Program-made: the position numbers and the translations under genes
Part shown: positions 1 to 64,000 of the stretch, one piece after another
Position numbering within the stretch: the stretch's first letter is position 1
Layout of the letters: every line of letters starts with the position of its first letter
IMG/VR virus record: IMGVR_UViG_3300021171_000004
Span: 31,524-95,523 of that record
DNA from: a virus
Length of the DNA: 64,000 nt
Direction: 5' to 3' (one strand)
Notes under the pieces: generated by a model
What the model was told of the DNA's origin: nothing
What the model saw: the letters and a program-made list of their open reading frames with translations, nothing else
Database searches by the model: none

Positions 1-6
1 ATCGGA

Positions 7-1509
7 ATGGCGGATGCCGTCCAATGGATCGTCTGCTTTCCGAACATAAGGGTCATTTATTTCACTGCCGAAGAAACTCTTGCGAATGATTTTGTTAGAC
101 AAGTAAAGCACTATTTTCAGGTTCCGGAAAATTCAAGGATGACCCGGTTCCAGATGTTGTACGCCGCGCACTGCGTGTCTACGAAAAGAAAAGAAGCGGA
201 CGACCAATTTTTGAGTCCCGCCCGTACAGACACACAGCCCCAACCTACCCTGTTAGCGTTATCTCTTGGGATGAGCACAGCAGGAAAACACGGCGACGTG
301 GCTTTCTTTGACGACACGGTTTCCAATAAAAATTCAGGGCCTAAAGCAACTCCCGAACAAAGAGTTCAAGTCGCAAACGAAATCAAATCGGCTCGCCCGA
401 TTATTGATCTTTACGGATACAGAAATTATACGGGAACTTACTGGGACAGCGCGGATGCTTATGTTTCGCTTGAAGAGACTATTTCTGATTTAAAGGTTCT
501 GAAAGCCCCTGCATGGGAAATTAAGCCCGCAGCCCGCAAGAAACAGATTCACGAACTCACCGAGGAAGATGTAGTTCTGCTTTTCCCAGTTGACCGCAAC
601 GGGGTTCCGCGCCTCACCTTTAAAGCGCTGATGGATGAGTTCAAGGTAGACGCCTTCATTTTTTCGTGCCAATACCTCCTAAATCCCACACTCACCAAAA
701 CGGTTAAGTTTACCGACCAAATGTTCCGGAAGCAGATTGTTCCTTCTTCGGAATTCCCGCAGGATGGAACTTATTTTATCGCGGACGTTTGGGATTTGGC
801 TACTTCGGATGGAAAAAAATCCGACCGTTCGTGTGGCATGGTTGGGAAATTTACTATTGCAGGTCCGCTCGCAGGCCGCATGTACGTTTCGGAAATTATC
901 CGCGGACGGTATAGTAAATCCGAACTACCATTTCAAATCGCGGGCCAAGCTAATCGGTGGAAGCCGCTCAAAAATTTAGGCATCGAAAAACCCCCGGCGC
1001 ATGATTTTCTTGAAAACGACATCATGCGGGCGATGCAAAAAGTTGGCTACCCAGATTGTCCGGCCATCGAGTGGATTCCAATCGAGAATATCAAAGGTGC
1101 GAAAAACGAACGCGCCGCCGAGACGGAAATTCTTCTGGTGAATAATCAGGTATTTTTCTCGGCGGATATTCCGACCGACGTGATGAACGAAGTTATCAAG
1201 GAACATGTCAACTTCAAGGCCGGAGCTAACCGCAAGGACGATTCGGTAGACACCTTGGCTCGGCTCGCACGGTACATGCCGAAGGAAATTTCCTGTCCGC
1301 AAAGTGAACAGGAAAAACAAACCGCAGCTTGGGATTTGCTTAAACAAAAACAACAGCACGAACGGATGTTTCCTCCGAACGAAGACAAACAAACTTCGAC
1401 ATGGAAACGAGACGGTTACGACCGCCAACAAGAAGTAGCGGCCCCCCTTACAGAATGGGAAGGGATGCCAATAGTGAGATCGATTGAGGAACAATATCTA
1501 GGAACTTAA
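7..1509 (+). CDS. terL: Terminase large subunit, C-terminal part (gene probably starts upstream of the window)
   Basis: Walker B-like 'GKHGDVAFFDD', coupling motif 'YTGTYW', RNaseH-like nuclease motifs 'VWDLA' and 'KDDSVDTLA'; lies upstream of the portal. Confidence 0.8.
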   Translation: MADAVQWIVCFPNIRVIYFTAEETLANDFVRQVKHYFQVPENSRMTRFQMLYAAHCVSTKRKEADDQFLSPARTDTQPQPTLLALSLGMSTAGKHGDVAFFDDTVSNKNSGPKATPEQRVQVANEIKSARPIIDLYGYRNYTGTYWDSADAYVSLEETISDLKVLKAPAWEIKPAARKKQIHELTEEDVVLLFPVDRNGVPRLTFKALMDEFKVDAFIFSCQYLLNPTLTKTVKFTDQMFRKQIVPSSEFPQDGTYFIADVWDLATSDGKKSDRSCGMVGKFTIAGPLAGRMYVSEIIRGRYSKSELPFQIAGQANRWKPLKNLGIEKPPAHDFLENDIMRAMQKVGYPDCPAIEWIPIENIKGAKNERAAETEILLVNNQVFFSADIPTDVMNEVIKEHVNFKAGANRKDDSVDTLARLARYMPKEISCPQSEQEKQTAAWDLLKQKQQHERMFPPNEDKQTSTWKRDGYDRQQEVAAPLTEWEGMPIVRSIEEQYLGT

Positions 1510-4053
1510 ATGGCTGAGATTACGCCGCTTCAATTAATTGTACCCGATACATATGTAGGGCCGCTTCTGCAAGCTGCGGTGAATCAAGCCTTTTTAACTC
1601 CGAAGGCCGCAGTTTGGATCCCGGCAAACTACGCTGGGACGGACACGTACACGAACCCTAATAATGTGCCCGTGTTCGATATGCGTTCGGGTGGTTCTAC
1701 TAGTTTTACGTCTAATACAACATTTTCAACGATTGCTGGGGGAACGAATACTTCTGCTGCGCTAGTGGTCGGAACTGGTGCATCCCTGACGGCAACAGGA
1801 ACAGGTTCTATTATTTCAACCGCCGTAGCAAACTCTCCTACACCAAGTAGTGCTTACACTTTCACGAGTACACCAATTACAACGGCACCGTTTAGCGGGA
1901 ATCTGCTGGTAGGAGCGAATATCAATGCTGCTGGCACAGGTTCATACACAGCCGGGTCTGGTTATGCCTTAATAGGAACACCAACAGCCACCTTAGCGTT
2001 GGAATATCAGACGGCTGCCGCTGCGACAAGCTATTCTTCGACATTCACTTACTCGGTCAGTTCTGGCAATTGGGGTGGGACCATCGCAGCGTTTTCTTCG
2101 CCGGGAAACAATGCCGCTCTCGTTCAAGGGAAAGTGCAATCCGCTTCAACGTCACTAGCTTATACCAGTAACAACGGTGCTGGGAATCTGCTGATTGCAG
2201 TTTTCAGGTATAACGGGGCAAGTGCCGCCCCCATTGCGTCAATCTCCGATACAGCAGGAAATACCTGGGTTTCTGCGGGCGCTCGCGCCTTTCAGGGGTA
2301 TGCCAAAGGCGTGTCTGACTCCAATTTTCTGGAAGTTTGGTATGCCATGAATAGTATTGCCGGTGCAAACACCGTCACTGCGACGATGGGTTCAGGTACC
2401 ACTGGCGGTGCAACTCATATGGGGATTGCAGAGTTCTCTGGTGTAGCCACAACTAATGCGCTCGTAGATTATAACTTCACCGGTTCAACGACTGGGGCCA
2501 CAAGCATCCCAGGCGCAACGACAAACCCCCAGTACACGATTAACGCCACCAATAATACTACTGGTGTAGTTGACTTTACAGGTCGGGACTCCGGTGCAGT
2601 TGTCCGCAGCGCATTCAACGCAAGAGCCGGAACAGGCGGCTTATTCTACTTCAAAAATGGTATCTATCCTGGGCAGACTTCGCTACATGAAAGCGTGGCA
2701 GGGCAGACGGCCATCTGGTATGTATGGGGGATACCCGCGCCTGTGTTGGGAACCCAAGAGGTTTCATTTCATATTGTGTGCGAGAGTTTTACTCAGACTC
2801 TTTATGCCACGCTGCAAACAGATGGTTGTATCCACCAAATCTTGCCCTCCGCGTATGCAGGGCCCCAACCATTATCAAATAACACATTATCCGGATTCTG
2901 GCAGCGTCCTAATGCTACCTTTGGGGCCATCAACAACAACGCAATATTTTTTGTAAATGGCACCGTTCGCATTCCCGACAATCAGCATACACCGTCCAAT
3001 TCCTTCGATACCTTTACAGCTATATACTCATCTCACATCAACACAGTTGCCGATACGGTTATCACCGCAGTAGACCAATTGTGTTCGGGGCTGGCTGTCG
3101 GGCTGTCGGGCGTCAATGGTTATCGCACAAATCAATCGGGGACAGATGAGACGTACTTCGAGAACACCTACGCTGTTGGCTTCAATACTCCGTACAACGT
3201 CCTGTCGAATCACCCCATCGGAAATAATATGCACGCAGCCTGCAATCAAAACGCAGGAACGTTCAGCATTTCAACATCAATGTATGGTGGGATGTTAAAC
3301 CATTTTGGAGATTACCACAATCTAAATGGTTTTGTGTTTGGATGCGCCCAAACAGGGACGCGCTGGGACTTGCAGAACATGGCTCAGGAATTTGCAATCA
3401 CTGGAACTTTTGCGCGGGCAGGGAACGCCACAGAAACAACTCCTGGCAACTGCATGGGGAAAGTGAGCGTAAGTTCAGGCTCTGCGAATAATGTGTCTTT
3501 CACGCCCGGTTCATTTTTCGCATCTGGTAACGGCGCTAATTTCCAAGTCACTGAATCAACCCGGCTCATACAGCCAGGGTTGCTCACTTCTAATTTCACT
3601 TCGGCTGCGACTACAGGGACGACCAAGCAAACGTTGGCGACATACACGTTTACATACAATGCTGGTGGGGGAGGCCAGGGGAGCAACATCGGCCCGTTCC
3701 AAAACAACCCTGGTGCGGTTTTCAGGATAAAAGCGTGGGGTATCGCTGCAAACAATGTTAACAGCAAAGTGTTTGAACTTGATTTTGGTGGCACTCTTAT
3801 CGCTAGTATCACCGCCACTCCGAGCGTCGCAGATTCCGTCAAATGCGAAGCAGAAATAATTGTTAGCTCCGTTGCGAACACGCAGGAGGTCATAGGCTAT
3901 TGTGACGATGGAACAGCACGAACGGTAACACGCTCTGCTCCCGCAATTACAGGTAATGCAAATATAATTTTGAATGCTGCCGCAACTACAGCCGGGGCCG
4001 CAGGCGATTTCACCTTCAAGGGGATGACGATTGAATACGTTGGTGGCAACTAA
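1510..4053 (+). CDS. Virion fibre/spike-like protein (Thr/Ser/Gly/Ala-rich, beta-rich)
   Basis: 847 aa with fibre-like composition; 'FYFKNGIYP' resembles the start of a beta-helix; shares a domain with the 26997 protein. Confidence 0.55.
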   Translation: MAEITPLQLIVPDTYVGPLLQAAVNQAFLTPKAAVWIPANYAGTDTYTNPNNVPVFDMRSGGSTSFTSNTTFSTIAGGTNTSAALVVGTGASLTATGTGSIISTAVANSPTPSSAYTFTSTPITTAPFSGNLLVGANINAAGTGSYTAGSGYALIGTPTATLALEYQTAAAATSYSSTFTYSVSSGNWGGTIAAFSSPGNNAALVQGKVQSASTSLAYTSNNGAGNLLIAVFRYNGASAAPIASISDTAGNTWVSAGARAFQGYAKGVSDSNFLEVWYAMNSIAGANTVTATMGSGTTGGATHMGIAEFSGVATTNALVDYNFTGSTTGATSIPGATTNPQYTINATNNTTGVVDFTGRDSGAVVRSAFNARAGTGGLFYFKNGIYPGQTSLHESVAGQTAIWYVWGIPAPVLGTQEVSFHIVCESFTQTLYATLQTDGCIHQILPSAYAGPQPLSNNTLSGFWQRPNATFGAINNNAIFFVNGTVRIPDNQHTPSNSFDTFTAIYSSHINTVADTVITAVDQLCSGLAVGLSGVNGYRTNQSGTDETYFENTYAVGFNTPYNVLSNHPIGNNMHAACNQNAGTFSISTSMYGGMLNHFGDYHNLNGFVFGCAQTGTRWDLQNMAQEFAITGTFARAGNATETTPGNCMGKVSVSSGSANNVSFTPGSFFASGNGANFQVTESTRLIQPGLLTSNFTSAATTGTTKQTLATYTFTYNAGGGGQGSNIGPFQNNPGAVFRIKAWGIAANNVNSKVFELDFGGTLIASITATPSVADSVKCEAEIIVSSVANTQEVIGYCDDGTARTVTRSAPAITGNANIILNAAATTAGAAGDFTFKGMTIEYVGGN

Positions 4054-4101
4054 AAGTAAAAAGTTTTTCTCTTCATTAGGAGAGAGAGAAGGAGAAGTAA
4101 A

Positions 4102-4386
4102 TTGGCTCAACTCAGAATGTACGTGAACAAAGGTTGTCCGCATTGTGAACAAGCAAAGGCTTTTTTTGACGCCCAGAACGTAATAGTGGAAGTTGTTGAA
4201 ATTGGGTTCGATCCCGTTCTGCAAGCCGGGCTAAGGTCGCTGTTCAACGGCGGCAATTTCCAGGTTCCGCTTATCGTTTCGTTCGCAACCCAAGAGGTGG
4301 TTCTAGGTAATGATCCAGTTCAACTCCAGCGTATTATTGCTGCTCTTGTCCCTAGCACAAAGCCATCTGACTCTGCTTCTCAGTAA
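4102..4386 (+). CDS. Glutaredoxin-like protein
   Basis: CPHC active site, 'QVPLIV' cis-Pro loop, 94 aa, TTG start after a purine-rich RBS. Confidence 0.8.
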   Translation: MAQLRMYVNKGCPHCEQAKAFFDAQNVIVEVVEIGFDPVLQAGLRSLFNGGNFQVPLIVSFATQEVVLGNDPVQLQRIIAALVPSTKPSDSASQ

Positions 4387-4684
4387 CGGGAAGATTTTCG
4401 ACCCGATTTTTGATGTACATTTTTGGTGGAAGACCGCAAAATCAGATTGGCTGAGAGAGTTGCGGTCATGCCCCGTGTGTCTGGGATTCTGGACTGCCGC
4501 CATCGTTTCTTTACTCGCGGGAATCCACAATCCATGGCAAATTCTAGTTGTGGCCGGAACTGGACACGTACTATACCTGCTTCGCGAAAAATACCTGCCC
4601 TGTGATAAATGCAAGGTTCCGGAACCGATCCCATTTAAATTTGTAGGACATCAAGCGGTGGGTGTGGAACCTGCTCCTAAGTAG
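4310..4684 (+). CDS. DUF1360-like small membrane protein
   Basis: 'LRSCPVCLGFW' motif between hydrophobic segments; C-terminal CDKC. Confidence 0.55.
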   Translation: MIQFNSSVLLLLLSLAQSHLTLLLSNGKIFDPIFDVHFWWKTAKSDWLRELRSCPVCLGFWTAAIVSLLAGIHNPWQILVVAGTGHVLYLLREKYLPCDKCKVPEPIPFKFVGHQAVGVEPAPK

Positions 4685-4711
4685 CTCTCCGTCAGCAGGT
4701 GTCGCGGAGCC

Positions 4712-4897
4712 TTACAATTCTGAACCATGTTCGGCTGTGGGATCGAGAATGCAGGCGGCGTACTCTGTCGAATCGGGTACCGCAATTCCTCCATAGGAAT
4801 CGGTAATCTGGTACATCCAACCGTCAGGACAGCGGCCAACATACTCAAGTTCCCTAGTGAACGTAGGCTCAGGATTTTGGTTATCAGGTGACATCAC
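4712..4897 (-). CDS. Hypothetical protein
   Basis: G-rich RBS directly after the stop of the 4905-5660 gene. Confidence 0.5.
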   Translation of the reverse strand: MMSPDNQNPEPTFTRELEYVGRCPDGWMYQITDSYGGIAVPDSTEYAACILDPTAEHGSEL

Positions 4898-4904
4898 CCC
4901 CCTT

Positions 4905-5660
4905 TCATTGCTTTTTGTAAGCTGCTATGCCCGCCAGCCAGTGGCCTCCTCCGCTTTCCGAACCATCTGCGTTGCGGCCCATCCAAGAACCAATGTAGAC
5001 GCCCGTGGTTGGTGCAATCATGTCCTCAGCGAAAACACATGTGGCCTTCCCCTCAAGCGTGTATCCCGGGCCAGATCGCACAACACCCCCGCTATTGGGC
5101 GGGCAGCTTTCCCCCCAAGCTAATATGAGCGCGCCTGCTTCGGTGTCTATTGGTAGTGTCCAAGCGTAAGGGCAATCACCACCGTTGGTGCAATCCGGAA
5201 AGACAGAGTTCTGGTCCGCGTACGTGCCTAAATTACCCGCGTCGAAATTCCAGTTCCCGTCGTAAATAAGGATAAGCACATCCGAAAACTGATCGCCTGA
5301 GAACGACAGTTGAACCCCGGTTGTACACGACACACCGACCCCGCAAAAGGAGCCGAAATTGGTGTGATACGAACAATTGCCCGTGAAGGTCACGCACTGG
5401 TCCCGGGTCCAAACATCGCCCCGGCTGTCAGTTATTGTTCCCTGCGAACTGAATCTTGCGATGACTACTGCCATCGTGTTCGGTGGAGTCAGGAAGTAGC
5501 AGCCTGCTTGGGCAGAGCAAGCTACTGTCGTACGGATTGGCAGAGACAAAAATGACGAACGCGACCGTACCGGAGCGAGAAAACAAATTCCAGCGAAAAG
5601 TAAAGCACTAACAAAAAGTGCTTGGCCTATCGAAATGAAAACAGCGCGTAAATTTTTCAT
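4905..5660 (-). CDS. Secreted or membrane-anchored Cys-containing beta-rich protein
   Basis: N-terminal signal/TM segment, RBS 'GGGAGG', own upstream promoter. Confidence 0.65.
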   Translation of the reverse strand: MKNLRAVFISIGQALFVSALLFAGICFLAPVRSRSSFLSLPIRTTVACSAQAGCYFLTPPNTMAVVIARFSSQGTITDSRGDVWTRDQCVTFTGNCSYHTNFGSFCGVGVSCTTGVQLSFSGDQFSDVLILIYDGNWNFDAGNLGTYADQNSVFPDCTNGGDCPYAWTLPIDTEAGALILAWGESCPPNSGGVVRSGPGYTLEGKATCVFAEDMIAPTTGVYIGSWMGRNADGSESGGGHWLAGIAAYKKQ

Positions 5661-5700
5661 ATTTTCCTCCCTAGTTTTTCAAGCCCATGCTTGTTCGACA

Positions 5701-5730
5701 AATATACCACGGTGAAAAGATTTTTGTCAA
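5701..5730 (-). promoter_or_regulatory. sigma70-like promoter for 4905-5660
   Basis: TTGACA-N18-TATATT on the minus strand. Confidence 0.6.
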
Positions 5731-5737
5731 CTACTAA

Positions 5738-5830
5738 ATGAGAATAACTCCGGACGAAGCAAATCCTCAAGGCCAGATAAACCCAGACGATTTCAAAAGT
5801 GCTGCGGAAGTAGCGGGATGGTATGTATAA
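5738..5830 (+). pseudogene. Duplicated or relic 5' end of the portal gene (30 aa)
   Basis: RITPDEANPQGQINPDDFKSAAEV vs portal RIEPDAANPQGQIDPKDFISASEV (18/24 identical). Confidence 0.8.
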
Positions 5831-6215
5831 GGACCGAAAATCTCCGGAAGTTAAGGCCAAAGAGAAAGCTAGGACTCTGCGGTGGATAAAAAGTAATCCA
5901 GAGAAGTATCGACGGGTTACGAAGAACCGAAATTTGAAAAAGAGTTTCGGTATCACACTAGAGGATTACGAACGGATGCACGCAGATCAAAACGGTCTGT
6001 GTGCTATTTGCCAGAAACCAGAAAAATATAAAAGTGCGAATCCCCAAAGTTTAGGGCAACTACTGAGTCTAGCTGTAGACCACGATCATAATAGGAATCA
6101 TGTTCGCGCTTTGCTGTGCATGGCCTGCAACAAAGGGTTAGGGTGTTTTGAAGAAGATATACTCCGTTTACAAGCTGCGATTGAATATATCAAGAAACAT
6201 GCGGGAGAAAATTGA
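5823..6215 (+). CDS. Endonuclease VII-like (His-Me) homing endonuclease
   Basis: 'FGITLEDYERM..QNGLCAICQ..LAVDHDH..VRALLCMACNKGLG'. Confidence 0.85.
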   Translation: MYKDRKSPEVKAKEKARTLRWIKSNPEKYRRVTKNRNLKKSFGITLEDYERMHADQNGLCAICQKPEKYKSANPQSLGQLLSLAVDHDHNRNHVRALLCMACNKGLGCFEEDILRLQAAIEYIKKHAGEN

Positions 6216-8338
6216 TGGCTAGGATAGAACCAGATGCCGCAAACCCGCAAGGTCAAATTGACCCAAAAGATTTTATAAGTGCTTCCGAAGTTACTAAAGC
6301 GGGCGCGTTGCAGTTGGTTTGTCAGGATGCGCAATCCAGTGAGGCTTGGTTAACTCAAAACTACTGGAATATCAGATGGCGTGAGGCGGATGCGCTGTAT
6401 CAATCCCCGCCTTCGGTTCTCATGTGGGAAAATACCACAACGCCGCGTTCAAATGTAAATCGCTTCGTAGTTGCGGAAACTGTGAATGCAATTCACCCGC
6501 AAATCATGAACGGGCTATTTTATGAGCAGCCGCCATTCGTTCTGCGTCCGCGCCCGGTAATTACCCAGAACACTTCCCGGGCGATTTCCACGGTTATTGC
6601 ACAGGAATTGGATGAAATAAACTTTCGGCAGGAAACCGATTGGGGGCTTTTTTCCTCGCTCAACTTCGGCACAGGTATTTGGAAATGGGGTTTTAAAACC
6701 TACCCGAAGAAAACCACGAAGTACGTTCCGGTAGGAAACACCGTTTCGGTGGCGGCTCCCCTCCCGAATGCTCCGGCCACGATTCTCGAAACACCAGAAT
6801 CCCTGATGTACAAGCGGGTAGTCGGTGAAGAAGATGTTCACACACCGACTTTCGAAAACAAAGATATCCGTTATGTTTTGCCTGATCCGGCGCTCAAAGT
6901 CCCGGATATCCGCAAGGGCAAGTTTGTAATCGACAAGATGTATCTCACGTACAAGGACCTGATTAAACTAGCGTCCGAAGAGTACGTGGATGAGGATCCA
7001 AAAACCGGAAAGCAAACGCTAAAGAAGCGCTACGATCTTCCGAGCGAAGCAGAAATCAAAGAGTGGTTTACTAAACCCAAAGAATTGCCTGCGGCTGGGG
7101 CGGCGGGCGAGTCCATGTCTCCGCAGGGCACGGCTTATATCCATCACGCCAAGCCTGCCTTTCAACCTTCGACCGCGGATCCACTAGACGAACCTCTAGA
7201 AGTTTTGGAGCGCTGGGACAACGATAAAGTCATCACGGTTTTAAATCGTGTAAAAGTCATACGAAACGAGCCGAACGAATTTGGAGTTATCCCTTTCCTC
7301 TCGCTTAATTGGTGGAATATTCCTGATGCTTTTTGGGGTCTCGGTCTTGGGCGCGTCATTGGTGTCGAACAAAGAGTTCAAGCGGGCCTCATTAACGCCT
7401 GTCTTGATTTGGCATCCCTTATCGTTAATCCGATGTTCGTTCGGGCTCGTGGCGCGAATATTAACGAGCAGCAGATACGTCAACGAATTGGTGGAATCAT
7501 CGCAGTTGACGGGGACACGCAAAAAGCCCTAACTCTACTCGAACAGCCGAGTATTCCCGCCGAAGTCGTGCAGCAAATTGCTTTGTCGCAATCCCGAGTT
7601 GCAACCACGTCCGGAGCGGACCAGCAACTTACCATGGGTGTGAACACGGGTAAGGGCGGGGCCATGCGCACAGGCACGGGCGCTGCGGGTATGATTCAGG
7701 CAACCATGAATCGTATCGGCGGTTTTGCCGAAGCTTTCGTGCGTCAAGTCTACGAACCCTTTATCTACACAGTTCACAAACTGAACAAAGAGAAGATGCC
7801 GATTTCCTATATTCGGAAACTTCTCGGGGATAAGCTGGGCAAGGACTTCAAGTTCGACGCGAACGAGTTTTTGAACGCGCCCGCTGAGTTCGAAGTTCTG
7901 GCTGGTTCGCACTTAGCCGCAAAATCCCAGATGGCGCAGTCGCTGTTCATGATGCTCCAGCTTTTTGAGAATGCTCCTTTGATGCAGCAACTGAACGAAA
8001 TCAATCTCAAGAAGGTGAACATAGAAGAATTGTTCCACATGGTGCATGACATCTCCGGGTGGAAGAATTACTACGACATCATCCAAGACATGACGCCCGA
8101 AGAAATCCAAAGGCAGCAAGCGAAGTCGCAAGGTGCCCAGATGCAGGCCAAGTTGCAGGGTCAGATGGCCATGGAAGATAAGAAGTTCCAGAATAACCAG
8201 CAACTCATAGACCAGGAGAATGAAGGCCGAGCCGCACGGGATATTTTCCGCGTGATTGCGGAGAAGTCTGCGGAGCCAGAAGCACTACTTGGAGCAGAAG
8301 CCCCGTCCGCAGGAGTAGGAAGTTCTGAACAAGGATAA
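6215..8338 (+). CDS. Portal protein
   Basis: About 707 aa between terminase and scaffold/capsid; 'FGTGIWKWGF', 'FWGLGLG', Gln-rich C-terminal coil. Confidence 0.8.
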   Translation: MARIEPDAANPQGQIDPKDFISASEVTKAGALQLVCQDAQSSEAWLTQNYWNIRWREADALYQSPPSVLMWENTTTPRSNVNRFVVAETVNAIHPQIMNGLFYEQPPFVLRPRPVITQNTSRAISTVIAQELDEINFRQETDWGLFSSLNFGTGIWKWGFKTYPKKTTKYVPVGNTVSVAAPLPNAPATILETPESLMYKRVVGEEDVHTPTFENKDIRYVLPDPALKVPDIRKGKFVIDKMYLTYKDLIKLASEEYVDEDPKTGKQTLKKRYDLPSEAEIKEWFTKPKELPAAGAAGESMSPQGTAYIHHAKPAFQPSTADPLDEPLEVLERWDNDKVITVLNRVKVIRNEPNEFGVIPFLSLNWWNIPDAFWGLGLGRVIGVEQRVQAGLINACLDLASLIVNPMFVRARGANINEQQIRQRIGGIIAVDGDTQKALTLLEQPSIPAEVVQQIALSQSRVATTSGADQQLTMGVNTGKGGAMRTGTGAAGMIQATMNRIGGFAEAFVRQVYEPFIYTVHKLNKEKMPISYIRKLLGDKLGKDFKFDANEFLNAPAEFEVLAGSHLAAKSQMAQSLFMMLQLFENAPLMQQLNEINLKKVNIEELFHMVHDISGWKNYYDIIQDMTPEEIQRQQAKSQGAQMQAKLQGQMAMEDKKFQNNQQLIDQENEGRAARDIFRVIAEKSAEPEALLGAEAPSAGVGSSEQG

Positions 8339-8341
8339 TAC

Positions 8342-8728
8342 ATGAATGGCTCCGAGATCGAAACGGCCCCACGACGCCCCCAGATAAATCCACTCGCACT
8401 AGACGAGCCCCAAGAACTATCCGATACGGAAAAAATGGATTTGATAGCCGGAGACGATTCTCCGTACGCCAAAGCCATGAAAAAACTCATGCGGTGGGAG
8501 ATAGCCAAATCCCGCGAAGCCGCAGAGGATTGCGACCCGTCCGAAAAGGAAAAGCAGGTAGCCCTGCTCACGGTTTTGTATGCCCAGAAAAAGTTCTTCA
8601 ATAGTTTAATGGGCGCAATTCTGTTCGAAAAAACAAGCCATCTATCCGATGTCCGTCAAAAAATCGCACAGGAAGAATTGCAAGACCGAGAAAAGCTTGA
8701 ATCAATAATTCTCGCAAATCAAACTTAG
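8342..8728 (+). CDS. Hypothetical helical protein downstream of portal
   Basis: ORF coupled to the portal gene with an RBS. Confidence 0.65.
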   Translation: MNGSEIETAPRRPQINPLALDEPQELSDTEKMDLIAGDDSPYAKAMKKLMRWEIAKSREAAEDCDPSEKEKQVALLTVLYAQKKFFNSLMGAILFEKTSHLSDVRQKIAQEELQDREKLESIILANQT

Positions 8729-8937
8729 ACGGTTATTCGGCACACCATACAAGTCCAGACAGGCGGTTCCCAACCGTAGTTAGACCCGGAATCCCAATAG
8801 GCTTTATGAACATGCTTGTTGGTGCCGCAGTTTGAGCATTGCGGCGGGGTTACTTTTTTGCAATTGCAGTCGCGATACGAACAAACACTCTCTTCGGCTT
8901 TAGGTTTTTTGTGTCCCATACTCTTTTTCCTGTCCAT
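8725..8937 (-). CDS. Small Cys-rich zinc-ribbon protein
   Basis: CxxC pairs; overlaps the 3' end of the DUF4338-like gene. Confidence 0.45.
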   Translation of the reverse strand: MDRKKSMGHKKPKAEESVCSYRDCNCKKVTPPQCSNCGTNKHVHKAYWDSGSNYGWEPPVWTCMVCRITV

Positions 8938-9422
8938 GAGTCTGTTCCTTTTCCGGCCACCCGTTTACAGGTTTGGCCTTTCGTGATTCCAACTTCTGTC
9001 CAACCATCTCGTTTGTAGATTTCTCCAGTTCGAGGGAGTTCAATTAGTGTCTCGAACCCAACCACTTCGTCTCCATATTTCTTCTGCCAGTCCGTGGCAA
9101 CCGTTTGACGGAATAGTTCAAGGACCTTCACAGTGAAGTTTCGAATCGGATATTTTCCGTGCGGTTCGACATGATAGAAAATGTTGTTCACAATGTGAAC
9201 TAGCATCTGTCTTTTTGTTTCAGGTGTTATCCCGAAAAATTTGTCTCGGCCAACCAAATGCAACGTGGCCGAACCGCCAACAATTCCACCATAGTATTGC
9301 CCGCCCCACAGCACGGTATAGCAGATGTTTCGGCCTACGAACCCTTTCGGGTTCGAATAGTGAACCGCCATGTCTGCCAGCAAACGCGGGTCAGTTCTTT
9401 TGATTCTTTCTAACCTAAGCAT
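8850..9422 (-). CDS. DUF4338/DruA-like (Mom/GNAT-like) protein
   Basis: Motifs 'HYS..GFVGRNICY', 'RDKFFG', 'IVNN', 'DWQKKYG...FETLIE..RTGEIYKRDGWTEVGITKG'; true start probably ATG 9422 or GTG 9425. Confidence 0.6.
   Translation of the reverse strand: MLRLERIKRTDPRLLADMAVHYSNPKGFVGRNICYTVLWGGQYYGGIVGGSATLHLVGRDKFFGITPETKRQMLVHIVNNIFYHVEPHGKYPIRNFTVKVLELFRQTVATDWQKKYGDEVVGFETLIELPRTGEIYKRDGWTEVGITKGQTCKRVAGKGTDSWTGKRVWDTKNLKPKRVFVRIATAIAKK
9186..9200. repeat. Dispersed palindrome GTTCAC-N3-GTGAAC (perfect copy)
   Basis: gttcacaatgtgaac. Confidence 0.85.
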
Positions 9423-9429
9423 CACGAAA

Positions 9430-9458
9430 ATTATACACCACGCGCCAATTAAGCGCAA
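9430..9458 (-). promoter_or_regulatory. sigma70-like promoter giving a leaderless transcript
   Basis: TTGCGC-N17-TATAAT, 4-7 nt before the start codon. Confidence 0.6.
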
Positions 9459-9467
9459 GGAGAAGTT

Positions 9468-10361
9468 ATGACAGAAGTAGCAGAAGCACCAAAGAAGTGG
9501 GTAAGGTCTTACCAACCGAAGGACGAAAACGGATACCCTATCGGTCCGCCCCAGAAATTTGAAGCGGACACTCAACAGGAATTGATTGACAAGCTCGCTG
9601 CCGCGCACGAAAACGCGAGCGCTGCTTTGTACAAAACCCGCCAGCAAGTGAAGTTAGGCGCGATGCTCGAACCCGACCCGGACGAGCCTCTGCAAACGTT
9701 CGAATCGAAAACTCTCACCGCCGAGGAACGGCTTAAAATTACTAAGCAACTGGCCGACCCAGCCACTGTGGTTGAAGGCTACAAAAGTTTATCAGAAGCC
9801 GTTTATGGAGCACCGCCTGAGAAGGTTCAGGAATCTCTCCGTGAACGTGAAATCAGTAAGCGCGTAGATTCCATCCGCGCTGCAATCGCCTTATTCGTCA
9901 AGGAAAATCCCGCGTACGTAGAGTGCGAAGGAAACTCCGACAAGATGAAAAAATACATGGAGAAAAATAATCTCCGATACACGGCGAAAAACCTCAAGAT
10001 TGCTTTCGAAGATTTGTCCAGTGATGGTTTACTCACTGTGCGAACTCCGCAAGCGGCAGTACCAGTAACACCCGTTGTTACTCCTGTAACGACGAACGCA
10101 CCCGCTGTGCCTGAGGCGATCCCTCCCGCACCGACAACTCCGGCCCCGGCGATCCCGGTTGAGCCTACGGAAGTGCGCCCCAAGAACTCGTCCAGCGGAT
10201 TAGGACGCGAAAATTCCAGCGCAGTACCTGGAATCACACCACCTAAGACCCCGGGGATTTCTATCAGGGATATTAACAAAATGAGCGCCGCAGAATACCA
10301 AGACAAGCTGAAGGATCCTGAGTTCCGGAAAGCTGTCGAAGCTCTGTACGCCAAGAAATAA
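9468..10361 (+). CDS. Capsid scaffolding protein
   Basis: Directly upstream of the MCP; helical N-terminus, Pro-rich linker, short C-terminal helix 'INKMSAAEYQDKL'. Confidence 0.7.
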   Translation: MTEVAEAPKKWVRSYQPKDENGYPIGPPQKFEADTQQELIDKLAAAHENASAALYKTRQQVKLGAMLEPDPDEPLQTFESKTLTAEERLKITKQLADPATVVEGYKSLSEAVYGAPPEKVQESLREREISKRVDSIRAAIALFVKENPAYVECEGNSDKMKKYMEKNNLRYTAKNLKIAFEDLSSDGLLTVRTPQAAVPVTPVVTPVTTNAPAVPEAIPPAPTTPAPAIPVEPTEVRPKNSSSGLGRENSSAVPGITPPKTPGISIRDINKMSAAEYQDKLKDPEFRKAVEALYAKK

Positions 10362-10399
10362 TATCCCGGCACACAAAATAAGTTTGAAGTAGGAATCAC

Positions 10400-11422
10400 A
10401 TGGCCGGATACAATCCAGCTAGCAACACTACTTCCAACCTGCCTCAGTCTCGCGTTATCTACTACGATAAACGCTTCATTGAGAACCTGAAGGCTCAAAC
10501 TCCGTTCGTCCGTTGCGCAGAACGGCGCGAACTTCCGCTCAACAGTGGAAACCAGCTTGAGCTTTTCATGTACAATACGTTCGGTGCAAACACCGCGCAG
10601 GTTTCGGAAGGCACGGTGCCCACGGGCATCTCCGCTTCGGTCGGGACTACGACCGCCACAATTGGGGAGTACGCAGATTACGCGAACTTCTCTTCTCTTT
10701 CACTTGCCACCGCAATCGATCCAGTCGTCGAAAACGTTGGCCGCGAACTTTCTTACCGCCTTGGACAATCCTTGTCCGCAATTACCCGTGCAGTTGCTGA
10801 CGGCGCAAACAGCGTCGATAGCTCTGTAAAGGTCACGATTGCTGGTGGTACGTCACTCGCGCTCGCAAACATCCGCGCTCAGGTCCAGTCTTTGGCTGGC
10901 CGCGCGGTTCAACCTTTCAACGAAGCAGAAGCTCTGATGGCGGGTGTGATCCACCCATTTGCCGTTGGCGACCTTCTGAACGATTCTTCGAATAACTCCG
11001 CAATCGACGTTCTCAAGCACACCGTGCCTGGATTGCAGCGCATGGACGACCTGGTTTCTATCGACTTGGCCGACACACTTGAGTTCCCGGCTTCCGGTGT
11101 CGCATTCTTCCAGTCCAACTTGGTTACGCTGACGACCGCGTATCAGGGTTCGGCGGCTGGGGTGGTGGCATACCGCACGTACATTTTCGGGAAAGACGGG
11201 GTCATAGCGATCAGATTAGGTGGTCGCGGAGATAATGCCATTGAAGATGGCAACTGGAGAAATATTGAGTGCAACATCGTCCAAAACGCTCCATTAAGCG
11301 TTGCGGATCCGAGCGGCCTCATCCCGGGTTGGACTTCGTATCGTGTTCACTACACAGCGAGCCTTCCTCCGGACACAACCATGCGTTTGCGCACGATTGA
11401 CGCAACGAGTGCCATCTCCTAA
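10400..11422 (+). CDS. Major capsid protein
   Basis: 340 aa, strongly biased codons, HK97-like motifs 'VSEGTVP', 'IGEYADY', 'GVIHPF'; followed by a terminator. Confidence 0.85.
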   Translation: MAGYNPASNTTSNLPQSRVIYYDKRFIENLKAQTPFVRCAERRELPLNSGNQLELFMYNTFGANTAQVSEGTVPTGISASVGTTTATIGEYADYANFSSLSLATAIDPVVENVGRELSYRLGQSLSAITRAVADGANSVDSSVKVTIAGGTSLALANIRAQVQSLAGRAVQPFNEAEALMAGVIHPFAVGDLLNDSSNNSAIDVLKHTVPGLQRMDDLVSIDLADTLEFPASGVAFFQSNLVTLTTAYQGSAAGVVAYRTYIFGKDGVIAIRLGGRGDNAIEDGNWRNIECNIVQNAPLSVADPSGLIPGWTSYRVHYTASLPPDTTMRLRTIDATSAIS

Positions 11423-11467
11423 CAATTAACCATTGTTCGAACCTTCTAGAGCATTCGGACGCGACCG

Positions 11468-11505
11468 GGGCGGTTTTCTAGAAGCCGCCCTGCTTCGTTT
11501 TTTTT
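11468..11505 (+). terminator. Rho-independent terminator after the MCP
   Basis: GGGCGGTTTT-CTA-GAAGCCGCCC hairpin followed by a T8 run. Confidence 0.7.
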
Positions 11506-11526
11506 CGTGCCTCCAAGGAGCCACAA

Positions 11527-12249
11527 GTGCCAAATTGTATTTATTGTGGAACTACAATTCCCCCCGATGTGGGTTTGCGTTGCGTGAAATGTAATACGCC
11601 CGCCAAACCCAAAAAAGGTTTTCAATATTCCGACCAAGACTACGATAAAGAGTTTGCGTATGATCTGGATACGGTCGAGCCCCGAGTTTCAAAAATTTTA
11701 GAACAGACTGAGACGCGGGAAATGTCGAAGTCTTCGCAGCAAGCCAAAGAGGAATATCACCGCCTGTACGAACAGAACGTCGAGTCCCGGAAAGAATACC
11801 GCTGGGAAAATCAGGCCGAACTTCAACAAAAACGCGAAGGCCGAATTATTCACATGAACGAATTCATGCGCCTGCTACGGCAAGCCCTGCCTGTAGGCTA
11901 CTCCGCTTGGTTCACCGAAAAAGGCGGCATGGCTAATACTCTCGGACTTTATGTAGGTCATCCTGGACTTTTATCCGGTTGTACACATTTGAACGGCGAA
12001 CCGCATTACGTTGGATTCGTACAAGTCCCGTGGATGCAGGAGTTCGAGGAATTACATTTTGACCGATACAACGTCCCGCTCGGATCCAAACGCCGCGGCT
12101 GGCGAACCATCCTATTGAAACTAATCGAGTCCAAGATTCTGACTGAATCCAAGGCTCATGAAGTTTTCGGAGCACCACTTGAAAATGCAATGGCCCGTCG
12201 TTACAGGCATTATTTGCACTTTCTGAGAAATAAAGGAAAACAGGCATGA
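11527..12249 (+). CDS. Hypothetical protein with N-terminal zinc ribbon
   Basis: RBS AAGGAG; CxxC...CxxC. Confidence 0.65.
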   Translation: MPNCIYCGTTIPPDVGLRCVKCNTPAKPKKGFQYSDQDYDKEFAYDLDTVEPRVSKILEQTETREMSKSSQQAKEEYHRLYEQNVESRKEYRWENQAELQQKREGRIIHMNEFMRLLRQALPVGYSAWFTEKGGMANTLGLYVGHPGLLSGCTHLNGEPHYVGFVQVPWMQEFEELHFDRYNVPLGSKRRGWRTILLKLIESKILTESKAHEVFGAPLENAMARRYRHYLHFLRNKGKQA

Positions 12250-12662
12250 TGGTTTGTTCTTTATGTCGCAAACAACCAAGGCATAGTAAAAGTTGGTGTT
12301 TGGAATGTACTCAGAAAAAAGCGAAACAATACCAAACTACCTACCGTAAAAAACACCCTCAGTCCCACCGGGTGGAACGTCTTAGAAAAAGCCATCTCAC
12401 TCTTTCTGAATACGAAATTCTAAAGCAACATCAGAATTCCCGATGCGCTTTGTGCAGAAAGGAATACCCTATTTTTGATATCGACCACGACCACGGACAT
12501 TGTCCGTATGCTAGGGCGTGCAAGGAGTGTATTCGAGGCTTACTCTGCCGTCTGTGCAATCGATATCACCTTCCGTGGTTGGAGAAAAATCTCCATCTAC
12601 AAAGCGAATTTGTTAAGAATTACCTGAAATCAAGGCCATTCTTAGAACAGTTAGCCGCCTAA
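12246..12662 (+). CDS. Endonuclease VII-like homing endonuclease
   Basis: 'QNSRCALC..DIDHDH..IRGLLCRLCN'. Confidence 0.8.
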   Translation: MMVCSLCRKQPRHSKSWCLECTQKKAKQYQTTYRKKHPQSHRVERLRKSHLTLSEYEILKQHQNSRCALCRKEYPIFDIDHDHGHCPYARACKECIRGLLCRLCNRYHLPWLEKNLHLQSEFVKNYLKSRPFLEQLAA

Positions 12663-12704
12663 AAAAAAAATCGACCGCCGTAATTAACGGCCAAGGAGCA
12701 ATAT

Positions 12705-13238
12705 ATGAGTAGTGAATTTGATAAAACGAACGACCCAATAGCGCAGTTTGCTGCCACTCTGCCGAGCAAAACCAACGTGGAAGTTTCAAACGAACTGGCC
12801 GCGCTGGAACTCGAAGAGAAACAGTTAGACCTGGAAATCAAGCGCGAAACCGTAGCTAAGATTCGTGCGCAGCGAAACGCCAAACTGGACGAAGCCCGCG
12901 CAAAGATGATTGCTACGAAGCAATTCTTGGCGCAGCGCGAAGCCAACCAAGCAAATTGCAACCATCGTAAAGGTGGGATCGGTGCGGAAGCCGTCATGCG
13001 CGGCCAAGGCACGGACGCCATGTACGCGGTTATCAAGCACAAGCTCCCGAACGGAAGATATTTCGTTTTGTGCCAGCGATGCGGCAAGGAATGGCACCCA
13101 GGATTCCCATTGCTCGGTGAAAAAGAAACTGCCGGATACCGTGAGGCTCTCAACTTCGCTACGGACAATTCTCCCAGCGGTTCCTCGACTTTTATTTTTG
13201 AACGCACCGAGTCTCTTGAGGAACGGAGCGCGGTCTAA
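12705..13238 (+). CDS. Hypothetical protein (coiled coil plus CxH/CxxC zinc site)
   Basis: RBS AAGGAG; 'CNHRKGG', 'CQRCGKEW'. Confidence 0.7.
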   Translation: MSSEFDKTNDPIAQFAATLPSKTNVEVSNELAALELEEKQLDLEIKRETVAKIRAQRNAKLDEARAKMIATKQFLAQREANQANCNHRKGGIGAEAVMRGQGTDAMYAVIKHKLPNGRYFVLCQRCGKEWHPGFPLLGEKETAGYREALNFATDNSPSGSSTFIFERTESLEERSAV

Positions 13239-13429
13239 TGGCAAAAACAGTTCAACAGATGTCCGCAGCCGAATATAAAACTTGGTTGCTTGAGAATCCG
13301 GACGAAGCCAAAAAACTTGACGCCCCAACTGCCGCGCCAGTAGTTCCAACCGTGGTGTGGCGAAACGGCGTGGCTGTTCAGATTGCGGACAACAGCCAAC
13401 TCACCAAAAACGGGGTGGTTCAGGGTTAG
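13238..13429 (+). CDS. Small protein carrying a scaffold-like 'MSAAEY' motif
   Basis: Translationally coupled (TAATG). Confidence 0.6.
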   Translation: MAKTVQQMSAAEYKTWLLENPDEAKKLDAPTAAPVVPTVVWRNGVAVQIADNSQLTKNGVVQG

Positions 13430-15162
13430 ACTTTCTGCTCCCCTGTTGGTTTGAACCGTTTCACGAACTCGATGGTTTTGTTCGTAATCGGCTCATGCTT
13501 TGTTGCCTCTACCATAGCGGCCAGCTTTAGAAGGTTTTTGACATCTCGACCCGTAAGGTTGGGGTTCTCTTCTACGATCACATCTACCATTTTCGGGGCA
13601 ATTTTGATTCCCGACGATTCTGCGAGCACTTTCCAGATTCTTTTTTGGTCTTCCACGTTCGGCACTTTATATGGAAGTCTAGCTACGCAACGACTAGCAA
13701 TAGCATCATCCACATCATCTGGGCGGTTTGTAGTCAAAAACAGAATATTGGATTGGTATTCCAGCACCCGCAAAAATACCCCCACAATGGCGTTTTGGCT
13801 CAGGTCGCTGCCGCGCTCGTGAACGTATACATCGGCCTCGTCCAAAAGCATTACAGCTTTCCAGCGTTTTGCCCGAGTGAACACTTTCAGGAGTTCATCC
13901 TCTAAGTCGTTCGGGTCTGTTCCCAACTGAGAACATTGCACTGAATAGAGGGCTCGCTCCTCGGATTCGGCATACACTTCAGCGGTCAAAGTTTTTCCGA
14001 CGCCAGGTAATCCTGTCAGAAGAACCACCGCACCCCCACCCTTTCCGGCAATGATATCCTTAAAGGTTTGGTCGCTATGGGATATCAACATTTTTACAAG
14101 GTCTTTCTGTTCAATCGGTAGAATCAATTTTTCGGAGAGAGTTTTATCGTACACATACGGAGTTAGGTAGTTGAGATGGATTTGCAGGCGCAGGTGTCTT
14201 TTTAAATCGAATACAGCTACGAAAGGGTGAATCGGAACTTCAATCTCCGGTTCTTCGATATCGTTGTCCGCGGCAATTTCAGCAGCCTCCATATCCTCTT
14301 CCTCTGCGGAGGCTTGAATAAACAGCTTGTTTGTGTGGGATACCCAAAAGTAGCTATGAAGATACGCTTCTCGATCCGAGTCCCGCTCTTTTTCATCTTC
14401 TACGAACACATCAATTACAACGCGCGAGGGCGAACCATTTCTCTCCATTGTAACGGTATTAGTTCGATGCCAGTACCAAGAATCGCTCCGATTCGGGTTT
14501 CCGTCTAAATCATCAGTAGCGGTTCCAACCGCGTAAAATTGTTTTCCGATTTCTGGAACCGTCTCCCCGAACCGTTTTGCTTCTACTAGATATTTTGCTC
14601 TAAGTTCGGGCGTTTCCATGTAGAAATTTTTACGGGCTAGAGTTTCCAAAACGGTGTACCCAATGCAGTCCTCGCTTTCAAAGTGGACGCGAGTTTCTTT
14701 TTTACCCCCAAACTGTTCGTGGATTAAATCCATCGAGGTCCAAGCAGGTCGTACGTGGTCTCGGCCCCGTTCTTCTGGGTGGTATTCGATTTCATCTACA
14801 TAGTAGGCAAGCCAAATATCCCCGTCTCCATCGTATTTCTTATAGAGCCGATGGCCTGGAACTTTACCAAGTGCCCGAACAAGAAGAGGTTTTAGATTGC
14901 GAACCGCACGAACTGTTGGAGAACCTTCACCGACAAGTGCTTGTCGCCACACAGCGATATCTTTGAGGATGACTTTAATTCCATGGACGGTCGGGTGTTC
15001 TTGAAAAATTTTTTCGAACGCATCCAATTGTTTCGGGGTTAGCGCGGCTAAATTCACGAACGCTTCTTTTTTCCAACTCCACGATTCTTCGTTATCGAGA
15101 AATGGTTTGAACAGCCTCAAACCGATTTCTTCAGCCACGCGCTTCGATAGACGGATTTCCAT
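13426..15162 (-). CDS. AAA+ ATPase
   Basis: Walker A GLPGVGKT, Walker B LLDEAD, sensor 'LTTNR', Arg finger 'IASR'; RBS AGGAGG. Confidence 0.85.
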   Translation of the reverse strand: MEIRLSKRVAEEIGLRLFKPFLDNEESWSWKKEAFVNLAALTPKQLDAFEKIFQEHPTVHGIKVILKDIAVWRQALVGEGSPTVRAVRNLKPLLVRALGKVPGHRLYKKYDGDGDIWLAYYVDEIEYHPEERGRDHVRPAWTSMDLIHEQFGGKKETRVHFESEDCIGYTVLETLARKNFYMETPELRAKYLVEAKRFGETVPEIGKQFYAVGTATDDLDGNPNRSDSWYWHRTNTVTMERNGSPSRVVIDVFVEDEKERDSDREAYLHSYFWVSHTNKLFIQASAEEEDMEAAEIAADNDIEEPEIEVPIHPFVAVFDLKRHLRLQIHLNYLTPYVYDKTLSEKLILPIEQKDLVKMLISHSDQTFKDIIAGKGGGAVVLLTGLPGVGKTLTAEVYAESEERALYSVQCSQLGTDPNDLEDELLKVFTRAKRWKAVMLLDEADVYVHERGSDLSQNAIVGVFLRVLEYQSNILFLTTNRPDDVDDAIASRCVARLPYKVPNVEDQKRIWKVLAESSGIKIAPKMVDVIVEENPNLTGRDVKNLLKLAAMVEATKHEPITNKTIEFVKRFKPTGEQKV

Positions 15163-15179
15163 AGTCCCTCCTATTTAGA

Positions 15180-15209
15180 AGTGTATCACAGAAAGGTAGC
15201 CGAATGCAA
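15180..15209 (-). promoter_or_regulatory. sigma70-like promoter for the AAA+ ATPase
   Basis: TTGCAT-N18-TACACT with extended -10 TG. Confidence 0.55.
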
Positions 15210-16529
15210 TTCGCCTACGAACGTGCCCGAGTGGGCACCCGAGCGGCCCAGTGGATTAACCCCAAAAAAGACGAACTACTCATCCCTGACCGGAAAACCG
15301 CCTACGCACTAATCGAGAAGTTCGACGTACAGTTACAGGCGAAACTGCCGCGGCACAAACGGGCTGAGATTTTGATTGCAAAAAGCATGATATATGAGGC
15401 TTTGGGCGATCAAAAGATGATGCAGGCCGCGGAAGAGGCTTTCAAGGTTACGAAAACCTCCACAACTGCCCACATGATGGCGGTCGCCCATCACCACTTT
15501 GGGCGGCTCCAAGAAGCCTGTAATTTTTACACCTTAGCGTACCGTTTCCCGCACGAAGAGGGTTTTAACGTCGATCTGGCTTATACACAGGCCCTGCTAT
15601 TCCAAGGCAGGTGGTCTGAGGCCCACAGGATGACGCTAGGACTGAAGAAACGGATGGTGTATGCCGCTTACCTGCCAGAATGGGACAGTCGGCCCTGTAT
15701 GGCGCTCTCAATCGTTTCTGAGGGTGGTTTTGGGGACATAATTCAGTGCGGGCGGTGGATACCCATAATTCGAGAGATGGTCGCGAACGTAACAGTCTAC
15801 CTGCCGCCATATTTCTTCGAAACTGGGTTTGTGGACCTGATGCGGAAGCAAAGTTGGTGCCCAGAGGTCAAACTCCTAACCGACTGTCCGCAGAATGTTC
15901 CAGCGGTCGGCTTTTTCGACCTGCCAGCTATTTTTGATGTCCAGCCAGATAACATTCCGCCTTCCCTCAGTTTCAAGGCGGATCCCATACGGGTAGCGAA
16001 ATACCGAGATATTCGTAATTCGCGATTCCCGAATGCCAACCTCCCGACCGTGGGCTTCTGTTTCGCGGCCCGCCAGCAAGAGACTCCTTTAGTGCCGGAC
16101 GGGACGTACCGAGCCCTCACAGAGCAACAGGCGGAAAGAATTCTGGTTGCAGGATTCGAAAAAGTTCGCTTTGTGAACTTGCAAAAAGATTTGAAAATCG
16201 ACCAGTTCGCAGCACCGCTTATTGCCCGGCCAGAAATCAATTCTTGGGAAGATACGTGCGCGATTATCGAGAATCTAGATTTTGTGATTTCAGTGGACAC
16301 CGCGGTTTTTCATCTCGCAGCCGCCATGGGGAAACCCGTGATTTTGATTTTATCGGGGGCCTCGGATTGGAAATTTGGTCTAAACGATGAGACGTGCCGC
16401 TGGTATTCAAACGTACGAATCATTCGCAACAATGGATTTGGTTTTGAAAACGCCGTCGAAAAGGTTATTCAGCTAGTCGAAAATGCCCAATTCCACAACC
16501 CAACTGTCGAAAATCACGCAATTCGCTAA
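15204..16529 (+). CDS. TPR-repeat plus GT9 (heptosyltransferase-like) glycosyltransferase
   Basis: Helical TPR-like N-terminus; 'EGGFGDIIQ..R'; 'LDFVISVDTAVFHLAAAMGKP'; 'DWKF..WYSNVRIIR'. Confidence 0.8.
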   Translation: MQFAYERARVGTRAAQWINPKKDELLIPDRKTAYALIEKFDVQLQAKLPRHKRAEILIAKSMIYEALGDQKMMQAAEEAFKVTKTSTTAHMMAVAHHHFGRLQEACNFYTLAYRFPHEEGFNVDLAYTQALLFQGRWSEAHRMTLGLKKRMVYAAYLPEWDSRPCMALSIVSEGGFGDIIQCGRWIPIIREMVANVTVYLPPYFFETGFVDLMRKQSWCPEVKLLTDCPQNVPAVGFFDLPAIFDVQPDNIPPSLSFKADPIRVAKYRDIRNSRFPNANLPTVGFCFAARQQETPLVPDGTYRALTEQQAERILVAGFEKVRFVNLQKDLKIDQFAAPLIARPEINSWEDTCAIIENLDFVISVDTAVFHLAAAMGKPVILILSGASDWKFGLNDETCRWYSNVRIIRNNGFGFENAVEKVIQLVENAQFHNPTVENHAIR

Positions 16530-17553
16530 GACCTTCCCAGATCTTGCTCCCATGGTTCAGACCACTGCGGGCGGTTCTTCGCTCGAACCCGCTCTCACGG
16601 TTTCGTCCGATACCATGATTGAAATGATTTCCCAGAACTTCAATTGGAAGTGGAATCGTTTTATCGTCCCGACCTTTTACACGAACGGTTTCCAACAGGA
16701 TTACGCCCTGCCCGGTGTCGTGAATTTAGGCTGGCTCGAACACGGGGTTTTAATTGATATCAACAATACGGCGATTCCGAAACCAGTTTGGCCTTTAGAA
16801 GTTGTTCGCGATCTGGAATTTACTTCCACCCAGTACGGTCGGCCCGGACAAATTTGCTGGCTTCCGAATGACCAACTTTATTATGCCACATGGGGCGCTC
16901 AAAACACGGGCAATTCCACAATCGGATTGAATCCCGGTCCCAATATGGTAATCGGAACTCTTCTGGGTGTGTACGCTGCGCCGATTAATCCTATTCTTCA
17001 AGTCCAGGATGCTTTCGGAAATCTCTGGGTTGTCACGACCTTTGGGACCACAGGCGCAACCAACCCCTTCGCCACGAACCAGAATCCTGTTTTTCCCTCC
17101 TCGAATAATCCCACCACTGTCGCAACTACTGTCACGGACGGAACCGTAGTTTGGACTGCGGTAAATCCCAAAGGCATGGGCGTGCGCGTAAATCCAATTC
17201 CCCCGCAAACCGGAATCGTTTATCAATTTTATTTGGCTGCGCAGTACAGAGCTTTTGCGTTTTCGAACGGGCCGTTCACACAACTCAGCCAAACCATCGA
17301 ACCCATACCCGACGATTTCGCGAAATATTTCCGAGACGGATTCGTATCCATGATGTACGCGCACTCGCAGGATCCGCGGGTGCGTGCGAAATTTCAGGAT
17401 ATGTACAACAATTGGTTGAAGTCGCTAAATGATTTTCGAAGGCAAGCGGATCGCGAGCGCGAAAATGCCGGATTTTACCCCAGCAGCCCGATTATACAGG
17501 GCCCAACTTTCGTAAACGCCGGGCCCGCCTACCCATTTATGCAAGGTTTCTAA
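16483..17553 (+). CDS. Head-tail adaptor-like virion protein
   Basis: 'FNWKWNR', 'QQDYALP', 'PIPDDF'; paralogous to the 20929 protein. Confidence 0.6.
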   Translation: MPNSTTQLSKITQFAKTFPDLAPMVQTTAGGSSLEPALTVSSDTMIEMISQNFNWKWNRFIVPTFYTNGFQQDYALPGVVNLGWLEHGVLIDINNTAIPKPVWPLEVVRDLEFTSTQYGRPGQICWLPNDQLYYATWGAQNTGNSTIGLNPGPNMVIGTLLGVYAAPINPILQVQDAFGNLWVVTTFGTTGATNPFATNQNPVFPSSNNPTTVATTVTDGTVVWTAVNPKGMGVRVNPIPPQTGIVYQFYLAAQYRAFAFSNGPFTQLSQTIEPIPDDFAKYFRDGFVSMMYAHSQDPRVRAKFQDMYNNWLKSLNDFRRQADRERENAGFYPSSPIIQGPTFVNAGPAYPFMQGF

Positions 17554-17798
17554 TGTTGCATTTCACGATAACAAGCGCACAGGTCACGTACGTCCAGCCG
17601 CCGCCCGTGAATTCACAAAGTGAACAGATTCCGAACACTACTTTTTTAAATGTTCAGACGGTGAATTCCAGCGAATTGGATAATCCCGGCACGAACCAAC
17701 CCGCGGTAGCCAGCACTTTTCCGAGGGTGGCCGATCCCTGGATCGTGAATCCGAACTTAGTCCAAGTGTTCCCAGTGAACAATCCGCCAGCGCCATGA
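17553..17798 (+). CDS. Small Pro/Asn/Thr-rich protein (paralog family)
   Basis: Coupled ORF with 'TITSAQ' N-terminal motif. Confidence 0.6.
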   Translation: MLHFTITSAQVTYVQPPPVNSQSEQIPNTTFLNVQTVNSSELDNPGTNQPAVASTFPRVADPWIVNPNLVQVFPVNNPPAP

Positions 17799-17977
17799 CA
17801 GAAAACATAACCATCACATCCCAGCAAGCAACCGCTCCGCAGAGTCCGACACCCGGCGCGAAAACATGGGCCCAGTTTTACGGTACGCCCGCACTAACCC
17901 GAACCGTAACGGCTTCGGTTGTCGCGAATCCCGTGAGTTCGAGCACAGCTACGATTAACATTCCGTTGGGGAATTAA
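17795..17977 (+). CDS. Small Pro/Thr-rich protein (paralog family)
   Basis: Coupled ORF with 'TITSQQ'. Confidence 0.55.
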   Translation: MTENITITSQQATAPQSPTPGAKTWAQFYGTPALTRTVTASVVANPVSSSTATINIPLGN

Positions 17978-18447
17978 TGTCCGAACTTCACACAACCATA
18001 ACCGCCAGCCAAGTCAATCCGCAGCCTAGTCCGACTCCGAATCTGGCTACGAACACAGTAACACCAAATGCGAACTGGGACGCTTTTTCCAAGACGCCCG
18101 CAGTTCCCGTGGTGCCGTCTTCCACTCTGGATAATCCTGGAGTGGTTCACGCGCCTCCGGCGAGTTCTCCGAATGTCGCGCCGAGCACACACGACCCGGC
18201 TTTAATTATTACCACGGCAGATGCCCGAGCAACTTACCAATGGCCGGACGGTTCATGGCGGCAATATCCCGTAAACCAAACCGCTGAAAATCTCGCGTAC
18301 GGAACAGGTCCACTCTACGCAAACGCGGGCGGGTTCGGCAGCAACAAAAATTCAGGAAGCACAGGGCCGGGGCAAACGTACAATGCAAACTCTTTTGCGC
18401 CGGGAGTCGGCTTCGCGCTCGTGCCGAATAATAGCCCGTACAAATAG
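17977..18447 (+). CDS. Pro/Asn/Thr-rich protein (paralog family)
   Basis: Coupled ORF with 'TITASQ' and 'SSTLDNPG'. Confidence 0.6.
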   Translation: MSELHTTITASQVNPQPSPTPNLATNTVTPNANWDAFSKTPAVPVVPSSTLDNPGVVHAPPASSPNVAPSTHDPALIITTADARATYQWPDGSWRQYPVNQTAENLAYGTGPLYANAGGFGSNKNSGSTGPGQTYNANSFAPGVGFALVPNNSPYK

Positions 18448-18449
18448 AG

Positions 18450-18860
18450 CTAGTCAAAATACTCTATTTTTTCAATGAAGCCGAGAATTTCTAGCGCTTC
18501 CACAGCGCACCCATAGTGAGTAACAAAATGACGATTCTCTCTATGTTGGACAGTAAACTCGTCCGGGTTTGCGATTCCCTTCGGAAGCCCGATCCCAGTA
18601 AAAGCGCCGCCAGCATTTTGGGCTTGTAACCCAATCGCGCTACGAATCTGTTGGGTTGTGATTTCTTTTACATTATAGTTGTTGGAATCGGGACCCCGTA
18701 GGGCTGTGAACACCTCCCACACAGCTTTCGCATATCTGGTCGTGGCGTGCCGTTCGTCGGGGTTCTCAATGTCATTGTTCATAAACGCGATAACATCTGA
18801 AATCAGTTTCCTAGCTTTTTTCTTCGCTTTAGAAGCATATTTTTCGTTGGGCGTTTTCAT
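18450..18860 (-). CDS. Hypothetical protein
   Basis: RBS AGGAGGGAG and own promoter. Confidence 0.7.
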   Translation of the reverse strand: MKTPNEKYASKAKKKARKLISDVIAFMNNDIENPDERHATTRYAKAVWEVFTALRGPDSNNYNVKEITTQQIRSAIGLQAQNAGGAFTGIGLPKGIANPDEFTVQHRENRHFVTHYGCAVEALEILGFIEKIEYFD

Positions 18861-18877
18861 TACTCCCTCCTGTTTTC

Positions 18878-18906
18878 ATGTTCACATATTGAACAAACTA
18901 TGTCAA
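18878..18906 (-). promoter_or_regulatory. Promoter overlapped by the palindromic motif
   Basis: TTGACA-N17-GAACAT; motif copy at 18880-18894. Confidence 0.55.
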
Positions 18907-19271
18907 GCACTATTTTAACCAGCACCCAAAAAACTCTCCAGAGCGCCGAAAACCTTATTCCTTTGCCCGCTACAGGCCCAACCGCTCAGGTTTTTTCGCA
19001 AGGCGATTCCGTAACACAACTTCAGACCGTAACCAGTTCGGTGATTCAAACTTCGAATTCCGTTTCCGTCACGGACGGCACCACAGCGGATTCCACGGCT
19101 ACCTACATTGGCTCGAACGGCGGAACGCCGATGTTTGCGATAAAAAATCCGAACGGAACCGCGCCACCGAATCTGAATAATCCCTTAGCCGCGCCCGCAA
19201 TTCCCGGATTGACGCCGCAGGGTTTCAACGATAACGGAACGATTTCACAGGGGTTAATTGGGAAACTATGA
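18900..19271 (+). CDS. Thr/Ser/Pro-rich virion-like protein
   Basis: Composition and location in the tail module. Confidence 0.55.
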   Translation: MSSTILTSTQKTLQSAENLIPLPATGPTAQVFSQGDSVTQLQTVTSSVIQTSNSVSVTDGTTADSTATYIGSNGGTPMFAIKNPNGTAPPNLNNPLAAPAIPGLTPQGFNDNGTISQGLIGKL

Positions 19272-19819
19272 GGGGTGTACAAACGGATTTAACAGGGCAA
19301 ACCTTCGGGTATTTAATCGCTATTTCGTTTGTTGGTAGAACATCTAAGGGAACAGCAAAGTGGTTGTGTCGTTGTGTATGTGGAAAAGAAACCGTTGTAC
19401 AAAACCCAAACCTTAGGTCAGGAAGCACCAAAAGTTGTGGATGTAAACGAGAAGAATTGCGCATAAACAGAAAAAGACCCCTGCCTTTAGGTGAAGGTGC
19501 GAAACGGGCGATTCTCTCTAAGTATAAAAAGTGGGCACGACACAGAAACCATTCGTGGGAACTATCTGACGACCTGTTTTTTGGCCTCACTCAAAAGAAT
19601 TGTTTCTACTGTGGGGACCCTCCTTCCAAACAGTATCTCGCGAGGCACTATGGCGCGTTTATCTACAATGGTGTAGATCGCTGCGACAACACAAAAGGAT
19701 ACACTCCAAATAATTGCGTTTCTTGTTGTAATACCTGCAATCTCGCCAAACGAAAGCTATCTATAAAAGATTTTATTCAGCACATCAGAAAAATAGCCAA
19801 ATATACAGAAAGCCTATGA
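19268..19819 (+). CDS. HNH-type homing endonuclease
   Basis: 'DLTGQTFGYL..WLCRCVCG..LRSGSTKSCGC' and 'CFYCG..NGVDRCDN..GY...NCVSCC..CN'. Confidence 0.8.
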   Translation: MRGVQTDLTGQTFGYLIAISFVGRTSKGTAKWLCRCVCGKETVVQNPNLRSGSTKSCGCKREELRINRKRPLPLGEGAKRAILSKYKKWARHRNHSWELSDDLFFGLTQKNCFYCGDPPSKQYLARHYGAFIYNGVDRCDNTKGYTPNNCVSCCNTCNLAKRKLSIKDFIQHIRKIAKYTESL

Positions 19820-20928
19820 GTAGCGTCCTATTCGTTTTTGCCCGGCATGGCCGAACCGCAGGAAATCAAGACAACATCTACCGTAGTTTGTCGAACGAAC
19901 CGTTCGCACAACTGGATGCTGCGGGCCGAGATGACGCCCGAGAATTAGGCATTTTCCTCAAAGGTTTGGGCTACGAATATCCGCTCATAATTACGGATAC
20001 TCTGGACCGTACGAACGAAACAGCAAAAATAGTCGCTGAGATTCTAGGCATCAAGGAAATTGTTCAGGATAAGCGCCTGCTCCCGCTAAAAATGGGCAAA
20101 CTGACAGGCAAAAATAAAGATGCTAATCCGATAGATGAGTACCTGAAAAACCGCACGAAGAAAATACCGGACGGTGAAAACATGGTGGAATTCGACAAAC
20201 GCCAAGCCTTGGTGTTTGCGGACATTCTGGAACTCGTCTCGACCCTGAAAAAACCAGTTCTAGTAATCGGCCACGGTTCGAACACTTCTTTTCTATATCA
20301 CAAAGTGAACAAAGGCGGCAAGGAAGTCGGCTACGAAGGGCTTACCAATCCTGGTGGAGCTTCCCTGTTTACCAGATCCGGTATCACACCCGTTTTCAAA
20401 TCACGGGCCAAGGAGCCAAAAGAACCCTTGGTTCAACTCAGCCGATGGTCCATAGAATTTGTGGGCGGCAAAGGCACGGACGGCAAACCAAAATCCTGCT
20501 TCAATTGCCACATGATGTATTCGAAGCAGAAAACCTGCTCGATTTTGGGTCCAGATATCATTATTGACCGATTGAACAAAGGCGAAAAACTTTACACTCC
20601 AGTTTGCGGCGAACACGATCCCGGCAAGCCCACGGAAACAGACAATCCAACTTACCCGTCTACCGAACTAGGCGCGGAAAAAGCCGATGAAGTTGGGCTC
20701 GAATGGGCCGAAGGCGACGGTACAAATTGCGGCGGCTACGAAAAAGGCGCTCCCTGTAAATATTTCATCGCGTCCGAAAAAGACAAAAACAAAGAACTAA
20801 AAGATGGTGTGTGCCTCGTTTTGAAAAAATCGGACAACAAAGTGGATAGTGACGATTGTTGCGCCGCTCATGACGGTCCTTCCATGGAATGGCGTAACGC
20901 GGTCGAGTTGCTGAAAAAGGAAAAGTAA
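19816..20928 (+). CDS. Histidine phosphatase (PGM family) fused to a Cys-rich domain
   Basis: 'FARHGRT', 'LDRTNETA', 'VIGHG'; C-terminal 'CFNCHM..C..C' and 'C..CKYF..C..CC'. Confidence 0.75.
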   Translation: MSSVLFVFARHGRTAGNQDNIYRSLSNEPFAQLDAAGRDDARELGIFLKGLGYEYPLIITDTLDRTNETAKIVAEILGIKEIVQDKRLLPLKMGKLTGKNKDANPIDEYLKNRTKKIPDGENMVEFDKRQALVFADILELVSTLKKPVLVIGHGSNTSFLYHKVNKGGKEVGYEGLTNPGGASLFTRSGITPVFKSRAKEPKEPLVQLSRWSIEFVGGKGTDGKPKSCFNCHMMYSKQKTCSILGPDIIIDRLNKGEKLYTPVCGEHDPGKPTETDNPTYPSTELGAEKADEVGLEWAEGDGTNCGGYEKGAPCKYFIASEKDKNKELKDGVCLVLKKSDNKVDSDDCCAAHDGPSMEWRNAVELLKKEK

Positions 20929-21864
20929 TTGGCGACAACCATAACAGTTGCAGGTTCGATAGGATGGAGTCAGGCATTTGTTGGATTCAAAGGCTTGGCT
21001 ATTGGTGTGGGTTCCGAACCAGCCATCAGCACTGCGAATATCATCCTGCAAACAATTATCGGGCCCCCGTTTTCATGGAATTGGAATCGCGCAAGCGTAA
21101 CTTTCACGACAACTGCGGGCACGCAGGATTATGTTCAGGCAACTACTGGTTTCGGTTTCATCGAAAAAGGAAGTTACAAAATCCCCGCCGCAACAATTAC
21201 GAACACAGCCGCAACAGGGGGCGTAGCCACCTACACTTCCGCGAACACTTTCAAGGCTGGGGATTTAGTAACGGTAACGGGCACCACGAACGGTTCCGGT
21301 GTTTTCAATATAACGAATCAAACCGTCGCGACTGCGACTTCCTCGCAATTCACAGTGAATCTAAATGCGTCGGTGGTGAGCGCGGGAGACACGGGAACTG
21401 CCACGGTCGGAACCACCACGGAGATTTCCGAAGTGTTCAACATTTTGGGCACGGGAAACGAACTCGGCTCGCCAACAAAACTCGCGCCACAAAAAGACGA
21501 CAACGCTGGAAACATTACGTACCGCCTGCTCCCGATTCCAGACCGCACGTATACGGTTGAAGTCATTTACCAACAGCGCCCGACTTCTCTAATCAATAAC
21601 GTGAGCAACACTTGGGCTCCGATTCCCGACCACTATTCTTATATCTACCAATGGGGATTTTTGGCGCTCATCTACGCCTACAACAACGACAGCCGATGGG
21701 CGCAAGCCAGCCAAAAATTCGTGGCCGGACTTCTGGGCGCTGCGGAAGGGCTAGAAGAGGAAGAAAAAAACATCTTCCAGAACGCTTGGCTGAACACTAT
21801 CACCGAACAGCAAGTCACATCCGCTAAGGCTCAACAGGGCGTGGGTTCCAGGCAAATAGAATAA
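20929..21864 (+). CDS. Head-tail adaptor / tail tubular A-like protein
   Basis: 'FSWNWNR', 'TQDYV', 'PIPD'; one inserted beta-domain repeat. Confidence 0.6.
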   Translation: MATTITVAGSIGWSQAFVGFKGLAIGVGSEPAISTANIILQTIIGPPFSWNWNRASVTFTTTAGTQDYVQATTGFGFIEKGSYKIPAATITNTAATGGVATYTSANTFKAGDLVTVTGTTNGSGVFNITNQTVATATSSQFTVNLNASVVSAGDTGTATVGTTTEISEVFNILGTGNELGSPTKLAPQKDDNAGNITYRLLPIPDRTYTVEVIYQQRPTSLINNVSNTWAPIPDHYSYIYQWGFLALIYAYNNDSRWAQASQKFVAGLLGAAEGLEEEEKNIFQNAWLNTITEQQVTSAKAQQGVGSRQIE

Positions 21865-24800
21865 TGAGTACATCTCTTCAAGCCGCGGGCGCTCACGCTG
21901 AAAAAGACACGCGCTGGGCACCGATTTTCACAAACAGATTTTTTCTGGGCCTAGTAACAAACAGGAATCCTCTGCGCAGTCCCGTGGGTGTGATTTACGA
22001 ACAATACTATCACCTCGGCGGAACGGACGCACTCATCGGCGGCGTAAACGTAGAAATTTCCCCAAGGCTTACAATTGCTCGGCGTCCAGGAAATACGGCG
22101 GGACTTTCCACTTTTATTTCATCCGCAAATATTCCCGATGTGCCCGATTCGTTTTTCTCTTTCCACGAAATCGGCGGAAATATTCGAGTAATTGCGGACA
22201 CACCTTCTGCGATTTATTTAATCGGCGGATTCGCGAATGGTTCCGGCACCGCTTCGCAAGGCGTGATTCCGATTTTCACAAAAGCATCTGGAGCAGGCCA
22301 AAGTTTTTTTCAAGGCGTCGGGCAATCGCTTTATTTCAGCGACGCGAAAGAGCAGCAAAAATGGCTGGATTTTGGCGCAGGAAATCCTGGAAATAGTTTC
22401 GCAGCCATCACGAACACGGCTCTGACCAGTAATGTCGCCACGATTTCATCCATAAATAACTTTGCGCCCGGCCAAACGGTTGTACTTACGCAGACCACGA
22501 ACGGTTCTGGCGCATTCAACGGCACTTTCGTAGTGACCGCCGCGAACACCACGCAATTCCAGTTCGCGCTCACCCACGCAAATATTGCATCGGCACCCGA
22601 TACAGGCTTCGCGAACGGAACATGGAACTGGGGAATTGTCGCGCCGCTTAGTGCGCCAACTCTAAATATCGTGGCGTCTGGATCCGCCGCAACTACATGG
22701 CAAGCCAGCACAGTTTTTTCCACCATGGGATTGATTGTTGATGCTAACGGAAATGTCCAGCAATTAACATCTGTAAATGCCCTCGGCGGAAACAATACAC
22801 AGTTCGGCACAACCGGAAACGGTAATCCCAATTGGAACCAAACTCCGGGCGGAACCACCACGGACAATACAATTACGTGGACCAACTGGGGTCCGATTGG
22901 TGTTTGGTCTGCGCACGCAACTTTTCTAAACGATTCGATTGGTGGAACTCTTACCCAACCCGCAGTAATTTTTGACCCGAAAACTGGACACATTCAAGTC
23001 AACGGTGCCCCAGGTGGGGCGTCTGGAGTCACAGGCGGAAGTTACCCGAACTTTACAGGCACGCTTTACAGTTTCATCTGGGATGGCACGGTCAAGTGGT
23101 TCGACATTGGTGCTCCCGCACTCTGGCAAGGCAGTCATGCGTATGCGGCTTACCTAAACAATAGTCCCACCACGACTGCACACGCCGTAGCGGAACCGAC
23201 TTTACCACCTAGCACGCAAACAATTTTTTGGCAAATTTCGGGCGGCGGAACCTCGGGTGCGAGCGGGACTCAGCCACCATTTTCCACGACCGTTGGAAAT
23301 ATCACATCTGATAACCAATTGACTTGGATTGATCTTGGAACCGCAACATGGGCTGCGTCCACAAATTACACTCAGTGGACGGGCACGGCTCCAGTTTTTA
23401 GCGTTATCAAAGACACAAATGGTAATATGCAAGTTTGTGTTGTCAGCGGAACTTCTGGTGCGAATCAGCCTCTCCCGCAGTGGATAGCCGCCCACGCCTA
23501 TGCTCTGAACACCCAAATCGTAGACTCAAATTTGTTTGTTCAGAAAGTGACAACGAACGGAACCTCAGGTTCATCGAAAACTCTGAGCAATTCCGCCCTG
23601 ACTTCGGGAATCGCAACTTATACGAGCGCAGCCCATGGATTTTCGGCGGGCCAGTTCGTAACTGTAACGGGCAGTACGAACAACGCAGCCTTCAATGTCA
23701 CGAACGGTCTTATTGTAAGCACGACCACAAACACCTTTACGGTAAATATCGCGCACGACAATATCGCATCTGCCGGAGATGTTGGAACTGCGGTGGCCGG
23801 GCCAACATGGAACACGACCCCGGGCGGAACCACTACAGATGGCACAGTCACTTGGACAAACCAAGGAATCGAGAATGCCGGGGGTCGCCCAGCCGCGTGG
23901 GGGTTCAATTACGGCGACACTACGCCCGATGGCACTGCAAAATGGGTGTGCGTAGGCCCGCCAGTTACTTGGGCTGCCAGTACACAATGGCATCTGCCGT
24001 CTGCGGGTTTCGCGCCACCAACGGCTTCCCAGCCCTACGGTGGGTCGGAAGTCAGCACAAACGGATTCGTGCAAGCTGTGATTCAATCTGGAAAATCTGC
24101 GGCGTCTCCGACTCCGAGTTTTTCCGCTACGATTGGAAATTTCGTACTGGATCCTAGCACGGTCAATAATCAAATTATCTGGCGGAATATTTCTGCATTC
24201 AGCCAAAACTCATTGGCGTTCCAAAAAGGCTATGGCTACGTTTACTCTTTCAAATCTCGAACCGTAACAGATTTGTACGCTCCGCAAGCTACTGGTGGTG
24301 GCGGTGTTTTACTCGGGCAATCTGCGTCTACGCCAAGTCCTTTGGTGGACCAAGGGACAACTCCGACAGGCAGCGCGGACGGCACCGTTTCTACTTCTTC
24401 GCCAAGCGTTCAAATGGCCGTAGGCGTCAATTCCGGTTCCGTAATTTACGTGAGTGGAAAAGGCAGTCTGGATCCTCAGGTTGATACTATCTCTATTTTC
24501 CGGACATTTGACGGCGGTGCGACATTCTTCTGGCTCACGGATATCAAGGCACCTGCGCCAGTTGGCGGCATTGCCCAACCATGGACTTTTGCGGATTTTT
24601 TGCCGGACGTGGCGAGCAATCTTTTCTCCGGTTTGAACACCTTAGTTTTGGCTCCGATTAACCACGCCAGCGATCCCCCGCTCGCGGGAGCGGTGAATCT
24701 CACGCAATATTTCGGGCGTATTTTCTACAGTGTCGGTTCAACTGTGTACTGCTCGCAAGGTCCGAATGTCGGCGGGTCGAGTCAGCCTCCAGGAAACGGC

Positions 24801-26048
24801 TACACACAATTCAACCCCGGGCAGTTCTGGACATTCCCACAACAGGTGTCTAGGTTAGTTCCCACACAGGTCGGACTCCTAACTTTTACCACGTCCGATG
24901 TCGGAATTATTTCTGGCGGGCCGAATATTCTGACCCTGTTTTCAAACCTCTATATCCAGGGTCTTGGCCTGTCCACCTATAACGGATTGGCCGTGCGCGG
25001 CGGACTTATTGATTTATTCACTGCGGACAGCCAAGTTGTTACTCTGGATCCGAACGCGGGCGGCTCGAAAGTTGGGTTTCCGATTGGCGACCAGTTTTTC
25101 AAATTCGGCTCCCAGACAACCACATATTCGCCTTCGACTGCGTACGTGGCATTTCACACACAGGGTTTGAACGACGAGGCTCTGTTCGTCGCGGATGGTT
25201 CTACCGGATGGTTCCGCGGAGTCACCAGCCTCGCACCAGATTCCGCAATCAGCGGGCCTGTGTGGAGTCCTAAAGCAAATATTGTTGGTGGCACAAAAGC
25301 CATTGCTTCGCTCGAAGTTTCACCCGGCCAGCACGCGCTTTTGCTGGGAGCCACGACTTCAAATCAACCAGTTCTTGTCCGTGACTCTACGTACACGACC
25401 TTTTCGGATAATAGTTCTGCGTATCCTGCGAACTTTATTTTCGGGTCCATGGTGCTCGCGAATCCCGGACAACTAGCGGAAATTGGATTCATCACCTGCG
25501 AATTCTACAAGGTCGGCACGTCCCCGAAACTCTCCATTCTGTTGGATGAGGTAGTGGATTCCGTTCTATCAATTTTTGCAGCGGTACAAAGCGCGGGCAA
25601 CACAACCTACACTTTCACACTCACGTCCGGATTTACGCCCGTGGTCGGGGACGATGTGAATATTACCGGAATGGCCGACGCCGGAAACAACGGGACTTTT
25701 GTTATCAATTCTTTGGGTGCGGGTACTTTTACGGTTGCGAATCCAAACGGAGTTACGCGGTCGGGACAAACCGGGGCAAGCACGAGTTTCGAAGATTTGT
25801 CCGCGTACGTAGCAACTGCAACAGGTCTGCCTCCGCAGGATTCTCCGTGGCGCTACGGACTCACCCTGACGGGAACTAGCTTGTACACAAACCGATATTA
25901 TATGCAACAAAGCATCGGTGGAGGAATTCCGCCGCAAGGAACCTTCTGCCGTCATTGCCAAGTGCGGGTAGATTTTGGCTCGACCGACACCGTGCAAAAC
26001 GAAATTTTAACGCAAAGCCTGTATGGTGCCCATTGGAACGAGATTTAG
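21864..26048 (+). CDS. Large tail nozzle / tubular B-like protein with inserted repeat domains
   Basis: 1394 aa; propeller-like N- and C-terminal parts; internal 'WxASTxY...GTSG...P.W..T.G.TTTD.T..W' repeats. Confidence 0.65.
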   Translation: MSTSLQAAGAHAEKDTRWAPIFTNRFFLGLVTNRNPLRSPVGVIYEQYYHLGGTDALIGGVNVEISPRLTIARRPGNTAGLSTFISSANIPDVPDSFFSFHEIGGNIRVIADTPSAIYLIGGFANGSGTASQGVIPIFTKASGAGQSFFQGVGQSLYFSDAKEQQKWLDFGAGNPGNSFAAITNTALTSNVATISSINNFAPGQTVVLTQTTNGSGAFNGTFVVTAANTTQFQFALTHANIASAPDTGFANGTWNWGIVAPLSAPTLNIVASGSAATTWQASTVFSTMGLIVDANGNVQQLTSVNALGGNNTQFGTTGNGNPNWNQTPGGTTTDNTITWTNWGPIGVWSAHATFLNDSIGGTLTQPAVIFDPKTGHIQVNGAPGGASGVTGGSYPNFTGTLYSFIWDGTVKWFDIGAPALWQGSHAYAAYLNNSPTTTAHAVAEPTLPPSTQTIFWQISGGGTSGASGTQPPFSTTVGNITSDNQLTWIDLGTATWAASTNYTQWTGTAPVFSVIKDTNGNMQVCVVSGTSGANQPLPQWIAAHAYALNTQIVDSNLFVQKVTTNGTSGSSKTLSNSALTSGIATYTSAAHGFSAGQFVTVTGSTNNAAFNVTNGLIVSTTTNTFTVNIAHDNIASAGDVGTAVAGPTWNTTPGGTTTDGTVTWTNQGIENAGGRPAAWGFNYGDTTPDGTAKWVCVGPPVTWAASTQWHLPSAGFAPPTASQPYGGSEVSTNGFVQAVIQSGKSAASPTPSFSATIGNFVLDPSTVNNQIIWRNISAFSQNSLAFQKGYGYVYSFKSRTVTDLYAPQATGGGGVLLGQSASTPSPLVDQGTTPTGSADGTVSTSSPSVQMAVGVNSGSVIYVSGKGSLDPQVDTISIFRTFDGGATFFWLTDIKAPAPVGGIAQPWTFADFLPDVASNLFSGLNTLVLAPINHASDPPLAGAVNLTQYFGRIFYSVGSTVYCSQGPNVGGSSQPPGNGYTQFNPGQFWTFPQQVSRLVPTQVGLLTFTTSDVGIISGGPNILTLFSNLYIQGLGLSTYNGLAVRGGLIDLFTADSQVVTLDPNAGGSKVGFPIGDQFFKFGSQTTTYSPSTAYVAFHTQGLNDEALFVADGSTGWFRGVTSLAPDSAISGPVWSPKANIVGGTKAIASLEVSPGQHALLLGATTSNQPVLVRDSTYTTFSDNSSAYPANFIFGSMVLANPGQLAEIGFITCEFYKVGTSPKLSILLDEVVDSVLSIFAAVQSAGNTTYTFTLTSGFTPVVGDDVNITGMADAGNNGTFVINSLGAGTFTVANPNGVTRSGQTGASTSFEDLSAYVATATGLPPQDSPWRYGLTLTGTSLYTNRYYMQQSIGGGIPPQGTFCRHCQVRVDFGSTDTVQNEILTQSLYGAHWNEI

Positions 26049-26164
26049 CGCCCGACGCGCACGGTTTCAGGTTGTTTTTCTGGAACAGGAGCCTCAATCT
26101 TCCTCGGCATCGGGGTTCTTATCGGCTCCGAAATTCCAGTTCTCTTCGTCGTCCCGGTATTCAT
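26045..26164 (-). CDS. Small Pro-rich hypothetical protein (39 aa, below the ORF-track cutoff)
   Basis: RBS GGAGG then ATG; MNTGTTKRTGISEPIRTPMPRKIEAPVPEKQPETVRVGR. Confidence 0.45.
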   Translation of the reverse strand: MNTGTTKRTGISEPIRTPMPRKIEAPVPEKQPETVRVGR

Positions 26165-26954
26165 AACCATCCTCCTCTGGATTGTATAGCAAAGTTGGTT
26201 GCTCAACGAAAATCGGCACTCGGTAGGTTCGCAGAAAATCTAGCGTATCGGGACTGATTTCTCGGGCATAATTTCTGGTTAGATAGAATCGCTTCGGGTA
26301 GGCATACTGGGCACGCCAGCCTTGGTCGCCGCGAACATAACGGCCCCAACCATAAACCTGTCCGTAGATTCCCTTATATGTGGCACTGATAACTTCATCT
26401 AGGGTATCTTTAGCGTAGATTCCGCAGGAGCAGAATTCGGCGGGAACATTGTGTACAGGTGGGGCAGGAAGGATTCCCGCAGGATCAAAAACAGACGCTC
26501 GCCCCAGCGTGTTTCCCTCGGCTTTTCCGCAGTACGCGACCATCGGAATTCCAGGTCGCAAAAGATGCTTTTCATCGTCGTCGAAGAAGCTATTTTGCGA
26601 ACGCAGGGCCATCTTTTTCAAATCTAATTTCCACGCTCGCCAGCCAACTAAGGCTTCCATCATGTTGGTTTCGAATGGTTCGGAATCAGGTTTGTGTTCT
26701 CGCAAGGGCGGGGGAGAAAAGATTGAGTGGTTAAATTTGTAACTTACCCAACCGGCGACGATATGAGCGTTCACGGGTTGAGTAAACTGAGCCTTCAGTG
26801 ATTCTACCATCTCTTTTGGATAATAGATTACGTCCCCCGTCATTTTGGTGTCTGGTTCTTTCATCTCCATCAAATCGGGTAAAGGTTCTTTGGATGGCGG
26901 GATACCGAATTCCGCACGAATCCGGTCGCTTAGTTTTTTAAGATTCTCAAACAT
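26094..26954 (-). CDS. Hypothetical protein ('GWRAW...CSCGIYA...GWRAQ' family)
   Basis: Long ORF; likely leaderless start at ATG 26954, 6 nt after the -10 element. Confidence 0.65.
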   Translation of the reverse strand: MFENLKKLSDRIRAEFGIPPSKEPLPDLMEMKEPDTKMTGDVIYYPKEMVESLKAQFTQPVNAHIVAGWVSYKFNHSIFSPPPLREHKPDSEPFETNMMEALVGWRAWKLDLKKMALRSQNSFFDDDEKHLLRPGIPMVAYCGKAEGNTLGRASVFDPAGILPAPPVHNVPAEFCSCGIYAKDTLDEVISATYKGIYGQVYGWGRYVRGDQGWRAQYAYPKRFYLTRNYAREISPDTLDFLRTYRVPIFVEQPTLLYNPEEDGYEYRDDEENWNFGADKNPDAEED

Positions 26955-26960
26955 GGAGAT

Positions 26961-26989
26961 ATGTTCACATACGGAACGGAGTTTGTCAA
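26961..26989 (-). promoter_or_regulatory. Promoter overlapped by the palindromic motif
   Basis: TTGACA-N17-GAACAT; degenerate motif copy at 26963-26977. Confidence 0.55.
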
Positions 26990-26996
26990 GCCCAAA

Positions 26997-28301
26997 ATGG
27001 CCTCGATTTCTAAAAATCGCCAAACCGCACAGGATATGATTAACGCAGGAAAACTAGTCCCTGCGCCGAATCCGATTGCGGATAAACCGCCTACTCCGGT
27101 TTCCCAGATCGCGACTAATCCGCTGTCTCCAAATCCATATCTGCGAACACCTCTGCCTGCTTCGTACTCGCAGCAACCCGACCAGCAAAGACAGTGGCAA
27201 AATAACGGGTCTATTCCACAAGTTCGAATTCCGCCCACAAGTTTGACTTCGAATCCAATCGTAGGTGCGCAGGCCGCTTCTCAGAGCATCGTAATTCAGG
27301 AAACTGCAACAAACGTTGCTACGGTGATTCCACCGCTGCGAATTCCTATCAACAAACAGACGGGAACTTCGTACATTATTCAACCGTCCGATTTAAATAC
27401 GCTGGTTACTTTTTCGAACAATTCGGGCGGAACTATTTTTCTTCCTAGCCCGAGCGGAAACGCCAGCGGATTCGTACAGTTAATTTTCAAATCCTACGCG
27501 AACCCAACAAGTCCCGCAACAGGTGTAACCGGAAATATTACGCTCACGACCGGAAACGCGGCTTTCGTGATTCTCGAATACGGTGGTGGCGGAACTAACG
27601 TCGGTGCAACTAGCGTTACGGACACTCTAGGAAATACGTACACTCCTTTCGACGGAGCGTTCCGTTTGCATTCTTTCGATGCCGCGTTTTTTTCGGGTTT
27701 GGGCGTCAATCTCGAAATTTGGTACTCCACAGGAATTACAGGCGGCACAACGCAAATTTCCGCGGCTCCCGGGCTCGCGGGAGGTTATCTAAATATTTAC
27801 GTTCTTGAGTACGCGGGAATTCCAGTGTCCAGTGCAATTATTGCGTACGGGAACAATTTCAGCGGCACTACAGCTTCGTCTCCTCTGACATTAACGACTA
27901 CAGCTACGGGTGTGGGAAGCAACGATATCGTCATCGGCATCATGGCAAATGATGCGGGCACGGGAACGGGAAGCAGTTTAACCACTCGAATCACCCCGGG
28001 TGGACTTTCCTACATTGGCGATCAGCCATCTACTTCACCCGTTGCGAACGTAACGATGAGTTTCACGGGTACGGTAAATTACGCCGGGGTTGCCGCGGTG
28101 ATGCAGATTTTGCCAGCAATGGGAGCGTTAATTCTCCCGACGTTTTGGTATTGCTGGATTGAGAACACAGGTTCGGGAACTTTCACCTTCCAGTCTCTAT
28201 CCAAAATAGACGGAGCTTCGGCCAACCTTACAAGTTTGGCTCAGAACAAAGGTTTGTTGCTGGTTTTTGACGGTGCAAATTACTACACAATGCGCGGGTA
28301 A
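26997..28301 (+). CDS. Tail fibre-like protein
   Basis: 'QTGTSYIIQPSD..TLVTFSN' fibre motif; shares a domain with the 1510 protein. Confidence 0.65.
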   Translation: MASISKNRQTAQDMINAGKLVPAPNPIADKPPTPVSQIATNPLSPNPYLRTPLPASYSQQPDQQRQWQNNGSIPQVRIPPTSLTSNPIVGAQAASQSIVIQETATNVATVIPPLRIPINKQTGTSYIIQPSDLNTLVTFSNNSGGTIFLPSPSGNASGFVQLIFKSYANPTSPATGVTGNITLTTGNAAFVILEYGGGGTNVGATSVTDTLGNTYTPFDGAFRLHSFDAAFFSGLGVNLEIWYSTGITGGTTQISAAPGLAGGYLNIYVLEYAGIPVSSAIIAYGNNFSGTTASSPLTLTTTATGVGSNDIVIGIMANDAGTGTGSSLTTRITPGGLSYIGDQPSTSPVANVTMSFTGTVNYAGVAAVMQILPAMGALILPTFWYCWIENTGSGTFTFQSLSKIDGASANLTSLAQNKGLLLVFDGANYYTMRG

Positions 28302-28313
28302 CACAAGGAAAAT

Positions 28314-28553
28314 ATGAACGGGGATGCACTGGAATTGATGAAAGAACTTGGCCGAATCCACGCCGATCTGAAACAAGACATCGGAGGCGTACGAACCGAT
28401 CTAGCGGGATTCAAAGGCAGTATCGAAGCCCGAGTTGGCGGTTTAGAAAAAGATGTCAAGGATGAGAAATTCTGGAACAACGTGAAAGCTGCGACTGGAC
28501 CATTCATGGTTTTGCTCCATGTCGGTGCTAAAAAAATCGGGATTAACATCTAG
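28314..28553 (+). CDS. Small coiled-coil plus C-terminal hydrophobic protein (holin-like?)
   Basis: RBS AAGGA; size and architecture. Confidence 0.4.
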   Translation: MNGDALELMKELGRIHADLKQDIGGVRTDLAGFKGSIEARVGGLEKDVKDEKFWNNVKAATGPFMVLLHVGAKKIGINI

Positions 28554-28555
28554 CC

Positions 28556-28942
28556 ATGCTCAAATCGCGCTCCGTAACTGAGAAGGACCGCACGAAATTA
28601 GAAGAGTGGATATCTGCCGATTCGGACCACTCCGAAAAATGTAAACCAGATTTTTGGATTGCGCACGAAGATGGTGTTCGGCAATTCGCAATTCAGGATG
28701 AGCACGGCGATATTTTTTTCGTCCGGGCCGAAAACGTGTTACGCCTCCATATCCAGTTCGCGCCAAATCAGCGGATTCGCACGGCCAAAGCGATTGACGA
28801 ATTCACTCCACTGATTGCGGCAGGAGCCAAAAAAGAGCGATACAAGCAACTAATTTTTGAATCCGTATTCAAACCTCTCATCAAATTTTTAGAAAAGCGC
28901 GGCTTTCATGCCAGCCCCGCAGAACAGGTCCACGATTTATGA
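28556..28942 (+). CDS. GNAT-like fold protein (paralog 1)
   Basis: 'LRLHIQF', 'IKFLEKRGF'; located before the ejection genes. Confidence 0.5.
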   Translation: MLKSRSVTEKDRTKLEEWISADSDHSEKCKPDFWIAHEDGVRQFAIQDEHGDIFFVRAENVLRLHIQFAPNQRIRTAKAIDEFTPLIAAGAKKERYKQLIFESVFKPLIKFLEKRGFHASPAEQVHDL

Positions 28943-29316
28943 TTTATGTCCGCAAAGTGAACAAAACCGATCCAGAAGGCCGAATCGCAGAAGAGTGGCT
29001 CGCGAACGACCCAGAACATCAAAAACTAGGTATCACGCCCGAACAAATCTGGGACGGAGAAGTCGCCCTTATTTATGACGAAGATGGACCAATTTACGCA
29101 ATTCGTTTCCAAAAAGCCCTGCGGGTCGCCGTGCAATTCAATCCCCGAACCAAACTCAGAAACGCGAGAGCAGGTAAGGAAGTTGCTGAGTGGCTCCAAG
29201 GTTTGGCAAGGAACTCCAATTGTTCTGAAGTCATTGTGCGGGCAGGCGGTCGAGCCGCGAAATTCGTAAAGCGTCTCGGATTTTCGGATTTTGTAGGACA
29301 GTACCTAAAGGCATAA
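28939..29316 (+). CDS. GNAT-like fold protein (paralog 2)
   Basis: 'LRVAVQF', 'AKFVKRLGF'. Confidence 0.5.
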   Translation: MIYVRKVNKTDPEGRIAEEWLANDPEHQKLGITPEQIWDGEVALIYDEDGPIYAIRFQKALRVAVQFNPRTKLRNARAGKEVAEWLQGLARNSNCSEVIVRAGGRAAKFVKRLGFSDFVGQYLKA

Positions 29317-29319
29317 AAT

Positions 29320-30009
29320 ATGTGCGGAGCGAGTTCCCAGCAGAAATCAGCATTTGCCAACGAACAAAAAGTTTCTAATCTTTTGACCGAAGGGTTGCAG
29401 CAAATTGCCGGAGATAACCAGCTTATTCTCGGAAATTTGGTTAAAGGGTTAACTCCGATCCAAACTGCGGGGCCCAGCCAATTCGGATTCGCACCCGCGG
29501 AAGAAGCCGCCTTGCGTACGGACACAGCCGAACAATTGAACCAAGCAAGCGCCCAAACTGCAAATGCTGTTCGCGGGGCGGTCGCGTCCCGGGGTGGTGG
29601 AACAACCTATCTGCCTAGCGGTTCGGAAGCCTCGATTATCGGTTCGCTTGCACAGGATACCGCGGTAAAAGAAGCCGAAGCCCAATCCGCAATTACGGCA
29701 AAAGGTTACGACATTGGCCGACAGAATTGGGAGTTCGCCACGCAGGAACTAGCTACTGCGCCAGGTGAGCTTGAAAATCCGATTACGAACGCAGGAAGTG
29801 CAGCGAGCGGTGCAGCTAGTTCTGAAATGCAAGGTGGAACCGCGATTACCGCTGCGAACCAAGCATGGGAGGGTCCAGTAGGGCAAATTATTGGTGGTGT
29901 GGCGGGCGGGGCTCTCAAGGGTGGAATTAACATTGGTGGAGGCGGGCCTGCAAATCTTCCGCTAAGTGATACCAGCGGTTCCACAAATCCAGGAACTGCG
30001 TACAGTTAA
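29320..30009 (+). CDS. Internal virion / ejection protein
   Basis: Starts 'MCG'; Ala/Gly/Gln-rich with a C-terminal Gly-rich hydrophobic segment. Confidence 0.6.
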   Translation: MCGASSQQKSAFANEQKVSNLLTEGLQQIAGDNQLILGNLVKGLTPIQTAGPSQFGFAPAEEAALRTDTAEQLNQASAQTANAVRGAVASRGGGTTYLPSGSEASIIGSLAQDTAVKEAEAQSAITAKGYDIGRQNWEFATQELATAPGELENPITNAGSAASGAASSEMQGGTAITAANQAWEGPVGQIIGGVAGGALKGGINIGGGGPANLPLSDTSGSTNPGTAYS

Positions 30010-30019
30010 GGCAAATGAC

Positions 30020-30430
30020 ATGATTCGATACGAGGGGTTAGTTTTGGCGCTTGGGAAAATGAACGGATGTTTCGATGACCCGGAATCGCACGCATTCAAA
30101 CTGCGTAATCCGCTTCTTCTCAAAACTTACCGTCCGGAAAAGAAATGTGATTCAGACCACTACAGAATTTTTTCAAGTGTGATGGGCGGGTTTAAAGCCG
30201 GAATCGCAGACATGGTTGCAAAATGTTCGGGTAAAAATAACCGTCTGAGTGCAGAAAACGTACTCAAGGATTTGCTGTCCATATATGGATTCAACCACGA
30301 AGTTTCTACGCGCAAAATCGTACTTTTTCTCAGACGCGCACTCGACGACGAAGAGATTTCGCTAAACACAAAACTCACTTATTTTCAGGAATCGCCCGTA
30401 GAGGAACCAAACGATGGCAACCGACCCTAA
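30020..30430 (+). CDS. Hypothetical protein (possibly degenerate lysozyme-like)
   Basis: 'RNPLLLK..YRIFSSVMGGFKA' loosely resembles phage virion muramidase-like proteins. Confidence 0.45.
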   Translation: MIRYEGLVLALGKMNGCFDDPESHAFKLRNPLLLKTYRPEKKCDSDHYRIFSSVMGGFKAGIADMVAKCSGKNNRLSAENVLKDLLSIYGFNHEVSTRKIVLFLRRALDDEEISLNTKLTYFQESPVEEPNDGNRP

Positions 30431-32555
30431 CGCCGTAACCGCAACGAGTCCGAATATGGACCAAACTCAGATTCCGGCGAGTACGCAACTCCAGCCTCCC
30501 GCTCCGGGTCCGACCGCTCCAGCATCTATTCCCGCGCAAGCGGCAACCCCACCGTCTCCCGGAAGTTCTTTCCGGCACCTAGCCCCGGCTATGATTGGTT
30601 CGATTCTGGGCTCGCTCGCAGGCACGCCAACTCCGAGTTATTCCGTGGACGAATCCGGAAAAATGGTAGCCACGCCTGCGGCTCCGCTCACAACTACCCA
30701 AAAAATAAAAGCCATCGCCGCGAACGCACTCATCGGACTGTCCGCTCCGGCTCCCGAAAAAGAAAAAAGCGGACTCGCGAACGCTCTCGCAGGCGTGGGT
30801 GCGGGTGCCAAAGCCGTTCAGGAAAAAAATCTGCAACAGGATACCCTAAAGCGTGCGCAAGCGCAGGAAAATTTCGAGACGCAACAGCAAACTACGCTGC
30901 GAAAATATCAGGTTGCGCACCAAAACGCCCTCACGATGTCCACTTATTTCGCGAACAAAAAACTCGCGAACGAAATGGACCCCCATTACAAACAGAACGA
31001 GAGTCTTTTCAACGCAGTTCAGGCTTCGCCGGAATTGGGTGCCCACGCACACGAACTTTCCGATTCACAAGTTGAACAAGAAGTGAAAAAAGACCCCACT
31101 TTTTGGGCTACGCACATAATCAAGCCTCTCGGATGGGCTCCGGAAACCGACGCGAACGGACAGCAGGTTATGGTGGACGGCCAGCCGAAATTCTACATGC
31201 GAATGGCTGTGATTGACGGTACGCAAGATGGAAAAATCAAGGTTACTCCGGAAATGGCCGAGGATTTCCAGAAATACGGACCAATGGCGCGAATCCCGAA
31301 CGCGGATTCCATCAAAGCCGGAGACGAGTACGAACTCACCTCTCTTTTACCTGCGATGAATCGCGTGGAAGAACAGCGAAAAGCGGTTTTGGATGGGTGG
31401 GCTAAGGCAGAATTGGGGTGGTCAACCGACCCGAAAGATCCGACGAAGGAAAATCCTGTTTTGATTAATCGCGTTTTGCCGCCCGGGTCGCCAGATGCGG
31501 TGAAGCCATTGGGTCCTGTGACTCCGCTCCCGCTAAAACAAGAAGAAGGAAAAACCGAACTCCAGAAGGCGCAGGCTGCGGAAGCGGATGCCAAAGCGAA
31601 AGAGGCGCTCGCGAACGCCGCGTTGATTTCGGGAAATATCGGAAACGGCGGGCAAGCTGCGATTCCAGCCTATCTGGATGCCATCGGAAAACTGCCCGAG
31701 TCCTCTCAAGCTATTTTGCGAAATGTGCCTCCGATGCAGCAAGCGGCTCTTTTAAAAGTCGCGAACGGGGATGCTGACATAAATAAGATTTTTCCTACCC
31801 GCACTACGAAGGGTTCAGGACAGTTAGACGCGGCCCATGCTGCTACTCTCACATCCCTGCTTAACCCGCGGTGGACGGAAGGATTGTATAACACGAAACA
31901 ATCCGCTCAAAAGTCTTTCGCAGACGGGGAAGACGGAAAAGCCATCGCTTCGTTCGGTCAATTTCTTGTCCACGCAGATGACGTGAGGATGGGTTCGGAC
32001 AGATTGCAGCGCACGAATAGCCCATGGTTCAACGAACCCATTAATACAATAAAATCCAAAGGCATGGGCAACCCCGGCGTTCCCGGACTTATGGCCGATA
32101 TTTTTGCTGCCCGTAGTGAATGGCAGAATTTCATCAAAAACGGGCACGCTTCGGACCTAGCAGACAGCGAGCAAGGCCGACAAATTATGAGTGATTCCTC
32201 CTCCCCTGCGCAAATTATGCGGGCGCTTCAGGAAATGGGAAAACAAGCGGTCGGGCGTCTCGACCAAATCGACGGAAAATGGCGCAGAACGTGGGGTGGA
32301 CATTATCCCGGACTCATCACGGATTCCGCTCGAACCGCTGCGAACAATCTTGGTTTGGGGGATTATATCAAACAATACCCGTCCGAAAGTGGGGCTATGT
32401 TTGGAGTTCAGCCCAACAGCGAACAAATCCAATCTCCAGATAATCCCGCCCAGCGTCCTGCGGGTGCAACAGGCATTGCTCCGGGCAGCGATGGAAAAAT
32501 GTATTACCACGATATCCAAGGAAATATTCTGGGTCCCGCCCCGAACCTACCATAA
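30414..32555 (+). CDS. Internal virion / ejection protein
   Basis: 713 aa, Ala/Gln-rich and helical; position. Confidence 0.6.
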   Translation: MATDPNAVTATSPNMDQTQIPASTQLQPPAPGPTAPASIPAQAATPPSPGSSFRHLAPAMIGSILGSLAGTPTPSYSVDESGKMVATPAAPLTTTQKIKAIAANALIGLSAPAPEKEKSGLANALAGVGAGAKAVQEKNLQQDTLKRAQAQENFETQQQTTLRKYQVAHQNALTMSTYFANKKLANEMDPHYKQNESLFNAVQASPELGAHAHELSDSQVEQEVKKDPTFWATHIIKPLGWAPETDANGQQVMVDGQPKFYMRMAVIDGTQDGKIKVTPEMAEDFQKYGPMARIPNADSIKAGDEYELTSLLPAMNRVEEQRKAVLDGWAKAELGWSTDPKDPTKENPVLINRVLPPGSPDAVKPLGPVTPLPLKQEEGKTELQKAQAAEADAKAKEALANAALISGNIGNGGQAAIPAYLDAIGKLPESSQAILRNVPPMQQAALLKVANGDADINKIFPTRTTKGSGQLDAAHAATLTSLLNPRWTEGLYNTKQSAQKSFADGEDGKAIASFGQFLVHADDVRMGSDRLQRTNSPWFNEPINTIKSKGMGNPGVPGLMADIFAARSEWQNFIKNGHASDLADSEQGRQIMSDSSSPAQIMRALQEMGKQAVGRLDQIDGKWRRTWGGHYPGLITDSARTAANNLGLGDYIKQYPSESGAMFGVQPNSEQIQSPDNPAQRPAGATGIAPGSDGKMYYHDIQGNILGPAPNLP

Positions 32556-32558
32556 AAT

Positions 32559-34334
32559 ATGGCCGATCCGAACGATACACCTCAAGCGCAGGATTACTCC
32601 GGCGTACAACTCGATATGTCAAAATCCCAGCCATTGTCTGCGGCTCCTGCGGGCGTAACTTTGGATTTGAGTAAATCAAAACCGCTTCCAGATACAAACC
32701 CTGCGGCTCAGCCCGGCGCGATTCAAACCCGAAAAGGCGGGCCTGTTCAGAATGTGAACACGATGCCACCACCGACCCGGGAAGACCAAGTGAATCAGGC
32801 CCAATCCGCAATCAGTTCCGCTTCTTCCTTGCCCGGACAAAGCATCGTGGCGGGAGTGGCAAAAGGTGCGTACCAAACAGGAATCGGTGCGAACCAGCTT
32901 CTCGCGAAAGCGGAACACGCAGTTGGAATTCCTCTCACGGAGGAACAGGAAAGACTTCGCCAAGGCGATGTTTCTCCTTTTACGGAGGCTATGTCTAAAG
33001 GTGCCAACGTAGGTGAAAAAGCAGGTGAAGCAGGCGAAGAACTCGCAGAATGGGCTGCGGGCGACGAGGCTCTAAAAGGTGCGGTAAAAAGCCTCGGCTT
33101 AGTTCAGAAAATTGCCCAACACGCTCCGCATCTAATTGAACTCGCAGAAGACTATCCGAAGGCTACGAAATTTTTAGCTTCTCTTGTAAAAGGCGGCACA
33201 GTTGGTGGTGCCGAAGGCGCGGTAAAAACAGGGTCTGCCGAAGGCGCGAAAGAAGGCGCGGAGGGTGGTGCAATCGGCGGTGTTGCCGGAGAAATAGTCG
33301 GTCCTGTGGTGAAAAAAGTAGCCAAAGCCGTTGGTTTAGGAAACACAGCCGAAGAAGAAATTATGAAGGCTGCCCAACCGTACAAAAAGAATTTCAAATT
33401 TATCGAGGATTGGGGCAAAGCCAAGGACCGAATTGTTCAAGAGGTCGAAGAGAACGGTAAGTTCAAAGATATGGGCGAGGCTGCCGACCGAATCGGAGAC
33501 GTGCGCCGCAAAATCTGGACAGATGAAGTGATGCCCGCAATCGACCGCCATGCTACGGAAACTTTCGATACCACGAAAGCCGCCGATGCGGTTCGTGCAA
33601 AAATCACGCCTGCGCTGCAAAAGAATTTTCCCGAAGATGCAAAAGTTCTTCAGCAAGTAGCCGACCGATACACCAGTGGAAGTCCGCTTTTTACGGGCGA
33701 AAAAACTGTCGGGGATGTAGAAAAAGAAATCGAACTCTACAACGCCAAACTTTCGGACAAAGGGTATTGGAAAAAAACGCCTAAAGAACGGGCAATGATG
33801 GAAAAAGCTGATCCCCAAATTTCTGCGTGGCGAACTCTTTCCGATGAACTTCGGAGTTCACTTTATGAACATCTCGAAAAAAATCCTTTGCCGGGCGATC
33901 CTTCAAATATTAAGGAACTCAAGGATACGTACGGGGCCATCGGAAATGTCGAGAACGAAATCCGCGGACAAGTTAATGTGGCGGGCCGGGCCAGAAATCT
34001 TAGCCTAAAACAGATTATCGGTTTGACCGCGGGCTTCGCGCATGGGGGCCCGGGCGGAATTGCAATCGCGGCATTGCCGATTATCGACAAACTTTACAAC
34101 GAACCAACCGCTATGCTCAATCGAGCGGTTTCTAAAGCCGCTCCTGCGGGCCCCGTGAAAAAAGCTGCCCAAGCTGTAGCGGGCGCAGCCAGCAAAGCCC
34201 TAGAAAATGCTCCGGCAGCCGCGGGTTCCGCAATCGTGCGCGTACGAACCAGTGACGGGACTACACGGGAAATAAATTCCGACCAGTTGCCGGAAGCCCA
34301 GAAAATTGATCCGGGATTGAAAGTAGTGCCGTAA
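32559..34334 (+). CDS. Internal virion / ejection protein
   Basis: 591 aa with GxxxG-rich segments; position. Confidence 0.6.
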   Translation: MADPNDTPQAQDYSGVQLDMSKSQPLSAAPAGVTLDLSKSKPLPDTNPAAQPGAIQTRKGGPVQNVNTMPPPTREDQVNQAQSAISSASSLPGQSIVAGVAKGAYQTGIGANQLLAKAEHAVGIPLTEEQERLRQGDVSPFTEAMSKGANVGEKAGEAGEELAEWAAGDEALKGAVKSLGLVQKIAQHAPHLIELAEDYPKATKFLASLVKGGTVGGAEGAVKTGSAEGAKEGAEGGAIGGVAGEIVGPVVKKVAKAVGLGNTAEEEIMKAAQPYKKNFKFIEDWGKAKDRIVQEVEENGKFKDMGEAADRIGDVRRKIWTDEVMPAIDRHATETFDTTKAADAVRAKITPALQKNFPEDAKVLQQVADRYTSGSPLFTGEKTVGDVEKEIELYNAKLSDKGYWKKTPKERAMMEKADPQISAWRTLSDELRSSLYEHLEKNPLPGDPSNIKELKDTYGAIGNVENEIRGQVNVAGRARNLSLKQIIGLTAGFAHGGPGGIAIAALPIIDKLYNEPTAMLNRAVSKAAPAGPVKKAAQAVAGAASKALENAPAAAGSAIVRVRTSDGTTREINSDQLPEAQKIDPGLKVVP

Positions 34335-35555
34335 ATGGCCGACGAATCCGTAATCCAAACAGTTGCCCGAAATATTACTCCTGCTCCAGACACTTCGAAT
34401 GCTGCGAAAGGCCCCGGGCACGAAATGGATCCGGATTCGCCGCAATCTCAGGGTGTTCAGCAATATAACGAAAAATTCGGTTCACCGCTCGAACAAGCCT
34501 ACGGACATGCGAAACAATTTCTGGACACCCATGCGCAGCACTTATCTGAAAACGTGCTCAAACCTTTTAGGGAGGGCCTCGACCGGATGGCCGAAGATTT
34601 GCAAAATGCTGCGGAATCCGGACGTACAAAATCAGGCGGGGCTCTAAATCCCGTCACTCGCGCACTCGCGGGCGGAACAGGTGAACTTTTAAAAGCCGTT
34701 CCGGTCGGTAAGGACGTAAAATCTACCGCGGAAGCCGCAATTATGCCCCCCGCTATGAGTTTGGAGGAGCGAGAAGCCCTTACCGCAGAGCAAGAACTCG
34801 CCTTCAGCAAACTAGGGGGCCACAAAGTAGTGGAAGCCCCGCCAGAATTTGCTTATCGCGCCCGTCCAGTTGGACAGAAAGGCGTCTCTGCGGGGGATCG
34901 GCCAGTCGCCACAAGTTCTCTTGACAAAGCCAATACGTACAAAGAGAATTTAGAGAACATGACCGGGCAGCCGCACGAAGTTGTTCACATTCCGCTCAAA
35001 GGCACGAGCCATACAATTCATTCCGGCCCGAACGAAGGCGAAAAGTGGTACAGTTTCAAAAAAGATGTGCCCGAAGAAAATGTGAAGGCTCCGAAATCCA
35101 AGGAAGGCGGATCCGGAGGTGGCGAACCTCCGAGCACGCCTAAAAAACCATCCGCTCCGGAAGAAAAACCATCTCCAAAAGATGTGATTGAAGGCGCGGG
35201 TTTAAAATATAAAGGTGAACTTTCCAAAGGTTCCGGCGTTCACATGTTCGAGCATCCGGATCATCCCGGAAAAACCGCGGCATTAAATGAGGACCAAGTT
35301 ACACCGAAAAATGTCAAGGAAAAAATGACGAGCAAGCTCAAGGAATTTGGTGTCAAACCGATAAAATTCGGGGATTCCGAACTCGTCAAAAAAACGGATG
35401 CAGCTAAGGGTTTGAAAGAACCGAAAAATGAGAGTCGAATCGTAGTGGAAGGCGTGGACGACAAAAAGCCGGAAGGAAAATATTCGGACAAGATAAAAAT
35501 CGATCCGTTTTCACCTAATTACCGACCGAACAAAAAATCTATCAAAACCGCTTGA
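34335..35555 (+). CDS. Putative internal virion protein with Lys/Glu-rich C-terminus
   Basis: Adjacent to the previous gene; 406 aa. Confidence 0.55.
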   Translation: MADESVIQTVARNITPAPDTSNAAKGPGHEMDPDSPQSQGVQQYNEKFGSPLEQAYGHAKQFLDTHAQHLSENVLKPFREGLDRMAEDLQNAAESGRTKSGGALNPVTRALAGGTGELLKAVPVGKDVKSTAEAAIMPPAMSLEEREALTAEQELAFSKLGGHKVVEAPPEFAYRARPVGQKGVSAGDRPVATSSLDKANTYKENLENMTGQPHEVVHIPLKGTSHTIHSGPNEGEKWYSFKKDVPEENVKAPKSKEGGSGGGEPPSTPKKPSAPEEKPSPKDVIEGAGLKYKGELSKGSGVHMFEHPDHPGKTAALNEDQVTPKNVKEKMTSKLKEFGVKPIKFGDSELVKKTDAAKGLKEPKNESRIVVEGVDDKKPEGKYSDKIKIDPFSPNYRPNKKSIKTA

Positions 35556-35580
35556 CCTTTCCCAGCAACTATGATACCAT
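35552..35580 (+). promoter_or_regulatory. sigma70-like promoter (leaderless)
   Basis: TTGACC-N17-TACCAT with ATG 7 nt downstream. Confidence 0.6.
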
Positions 35581-35587
35581 ATTTTGA

Positions 35588-35779
35588 ATGAGAAGTGATG
35601 TTCGCGGGGCCCTCTACATCGGAGCGATTATGGTTTTTGGAATTTTGTGCGAACTAGCCTATGAAAAATGGTATACGAACCCACCTCCTGCAATTCAGTG
35701 GCCAAAACCACCGCACGAACGAAAAAGATATTGTAGCCCGTACCCGCCAGATGAGGATTGTTTAATGGTGAATATTTGA
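35588..35779 (+). CDS. Small membrane protein
   Basis: N-terminal TM helix. Confidence 0.55.
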   Translation: MRSDVRGALYIGAIMVFGILCELAYEKWYTNPPPAIQWPKPPHERKRYCSPYPPDEDCLMVNI

Positions 35780-36222
35780 AACGCAAACAACCAGAGGAAA
35801 ATAAATTTCATGTAGGGAATGGCGCAGACGGAAAGCACTATTGGATTACGCCTCCAGAATTGTACGAACGGCTCAATTCACAATATGAATTCGATTTTGA
35901 TCCGTGTCCGCATCCGAAACCAGAAGAATTCGATGGACTCACCGAAGAGTGGGGCCAGTCAAATTATGTGAATCCACCATTCGGATCAATTCTCCACCAA
36001 GGAAAGAAAAAAGGTCCAACAGCGTGGGCGAGAAAAGCAATCGCAGAAAACAAAAAAGGAAAGCGAGTTGTTTTGGTCTATCCAATCGATAAATGGGTTC
36101 TCATGCTTTTAGCCGCAGGCGCAAAGGTTTCAAATTTAGGAGATGTCCGCTGGCTCGCCACTGAGGACGGAACCGCAGGGAAAGGAACAGGCCGACATAT
36201 TGCCTGTTTTGTGCTCGAATGA
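35776..36222 (+). CDS. Phage DNA N6-adenine methyltransferase (Dam-like)
   Basis: 'WITPPELY', 'FDFDPC', 'YVNPPF'. Confidence 0.75.
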   Translation: MKRKQPEENKFHVGNGADGKHYWITPPELYERLNSQYEFDFDPCPHPKPEEFDGLTEEWGQSNYVNPPFGSILHQGKKKGPTAWARKAIAENKKGKRVVLVYPIDKWVLMLLAAGAKVSNLGDVRWLATEDGTAGKGTGRHIACFVLE

Positions 36223-36668
36223 CGGGCAGCGATTTCATTAAAGCGGAAATGGTTCGGCTAGCTTATCTGGACGCCTTCTCGGAAGGGCTCGATGGAATGC
36301 GGGCCGTTTGCCATACCCTCAAACACAGAAATGACGCAGGTTGGTGGGGCGGCAACTGGACGGATTTACTTTCGAACCACAGAATGTACTCAGCCCGAAT
36401 CGAACCGTACCCAGACACCTTGCCCGATCCAAGAATTTATTCGGTGCAATGCCTGCTCCAAGAAATCGACGGGATTTTTTCGGGCGCACAAAAAGACGAC
36501 GTGACAGTTCCAGCGAATCCGAGTTTTCAGGCGAACGTGTACAAACCCGCGCTTTGGTACGCGAGACTCGACCAAATAACCTCAGAAACCTTCTTAAATA
36601 ATATTTCGCGCAAACCCGAGTTACACCCGCGGATTGCGCAGGTAGGGCAGATGTTCTTTTTCGCATGA
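36219..36668 (+). CDS. SleB/Hydrolase_2-like cell wall hydrolase (divergent)
   Basis: 'LAYLDAFSEGLDGMRAV..TLKHR..GWWG', 'ALWYA', 'QVGQMFFF'. Confidence 0.6.
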   Translation: MTGSDFIKAEMVRLAYLDAFSEGLDGMRAVCHTLKHRNDAGWWGGNWTDLLSNHRMYSARIEPYPDTLPDPRIYSVQCLLQEIDGIFSGAQKDDVTVPANPSFQANVYKPALWYARLDQITSETFLNNISRKPELHPRIAQVGQMFFFA

Positions 36669-37147
36669 CCACTTCTAATTCCTACCTCCTTCAAGAATAC
36701 GGAATCACTCTGGCCGAACGTCAAGCCATCGTGGACGAACAAGGTGGAAAATGCGCCGCGTGCGGACGGGTATTCGATGGGACTGTTCGGATGGAAGTGG
36801 ACCACGATCATAAGATTGCCCGAACGAAACTAATCATCGAGCGGCTTCGGGATTGGAATTGGGCGGCATTTTTGAACGAGACCGACGCCAGTTGCATCGC
36901 GATTGGTTCAACCCGAAAAGAGGCCCGAAAAAAAGGCCAGCGTGAACTGTTACGCCGATCTGTGCGAGGTGTGCTCTGTGGTGGCAGGTACGCCGGATGC
37001 AACCGAAAAATCGGGCGCATCGACAAGATTCCATGGCTTCAAGCGGTAACGCAATACTTGCAGAATCCCCCTGCAAGAAAAGTTTTAAGGATACCCAATG
37101 AAGAAACTAATCGCAGTCCTACTCCTAGTTCTGATTCTGCTGCCTAA
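36665..37147 (+). CDS. Endonuclease VII-like protein
   Basis: 'YGITL..QGGKCAACG..VDHDH..VRGVLC..CN'. Confidence 0.8.
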   Translation: MTTSNSYLLQEYGITLAERQAIVDEQGGKCAACGRVFDGTVRMEVDHDHKIARTKLIIERLRDWNWAAFLNETDASCIAIGSTRKEARKKGQRELLRRSVRGVLCGGRYAGCNRKIGRIDKIPWLQAVTQYLQNPPARKVLRIPNEETNRSPTPSSDSAA

Positions 37148-37871
37148 TTCTGTTCGGTCGGCGGAAACCCGTCCGCAGTTTGTTCAGAAAGTGTATGCTT
37201 CGGTCGCGCTTCTTTATAAACAAACCGAAGACGGTGGAATGAAAATGACCTGCACGGCCACTGCGTACAAGAAATTAGACAAAGATGCGGGCTACCGATT
37301 TGTGAGTGCATCTCACTGCGTTTCCGGGGAAACGGACCAAGAGCAGAAAGCCTCGAAGTATTTCATCACTTTCGACACTACGGGTGAGAAAACTTTTATT
37401 CCGGCTTCGCTCGTGATGGCTGGAGACCGAAAAGTAGGTGATGATTTCTCTATTTTTGAGGTGAAAACCGCTGCTAAATTGGAAACCGTGCCTCTAGGGG
37501 ACAGTGATAAACTTACAATTGGGGACGCAGTAGTGAACGTGGCTTCTCCGCTCGGCCTCGGTAAACAATTTTTTCAAGGGTATATTTCCGATACCGTGGT
37601 GGATAGACCCCCCCTGGATGCGGGCGATGTACAATGGAAAGACGTAATTTTGGTCGCGATTGGCGGCGGGCCGGGTAGCAGCGGATCCTCAATTGTTTCG
37701 GAGGACCAACGGGCGATTATAGGATTTCTAGTCGGCAGTTTCGGAGAAGGCTCGAATATCGGCCATATTGTCGTGCCCGTTTCGAAGTTCAAGAAATTTG
37801 AAACGGCTGTAGATAACCATACCTACAAGAAAACCCCTCCGAAATCGGAAAGTCTTAAATCGCTGTTTTAG
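37098..37871 (+). CDS. Secreted trypsin-like serine protease
   Basis: Signal peptide; catalytic triad motifs 'SASHC', 'DFSIF', 'PGSSGS'. Confidence 0.8.
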   Translation: MKKLIAVLLLVLILLPNSVRSAETRPQFVQKVYASVALLYKQTEDGGMKMTCTATAYKKLDKDAGYRFVSASHCVSGETDQEQKASKYFITFDTTGEKTFIPASLVMAGDRKVGDDFSIFEVKTAAKLETVPLGDSDKLTIGDAVVNVASPLGLGKQFFQGYISDTVVDRPPLDAGDVQWKDVILVAIGGGPGSSGSSIVSEDQRAIIGFLVGSFGEGSNIGHIVVPVSKFKKFETAVDNHTYKKTPPKSESLKSLF

Positions 37872-37900
37872 TTGACTTTTCAGCTAATCTGTGTTACCGT
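37872..37900 (+). promoter_or_regulatory. sigma70-like promoter
   Basis: TTGACT-N17-TACCGT with extended -10 TG. Confidence 0.45.
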
Positions 37901-37916
37901 GTTTGTCGGAGGATAG

Positions 37917-38228
37917 ATGGGACAACTGATTCTGGCGGCAGTAGCAGGCGGGTTGATTCTTCTGTTCATTGCAACGACTCTGATTTATCGCGGTCTAGTG
38001 AAAGGCGCGGAAGCCGAACGGGACGAAGCCGTGACTTTGGCGGCGCAAGCCATGGAAGCAAAAACCGCCGCGGAAGAGGGTTTCGCACAAATCAAGAAAG
38101 TGTTCGAGGAGCGGATGAAACTGCCCATTCAAGCAATTATGACCGATGAACAGGTAGATAACATCGCAAAATATCTTGCCAGCCGTTTGCTGACTGCAAA
38201 TCAAATCACTTCCATCAAGGCATCATGA
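37917..38228 (+). CDS. Membrane-anchored coiled-coil protein
   Basis: RBS GGAGG; N-terminal TM. Confidence 0.6.
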   Translation: MGQLILAAVAGGLILLFIATTLIYRGLVKGAEAERDEAVTLAAQAMEAKTAAEEGFAQIKKVFEERMKLPIQAIMTDEQVDNIAKYLASRLLTANQITSIKAS

Positions 38229-38440
38229 CAGACTTCGAAAAATTTGCTACGGACCATACCGTTCATAATCACTGTTCTGGATGCGGGGGTTGTATGCTCG
38301 ATCCGCGAACTAAACCACAATTAGTGAGCCAAGTTTGGTGTGTCGCGTGTTTCAGAAATATTGACGCGAAACTGCCCGCCACCGCCTCTCGTCCTTGGCG
38401 TGGAGGAGTGGTATTTGATGGGGAATTAAGGTCCGCATGA
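38225..38440 (+). CDS. Small zinc-finger protein
   Basis: CxxC...CxxC; coupled. Confidence 0.55.
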   Translation: MTDFEKFATDHTVHNHCSGCGGCMLDPRTKPQLVSQVWCVACFRNIDAKLPATASRPWRGGVVFDGELRSA

Positions 38441-39153
38441 GCGATACAATCACTCAAAAAATTCAAGCGGATTATTCGTGGCTCACTCACCATCTTCTTT
38501 TGCTCGGGCTTACGGGTGCGCTCGTACTGGGTTCGGTTTACGGAGTCGAAGCGCTTCTAGCAAAACACGCCCACGAAGCTGCTTTGGATAAACAAGCCTT
38601 CGCTCAAACCCTGCTCCAGCAAAACCAGCAATTTCAGCAACAGACCCAGGCAACGATAAATTCCCTCGCGCAGCAAAATGCCACGCTCCAAGCCGAAGTC
38701 GGTTCGCTCGCAAATGCAATTGCCAGTCGGGACGCGCAACTCCGAACACAGCAGGCACAAGTTCCCCAACTCACACCCGATCAATTGTCCGTAGAATGGC
38801 AGAAAGATATCAAAAACGCGGGCAATATAAAACCTTCTACGGGCGGCTATTTAGTGGACCAGCAAGCCGCGATTGCGAGCGTTCAGGCCATCGAAGCTGT
38901 TCCTGTGCTCGAACAGGATGTTTCAGATTTGCAAAAACAAAACTCCAGCCTGCAAGTTCAGTTTGTGAACGAAGTAGCTATCTACAACGACGAGAAAAAA
39001 GCGCACGCTTCGGACAATGCGTCGAATACCGCCACAATCTCCGCAAAAGATGCGGAGATTAAAGATATCAAAGCGCAGGCCCGCAAGAGCAAATTAAAAT
39101 GGTTCGGGCTAGGATTTTTGGCGGGATTTTTCGCACGGACGGCGGGGTTGTGA
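38437..39153 (+). CDS. Spanin-like membrane coiled-coil protein
   Basis: N-terminal TM, long Gln-rich coiled coil, C-terminal hydrophobic tail. Confidence 0.5.
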   Translation: MSDTITQKIQADYSWLTHHLLLLGLTGALVLGSVYGVEALLAKHAHEAALDKQAFAQTLLQQNQQFQQQTQATINSLAQQNATLQAEVGSLANAIASRDAQLRTQQAQVPQLTPDQLSVEWQKDIKNAGNIKPSTGGYLVDQQAAIASVQAIEAVPVLEQDVSDLQKQNSSLQVQFVNEVAIYNDEKKAHASDNASNTATISAKDAEIKDIKAQARKSKLKWFGLGFLAGFFARTAGL

Positions 39154-39587
39154 TAGTAGACGGGAAACCACGACTTTATATTCCATGCCCGAATTGTCCA
39201 AACGGTTCGTGGCGTGGCGACCATCTCTCCATTGGTTTCAAAACCCATTGGGCCTGTGAAAGCTGCCATTGGTATTCGAATATCGAACGAATCAGCGAGG
39301 GTCAATTCAAAGTTGAAGGCCGCAGCGAAAAAGAAACACCTGTCACGGTCACTCTAAAGTCTGTCACCGAACCGCCAATCTATCTGAAATTGAACGCTTG
39401 GAAATACGCACACAGTCAGAAAGATACTCCAGAAGAGTACGCTGGGCACCAAGAATATTTTTACAACGAACACACTTGTCCGACGAACTGGACTCGCGAA
39501 ATAGAGCAGATTATTTTTCAGGGCGACACAGACCCGCACGGAGTTTTTCAGTTTGTTTCAGTCGTGGACGGACACTTAGAAACATGA
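39150..39587 (+). CDS. Hypothetical protein with zinc ribbon
   Basis: GTG start overlapping the previous stop; CPNC...CESC. Confidence 0.55.
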   Translation: MIVDGKPRLYIPCPNCPNGSWRGDHLSIGFKTHWACESCHWYSNIERISEGQFKVEGRSEKETPVTVTLKSVTEPPIYLKLNAWKYAHSQKDTPEEYAGHQEYFYNEHTCPTNWTREIEQIIFQGDTDPHGVFQFVSVVDGHLET

Positions 39588-39718
39588 ACTTCTGCGAACT
39601 GTGCGGGTTAACCGAAGATGACGGGGCTAATCTCGACTTCTGTTCGGATTGTGAACAGACTTTTTGCTCCGGGTGCGCCGGAGCCCATGAAGAGTATTGT
39701 TTAGGTCTAGGAGAATAG
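39584..39718 (+). CDS. Small Cys-rich zinc-finger protein
   Basis: MNFCELCG...CSDCEQTFCSGCAGAH. Confidence 0.5.
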   Translation: MNFCELCGLTEDDGANLDFCSDCEQTFCSGCAGAHEEYCLGLGE

Positions 39719-40909
39719 ATGGCTGGATATTCTGTCAGACAGTGCCCGAACTGTAAGGAAACGAAAAAGTTCCGGAAAGACTGCCTGACCTGCGGATGTG
39801 TGAAAAACGCTTGGAAAGGACAGCCTTCTGCGGTTCCAACCATTGCGCCTCCTACGCCACAGCAACAGGTTGATATCGAACTCGAAAAACTTCGGGTCAA
39901 AAAAGAAGGCCATGGTACCACTATTTCGATCCTCCAAGAACGGGTGCTCCAACTCGAAAAAGAGAACGAAGCCCTTCTAAAAATTTCAGCAGCTACTCCG
40001 CAAATCATTGATGTGCTGCCAAAGGCTCCAACAAACAAATCCGAATCCGCAGCGGTCCTAGTTTGGTCCGATTGGCATATCGAAGAGGAAGTTCGCGCCG
40101 AGGCGGTAGGTAATAAAAATGAGTTCAATTTGGAAATCGCGGATCGGCGGTTTCAAAATCTTCTGCATGGTGGGCTGGCTTGGTATAAAATTGAGAGTCA
40201 AAAAACCACCATTAAAACTATCGTGATCGCTGCGCTCGGGGACTTCATTTCCGGGAGTATCCACGAAGATTTGGCGGAAAGTAACCTACTCCCACCAGTC
40301 GAGGCAATTTATAAAGCGCAAGGAATGCTTGTTAGCGGCGTGAAATTCATCCTAGACAACACGCCCGAAGACGTGGAAATTATTTTTGTCGGCCACTCCG
40401 GAAATCACGGGCGCATGACGAAAAAACAGCGGATCGCTACGGAAGCCGGGAATTCGCTCGAACTTTATATGTTCTACAGCATTCGGGATTTTTTCAAAAA
40501 CGAAAAACGAGTGAAGTTTGTAATCTCGACAGGCTACCACTCGTTCGTACGATTTTTCGAAGGTCAATACGAAGTCCGTTTTCACCACGGTCACATGGTG
40601 AACTACCAAGGGGGAGTCGGAGGCATCACGATCCCGGTCAACAAAGCCATCGCCCAGTGGAATAAGGCACACCCAGTCAACCTCGACGTATTCGGCCACT
40701 TCCACACCCGTTTCGACGGGGGGAACTTCATTGCAAACGGGTCTCTTATCGGATACAATGCGTACGCTGTCAGCATCAAGGCAAGCTACGAAAAACCTAG
40801 CCAAACTTTCTTTCTGATTAATAAAGAGTTTGGTGAGAAAACGATGGTCGCTCCAATATTTGTCGAACATGAACTTTCCGCAGACGGGTTAAAAACTCAA
40901 CCATGGTGA
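39719..40909 (+). CDS. Calcineurin-like metallophosphoesterase
   Basis: Motifs SDWH, GDFI, GNHG, HHGH, GHFH. Confidence 0.85.
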
Positions 40910-40913
40910 GAAA

Positions 40914-41897
40914 TTGAAGAAGGAGCTAACAGAAGCAATTGCGCTCGTCCGTAAGCAGCATGGAATCACCAGTATCATGCAACTTGGTTCGACAGACAAG
41001 CTAAAAGTAGACGTGATTCCCTCTGGCTCGCTTGCCGTGGATATCGCTCTCGGAATCGGTGGTTTCCCCCGCGGGCGTGTAGTGGAAATTTATGGCCCGG
41101 AAAGCGGTGGAAAAACCACACTCACTCTTCACCTAATTGCAGAAGCTCAAAAACTCGGCGGGGAATGTGCTTTTATCGACGCCGAACACGCCTTTGATCC
41201 TGTTTACGCCCGAAAATTGAATATCGATACGGACAAACTTCTTATTTCACAGCCCGACAACGGCGAACAGGCGCTCGAAATAGCGGAAACTTTAATCAAA
41301 GGCGGGATTGATGTAGTGATTATTGATTCAGTGGCCGCTCTGGTGCCTCGCGCCGAACTCGAAGGCGAAATGGGTGATCCGCAAATGGGTCTGCAAGCCC
41401 GGATGATGTCTCAGGCGCTCCGAAAACTCACGGCCATCACCGCAAAATCCAATACCTGCCTTGTTTTTATCAACCAGATTCGCGAAAAAATAGGCGTGAT
41501 GTTCGGCAATCCAGAAACCACAACTGGTGGCCGGGCGCTCAAATTCTACGCAAGCATCCGCGTGGATATCCGCCGAATCGGTAAACCCTCCGAAACCGAT
41601 GGAGTGAAAACCTCTAATCCCATAAAGCTGAAAATAGTGAAGAACAAATTGGCTGCGCCTTTCAAGGAAGTCGAAACCGCTATTATCTACGGCGAAGGCA
41701 TTTCCAAAGAGGCCGACTTAATTACTTTCGGAGTAGAAAAAGGATTGATTGAAAAATCCGGCTCGTGGTACACTGTGAATGGCGACCGAATTGGCCAAGG
41801 CGCGGAAAACGCCCGGGTATGTTTAAAAAATAATCCTGAGTTGCGAAACCGATTGGAATCCACTTTGCGGAATTTGTATTTTCCGGAGGCGAAATGA
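40914..41897 (+). CDS. recA: Recombinase A
   Basis: [44 protein letters not shown]. Confidence 0.95.
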
Positions 41898-42053
41898 CAT
41901 ATTCTGAAAACCGGGCCGCACTCATCGTCAGAATAAAAGCAAATCGACAACAGTGTGAATTAGCCTTATCCCCTTTTCTCGGGATAGAAGATTTTTATAT
42001 TTTCGATGATCTTCTTTCTGGTGAAAAGTTTATCATTCACAAAAAAGAAATCG

Positions 42054-42449
42054 ATGAGTAACCCCGCACCGTACAAATTTTGTGAAGCCCACATGAAACC
42101 AAGCATCGGCCCCAACCGATGCCATGAATGTTTTGGTGCCCAACCAAACCCCACGAACGAACCTGTTCACAAAGTGAACACTACACCTCCAAGCACAAAA
42201 CTCCAAGAAAACGGAAGTATTGTGCAACAAAATGTAGTGCCCGAACCCGCCCTCACCGATCCCACCGCTCAAAAAGTAGTCGAAGCCGCCCAGAATTATG
42301 CCCGAGCAATCGAAACCGTAAAAATAATCTCCGAACAATTAACAGAAGCCAAGGAACTCGTGGCTGCGCTCGAAAAACAACTCAAAGGAAACCAGGATTT
42401 GGCAGATGCCGCGCAAAACGAACTACGGGAAGCGACGGTGAAAAAATGA
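42054..42449 (+). CDS. Hypothetical protein (Cys motif plus coiled coil)
   Basis: ORF coupled to the next gene. Confidence 0.55.
   Translation: MSNPAPYKFCEAHMKPSIGPNRCHECFGAQPNPTNEPVHKVNTTPPSTKLQENGSIVQQNVVPEPALTDPTAQKVVEAAQNYARAIETVKIISEQLTEAKELVAALEKQLKGNQDLADAAQNELREATVKK
42165..42179. repeat. Dispersed palindrome (perfect copy)
   Basis: gttcacaaagtgaac. Confidence 0.85.
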
Positions 42450-43234
42450 GAGTTTTGGTACTCGGAGACCTAATCGTAGACAAGTACAGAATGTGTATGG
42501 CTACTCGGCTGTGTCCAGAAGGTCCTGTTCCCGTATTGGTCGAAGAAAAAAGTTTTGAGTCCCAAGGCGGGGCAGGATTGGTTGCGAACCAACTTATTGA
42601 ATTGGCCGGAAAAGAGAGCGTGGTTTTCATCCCCGGAACGATTTCAACGAAGGAGAGAGTTTTTGCAGACGACCGATTGATGCTCCGAATTGACCGTGAT
42701 TCCCCCGAACCTTTAGATTCGAAATTTTATGGCAGAAACATCGCGGCGCAATTGAAATCCCCACCCGACGCGATTATTGTTTCGGATTACGGAAAAGGTT
42801 CTTTCACTGGTGCGCTTTCCCGAGATATTGTTCGGGCCGCAGACACTTTAAAAATTCCAGTTTTCGTGGACGCAAAAAATTCATGGGATGCCTATTGGGG
42901 TTGTTTCGCAATGTTTCCGAACAAAACGGAAACAAATTATCACAAACTATGCGGAAGCATGGCAAAACACGTCATCAATAAATTAGGCCCTGATGGGTGT
43001 TCAGTAGACGGAAATCCGATCTCAACAAAAAACCATCCAGTCCGAGACACAACCGGAGCCGGAGATTGCTTTCTCGCCGCATTCGTGTACAAGTATTTAG
43101 ATACCGCTCCGCAATTTCGAACCGCACAGCATGATTTAGAAGAATGCGCCCGATTCGCTAACAAAGTTGCAGGCATCAGTGTGGAATTTGTGGGCACTCA
43201 CGTAGTTACGAGAGCAGAACTTGAAAATAATTGA
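42446..43234 (+). CDS. PfkB-family kinase, HldA/RfaE (heptose-7-phosphate kinase)-like
   Basis: 'VLVLGDLIVDKY..RLCPEGPVPVL..GGAGLVA', 'IVSDYGKG', 'DTTGAGDCF'. Confidence 0.8.
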   Translation: MRVLVLGDLIVDKYRMCMATRLCPEGPVPVLVEEKSFESQGGAGLVANQLIELAGKESVVFIPGTISTKERVFADDRLMLRIDRDSPEPLDSKFYGRNIAAQLKSPPDAIIVSDYGKGSFTGALSRDIVRAADTLKIPVFVDAKNSWDAYWGCFAMFPNKTETNYHKLCGSMAKHVINKLGPDGCSVDGNPISTKNHPVRDTTGAGDCFLAAFVYKYLDTAPQFRTAQHDLEECARFANKVAGISVEFVGTHVVTRAELENN

Positions 43235-43898
43235 GCCGTCTTTCGAAATTCTGACTCCGTGGGGTTCACTTAATGAACAGGTGGGCGTTCAACTGCTACA
43301 GTTCATAGAGCGGATGGCTCGAATTTCGCACCGTTCGGAAGACAAACAAACTCCCGATTCGTGGAAAAGATTTATACAAGCAGTTGTATTGGAACACGGG
43401 GATTGGAGCGTAGTCGAGCACGCCTCGCTCACCGTAATTTTCAGAGTTGACCGTGGAGTTACGCACGAACTCGTCCGGCACAGACTTTTTTCATTTACAC
43501 AAGAGAGCACAAGGTTCGTGAATTACGGAAAATCCGAACTCGAATTCATACAACCTGCCCGAATCGAAGAAGGCGGGCATGTCTATTCCAATATTCCAAC
43601 ATGGGAGCGAGCCGTCGCGGTTTCCGAACAAGCCTATCTTGAACTTCTGCGAAACGGAGTGCGCCCTCAGGAAGCCCGCTCAGTTCTACCAAATGCGCTC
43701 GCGGCTACCATATCGGTAACTGGAAATCTCAGATCATGGCGGTGGCTGCTTTTGGCTCGAACAACGAAGGAGACGCATCCAGATTTTAAAAGAGTCACAG
43801 TTCCTTTGCTCGCGGAATTTCAGAAAAACATCCCGTTACTTTTTGACGACATAGTACCCGAACAAAAACAATCTCAGGCTTTTGCGAGGCCACATTGA
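43221..43898 (+). CDS. thyX: FAD-dependent thymidylate synthase
   Basis: 'SVVEHA', 'THELVRHRLFSFTQESTRFV', 'EARSVLP', 'NLRSW'. Confidence 0.9.
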   Translation: MKIIEPSFEILTPWGSLNEQVGVQLLQFIERMARISHRSEDKQTPDSWKRFIQAVVLEHGDWSVVEHASLTVIFRVDRGVTHELVRHRLFSFTQESTRFVNYGKSELEFIQPARIEEGGHVYSNIPTWERAVAVSEQAYLELLRNGVRPQEARSVLPNALAATISVTGNLRSWRWLLLARTTKETHPDFKRVTVPLLAEFQKNIPLLFDDIVPEQKQSQAFARPH

Positions 43899-44309
43899 AA
43901 TCTGTCTATCTAATCGGTTCGCTCCGGAATGAAGCCGTCCCAGAATTCGGGCAAGAATTACGAAAAATAGGATTGGACGTTTTCGATGATTGGTATGGGG
44001 CCGGAAAAATTGCGGACGATTCATGGCAGGCATACGAAAATTTACGTGGCCGGAATTTCGCGGATGCTTTGGCAGGATACGCCGCCCGGCATGTTTTCCA
44101 TTTTGATAAAACTCATTTGGACCGCTGTGACGCAGCTATTCTACTCCTCCCTGCCGGAAAGAGCGGCCACCTCGAACTAGGCTATATGATTGGTTCTGGA
44201 AAACCAGGCTTTATTTGGGAATTATATAGCTAACTCCCGTATGAAAACAAAGGACTTATAACCCCTGTGTTTTCAGTACGTACCAGTACTAAATAGTTTG
44301 AGAAAGTAC

Positions 44310-44338
44310 TTGACTCCCTTGAGGTAGTTATGTACACT
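44310..44338 (+). promoter_or_regulatory. IS-internal promoter overlapping a partial IR copy
   Basis: TTGACT-N17-TACACT; TTGACTCCCTTGA equals the inner part of the right end read on the minus strand. Confidence 0.6.
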
Positions 44339-44359
44339 GTATCTAGTGGAGGCAATCAC

Positions 44360-44566
44360 ATGGGACTCGGAAACAACAGAGATTACAAAACAAGAGCCGC
44401 CAGAATCACTCGCAATCTCATGGCTCATCAGATTCTAATGGAGCGCAATATGCTGGCTGGCGAGTCGAGAGAAGAAGCATCCAAATCAGCAATGCGAGAA
44501 TTGAAAGGAATGACCAAACTTCAATCCGAGCGATTGATAGAACGGCATACAGGGAGCGGACTGTGA
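44360..44566 (+). CDS. IS passenger hypothetical protein
   Basis: RBS GGAGG before ATG 44360. Confidence 0.6.
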   Translation: MGLGNNRDYKTRAARITRNLMAHQILMERNMLAGESREEASKSAMRELKGMTKLQSERLIERHTGSGL

Positions 44567-44940
44567 TTTGCAAATGTGGGCATCATCGGGCCGACCACAT
44601 GGGCATGGGGCCATCTCGCGGAAAGCCGATTATGTCCGCTTGCTGCATTTCAGAGTGCGGCTGCATTGAGTGGCGTCCAAAAAGAAACAGAGACGATGCC
44701 CACGCATTCTGCCGTGAGTTGTTAAAACGAACCATGACAGAAGTACGCCAACACTTCACCGCCGAAGAGATAAAGGGAGCGTGGGTCTACGACGCTGGCG
44801 GAAGAAAAGAATATGAGTTTCACGGTGCGAACAAAGAATACTTTCATGGTCTGGACGCTGACTGTGCGTGGAGCGCAAAAGCAACGGGGTGGTCGAGGAT
44901 GCTGCACACTAAATTAGAAGGAAGAAAGGCGGAACTATGA
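44563..44940 (+). CDS. IS passenger protein with CxCGH..C..CxC motif
   Basis: Coupled ORF. Confidence 0.6.
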   Translation: MICKCGHHRADHMGMGPSRGKPIMSACCISECGCIEWRPKRNRDDAHAFCRELLKRTMTEVRQHFTAEEIKGAWVYDAGGRKEYEFHGANKEYFHGLDADCAWSAKATGWSRMLHTKLEGRKAEL

Positions 44941-45077
44941 TTCGTCGATTCATTAACTGGCTTATTGGCGAGTGCTATTGCGAACAACCTGAGCCACTAC
45001 AAATCGCAGCGGAAGCGGGAATTTGCAACCGTTGTAAGCGTCGTCTTTGGGGCGAAGATTTCAATCATTGGCTATGA
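44937..45077 (+). CDS. IS passenger small Cys-containing protein (46 aa)
   Basis: ATGA coupling; CYC...CNRC. Confidence 0.45.
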   Translation: MIRRFINWLIGECYCEQPEPLQIAAEAGICNRCKRRLWGEDFNHWL

Positions 45078-45092
45078 GAAAGGGAGCAAACC

Positions 45093-45209
45093 ATGAACAC
45101 GGAAGCAATCAGCTTGATATTAGTAATCGTAGGTTTTGTGTTCTTTCCCGCTATTTTGATGGTTTATAGTTCCTATTTAGACTTAAAAGTGATAGCAGGA
45201 AAACAATGA
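45093..45209 (+). CDS. IS passenger small membrane peptide (38 aa)
   Basis: RBS GGGAG; single TM; stop overlaps the transposase start. Confidence 0.45.
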   Translation: MNTEAISLILVIVGFVFFPAILMVYSSYLDLKVIAGKQ

Positions 45210-46123
45210 GCCGCTCCACTATCAGCACGTTCAAGCTATTTGAACTGTTCCCCGATGAACCTACCGCTCGCAAGTATCTGGAGGGGCGTCTGTGGCCTAA
45301 CGGTGTTACCTGTCCTCAATGCAAGAGCAAAGAGCGCATCACGGTTCGCAAGGATGGCTTCTATCGTTGCAATGCTGACAAGCTGGACTTCACTGTGAGA
45401 ACAGGAACTATTTTCGAGCGGTCGCACGTTCCTCTTCACAAGTGGCTGTATGCGATGTACCTGCTAGTGACCGCTCGCAAGGGAATCTCTTCCCTGCAAC
45501 TCGGAAAGGAAATCGGTATCACGCAAAAGTCCGCATGGTTTGTTCTCCACAGGCTCCGAGAGGCTTGCGGCACCAAACTGGAAATGCTCAAGGGCACAGT
45601 CGAAGTGGACGAAACGTTCTTCGGGGGCGAAGAGAACAATCGCCACATGTACGACCGCATCCACAAGCCAAGAGAACGCTCGGAGAAAGTAGCCGTCATT
45701 GGCATCCGCGAACGTGGCGGAAATACTTATGCGGCTGTGACTGACAGCATCGGTGGACTCGCCCTCCGCACCGCTGTTCAAAAGAACGTACTGCCCGGCT
45801 CCCGCGTTATCTCGGATGAGGCTCCCGGCTACAAACGTCTAGGTTCCGAAGGCTACAAACACGAAGCCGTGAAGCACGTTGCTGGTGAATACGTCCGTGG
45901 GACGGCTCACACGAACGGAATTGAGTCGGTTTGGGCTGTGATGAAACGTGGGATGCACGGCGTCTATCATCACGCCGACCGCAAGCACGTGGGACGCTAC
46001 GTTAACGAGTTTACCTTTCGCCTGAATCAAGGGAACGTCAGCAGGCACACCACGGAGCGTCTGGATAGTTTTGTGGACGCCGTAGCAGGCAAGAGACTGA
46101 CGTTTGAGGCTCTGACCGCATGA
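45206..46123 (+). CDS. IS1595-family DDE transposase
   Basis: Zinc ribbon 'WPNGVTCPQC', 'GTIFERSHVPLHKW', 'VEVDETF', 'SDEAPGY', 'HTNGIESVW', 'YVNEFTFR.N'. Confidence 0.92.
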   Translation: MSRSTISTFKLFELFPDEPTARKYLEGRLWPNGVTCPQCKSKERITVRKDGFYRCNADKLDFTVRTGTIFERSHVPLHKWLYAMYLLVTARKGISSLQLGKEIGITQKSAWFVLHRLREACGTKLEMLKGTVEVDETFFGGEENNRHMYDRIHKPRERSEKVAVIGIRERGGNTYAAVTDSIGGLALRTAVQKNVLPGSRVISDEAPGYKRLGSEGYKHEAVKHVAGEYVRGTAHTNGIESVWAVMKRGMHGVYHHADRKHVGRYVNEFTFRLNQGNVSRHTTERLDSFVDAVAGKRLTFEALTA

Positions 46124-46263
46124 AAATCCTAGATGCCGTCACGGACGTTGTGCTCGCTTACAAGCCCAAACCAAAGACTAAAGCCGCAAAGCGTAGAGCA
46201 CGAAGGAATAAGCGTGCGGAGAAAACTAAGGCCAAGTCAAAATCAAGGGAGTCAACTATATAA
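46120..46263 (+). CDS. Small basic IS-terminal ORF (47 aa)
   Basis: MKILDAVTDVVLAYKPKPK...; its stop lies inside the right IR. Confidence 0.5.
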   Translation: MKILDAVTDVVLAYKPKPKTKAAKRRARRNKRAEKTKAKSKSRESTI

Positions 46264-46390
46264 TTCCCCTTTATTTTGATGGACAAAGAACCGGAACGCT
46301 ACGACGTGATGTACAATTTCGCGACCGGGGTATATTTTTCTCGAAAAGAACTACTTGACGAATTAGCCCTAGATGTGGTACCATTCTGAT

Positions 46391-46834
46391 ATGAAACGCT
46401 ACGTAGTTGGATTCATGTTTTCGGGAGATGGTTTGGATGTCTGTTTAATTCTGAAAAATCGTCCTGAGTGGCAGGCTGGAAAATTCAACGGTGTGGGCGG
46501 CAAGATAGAACCAACCGACCAAAGTTCCGCTGCCGCGATGTGCCGAGAATTTTTCGAGGAAACAGGAGTAAACACGGACGAGTGCGAGTGGGATAATTTC
46601 CTACTCATGCGATGCGATAAAGAATCAAAAATTCCGGGCAATACAAATCCTTTCGAAATATATTTCTTCCGAGCATTCTCAACCAAAATCTGGAATGTCG
46701 GAACCACCACAGACGAAATGATTTCCATAGTTTTGGCCGACGACCTTCCTGGAAACGTGGTTCCAAATCTCAAATGGCTCGTTCCCATGGCTCGAAATCG
46801 AAACATGCTGTACGGAGAAGTGACCGTAAAGTGA
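46391..46834 (+). CDS. NUDIX hydrolase
   Basis: Nudix box 'GGKIEPTDQSSAAAMCREFFEETGV'; leaderless promoter TTGACG-N18-TACCAT upstream. Confidence 0.85.
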   Translation: MKRYVVGFMFSGDGLDVCLILKNRPEWQAGKFNGVGGKIEPTDQSSAAAMCREFFEETGVNTDECEWDNFLLMRCDKESKIPGNTNPFEIYFFRAFSTKIWNVGTTTDEMISIVLADDLPGNVVPNLKWLVPMARNRNMLYGEVTVK

Positions 46835-47250
46835 AGGTTTACCTCGCAGCCGCGTTTTCTCGCCAATCTGAAATTAAGGTTGTGGCAGAAAAATTGCGAC
46901 AAGCGGGAGTTGAAATCACTTCAAGGTGGATCGACGCAGAGACGATATACAAAAAACCTACGCGGCTTCGCACCGAAGACGGCTTTCACGACATCCAAGA
47001 CCTTCGAGCCGCCGACATTCTTGTTCGCTTCACGGATACGCCTAGCGGCCCAACCGTTCCGTCCCGATTAGTCTCATGCGCCCGTATGTTTGAATTTGGA
47101 ATGGCATGGGAACGTGGGATGCCAATCTTCGTGGTTGGCGGAAAACAAAACGTTTTTGATTATCTCCCGAACATTGTTCACTTTGTGAACGAGGAAAGTT
47201 TGTTGAGTTATTTTAGAAATTTAGAACCGTCATTGGACAGAATTCTATGA
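46831..47250 (+). CDS. Nucleoside 2-deoxyribosyltransferase-like protein
   Basis: 'KVYLAAAFS', 'DIQDLRAADILV', 'EFGMAW..GMPIFVVG'. Confidence 0.7.
   Translation: MKVYLAAAFSRQSEIKVVAEKLRQAGVEITSRWIDAETIYKKPTRLRTEDGFHDIQDLRAADILVRFTDTPSGPTVPSRLVSCARMFEFGMAWERGMPIFVVGGKQNVFDYLPNIVHFVNEESLLSYFRNLEPSLDRIL
47176..47190. repeat. Dispersed palindrome (perfect copy)
   Basis: gttcactttgtgaac. Confidence 0.85.
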
Positions 47251-47678
47251 GCGAAAAATGGGACCGCCGCTATCTCGAACTAGCCAAACACGTCGCTCAG
47301 TGGAGTAAGGATCCGAGCACGAAAACCGGGGCTGTGATTGTTTCGCCGGATAATTTTGTGGTTGGCCTCGGTTACAACGGATTTCCGCACGGCGTGGAAG
47401 ATACCAGTTACCGCCTCAACGAACGTGAACTCAAATACAAACTCATCGTGCATTGCGAGCGTAACGCGATTATCTCGGCCCGGCAGAATCTTTCAGGAAG
47501 CACCCTTTACACTTATCCGTTCATGTCCTGTGCTCCGTGCGCGGGCATGGTAATTCAAGCCGGAATCAAACGCTGTGTTTCGTATGTGAACAATAATCCC
47601 CGCTGGCAGGCGGATTTCGAACTCACCAAAACCATGTTTCAAGAAGCTGGCGTCACACTAAATCTCTACGAGGAATAA
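47247..47678 (+). CDS. dCMP deaminase
   Basis: 'SKDPSTKTGAVIV', 'GYNGFP', 'HCERNAI', 'SCAPCA'. Confidence 0.9.
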   Translation: MSEKWDRRYLELAKHVAQWSKDPSTKTGAVIVSPDNFVVGLGYNGFPHGVEDTSYRLNERELKYKLIVHCERNAIISARQNLSGSTLYTYPFMSCAPCAGMVIQAGIKRCVSYVNNNPRWQADFELTKTMFQEAGVTLNLYEE

Positions 47679-47679
47679 A

Positions 47680-48147
47680 ATGGCTGATTTGAAGGATTCT
47701 GGGACTCGCCAGGAATTCAAAACTGGGGCTGTGCGTGATACCGCAGGAAATAAACCCCTGCTCGAACTCATCCCAGAATGGGCCTCGCTCGCGTACGGAT
47801 GGGTGCTCGAAGCGGGCATGAGAAAATATTCCGCCCGCAATTGGGAAAAAGGGATGCCGATCTCCCGGTATATTTCTTCTGCAAAGCGGCATCTTGCGGC
47901 CTACTCTCTCGGTTTTCGGGATGAACCCCATCTTTGGCAGGCTTTTTGGAATATCGGCGGGGCGATACACACGCAAATTTTGGTGTATTTAGGGGTTTAT
48001 CCGGCAGAATTTTATGATTTACCGAACCACATAGGAAAAGAGCAGGCACCGATTTTATCTGAATTCGAGCGCGAACGAATCGATGCGATGATTAAGAGTT
48101 CGAAGGATTCGAATCCGCAACGACCTTCTGGCGGTTGCGTGAGTTAG
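47680..48147 (+). CDS. DUF5664 dATP/dGTP diphosphohydrolase-like protein
   Basis: 'DSGTRQEFKTGAVRD..K..ELIP', 'G..KYSARNWEKG', 'RHL', 'EPHL'. Confidence 0.75.
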   Translation: MADLKDSGTRQEFKTGAVRDTAGNKPLLELIPEWASLAYGWVLEAGMRKYSARNWEKGMPISRYISSAKRHLAAYSLGFRDEPHLWQAFWNIGGAIHTQILVYLGVYPAEFYDLPNHIGKEQAPILSEFERERIDAMIKSSKDSNPQRPSGGCVS

Positions 48148-48328
48148 TTCTGAAAATAATCTCTTCGTTCGATTTTCCTTCTTTACATCCACACTTACCC
48201 CAATCGTAGCTGCAACCGTTTTTACCGTGCGCCCAGTTCGAGTGTCCGCAAACTAAACAATTTTTGTTTCCGTATTCGTTCAGCAAATCCATAGCTTTTT
48301 CACGTCCCAAATCTTCCAGCCTGCTCAT
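48092..48328 (-). CDS. Small Cys-rich hypothetical protein
   Basis: Coupled to the polymerase stop; CLVCGH...C...CGC. Confidence 0.5.
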   Translation of the reverse strand: MSRLEDLGREKAMDLLNEYGNKNCLVCGHSNWAHGKNGCSYDWGKCGCKEGKSNEEIIFRTNSRNRQKVVADSNPSNS

Positions 48329-50592
48329 CCCTTTTTATACACCTTTCCCTCCCAACCTTCCGCCGCAAGCAACAATCCCGGCGCATACTCCGGCACGAAC
48401 TCCATACAAAACTTCAAATCCGACAGTCCAGGCGCGAACGGATCATCATCCTCTTCGGCTACGGCTTCGTCATGCGCGTGAAACACTAGGTTCATGCCCA
48501 TTTCATCCGCCAAAATCATTCCGTGCGTGAACACATCCCGGCTAAATCCTTGGTCCCCGTTCTCCGTTATTTTTCCCCCGTAGGTGTATACCGATCCCCA
48601 TTTGTTTCCTTTTCCAATTTGGCCCACACCGTGGCCAATCCCATCGTACATAATTTTATCGCGTTCGTACTCTTCTCCGTCTGACTGTCTGCGAGCGATC
48701 TCCGTCTCAACTCGGGCATTTATATAGTGCAAGCCACGTCCAGATGGCAGAATAATCCGCAAAATGAATGTGCCGTCTTTCCGAGCCCGCCGCTGAAAAA
48801 TACACTTTCCAACTTTCACAGTTTGCCCGGTTTTTAGAACTTTCACTGCGGCTTTTTGGTATTGGTCCCACAGTTCCACGACTTCGGGATATGAATCCCG
48901 GAAAGTCTCCCAAGCCAGATAGGATTGCTCCGCAGTGAGTTTTACGCCCATGTTTTTCGCGTAGCCCATCAAGCCAGTCAAAACAATATTACCCTGCCCG
49001 TCATCCTCGGTTTTGGCTTCATAAACAAAAACTGCGTTCGGATGCTGCGAACAGTGTCGCGCGTGCGGGTCTTTTTTATACCGGACCTCTTTTTTGCAAA
49101 CCGCGCAATATCGAACTGCGCCCGGCCCAAGTCCGTACCCGGCTCCAAGAACCGCGGGCTTTGAGGTTTGTCTTTTTTCCGCGGCGTCTTTATCTTTTTC
49201 CTTATACGCCTTTATCAAAATTGCGTACGCGATGTGGTACATTTTCGTGCCGAAATCAATGTACGGATCTCGGCCATCTCGGAAAACTTGCAGGATGGCA
49301 TCGCAGTTCGCCAGCCAGCCGAGCACCCGATTTTCAATTGCGGATAGGTCACACACCACCAGTTTTTTTCCTTCGGGAGCCTGAATCGCAGACCGAATGC
49401 AGGAAGTGGTCATTCCAATAATTGAAGGAAATCCCGGCTGCGGATCGAACCAAGTTTTTATTTCGGCTTCCGTGGCGTCGTAATTTTCGATTCCGAGCGA
49501 AATCAGTTCGAGCGCCCGGTCGTAGTGTTTTTCTATTTCCTTATCCGGACGGGGCAAATTTTGCGGTTGGAAACTTTTGCCTTTTTCACCACCGCCTTTT
49601 CCGGACCAACGGCCCGTGCGAGACGCTCCCATAAAAGAAAAAGCGTGACGCAAACGGTCATCCTCACTGAGCAGGCTCAACAAATTCTCGAATTTCATGT
49701 ACGAAATTTTCGCGGTCTCTTTTCGCAATTCCAGAGCCCGCCGACACAGAGCCGTAATTCCAGAATCCTGTGCCAGAGCCGCTTTCACAAAATTCTTTCC
49801 GAGCGACATATGCGGATATTGCTGCGTCTGCGCCCATTTCAGAAATTGGTCGCGGGAGTTGGGATTCGCGACTTCAGTAATTTCTTTCAATTTCGTGGTG
49901 AGCCGTTTTTTGGATTCCAAGGAGAGCGCCAGAGCGTTTTGTACGAATTTGCGGTTTACAGGAATGCCGCGGTCATTTATTTTTTGGTCGAGGATCCAGG
50001 CGCGGCGTTCGGATTCGGGCAAAGGAATATTCGAAACCAGTTTCAGGATTGCCCGTTCCGCAACCACGTCCTGTTTACAGTAGGAACCGAATAATTCCCA
50101 ATCCCGAGGTTCGTCCTCCCAGTTATGAAACTGTGGCTCTGAGATTCCGAACAAAGTTTCCTCGCCGCCTTTATGGTAGGGCATTGAGAATTTTTTAATG
50201 AGGCGTTTTCCGTCCGCAATCTTGGCGAGATCGGGAGGCAAACCAATAGCCATGCCAGCATCTGCAAGATGGCCGGGCAGCGAAAGGTGTCTAGCCCAGA
50301 CCATCGGATCGACCCAGCGCGAGGTAGGAAGTTCTATTTTTAATGGATATCGGAAAATGAAGCGTTCGAAGGCGGTGTTCCAAGCAACTAACTCCACGTC
50401 CGATTCGAGTGCTTCCTGAACTTCTGGTGGAATTCTGCCGCCATGCGGAAACCAGAGCGCAGGCTCATCGTCATCGAACGCCCACGCAAGCATCAGGGGC
50501 CGCGTGGAAGGATGTTTTGCGTAATTGTCAAGGCCGACTAGTTTTATGTCTGCGACACTAGCTGTTTCGAAGTCGAGGAAGAGTTTGGTCAC
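48325..50592 (-). CDS. Family A DNA polymerase with 3'-5' exonuclease
   Basis: 'LDFET', 'AWNTAFER', 'YCKQDV', 'TGRWSG', motif A 'DLSAIENR', motif B 'RQTSKPAVLGAGYG', motif C 'HAHDE'. Confidence 0.92.
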   Translation of the reverse strand: MTKLFLDFETASVADIKLVGLDNYAKHPSTRPLMLAWAFDDDEPALWFPHGGRIPPEVQEALESDVELVAWNTAFERFIFRYPLKIELPTSRWVDPMVWARHLSLPGHLADAGMAIGLPPDLAKIADGKRLIKKFSMPYHKGGEETLFGISEPQFHNWEDEPRDWELFGSYCKQDVVAERAILKLVSNIPLPESERRAWILDQKINDRGIPVNRKFVQNALALSLESKKRLTTKLKEITEVANPNSRDQFLKWAQTQQYPHMSLGKNFVKAALAQDSGITALCRRALELRKETAKISYMKFENLLSLLSEDDRLRHAFSFMGASRTGRWSGKGGGEKGKSFQPQNLPRPDKEIEKHYDRALELISLGIENYDATEAEIKTWFDPQPGFPSIIGMTTSCIRSAIQAPEGKKLVVCDLSAIENRVLGWLANCDAILQVFRDGRDPYIDFGTKMYHIAYAILIKAYKEKDKDAAEKRQTSKPAVLGAGYGLGPGAVRYCAVCKKEVRYKKDPHARHCSQHPNAVFVYEAKTEDDGQGNIVLTGLMGYAKNMGVKLTAEQSYLAWETFRDSYPEVVELWDQYQKAAVKVLKTGQTVKVGKCIFQRRARKDGTFILRIILPSGRGLHYINARVETEIARRQSDGEEYERDKIMYDGIGHGVGQIGKGNKWGSVYTYGGKITENGDQGFSRDVFTHGMILADEMGMNLVFHAHDEAVAEEDDDPFAPGLSDLKFCMEFVPEYAPGLLLAAEGWEGKVYKKG

Positions 50593-50849
50593 TAGAATCC
50601 GAAAAAGTCTCTGATACGCTCGAAAAATGTAGGTTGGATTTGAGGGTCTGAAACGACAGTGGACAGTTGGTTTATCAGGTCCGCCAAAATCGGGAGATTC
50701 GCTCGCGCAATTGTCATACTCGCTTTATCTCCGTCTGATGTGGTCCACACCGATCCATGTACTCCATCTAAATCCACAAAAACATTTTCCCATCCATGGT
50801 CACGAACGCGGATTGTCACTCCGCAGGGCAATTTCTTAGTCAAATTCAC
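50592..50849 (-). CDS. Hypothetical protein
   Basis: RBS AAGGAG; coupled to the polymerase gene. Confidence 0.6.
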   Translation of the reverse strand: MNLTKKLPCGVTIRVRDHGWENVFVDLDGVHGSVWTTSDGDKASMTIARANLPILADLINQLSTVVSDPQIQPTFFERIRDFFGF

Positions 50850-50862
50850 AGGTTCTCTCCTT

Positions 50863-50877
50863 GTTCACTATGTGAAC
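50863..50877. repeat. Dispersed palindrome (perfect copy)
   Basis: gttcactatgtgaac, adjacent to the RBS of 50592-50849. Confidence 0.85.
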
Positions 50878-51244
50878 AGCGTACGGTTTTGACGCGCACG
50901 AAAAACAAGCAGGCTGATATTCCCCTTTTTCATCCCTGCGTCCGTAGCCCTCTTCTTTGTGGGAGCAGAAATAACAATCTCCGTTTTCGGCGGTCCATTT
51001 AGCGGTCATATTCGTATAATTTTCGGTTTCTCCGTTGGCGCGGGTTCCTGCCTGTAATGCAATTTCTGGTTTTTAGGGGAACCATGGTGTGTTCCATAGT
51101 AATTCCACCCAAGCGAGAAACCTGCGAAAACCAGTAAGAGAAACCCGGCGATTGCTCGAAAATTCATACAACCCCTCCCTGCGGATAATTTCTACTTCTG
51201 GGCCGTCCTCTGCGGGATCGGACTTTTTGCTCATCGTGCGAACA

Positions 51245-51324
51245 ATTCTATCCTATCCCAAAAACCCTGTCAAGCAAAATCTTTTGAAAAAGATGTTGCA
51301 TTTTAGGAAAACCTGTGGTACTAT
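51245..51324. promoter_or_regulatory. Divergent sigma70-like promoter pair
   Basis: Minus: TTGACA-N17-TAGAAT (51273-51245); plus: TTGCAT-N17-TACTAT (51296-51324). Confidence 0.7.
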
Positions 51325-51342
51325 GTTTTCAGGAGGATTGAG

Positions 51343-52326
51343 TTGAGCGAAACCGAAATTACATATTCACAAAGTGAACAGGTCAACGAGCTAGTCGCGG
51401 CCCTCGCAAAAGCCAAGCTGAAGTATGGGGAAGTTGTTAAAAGTAAAGAAAATAAATACACAGGGTCCCTATATGCCGATTTGCAGGATTTGATGAATGC
51501 CGCCGAACGGCCCCTAGCTGAGGAAGGTTTGGTAATCGTTCATTTTCCGCTCGAACGCATCGAGCAAAAGAAGGCCGGAGCCCTAACTAAGCTAATTCAT
51601 GCGTCCGGACAGTTCTTCGGGAATCAGTTCCTTATGCCCGCTACTGGCAAAGCCTCTGGCGGCGCAGAAAAACTGGATGCCCAAACCGTGACAGGCGGCG
51701 TAACTTACGCTAAACGCTGCAATTACGGTGCTTTAGCCGGATTGGTAGGTGAAGCAGACGATGACGGAAACGCCCTGGCGGACAAATCCGACTCTCGACC
51801 CCCAGTTCCGCCGACGAAAGCACCAAAAGCACCCCCCGTAAACCAAGCGAAAGCTAATACAGGTGGGGATCGCCCGAATTCACATAGTGAACAATCGGCG
51901 GTTCCGAAGGCGGTTATTCCTCCGGCAGAGCCCGTAAAGACCCCCACGCCGCAACCAGCAGCCACGCAGACGAACGATCCCAGTTTTAACGATGTTGTGC
52001 CTGTCCAAGCGACTTTTCCCCTAGAATCGCCTGCCAGCACGTCTCAGCCGGATACAAGCGAAAAACCCACAAAATCTCAACTTGATACGTACACAGCCAA
52101 GGTTCGAGACGAAATTCGGCCTGCTCTGGAACGGGCAGGGTTAAAAGCATCGAAAAATGCCACGGTGGGAGCCAAACTCAAAAATTACCTAGTGTCCGCT
52201 TTTGGGACGAACGGGGCCAAGGACCTTACGGACTTGACAATTTCGCAGTGGGATGCTTTTATGAATACATACAACACAACCGATTCTGCTTCGTTCGCGG
52301 CTTTGGTTGAGGGAGGGAATAAGTGA
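51343..52326 (+). CDS. ERF-family ssDNA annealing protein
   Basis: 'NELVAALAKA', 'YADL', 'LIHASGQF', 'TYAKR..ALAGL..DDDGN'. Confidence 0.85.
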   Translation: MSETEITYSQSEQVNELVAALAKAKLKYGEVVKSKENKYTGSLYADLQDLMNAAERPLAEEGLVIVHFPLERIEQKKAGALTKLIHASGQFFGNQFLMPATGKASGGAEKLDAQTVTGGVTYAKRCNYGALAGLVGEADDDGNALADKSDSRPPVPPTKAPKAPPVNQAKANTGGDRPNSHSEQSAVPKAVIPPAEPVKTPTPQPAATQTNDPSFNDVVPVQATFPLESPASTSQPDTSEKPTKSQLDTYTAKVRDEIRPALERAGLKASKNATVGAKLKNYLVSAFGTNGAKDLTDLTISQWDAFMNTYNTTDSASFAALVEGGNK

Positions 52327-52457
52327 GCGAAAATCCACAAAGCGAACCAAAAACCAGAAAGGTTCGGTCGGATAAAGGTGTTCCAAGAGGGAAGTACAAG
52401 CCTCGAACGAAAAAGGATGGCGCAAGTGAAACTGAGAATAAAAAACAGCCCGACTAA
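52323..52457 (+). CDS. Small basic protein with 'RKVRSDKG' motif (44 aa)
   Basis: GTG start overlapping the previous stop; RBS GGAGGG. Confidence 0.5.
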   Translation: MSENPQSEPKTRKVRSDKGVPRGKYKPRTKKDGASETENKKQPD

Positions 52458-52704
52458 GCCGGAGCCAGTTTTTACGCTTCTCCTTGAAGGCGGGGACGAT
52501 GGGGCTCAACTACTCATCGAAGATGAAGCCGGAAATCGCGCGGGTCTCATCCAAATAAACGTGGAAGGCGGACTTCTGGATATTCAAAAATCTCTTCATT
52601 ACGGCAATTTTAAGGGATTTCCTATTCGGCACATAACATTTTTTCCGAACAGTCAATGTCAAAAAAGTTCTGCATCCGTGATTTACGATAGGGAGGTAAG
52701 ATGA
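52417..52704 (+). CDS. Hypothetical protein
   Basis: Coupled to ssb. Confidence 0.5.
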   Translation: MAQVKLRIKNSPTKPEPVFTLLLEGGDDGAQLLIEDEAGNRAGLIQINVEGGLLDIQKSLHYGNFKGFPIRHITFFPNSQCQKSSASVIYDREVR

Positions 52705-53069
52705 ATTCCGTCGCGCTCATCGGGCGTTTAGGCCGCGATCCGGAAACCCGCTATACTACGGGCGGAAAAGCCGTCACGAACTTTTCCATAGCCGTGGATT
52801 ACGGTTTTGGTGACAAAAAAACCACAAGCTGGATCCCAGTGGTCGCGTGGGAAAAGACCGCCGAGCTTGCGCAACAATATTTAGGCAAGGGTTCGCAAGT
52901 CGCGGTCACAGGAAGGTTACAGGAACGTTCGTGGCAGGATAAAGAAGGAAACAAACGGACAGTTCTGGAAGTGATCGCGATTGGCTTGGATTTTTTGACG
53001 AAGGTGGAAAAGAAAAACAGTTCACAAAGTGAACAGCCGGAAATCCCAGACGAAGATATTCCTTTTTAG
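52701..53069 (+). CDS. ssb: Single-stranded DNA-binding protein
   Basis: 'NSVALIGRLGRDPETRY', 'KGSQVAVTGRLQ.RSW', C-terminal 'DIPF'. Confidence 0.95.
   Translation: MNSVALIGRLGRDPETRYTTGGKAVTNFSIAVDYGFGDKKTTSWIPVVAWEKTAELAQQYLGKGSQVAVTGRLQERSWQDKEGNKRTVLEVIAIGLDFLTKVEKKNSSQSEQPEIPDEDIPF
53020..53034. repeat. Dispersed palindrome (perfect copy)
   Basis: gttcacaaagtgaac in the ssb C-terminal linker. Confidence 0.85.
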
Positions 53070-53217
53070 TACGAGTTGCCCGCAAGGTCACTCTCCGCGG
53101 AAGCCGAAGCTCATACCCAAGTGTTCACGGTAAGCGGACAGCGGGCTTATGAAACACCACAGAGAAGGGAAAGCCGCCGCTAACAACTAGGCTTGGCAGT
53201 TCGGAGAGACGAACATT

Positions 53218-53430
53218 ATGCTCAAAAAACTAATCGATCTGTTTTTCCAGTATGAAAAATTGACGATTTACCCAGAAGACCTGCGCACAATTTTGGGCTA
53301 TCAAAAACGACTTGCCCGAAACAGATTGGATAATCCTGATTCGCACGCCGCGCCCGCGAAAAAATATCAACTAATCCGCATCTACAACGGGCAAAAAGAA
53401 AAATTTGAGTACGAGACTCCGTGCAACTAA
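53218..53430 (+). CDS. Hypothetical protein
   Basis: ORF between the structured intergenic region and the helicase. Confidence 0.5.
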   Translation: MLKKLIDLFFQYEKLTIYPEDLRTILGYQKRLARNRLDNPDSHAAPAKKYQLIRIYNGQKEKFEYETPCN

Positions 53431-55133
53431 ATCCAGAACAAATTCAAGCAATTAATTTCCAAGAAGGGGCCGTAAACGTACTCAGCACAGCGGGGGCAGG
53501 GAAAACTACGGTCATCTGCGAAAGGGTACGCAGGCTTTTTCGAGAAGGCGCAACACCAGACGATCTATTGGTGCTCACGTTCACTAAGGAAGCCGCCGAA
53601 AATTTAGAGGTACGCCTGAAACTCAAAATACCAAAAGATCAAAGAGGAGGCTTTCGCACTTTTCACTCATTCTGCTTAAATCTTGTTCGTCGGGAAGCTA
53701 GATACCTGCCGTATGGGCTATCCAGTGAACCTTTTCCAGATGGCCCCGTTCTCTCGAAATTATTGCTTACCGCAATGAAAGAAAACGGAATTCGACGTAA
53801 GCAATTCGAAGAAGTGCGGGCGTATATCTCGAAAAAGAAAAGGGAGCGAATCCCGCCAAACACGATTTTGGACAATGATAACGTTTACGACGATCCGATG
53901 TTTTTTCGAGCATACCAGAAATACGAACAATCCCTTCGAGACGGAGGAATGCTCGACTTCGACGCCATGATCGTGGAGGCGGTTAATATTTTGGAGAATT
54001 ATTCCGGAGTTCGCGACCGTTGGCAGTTTCGGTGGCTTATGGCGGATGAGGGCCAAGACACCGACTCACTTCAGTTTAAATTGCTCCAACTGATTTCCGA
54101 GACGCACAAAAACATTATGGTTGTCGGGGATTTCAATCAATGTATTTATTCCTTCCGCGGTTCGAATCCCGAGAACTTAGTACAATTTGAAAATTGGTTT
54201 CCAGGTGCGCAAACTATTTTGCTTCCCGAGAACTATCGCTCGACCGAAACGATTGTAGCCTATGGAAAAAAGCACGCACCACTGAAAAACGAACTGTCCG
54301 AAACCATGCGAACCCAGAATCCTCTAGGTGTGCCAATTGAATACCGAATGTATCCCGGCCCGTCTGAGGAAGCAGAAGCCACACTTTCCGAGGCCATCAA
54401 AGACCCCGCAGGATCGGCTGTTCTGGCGCGGACAAATAATCAAATTGGAGTGTACGAATCTCTAGCTTTGCAGCACAACATAAAATTCAACTTGCTCGGC
54501 CAAAGCGGTCTCTGGAATAAATCAGAAGTGAATCTCTTGGTGAATTTTGCCGCATTCTGCTCGCAAGATCGCCAGCCAACAAAAAGTTCAGAAGAACAGT
54601 TGCTATCGCATCGAAGGCGAATTCGTAATCTCCCTGCAACCGAAGCCCTGCAAGAGATTATGGGAGTGCTAAATCTAGAAAGTTGGTATGCAAACGATGA
54701 TTACGCAAACGACGAGAATTTTGCAATCAGCAATTTACGAACGGTTGTCGATATCTCAAAAAGATTCCGCACACTTAATGAATTCTTGAATCATGCCCGC
54801 AGAGCCGCCCACGTTCGCAAACACAAAAAAGCTGTTACATTCGGAACAATCCACGCGGCTAAAGGATTGGAGTTCGATCATGTATTCGTAATAGGCGTTC
54901 AGGAGCGAAAACTCCCTCACGAACGAGGCGATTTCGAAGAAGAAAAACGTCTGTTTTACGTGTCCATTTCTCGGCCTGCGAAACGGCTTAGGATTTCTTT
55001 TGCCGGAACTCCGTCGCCATTTATTGTGGACGAATTGACGCCGGAAATTCGCCAGCAACTTCACAAAAACGCACAAACAGTTGAAAAAATTCAAAAACAA
55101 CAGGAGCTATTCCCATCGCTTACCTCTACATAA
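53421..55133 (+). CDS. UvrD/Rep/PcrA SF1 helicase
   Basis: 'AGAGKTT', 'TFHSF', 'DEGQD', 'VGDFNQCIYSFRG', 'NYRS', 'TIHAAKGLEF'. Confidence 0.92.
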   Translation: MQLNPEQIQAINFQEGAVNVLSTAGAGKTTVICERVRRLFREGATPDDLLVLTFTKEAAENLEVRLKLKIPKDQRGGFRTFHSFCLNLVRREARYLPYGLSSEPFPDGPVLSKLLLTAMKENGIRRKQFEEVRAYISKKKRERIPPNTILDNDNVYDDPMFFRAYQKYEQSLRDGGMLDFDAMIVEAVNILENYSGVRDRWQFRWLMADEGQDTDSLQFKLLQLISETHKNIMVVGDFNQCIYSFRGSNPENLVQFENWFPGAQTILLPENYRSTETIVAYGKKHAPLKNELSETMRTQNPLGVPIEYRMYPGPSEEAEATLSEAIKDPAGSAVLARTNNQIGVYESLALQHNIKFNLLGQSGLWNKSEVNLLVNFAAFCSQDRQPTKSSEEQLLSHRRRIRNLPATEALQEIMGVLNLESWYANDDYANDENFAISNLRTVVDISKRFRTLNEFLNHARRAAHVRKHKKAVTFGTIHAAKGLEFDHVFVIGVQERKLPHERGDFEEEKRLFYVSISRPAKRLRISFAGTPSPFIVDELTPEIRQQLHKNAQTVEKIQKQQELFPSLTST

Positions 55134-56281
55134 ATGCCCAAGGCCGCGAGGTCAGAAGCCATTCATATAGCGCCGGATCGCTTTTTCACGAATGCGCCCA
55201 GAAATATAAACTTGCCCGACTCGATGGATGGAAAGAGCGCGAACAAAGAGCTTCGCAGCAATTCGGAATCGCTCTGGAATCCGCCATCAAAACCTACCAC
55301 GAACTTGACCTAGAGGAAGCCCTCAAGGATTTTCGAAATCTCTGGGCCGCCCAGCGTGGACAGGATTTGAAATACACGGCTACGGAACAAAATTGGGAAG
55401 TTCTGGCAAAATCCGGCGAGGAAATGATCCGGCTTTACGACCTGCGCCTGCCGCTTTTTCCGATTGATCCCCGAAATGTAAAATTCCAAATCAAATATTA
55501 CAAGGAACTTTTTCCGGGCGATACAAACCTTTCAGGAATCGAGTTCGTGGCCTATATCGACATGGTGACCAAATCCCGAGCTACTCTGGGCGACAGCATG
55601 ATCGTGGATATTAAAACGTCCGGCAAGGCTTTCGACTCAACGCCCGGAATGCTTTCGTTAGACCAACAGCTACGAAGCTATGCTTGGGTTACGGGCGTTC
55701 CGGACGTGGCGTTTTTGAATTTTATAAAGACGGGCCGAAGCGTAGACCGAGGGGATTACGTCGCGCTTCTGGAAAACCATCCCTCTGGAATCAATGCGGG
55801 CACAGGCATGGTTGTGGCTGCTCTGGATAAAGGCGACGAATTCGCGACAGGCGATCTGGCCTATTTAGTCGCGTCCGAAGCATTAATTGACGACATGAAT
55901 CAGGCGCAGGGCTACAAAAACGGAAAATTGGAACAGACGAACGCAGCCAAAGAACGAAAATTAAACTGGCTCAAAACCTATGCTTTGCGGGTCCCGTTTG
56001 AAACCTTCACAAAACAAAAAATTCAGTTTGTGAACGCACATATCGGCCTGAACGAACAGTTAGAAACTGCCCGCCAGATTGGACAAGACGTAGCGCAAAT
56101 CGTGTATTCTAACCAAGAAAATTTTTGGCCCCTGCAAGGCGGTATCAGATTTCCAAACGATAAATGTGTTCGCTGCCAGTTTCGCGGAAACTGCTTGACA
56201 AATCCGCAGTTAAGAGATACACTAGTATTTCGCTCCGATGAGGAATGGGATGCCCCGCAAGCGGACTCCGAAGAAAACTAA
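55115..56281 (+). CDS. PD-(D/E)XK nuclease (RecB/Cas4-like), probably with a non-canonical ATC start
   Basis: 'HSYS..FHECAQKYKL' N-terminal motif in frame; 'YIDMV..IVDIKTS', 'QLRSY', 'CVRCQFRGNC'. Confidence 0.75.
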   Translation: MAYLYINAQGREVRSHSYSAGSLFHECAQKYKLARLDGWKEREQRASQQFGIALESAIKTYHELDLEEALKDFRNLWAAQRGQDLKYTATEQNWEVLAKSGEEMIRLYDLRLPLFPIDPRNVKFQIKYYKELFPGDTNLSGIEFVAYIDMVTKSRATLGDSMIVDIKTSGKAFDSTPGMLSLDQQLRSYAWVTGVPDVAFLNFIKTGRSVDRGDYVALLENHPSGINAGTGMVVAALDKGDEFATGDLAYLVASEALIDDMNQAQGYKNGKLEQTNAAKERKLNWLKTYALRVPFETFTKQKIQFVNAHIGLNEQLETARQIGQDVAQIVYSNQENFWPLQGGIRFPNDKCVRCQFRGNCLTNPQLRDTLVFRSDEEWDAPQADSEEN

Positions 56282-56384
56282 AATTTGCAACCTCTGCGGC
56301 GGTTCCGGATGGATAGATTTCTACTCCGTCTGGGTAATGTTCAAGTGTGGCCGATGCTTCGGTAGCGGGAAAATGCGTGCCTGA
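56250..56384 (+). CDS. Small DnaJ-type zinc-finger protein (44 aa)
   Basis: CNLCGGSG...CGRCFGSG. Confidence 0.55.
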   Translation: MPRKRTPKKTKICNLCGGSGWIDFYSVWVMFKCGRCFGSGKMRA

Positions 56385-57213
56385 ACTCACCCGATTCGAT
56401 TTCCATGTAAATAGGTTTCTCCATTCAGATGACGTAGAAAGCATGACCGCCGAAGAAGTCGGGCAGTATATTCTTCTGCTTGTCCATTCTTTTCTAAAAG
56501 ATGAAGCCTCCCTCCCAGATGATCCCGCGGTTCTGGCTCGCTACGCCCGAGTGAAAAAAGTCTCCGATTTAGTGATGAAAAAATTCCCTCTCGTGAAAAT
56601 TAACGGGGTCCCGCGGCGGCAGAACGGGCCGCTCTACCAAGAATATTTACGAGCGAAGGCGCGTTCGGAAGGAGGTCGTAAAGCGGTCGCAGAACGGTGG
56701 GAGAACGATAGTAATACGAACGTAATACCACCGCATAACGAATCTAAGCCAGTGGTAGATACCCATACCATACCATACCAATCCATACCAACCCACACCA
56801 CACCCAACCATTCTTCTCTGGGTTCGGGCACATGGAAAACTCTTGCAATTCGATTCCGAGGTGTTCTAGGGAAATTTATTTCCTCTACGAAAACTAACAA
56901 ACAAAAATATTCGGAGTTCTGTTCACAATACGGAGAGGACCGAGTTCTCGAAGTTTTTAACCAATGGGCTGATCAAAACAAAAGTTGGGTAGCCGATAAA
57001 TCCGACGCCTTGTTTTTCTTTTGGAAAGAACTGCCCGACATGGTTGAGGCAGAATCCTCCGCACAAAAAAGCCAGGAGCCGGAAATTCCAGAGGAACAGG
57101 TAGCCGCCGCTATTATGCAGCAATCTTCGGATCGACAAAAAGAAATTGCCCGAGAGTTGGAAGAATTAGCCAACGCGAAAAAATGGGAACAGGACCATAA
57201 GGATGAAATATGA
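56377..57213 (+). CDS. DUF1376/YdaU-like replication initiator
   Basis: 'FHVNRFL..MTAEEVGQYILLL..LPDDPAVLAR'; located upstream of the primase-helicase. Confidence 0.7.
   Translation: MPELTRFDFHVNRFLHSDDVESMTAEEVGQYILLLVHSFLKDEASLPDDPAVLARYARVKKVSDLVMKKFPLVKINGVPRRQNGPLYQEYLRAKARSEGGRKAVAERWENDSNTNVIPPHNESKPVVDTHTIPYQSIPTHTTPNHSSLGSGTWKTLAIRFRGVLGKFISSTKTNKQKYSEFCSQYGEDRVLEVFNQWADQNKSWVADKSDALFFFWKELPDMVEAESSAQKSQEPEIPEEQVAAAIMQQSSDRQKEIARELEELANAKKWEQDHKDEI
56762..56811 (+). repeat. Degenerate (CCAYA)n pentamer tandem repeat inside the initiator gene
   Basis: cccatacca taccatacca atccatacca acccacacca cacccaacca. Confidence 0.7.
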
Positions 57214-57395
57214 TTGTTTCCGAGCTAATCAAAGAACTTCAGAAACAAAATCCTAATGCTAGAGTTTTTCATGCTTACGACGGTGATGTTGTGGTGGAAG
57301 AATCTGGAATTGTGGAAGGAATTGAAAGAGAAGAACAGATTGGTATTTGTTGGTGGCGAGTTCAGGTAGGGGATGTTGTTATTTTGAGTGCTTAA
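57210..57395 (+). CDS. Hypothetical protein
   Basis: 'MIVSELIKELQK.NPNA' is a common small phage protein start; coupled on both sides. Confidence 0.6.
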   Translation: MIVSELIKELQKQNPNARVFHAYDGDVVVEESGIVEGIEREEQIGICWWRVQVGDVVILSA

Positions 57396-59239
57396 TGTAC
57401 ACTCCCAAACAAATCAACGACCTGAAATCCGACCTGTCACTCTGGCAGTTGGTACAGGAGCGGGTTCCTTCGCTCGAACAGGTCGGGCAGGAGTTTAAAG
57501 GAATTTGCCCGTTCCATTCGGAGAACACGGCTTCGTTCACATTGCGGACAGACGACGGGGTGTGGCTATTTAAGTGTTTTGGTTGCGGAAAACAGGGGAA
57601 TGTTTTACAGTTTATTCAGTATGTGGACAACATCAGTTTCAACCAAGCCGTAGAAAAAGTAGCCAACTTTCTAGGTTGGAAGAGAGGAAAAGAAAGTGTC
57701 GAACAAACCTTTAAGCCCCTCAAGGAAGAAAAAGAAGCCGTTACCATCCCAATCGATAGACTCGCTGAGGCAGAGCGTGCTCTTGCAAATTCAGCAGTTG
57801 GATTGGGTTGGCTTAAATCGCGTGGCCTTACACTTAGCACTGCAAAAAATTTCCACATCGGGTATGTCCAATCCGCCAAAGCAGTCAATCCTCACCATCA
57901 GTGGGTCGGAGAAGGATGGATACTATTTCCGACTATAGACGGCGATAAAATAACGGCTTTGAAATACCGCTCAGTCAAGGCCAAGGATTTCCTGTACAAA
58001 ACAGGAATGAAAACCAGTCTGTTCAATCTCCAGAATGTGGATCCATTTGAGGACTGTTTTGTGGTGGAAGGCGAGCCCGACGCCATGGTTTTGGCGCAGG
58101 CGGGATTCGTCGCTGTAGCGTACCCAGGAGCCAGCTATAACCCTACGCCCGACGAACGGGACGCGCTCACACGGGCCAATCGTATTTTTTTGGCGGGCGA
58201 CATGGATAATCCCGGCCAAGCCGCTATGACGAAGCTCTGGACCGAATTACGCGAACGAACCTTTAAAATCGAATGGCCGCAAGGAATGAAAGATGCTAAT
58301 CAAACCTATTTGGAAAAGTGCGCAGGTGATGTGGAAGTTTTTAGGCAGGAAGTCGAGGCTCTCAAGAAAAAAGCACTCGAACAACCGATCCCTTTCGTCT
58401 ACGATCTCCGGCAAACCCTCCGCGGGGCGGCTTACACGAAGCCCATGGATGACCCTGCCAGATTGAGATTTCCGTGGTCTAATATCGACCCATGGTGTGC
58501 AGTTTTACCAGGGGATATTATGGCGGTCTCTGCGACCGAAACGGGCACGGGAAAAACAAGCTGGGTGATGGACATCCTTTTGGAAAATACCGTGAAGTAC
58601 GGAAAAGTAGCTGTAAACTATTCGGGAGAGGTTCCTCCGAAACAGTATTCAGTTCGCGCTGCTGCGTATCTTTTGCAGAAAAATAAAGACGAAATTACCG
58701 AGCAGGATTTGCACACGGCGGCGGATCTTCTGAAAGATGCCCAGTTTTACAACGGCTACAAGCCGGGCGCGAATTGGCGCGAAGTCATTGAACTTTTGGA
58801 ATGGGCAAAGCGGCGGCTTGGCGCAGATATTTTAGTGGTGGACCACCTGCATTTTCTTACCCGCTCCGAACGGGACGAAACCCGGGCGCAGGCCGAAGCC
58901 ATGCGGATGCTCAAAGATTTAGCCGTGAAATACAACGTGATTATGATTGTTTTGGGCCAGCCGCGAAAACCTCTTGCAAACCACCGCGGCAGGGAGGCCG
59001 TGACACAGGATTTAAAAGGCAGCGAGAGCTTCGGCTCAGACGCCAGCCAAGTTTTTATTTTACACCGTGACCGAAAATCCAATGGGGACGACGAAAACAT
59101 GCCTATTTTCGATCCTGTGTGTAAGATTAAGCTTGATAAAAGTAGAGAATCAGAGCCCCGTGCAACTAAGCTTTTCTTTGACGGCGCTAGGTGTACATTT
59201 GGTTTGTTAGAAAGAAACTATAATGAGTATGAGCAATAG
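57395..59239 (+). CDS. Primase-helicase (CHC2 zinc finger, Toprim, DnaB-like)
   Basis: 'CPFHSENTASF..CFGCG', 'VVEGEPDA', 'GDMDNPG', 'ATETGTGKT', 'VVDHLH'. Confidence 0.9.
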   Translation: MYTPKQINDLKSDLSLWQLVQERVPSLEQVGQEFKGICPFHSENTASFTLRTDDGVWLFKCFGCGKQGNVLQFIQYVDNISFNQAVEKVANFLGWKRGKESVEQTFKPLKEEKEAVTIPIDRLAEAERALANSAVGLGWLKSRGLTLSTAKNFHIGYVQSAKAVNPHHQWVGEGWILFPTIDGDKITALKYRSVKAKDFLYKTGMKTSLFNLQNVDPFEDCFVVEGEPDAMVLAQAGFVAVAYPGASYNPTPDERDALTRANRIFLAGDMDNPGQAAMTKLWTELRERTFKIEWPQGMKDANQTYLEKCAGDVEVFRQEVEALKKKALEQPIPFVYDLRQTLRGAAYTKPMDDPARLRFPWSNIDPWCAVLPGDIMAVSATETGTGKTSWVMDILLENTVKYGKVAVNYSGEVPPKQYSVRAAAYLLQKNKDEITEQDLHTAADLLKDAQFYNGYKPGANWREVIELLEWAKRRLGADILVVDHLHFLTRSERDETRAQAEAMRMLKDLAVKYNVIMIVLGQPRKPLANHRGREAVTQDLKGSESFGSDASQVFILHRDRKSNGDDENMPIFDPVCKIKLDKSRESEPRATKLFFDGARCTFGLLERNYNEYEQ

Positions 59240-59732
59240 TGGGCGTTTTTGGAGAAACGGGAAAAAGAAGTGCCCTAAATGTGGAAAAAGGAAGCCTGAG
59301 ACCGAATATTATAAGAGCAAATCCAGTGTGAATGGATCAAACACTGAAGGTTTTATCGGATGGTGCAAGACATGCCACAATCACAAAGGGCTCCTCTATA
59401 GGAGGGGAGTCAAAAGACTAGTTTTTTCTTGGTACGGAGGAAAGTGTATTTGTTGTCAGGAACGATGGATTGATTTTCTCACCCTCGACCATGTAAACGA
59501 CGATGGGTACAAAGACAATATACTTGACCATAGAGGGATTCGGCGCAGGCTTGGAGGATGGACGGAGTATTTGAGAATTAAAAATCTGGGGTATGAAAAT
59601 CGACCAAAAGATCGGCAGGTTCTCTGTTTTAACTGCCAATGGGGGAAGGTGATTAATAAAGGATTTTGTTCTCACCATCCAAGAATAGATTTGCGAATCA
59701 GAAAGGAACTACATGAGTACGAGACGAACTGA
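59223..59732 (+). CDS. HNH homing endonuclease
   Basis: 'CPKC..K...EYY..WCKTC' and 'YGGKCICC..LTLDHV..VLCFNC'. Confidence 0.75.
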   Translation: MSMSNSGRFWRNGKKKCPKCGKRKPETEYYKSKSSVNGSNTEGFIGWCKTCHNHKGLLYRRGVKRLVFSWYGGKCICCQERWIDFLTLDHVNDDGYKDNILDHRGIRRRLGGWTEYLRIKNLGYENRPKDRQVLCFNCQWGKVINKGFCSHHPRIDLRIRKELHEYETN

Positions 59733-59845
59733 AGCCGCAGACTTAGTGGACGGCCACATGGCCCAGCGGCTTTACGATTTGCAACGCGACCCCGTTAGAT
59801 ACCAAGAAATGTGGGCACGTCTAGAAAAACAAGCAGAGGAAATAA

Positions 59846-60526
59846 ATGAACGAAGCCATCCAAGTTCTAGCTTCACAAAGTGAACAGCTAGTCGCGCATC
59901 CAAGCAGTATTTTCGAACAAATCGACTCGCTCATCCAAAATCTTTTATCCGCAGAATCCCGATTGGACCACGGATACGCGAAACTCGGTCTTCTGCTTAC
60001 CGAAGTGTCCGAACAGGAACTTTGGCGCGAAGCTGGATTCGAATGTTTCGATGATTATTTGGTCGAAACCGCCGACAAACACCATCGCGGACGCACAATG
60101 CTTTGGCATTATTTTACGGCTGTTCGAGAAATGAAACCCTATCTCACCGAAGGCCAGATGAACGAAATGGGGATTTCGAAACTCGGGGTGCTCAAAAAAG
60201 CCACGAAGGAATTGGGCTTTCCGCCGAACCAAGAAGTAATCGATACGGCGCTCGACCCGAAAAAAACTGTTTCGGACGTGCGCAAAGCTGTCGCGCAAAA
60301 TCATAAATTAACAGAGCCAGAGCAGGAAGGCAGTTGGTTCGATCTCGGCGGATTTTTCGTGACGAACGAGGAAAAATTAGTAATCAAGGAAGGTTTCGAG
60401 GCTAGTTGGAGAACGGATCCCGTAATCCAAAAGTCCGTGAAGGAAACGGTTCGCACGAAAGAAGGTTTGCTCCGGCTGTGCATGGACTATCTCAGTTCAC
60501 ATAGTGAACAAGGTGAAGCGGCGTGA
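59846..60526 (+). CDS. Helical DNA-binding protein, DUF3102/plasmid-partition-like
   Basis: 'LGLLLTEV..ELWREAGFECFDDYL..GRTMLWHYF..MGISKL'; recognised by eye only. Confidence 0.45.
   Translation: MNEAIQVLASQSEQLVAHPSSIFEQIDSLIQNLLSAESRLDHGYAKLGLLLTEVSEQELWREAGFECFDDYLVETADKHHRGRTMLWHYFTAVREMKPYLTEGQMNEMGISKLGVLKKATKELGFPPNQEVIDTALDPKKTVSDVRKAVAQNHKLTEPEQEGSWFDLGGFFVTNEEKLVIKEGFEASWRTDPVIQKSVKETVRTKEGLLRLCMDYLSSHSEQGEAA
60495..60509. repeat. Dispersed palindrome (perfect copy)
   Basis: gttcacatagtgaac. Confidence 0.85.
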
Positions 60527-60717
60527 AGGCCGAAGACAAGTACGAATACGAACTCATCACCGACCGGGTAGCTAAGAAACTAAATATGATGTCCGAATCC
60601 CGGTTGGCGGAAAAAGTAAATCAAGCGTGTCTGACCTCTGGATTCGGGAGAGAAGTTTTGCGACTGAATACGCGGGATGTGAAATTTCTAACAGATTGCG
60701 GGGTTAAGGTGGAATGA
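60523..60717 (+). CDS. Hypothetical protein
   Basis: Coupled ORF. Confidence 0.5.
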   Translation: MKAEDKYEYELITDRVAKKLNMMSESRLAEKVNQACLTSGFGREVLRLNTRDVKFLTDCGVKVE

Positions 60718-61055
60718 AGTCCAAACACTTCCTTATCGAGTTCCCCGCTCTTTCGCACTATGTAGTTCATGTCGAAATCAGTTCGGACATCAAGAAATCC
60801 CTATTGAAGTATCCGCCGACGAAAAGTATTGAAATGGAAGAAAATACTCATGGATTGGCGGTCCACACGGACAATGCTTTTAGCTACATTTTTCTTCCGT
60901 ACGACACGTCCGCAGGAGATATCGCGCACGAAGCGTGGCATGTGATTCGGCACATGATGGAATATTTAAGTATCGAACTAGACAACGAAGCCGTAGCCTA
61001 CCATCTTGGTTACATGGTGAACAAAATTTTCAGGTTTTTGCGTGGGCGGAAATGA
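60714..61055 (+). CDS. Small zincin-like protein
   Basis: HEAWH...NEAVAY motif. Confidence 0.6.
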   Translation: MKSKHFLIEFPALSHYVVHVEISSDIKKSLLKYPPTKSIEMEENTHGLAVHTDNAFSYIFLPYDTSAGDIAHEAWHVIRHMMEYLSIELDNEAVAYHLGYMVNKIFRFLRGRK

Positions 61056-61402
61056 GCAAAGTCTGGGTCCAACTCGGGGATAACGGCGAGGCTGTTCGGA
61101 TTTTCAAGAATCAAAAGGAAATGTTTTTCAGTTGCCCGGTGGATCGCGAAGCCTGTATGGAACGGTCGGTTGCTACGGGACAGATTCGAGCGGCTATCTG
61201 GGCCCGGCAGAATGGAATCTGTATTCGATGCCCGAATCTGCTAACCAGTGGTGGAATGCACATGCACGAAAAGGCACATCGCGGGCGTGGTGGCGATATT
61301 TCCCTCGAAAATTCCGAGGGATTATGTTACCAATGCCATCTAGGAGAATTGGGTGTGCATCCAGAGAAACAACTCATGTTCACAAAGCGGAGGGACAAGT
61401 GA
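61052..61402 (+). CDS. HNH-like nuclease
   Basis: 'CIRC..HMHE..RGRGG...LENSEGLCYQCH'. Confidence 0.65.
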   Translation: MSKVWVQLGDNGEAVRIFKNQKEMFFSCPVDREACMERSVATGQIRAAIWARQNGICIRCPNLLTSGGMHMHEKAHRGRGGDISLENSEGLCYQCHLGELGVHPEKQLMFTKRRDK

Positions 61403-61638
61403 CTTTTCCTTACACGCACCAGTGCACAGATGATTGTGAGCTAATTTTAGAGCCCGTTCCGGGGGCAGACGCGTGGCCTCGCCGCCTTTTGTGCCAAACG
61501 CACGGCTACCCCGGAGAACGCCGCAACGAAACGATTCCGAACACAGCGGAACTCGAAAAACGGAATAACTATGTAGAAGAAATAGCTTCGCCTGCGGACG
61601 TGTACGAAATCGGTGGAAAGGAAGTTTCGCAGTACTAA
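61399..61638 (+). CDS. Hypothetical protein
   Basis: GTG start overlapping the previous stop. Confidence 0.45.
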   Translation: MTFPYTHQCTDDCELILEPVPGADAWPRRLLCQTHGYPGERRNETIPNTAELEKRNNYVEEIASPADVYEIGGKEVSQY

Positions 61639-61766
61639 TTTATGGAATGCCCGAACTGTAGTAGCCAAAACATTCACGCGCACGACACTTATTGTGACGA
61701 TGAACATGAAGAAGGCGATTGCTTTTCTTTTTATTGCGATGAGTGCGGAGAAGGATTCGACAACGA

Positions 61767-62363
61767 ATGAGTTTACGTCCCGCACTCGTCCATTCCTGTT
61801 TTGACCAGAATCGCGTGTTCCAGTTCATGGAGCCCTTCTTCTCTGCGAACCTAACCAAAGCGGATTTAAGGGAACTTTGGGAACAGGCGTCGGCACATCT
61901 CGGAGAAATACGGCCAAAAAATTGCCGCTGTTCTTACCGAGTGACCGTGGAAGAAGCCGATCTTTTGGTGAAAAACGGAATCGCAGATTATCTGATTACG
62001 GATTGGCGATACAACGAGGAAAAGAAAACATTTTTTCCTGCGCCGAATCTGAATTTGGTTTGGGGCGGAAAACAAGCCGAAGATTTAGGATTAATCAAGG
62101 CTTCGTACGCAGCGAAAACGCCAAGGGTGATGACTTTGGAGCGGGCAAACTTGGAACGAGCGTACGTGGACGGACGACAGGATGAAATCGACAGAATCGA
62201 AATCTGGGGAGAGTTAGCCCGAGAAGTCATAGCCGACCTGACGACCGAATATTGGCCCGAACTGGACGATCCGTTCAAAGGCCGGGCGGTGCTTCCGCTA
62301 ATCGGATTTGACCAGCGCTCGCAGCCAGGAAAAAGTGTTGACAAAGACTCTGGAATTTGGTAG
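61767..62363 (+). CDS. Hypothetical protein
   Basis: Long ORF within the operon. Confidence 0.6.
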   Translation: MSLRPALVHSCFDQNRVFQFMEPFFSANLTKADLRELWEQASAHLGEIRPKNCRCSYRVTVEEADLLVKNGIADYLITDWRYNEEKKTFFPAPNLNLVWGGKQAEDLGLIKASYAAKTPRVMTLERANLERAYVDGRQDEIDRIEIWGELAREVIADLTTEYWPELDDPFKGRAVLPLIGFDQRSQPGKSVDKDSGIW

Positions 62364-62371
62364 GGTAAGGT

Positions 62372-62875
62372 ATGAGTAGTCAAGAAAAATTCATAATTGC
62401 TTATTTGTTCGTGATTCTTATTCTCGTTGGGTTCGTGGCAGGCTACCAGGCTGGTCACCCAGTGAACAAAAAGTGTGATTGCGGAAACATCTGCTCCACG
62501 ACGAGTTCACATTGTGAACTAAAAGAGTGCCCGAAGCACAAAACCGCAGGCGAGCCGCTTTCGAACAAACAACTCCAAGCGTGGTTTGACGGCTTGAACG
62601 AAGAATATTTTATGAGCCGCCTGCCCAGAGCCGCCGTGACGTGGGGCGATCTCACGATTTTGAAAGATATGGGCGTCACGATGCACCCCGAAGGAAATTT
62701 CATAATTATTATTGACCGGGACACAAACCGAACCAAGTCAACCACGGAAGAAACTATTTCGCACGAAACCTGTCACGTAGCCACATGGGATTTGGAAATG
62801 GATGCGCACGGACCAAAATTCCAAGCCTGTATGGTGAATCTGGCAAACAAAGGTGCGTTCGAGGGGATATGGTAA
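62372..62875 (+). CDS. Membrane-anchored SprT-like metalloprotease
   Basis: N-terminal TM; 'LNEEYF..LP', HETCH, 'HGPKFQ'; promoter TTGACA-N17-TAGGGT at 62338-62366. Confidence 0.7.
   Translation: MSSQEKFIIAYLFVILILVGFVAGYQAGHPVNKKCDCGNICSTTSSHCELKECPKHKTAGEPLSNKQLQAWFDGLNEEYFMSRLPRAAVTWGDLTILKDMGVTMHPEGNFIIIIDRDTNRTKSTTEETISHETCHVATWDLEMDAHGPKFQACMVNLANKGAFEGIW
62505..62519. repeat. Dispersed palindrome (perfect copy)
   Basis: gttcacattgtgaac. Confidence 0.85.
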
Positions 62876-62935
62876 ATCCAGACAGTCCATGGAACTGCTA
62901 CTCTTGGGTCCCAAAAGGCATGGAAAACATACAAG

Positions 62936-63157
62936 ATGAAAACGAGCCGCAAGATTCTGTTCGAGTGTTGCCGACTTTTGATGATGGAAATCCAGGAGCA
63001 GAAACACTCCCGGGAAGCGCTGATTCGGGCGCTAATCAGAGAGGAGGCACAGCCAGTAAAAATACCGACTGACGATGAAGTGAATGAGCGTATAAATCAG
63101 CTTCAGGAGGTGGCTAAAAAGAACTTGACAAACCAAAAAGAGGGTAGTAAACTGTAG
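62936..63157 (+). CDS. Hypothetical protein
   Basis: Short helical ORF. Confidence 0.4.
   Translation: MKTSRKILFECCRLLMMEIQEQKHSREALIRALIREEAQPVKIPTDDEVNERINQLQEVAKKNLTNQKEGSKL
63125..63153 (+). promoter_or_regulatory. sigma70-like promoter
   Basis: TTGACA-N17-TAAACT. Confidence 0.55.
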
Positions 63158-63223
63158 TAGAAATAGCATCATCACGGGGGCTGTTTCGCCGTGGCGGTGG
63201 GGCAGCCCCACTTCAAAGGAAAA

Positions 63224-63796
63224 ATGACCGAAAAAACCAAATCCATTTTTGCTTTCTTCGTCGGCCTGCTTTTGCTGATTTTGATTGCTGCGCTCGGGTC
63301 TCCGGCTAGTTCACATAGTGAACCCGCACTTAGATTTATGCCCGTGCCTCCGAAACTGGAATATAGCATTTTCCGCACGGGCGGGCTCGAAGTCGCAAAA
63401 GTTTTTGGGCGCACGCAAGGCTGCTACGAGGCGGATGCAGAATTAATCGAAGAAGTGAATTCGGCGGCGACGCGAACGGGACTCGATCCAAAAATAGTGG
63501 CCGCAACCGTAGCGGTGGAGTCTGGGTGTAACCAACTGGCGATTTCCAGCCGAGGGGCTGTAGGGTTAATGCAAATCCGGCCTGCCATTTGGTGCGAAAA
63601 GTACGATTGTACGAAAACATACAATTTTCTGAATCGACACGATAACGTACAAGTCGGTGTTTTCATCCTGTCCGATCTAGTGAACCAGTATGGAATTCAG
63701 GAAGGTGTGCGCAGATACCAAGGAATTGGCCGAGGCTGTGAAACCTGCGATGATTTGTATGCAGAGAAAATTTTGAAGTTAGCGGGGAGGAAGTAA
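63224..63796 (+). CDS. Lytic transglycosylase (SLT) with N-terminal signal/TM
   Basis: 'VAVESG', 'AISSRGAVGLMQI', 'NVQVG', 'RRYQG'. Confidence 0.85.
   Translation: MTEKTKSIFAFFVGLLLLILIAALGSPASSHSEPALRFMPVPPKLEYSIFRTGGLEVAKVFGRTQGCYEADAELIEEVNSAATRTGLDPKIVAATVAVESGCNQLAISSRGAVGLMQIRPAIWCEKYDCTKTYNFLNRHDNVQVGVFILSDLVNQYGIQEGVRRYQGIGRGCETCDDLYAEKILKLAGRK
63309..63323. repeat. Dispersed palindrome (perfect copy)
   Basis: gttcacatagtgaac. Confidence 0.85.
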
Positions 63797-64000
63797 TGGA
63801 AAAACTCAAGATTGTATCTCGATGGGACAGTAACACGATTTTATATCAAGCAGAAGCCGAATCTTTTCGGGCGTTAATTTTAGCTGCGATTAAGAGCAGT
63901 GCGAACCTAAGCAGTGCGGACCTAAGCGGTGCGGACCTACGCAGTGCGGACCTAGGCGGTGCGGACCTAGGCGGTGCGAACCTAGGCGGTGCGGACCTAC
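63796..64000 (+). CDS. Pentapeptide repeat protein (truncated by the window end)
   Basis: MEKLKIVSRWD... followed by ANLSS ADLSG ADLRS ADLGG repeats (15-bp tandem). Confidence 0.8.
   Translation, partial: MEKLKIVSRWDSNTILYQAEAESFRALILAAIKSSANLSSADLSGADLRSADLGGADLGGANLGGADL

Follow-up and report, generated by a model that had tools for sequence, protein, structure and literature searches.

The circular, 95.5-kb genome of this soil phage carries about 36 copies of the palindrome GTTCAC-WWW-GTGAAC, and there is about an even chance that these are the dispersed operator sites of a putative phage-encoded, dimeric, sequence-specific DNA-binding protein. The window analyzed is a stretch of 64,000 nucleotides that spans bases 31524-95523 of one virus contig of 95,523 bp; positions below are those of the window unless stated otherwise. 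It contains 8 perfect and 13 one-mismatch copies. None of the former is expected from 100 dinucleotide shuffles, and 0.16 sites are expected at ≤1 mismatch against the 21 seen. The whole genome has 14 perfect and 22 one-mismatch copies (expected, ~0 and 0.2). The palindrome is real and dyad-symmetric, with a 6-3-6 geometry, and an A/T spacer is required: spacers of the perfect sites are A/T only in 14 of 14. This is the form expected for the site of a dimeric DNA-binding protein.

All eight perfect copies listed in an earlier note on this DNA, and all 11 of its one-mismatch copies, were found where it placed them; its list omitted two further one-mismatch copies, at 33856 and 43264. The two-mismatch copies that it listed are also present, at a level of mismatch for which ~3-4 sites per genome are expected by chance (our own calculation). 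The perfect copies in the window are as follows.

9186..9200, spacer AAT, intergenic between genes 8342-8728 and 9468-10361; tip of a predicted -14.2 kcal/mol hairpin followed by a T-run, with a promoter-like TTCACA-17-TATCAT on the minus strand.
42165..42179, spacer AAA, in ORF 42054-42449, V-H-K-V-N frame.
47176..47190, spacer TTT, close to the 3' end of NDT-like ORF 46774-47250, whose Pfam NDT match is weak.
50863..50877, with an 85-aa leftward gene beginning 14 nt downstream (GTG, 50849); that gene comes before the family A DNA polymerase.
53020..53034, SSB C-terminal linker (S-Q-S-E-Q), stop 35 nt further on; core retained at the orthologous place in the relative G001.
60495..60509, 3' end of the gene for a 226-aa protein (S-H-S-E-Q), 17 nt from the stop and 14 nt from the next start; kept or one mismatch off in several metagenomic relatives.
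62505..62519, in SprT-like ORF 62372-62875; G001 has a site at the equivalent place.
63309..63323, in SLT-domain ORF 63191-63796, 118 nt from its start.

The one-mismatch copies, except one given below with its promoter, are the following.

7772..7786, inside the portal gene, V-H-K-L-N.
16164..16178, internal to GT9-like gene 15204-16529.
17611..17625, 58 nt into 81-aa gene 17553-17798; a two-mismatch version is present in the relative L008.
32745..32759, gene 32559-34334; identical in the relative G002.
33856..33870, gene 32559-34334.
38956..38970, gene 38437-39153.
40589..40603, spacer ATG, gene 39719-40909; identical in G002.
43264..43278, 43 nt into the ThyX gene; a variant is retained in G002.
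51365..51379, 22 nt into the ERF recombinase gene, ~40 nt downstream of a TTGCAT-17-TACTAT promoter; counterpart at the equivalent place in G001.
51878..51892, mid-ERF, S-H-S-E.
59871..59885, 25 nt into the 226-aa gene, S-Q-S-E; 13-bp core exact or one mismatch off in 12 of 16 relatives, spacer always AAA.
62453..62467, spacer CCA, in the SprT-like ORF, 52 bp upstream of site 62505.

The sites cluster at gene boundaries, and the non-structural arms are richer in them. Fifteen of the 36 lie ≤30 nt from the start or stop of a gene, where chance would give 4.8 (p = 2e-5), and 12 are not wholly within a called gene; in the window, 3 are intergenic, 8 are ≤60 nt from a gene end and 10 are internal. 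The earlier description of the palindrome as embedded in coding sequences is only partly right and misses this clustering. Its reported rise in density in the replication arm is borne out (0.54 sites/kb right of 41.9 kb vs 0.21/kb in the structural module), and density is just as high in the left arm, which lies beyond the window. Within the IS1595 element (transposase 45206-46123) there is neither the perfect copy that the note had likewise failed to see nor a one-mismatch copy; a single two-mismatch match, at 45388, is at chance level. The boundary bias may be due in large part to the places that can accommodate a 15-bp word, namely gaps between genes and the termini and linkers of proteins.

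Selection acts on the DNA and not on the peptide, as the earlier note had proposed, because codon-preserving shuffles do not reproduce the count of in-gene copies (perfect, 10 seen vs 0.58; one-mismatch, 14 vs 2.3) and palindromic codons encode all eight of the S[QH]SE peptides. Such codons also encode four of the five VHxVN peptides. A VHIVN reading in a DUF4338-like gene, given in the note, was not found; the SprT-like and SLT-domain ORFs read sites 62505 and 63309 as S-H-x-E. At the portal site (7772) the peptide is conserved and the DNA site is retained in only some relatives, and this copy may be partly held by the protein.

Four sites in the genome share the fixed register TTGACA-N5/6-palindrome, for which our own calculation gives an expectation of ~0.05. 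In these leftward promoters the palindrome overlaps the -10 element, one half-site supplying the -10 region; three of the promoters would drive leftward accessory genes and the fourth the operon of the integrase. Two are detailed here.

18880..18894, minus strand, one-mismatch copy in a leftward promoter: TTGACA (18906-18901), 6 nt, palindrome, AT; GAACAT lies 17 nt past the -35 box, and the downstream gene is the 136-aa gene 18450-18860 (minus strand).
26963..26977, minus strand, two-mismatch copy in the same register: TTGACA (26989-26984), 6 nt, palindrome, AT; the downstream gene is the 286-aa gene 26094-26954 (minus strand).

The boundary bias and the four or five promoter-built sites favor transcription control over partition, compaction or protection, all of which the earlier note had left side by side with silencing; its proposal of a dimeric binder agrees with the dyad form. 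Bound protein would block RNA polymerase at the four register promoters, and other sites, whether they lie at +1 to +40 of further transcription units or between or inside genes, would serve as roadblocks or as loading and anchoring points for the same protein. The outcome would be global, dose-dependent silencing of the kind attributed to stoperators or KorB operators. Against this, most sites lie away from recognizable promoters, an objection raised also by the authors who described the repeats of Cluster O mycobacteriophages (PMC4351075). The TTGACA-N6 architecture was looked for in G001 and was not found there.

The same positions could be read at the RNA level, each site being a hairpin (6-bp stem, 3-nt loop) close to a gene start or end that acts as a processing, stability or translational-operator signal. 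Enrichment within ~30 nt of start codons suits such a role, several sites adjoin ATG codons that have no Shine-Dalgarno sequence, and a hairpin is predicted for every site folded. However, the hairpins are weak (~-6 kcal/mol, z ~-1 to -2), the flanks add no complementarity, it is the DNA that is perfectly symmetric and the orientation of the spacer relative to the coding strand is inconsistent. Moreover, four copies lie inside promoter spacers, upstream of transcription starts, an A/T-only loop on both strands has no RNA rationale, and compensatory stem changes, in which pairing is kept while sequence changes, have not been seen so far in relatives. We regard an RNA element as very improbable.

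The relatives are uncultured phages with portals 65-80% identical, and they are enriched for the same core. This phage has 23 copies of TTCAC-N3-GTGAA and G001 has 19; G002, L003 and L005 show enrichment of GTTCA-N5-TGAAC, and 69 kb of metagenomic relatives contain ~33 core sites. The palindrome is absent from the distant Tunturi_3. Position is conserved in G001 for 7 of 30 mappable sites (1.4 expected) and is not conserved for about three quarters. Site number is maintained across the lineage while individual positions turn over; the comparison with related phages that the earlier note had proposed thus shows the core retained and position partly conserved, with much turnover.

The repeats might instead be recombination or mobility scars, either boundary sequences for gene shuffling or targets of HNH/Endo VII nucleases. 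Accessory genes missing from relatives are flanked by sites, one G001 homology block begins exactly on a site (genome position 7948), and the phage has several HNH/Endo VII genes. Homology breakpoints with G001 and G002 nevertheless fall ≤30 nt from sites in 4.8% of cases, compared with 7.4% for ordinary gene boundaries; the Cluster O repeats have no link to indels according to their authors (PMC4351075); and the promoter register is left unaccounted for. This explanation is the most remote of those weighed.

It is also improbable that the phage exploits a host transcription factor or nucleoid protein that binds the sites. The scan of candidate host genomes proposed in the earlier note covered five Acidobacteriota genomes (30 Mb; the likely host phylum), in which the palindrome is no genome-wide motif: they have 3 perfect copies in all, each with a spacer that is not A/T only, although the actual host may have a small regulon of such sites. 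In 80 bacterial loci there is no copy. Half-sites in host boxes of the CRP, FNR and Rex type point the other way, and in the Acidobacterium LexA box, GTTC-N7-GTTC, the repeat is direct. In favor of a host binder, no classical phage repressor was found with Pfam or PHROGs, and unrelated helix-turn-helix families recognize GTTCAC half-sites, one instance being TP901-1 CI, AGTTCACG (PMC7250872).

The putative operators could possibly, if doubtfully, be bound by one particular phage product.

59846..60526, plus strand, 226-aa protein of the uncharacterized family P0001 with a conserved helix-turn-helix; candidate binder.

It is the sole predicted sequence-specific helix-turn-helix protein among ~110 ORFs screened. 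Family P0001 comprises 265 clusters, and over 35 relatives have the protein at 63-79% identity; it has no Pfam or PHROG match and no sequence match in the PDB. The best fold matches of its AlphaFold2 model (pLDDT 80) are the DNA-binding domains of ParB, KorB, Spo0J, SopB and VirB (Z 4.7-6.3, residues 40-154), a weak likeness in that Z of at most 6.3 is in the tool's grey zone for helical proteins; Foldseek of the model against the PDB gave nothing significant. Conserved sites stand at both the 5' and 3' ends of its gene, through which the protein would autoregulate, and the S-Q-S-E peptide at site 59871 is conserved within a variable N-terminus. The ERF, SSB and SprT-like genes also keep their sites in G001, so that this protein is not alone in having a conserved site within its gene. 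Counting against the candidate, a distant P0001 member is found in phage G011, which has no dense palindrome network, and two relatives keep S-Q-S-E with another Ser codon that destroys the DNA site.

The fold matches also bear on a phage protein that binds for a non-transcriptional purpose: a dispersed centromere or condensation system (ParB-parS, or SopB with IR1-IR4 of phage N15), self-marking, or organization of replication or packaging. The TTCAC...GTGAA half-site orientation is that of canonical parS, TGTTTCAC-GTGAAACA (PMC7053999), the distance of most sites from recognizable promoters suits this explanation, and a copy number that is maintained while positions turn over fits a density-dependent function. 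We nevertheless judge it rather unlikely. Among the ~110 ORFs screened there is no ParA-type ATPase and no ParB/Srx CTPase domain, only ~40 residues precede the helix-turn-helix domain of the 226-aa protein, the 3-bp spacer is unlike parS, and the fixed register of the four promoter sites is not accounted for. We saw no plasmid-prophage features, and a search of 185,579 species genomes yielded no prophage copies.

Plasmid RK2, in which 12 KorB sites are dispersed over a mobile genome, resembles the operator network proposed here. KorB, which reads a palindrome (OB, core TTTAGCGGCTAAA), is a ParB-family helix-turn-helix protein that represses promoters near and at a distance (PMC11790492). The best fold matches of the candidate are to KorB and ParB domains, and parS has the same half-site orientation; the candidate differs in its lack of a detectable CTPase domain, of a ParA or KorA partner and of sequence homology, and the site in its 3-bp spacer. 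The half-site of the TP901-1 CI operators, AGTTCACG, is nearly identical to ours, but there a hexameric XRE-type CI binds three operators at one switch region (PMC7250872), whereas here sites are genome-wide and no XRE helix-turn-helix protein was detected.

Cluster A stoperators (L5 gp71) likewise have tens of genome-wide copies, many of them in short gaps between genes or across starts and stops. They are asymmetric, 13-14 bp long and oriented with transcription, unlike the symmetric, unoriented dyad described here. One true operator at a promoter is accompanied by many elongation-blocking sites (PMC4351075, PMC6550527).

The closest described analogue is the 17-bp repeat of Cluster O mycobacteriophages (Corndog), TGTTCGG-NNN-CCGAACA, whose 34 copies, confirmed in AY129335, are unexplained in function (PMC4351075). 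The phenomenon is thus not undescribed, although the earlier note did not recognize the palindrome as a described phage motif. Both are inverted repeats with a 3-bp gap, mostly TTT or AAA in Cluster O, and an outer GTTC-N7-GAAC frame, and in both some sites are intergenic, some fall just within the 5' end of a gene and others are internal. As here, the copies, 34-37 per Cluster O genome, are denser in the non-structural arm and show no orientation relative to transcription; a dimeric binder was predicted there too (PMC4351075). The inner bases differ (CGG/CCG there, CAC/GTG here), as does the host phylum, and the phages are unrelated, with one Endo VII homologue and two weak matches as all that they share. 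Copies are invariant in Cluster O, whereas 22 of 36 here have one mismatch, and this phage adds four promoter-built copies, an integrase and a proposed candidate binder.

The palindrome GTTCAC-WWW-GTGAAC is real, is strongly selected, and is a hallmark of the phage lineage to which this contig belongs. The earlier note had placed eight exact copies in the window, and all eight were found where it put them; none arose in 100 dinucleotide-preserving shuffles. When one mismatch is allowed and the spacer is left free, the window contains 21 sites against 0.16 expected. The one-mismatch copies listed in that note are present, but the list was incomplete, as it overlooked sites at 33856 and 43264. 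The window corresponds to bases 31524-95523 of a single virus contig of 95,523 bp with a G+C content of 49%. In this whole genome the perfect copies number 14, those with one mismatch 22 and those with two mismatches 18. The geometry is a 6-3-6 dyad, and the spacer consists only of A and T in all 14 perfect copies. Half-sites on their own are not enriched; the enrichment is limited to the dyad.

A separate repeat occupies the ends of the contig. The 15-bp tandem repeat CCTAGGCGGTGCGGA is present in more than 10 copies at both ends (window ~63920-64000; genome 1-200). This makes the map circular or terminally redundant, with the break in the assembly falling within the repeat array. The terminal repeats may serve as iterons for an origin or for packaging.

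Synonymous codons were permuted within each called gene so that all protein sequences were preserved. Such permutation left the genes with a mean of 0.58 perfect copies (maximum 3) and 2.3 one-mismatch copies (maximum 5), far below the 10 and 14 observed within genes. All eight S[QH]SE peptides in the proteome are written with the palindromic codons TCA-CA[AT]-AGT-GAA, and the exact palindrome encodes four of the five VHxVN peptides. The third reading frame includes TGA and is used only at sites that overlap a stop codon. These results uphold the proposal that selection acts on the DNA. The S-Q-S-E peptide motif is ruled out as the main cause because copies are also found between genes, in promoters and in other frames, and because of the codon test. 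What this case contributes is clear proof that selection on the DNA can overrule the choice of codons and even of amino acids.

Genes were called here from codon-usage log-odds and ribosome-binding-site scoring. The description of the palindromes as embedded in coding sequences is true for part of them, but 12 of the 36 sites with at most one mismatch do not lie wholly within a called gene, and their positions are a mix of intergenic, 5'-proximal and internal. Of the 36, 15 have a start or stop codon within 30 nt, against 4.8 expected (p = 2e-5), and 12 are near starts, where 3.2 were expected. Sites are most closely packed in the two non-structural arms and sparsest in the structural module. 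This bias toward gene boundaries may reflect function, or it may reflect mere tolerance of a 15-bp word in intergenic gaps, protein termini and linkers. Spacers and flanks have no consistent orientation relative to the coding strand. One ORF with a perfect site at its 3' end (genome 4161-4442) has a sub-threshold Pfam match to the Xp10 P7 transcription regulator (E = 0.002).

Several copies are part of, or adjacent to, recognizable promoter sequences (genome coordinates refer to the whole contig).

Window 18880, minus strand: promoter-embedded copy, TTGACA-N5/6-palindrome, promoter at 18872-18906
Window 26963, minus strand: promoter-embedded copy, TTGACA-N5/6-palindrome, promoter at 26955-26989
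Genome 12562, minus strand: promoter-embedded copy, TTGACA-N5/6-palindrome
Genome 6093, minus strand: promoter-embedded copy, TTGACA-N5/6-palindrome
Genome 25238: perfect site directly after a TTGACT-17-TACGAT promoter
ERF gene: site ~40 nt downstream of a TTGCAT-17-TACTAT promoter
Window 9186: perfect site that holds a -35-like TTCACA, with TATCAT as the -10

In the four minus-strand copies, cTTGACA is followed after 6 nt (5 nt in one of them) by the palindrome. The three with a 6-nt gap have AT after the palindrome, so that the distal half-site reads TGT-GAACAT and GAACAT falls exactly 17 nt past a perfect -35 box. About 0.05 such coincidences of TTGACA and palindrome are expected by calculation, against the four found. 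Generic scans for sigma-70 promoters and for terminators gave only chance-level results. The four palindrome-bearing promoters drive three leftward accessory genes, for which relatives have no homologue, and an operon whose final gene encodes a tyrosine recombinase of 185 aa. Leftward accessory genes within the rightward structural module are located at window 18450-18860, 26094-26954 and 4905-5660, and at genome 5034-6053, all on the minus strand. Each has its own strong TTGACA promoter, and homologues are absent from the uncultured relatives G001 and G002. The recombinase (genome 11375-11932, minus strand; Phage_integrase, E = 1e-31) is a minimal one adjoined by a phage tRNA-Asn gene (genome 10993-11068), and it is the last gene of the operon with the palindrome in its promoter.

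On the most likely reading, the dispersed palindromes would be operators for a phage-encoded dimeric DNA-binding protein, a prediction to which we give about even weight. A DNA-organizing role outside transcription is a less likely alternative. The copies could instead act in the transcript as RNA hairpins. This is unlikely, in that the hairpins have little stability, the dyad symmetry belongs to the DNA, strand orientation is absent, and some copies are located upstream of the point where transcription starts. Intrinsic terminators and REP-like hairpins, which form stable G+C-rich stems, were also rejected as a description of the repeat, whose copies fold at about -6 kcal/mol and have no U-run, except at site 9186. 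There the palindrome caps a longer hairpin (window 9171-9215; -14.2 kcal/mol, z -3.9), and a T-run comes after it. This structure, which lies between gene 8342-8728 upstream of it and gene 9468-10361 beyond the gap, is probably an intrinsic terminator.

In the annotated phage collection there is a single relative, Tunturiibacter phage Tunturi_3, whose portal is 37% identical and from which the motif is absent. Closer relatives, with portal identities of 65-80%, are present in IMG/VR. Among these, the 94-kb contig G001 has 21 sites with at most one mismatch, against none for a reversed-pattern control, and 19 exact TTCAC-N3-GTGAA cores. GTTCA-N5-TGAAC is enriched in three further relatives (G002, L003 and L005), and metagenomic fragments around one conserved gene have about 33 core sites in 69 kb. 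Of 30 sites that could be mapped onto G001, seven are matched by a G001 site in the corresponding position, where 1.4 matches would be expected, and the rest are not, a pattern which indicates that copy number is kept while positions turn over. The fixed sites are intergenic (genome 7948), at the 5' end of ERF, in the C-terminal linker of SSB, at the 5' end of a gene encoding a 226-aa protein, and in the SprT-like gene. G001 (L014-L018) also has six copies of a spacing variant, TTCAC-N2-GTGAA, with T-N-A spacers. A role of the palindromes as recombination boundaries is not supported, as homology breakpoints are no nearer to sites than gene boundaries are, with no enrichment beyond the boundary effect.

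The phage encodes an integrase, and a portal protein search of 185,579 species genomes found no prophage relatives. An IS1595 transposase (window 45206-46123; DDE_Tnp_IS1595 and zinc ribbon) lies inside the nucleotide-metabolism module. Its nearest relatives (62-84% identity) are from Acidobacteriota/Terriglobia MAGs and one Dormiibacterota MAG, and on this basis only, these are probably phages of soil Acidobacteriota. The absence of perfect copies from this element, which the earlier note had reported, extends to palindromes with one mismatch. In five Acidobacteriota/Terriglobia genomes (30 Mb) there were only three perfect copies, none with an A/T spacer, and none of the 80 bacterial loci fetched contained the palindrome. 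This near-absence indicates that the site belongs to the phage lineage. Recognition by a host factor is a less likely alternative, and a small host regulon may exist.

The surrounding segment (window 42446-48147) is a dense nucleotide-metabolism cluster, with genes for a PfkB-like kinase, ThyX, a NUDIX protein, a dCMP deaminase, two weak nucleoside deoxyribosyltransferase-like ORFs, and a MazZ-like dATP/dGTP diphosphohydrolase N-domain (PF18909). It may signal a non-canonical DNA base.

Searches of about 110 of the ORFs with Pfam and PHROGs revealed no classical repressor, XRE helix-turn-helix protein (HTH_3), ParB or ParA. The 226-aa protein (window 59846-60526, plus strand) is a putative binder of the palindrome, proposed tentatively and with some doubt. 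More than 35 relatives encode it at 63-79% identity, and its family, of 265 clusters, has no Pfam model. Its most conserved stretch is helix-turn-helix-like, M-G-I-S-K...L-K-x-A-T-K. The AlphaFold2 model has a pLDDT of 80, exceeding 90 over residues 20-150, and has only one long helix N-terminal to the helix-turn-helix region. The best solved matches in VIA-align are the DNA-binding domains of ParB-parS, KorB, Spo0J, SopB, P1 ParB and VirB, at Z scores of 4.7-6.3 over residues 40-154, a range within what the tool describes as a grey zone for helical proteins. Against the PDB, Foldseek gave nothing significant (best probability 0.66, SopB-DNA), and the fold assignment is therefore only a lead. 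Protein-language-model neighbours include ParB-HTH and partition proteins, weakly matched, and matches in BFVD are uncharacterised phage proteins, including DUF3102 proteins. Sequence and profile searches of the PDB returned nothing or spurious TPR matches, and Pfam gave no match for the protein itself or for 60 members of its family, an N-terminal ParB/Srx CTPase domain included. An hhalign comparison of the family with the ParB-like nuclease gp90 of Corndog gave no similarity (probability 0.2).

The gene for this protein has sites at both ends, one 25 nt past the ATG and the other 17 nt short of the stop. In 12 of 16 relatives the 5' core matches exactly or with one mismatch, and its spacer is always AAA, in an otherwise variable N-terminus; other genes likewise retain sites in G001, which tempers this as support for the candidate. 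Two homologues (L113 and L116) retain S-Q-S-E with serine TCC instead of AGT, which destroys the palindrome, and the peptide may have gained a role of its own in these proteins. At the same place, two others (L114 and L115) carry ACT (Thr), an intermediate. The phage G011, which encodes a distant family member, has no dense dyad network and only four copies of GAAGATCTTC; this is neither for nor against a link between the family and the dyad. If the binder were confirmed, a large, uncharacterised family of phage proteins would gain a function, and there would be a regulatory handle on phages of a poorly studied phylum.

Comparison with known systems does not point to a Cro/CI-type switch, which was rejected because Pfam detects no XRE/HTH_3 protein in the roughly 110 ORFs screened and because the sites are dispersed over 95 kb; such a switch has a few operators grouped at one divergent region. 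The half-site resembles parS, and it also resembles the CI half-site of TP901-1, AGTTCACG (PMC7250872), so half-site sequence alone cannot name the family of the binder. The KorB operators of RK2 are the best mechanistic analogue of a ParB-type dispersed repressor (PMC11790492), but the 226-aa candidate differs from KorB in having no CTPase domain. Cluster A stoperators, which bind the immunity repressor of the prophage, have a similar distribution; they are asymmetric and oriented with transcription, whereas the site here is a symmetric, unoriented dyad. To our knowledge, a mechanism is established only for these asymmetric stoperators, and the Cluster O dyad repeats are unexplained.

Dispersed dyad repeats are thus not a new category, and the Cluster O repeat of mycobacteriophages is the closest described phenomenon. 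That repeat, TGTTCGG-NNN-CCGAACA, is 17 bp long and has 34 copies, a count confirmed here, mostly with TTT/AAA spacers; 14 copies fall between genes, 10 close to the 5' end of a gene and 10 within genes, with no orientation relative to transcription and no function assigned (PMC4351075). Both repeats have inverted halves, a 3-bp and mostly A/T spacer, and more than 30 copies (36 here) in intergenic, 5'-proximal and internal positions. In sequence they have only the outer GTTC-N7-GAAC frame in common; TGTTCGG/CCGAACA is not matched. The phages are unrelated by proteome, with Endo VII the only notable protein in common with Corndog. What is new is the presence of a dispersed dyad repeat in a second, unrelated lineage, together with promoter-embedded copies and a concrete candidate binder that open the question to experiment. 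A bolder reading, which we consider quite improbable, is that a hitherto unrecognised CTPase-less, ParB-like helix-turn-helix family common in uncultured phages would run a KorB-like silencing and organizing network through dozens of palindromes, with selection strong enough to rewrite the termini and linkers of essential proteins, SSB and ERF among them, and that the frame common to the Cluster O repeats would point to one general and as yet undescribed mode of phage genome control.
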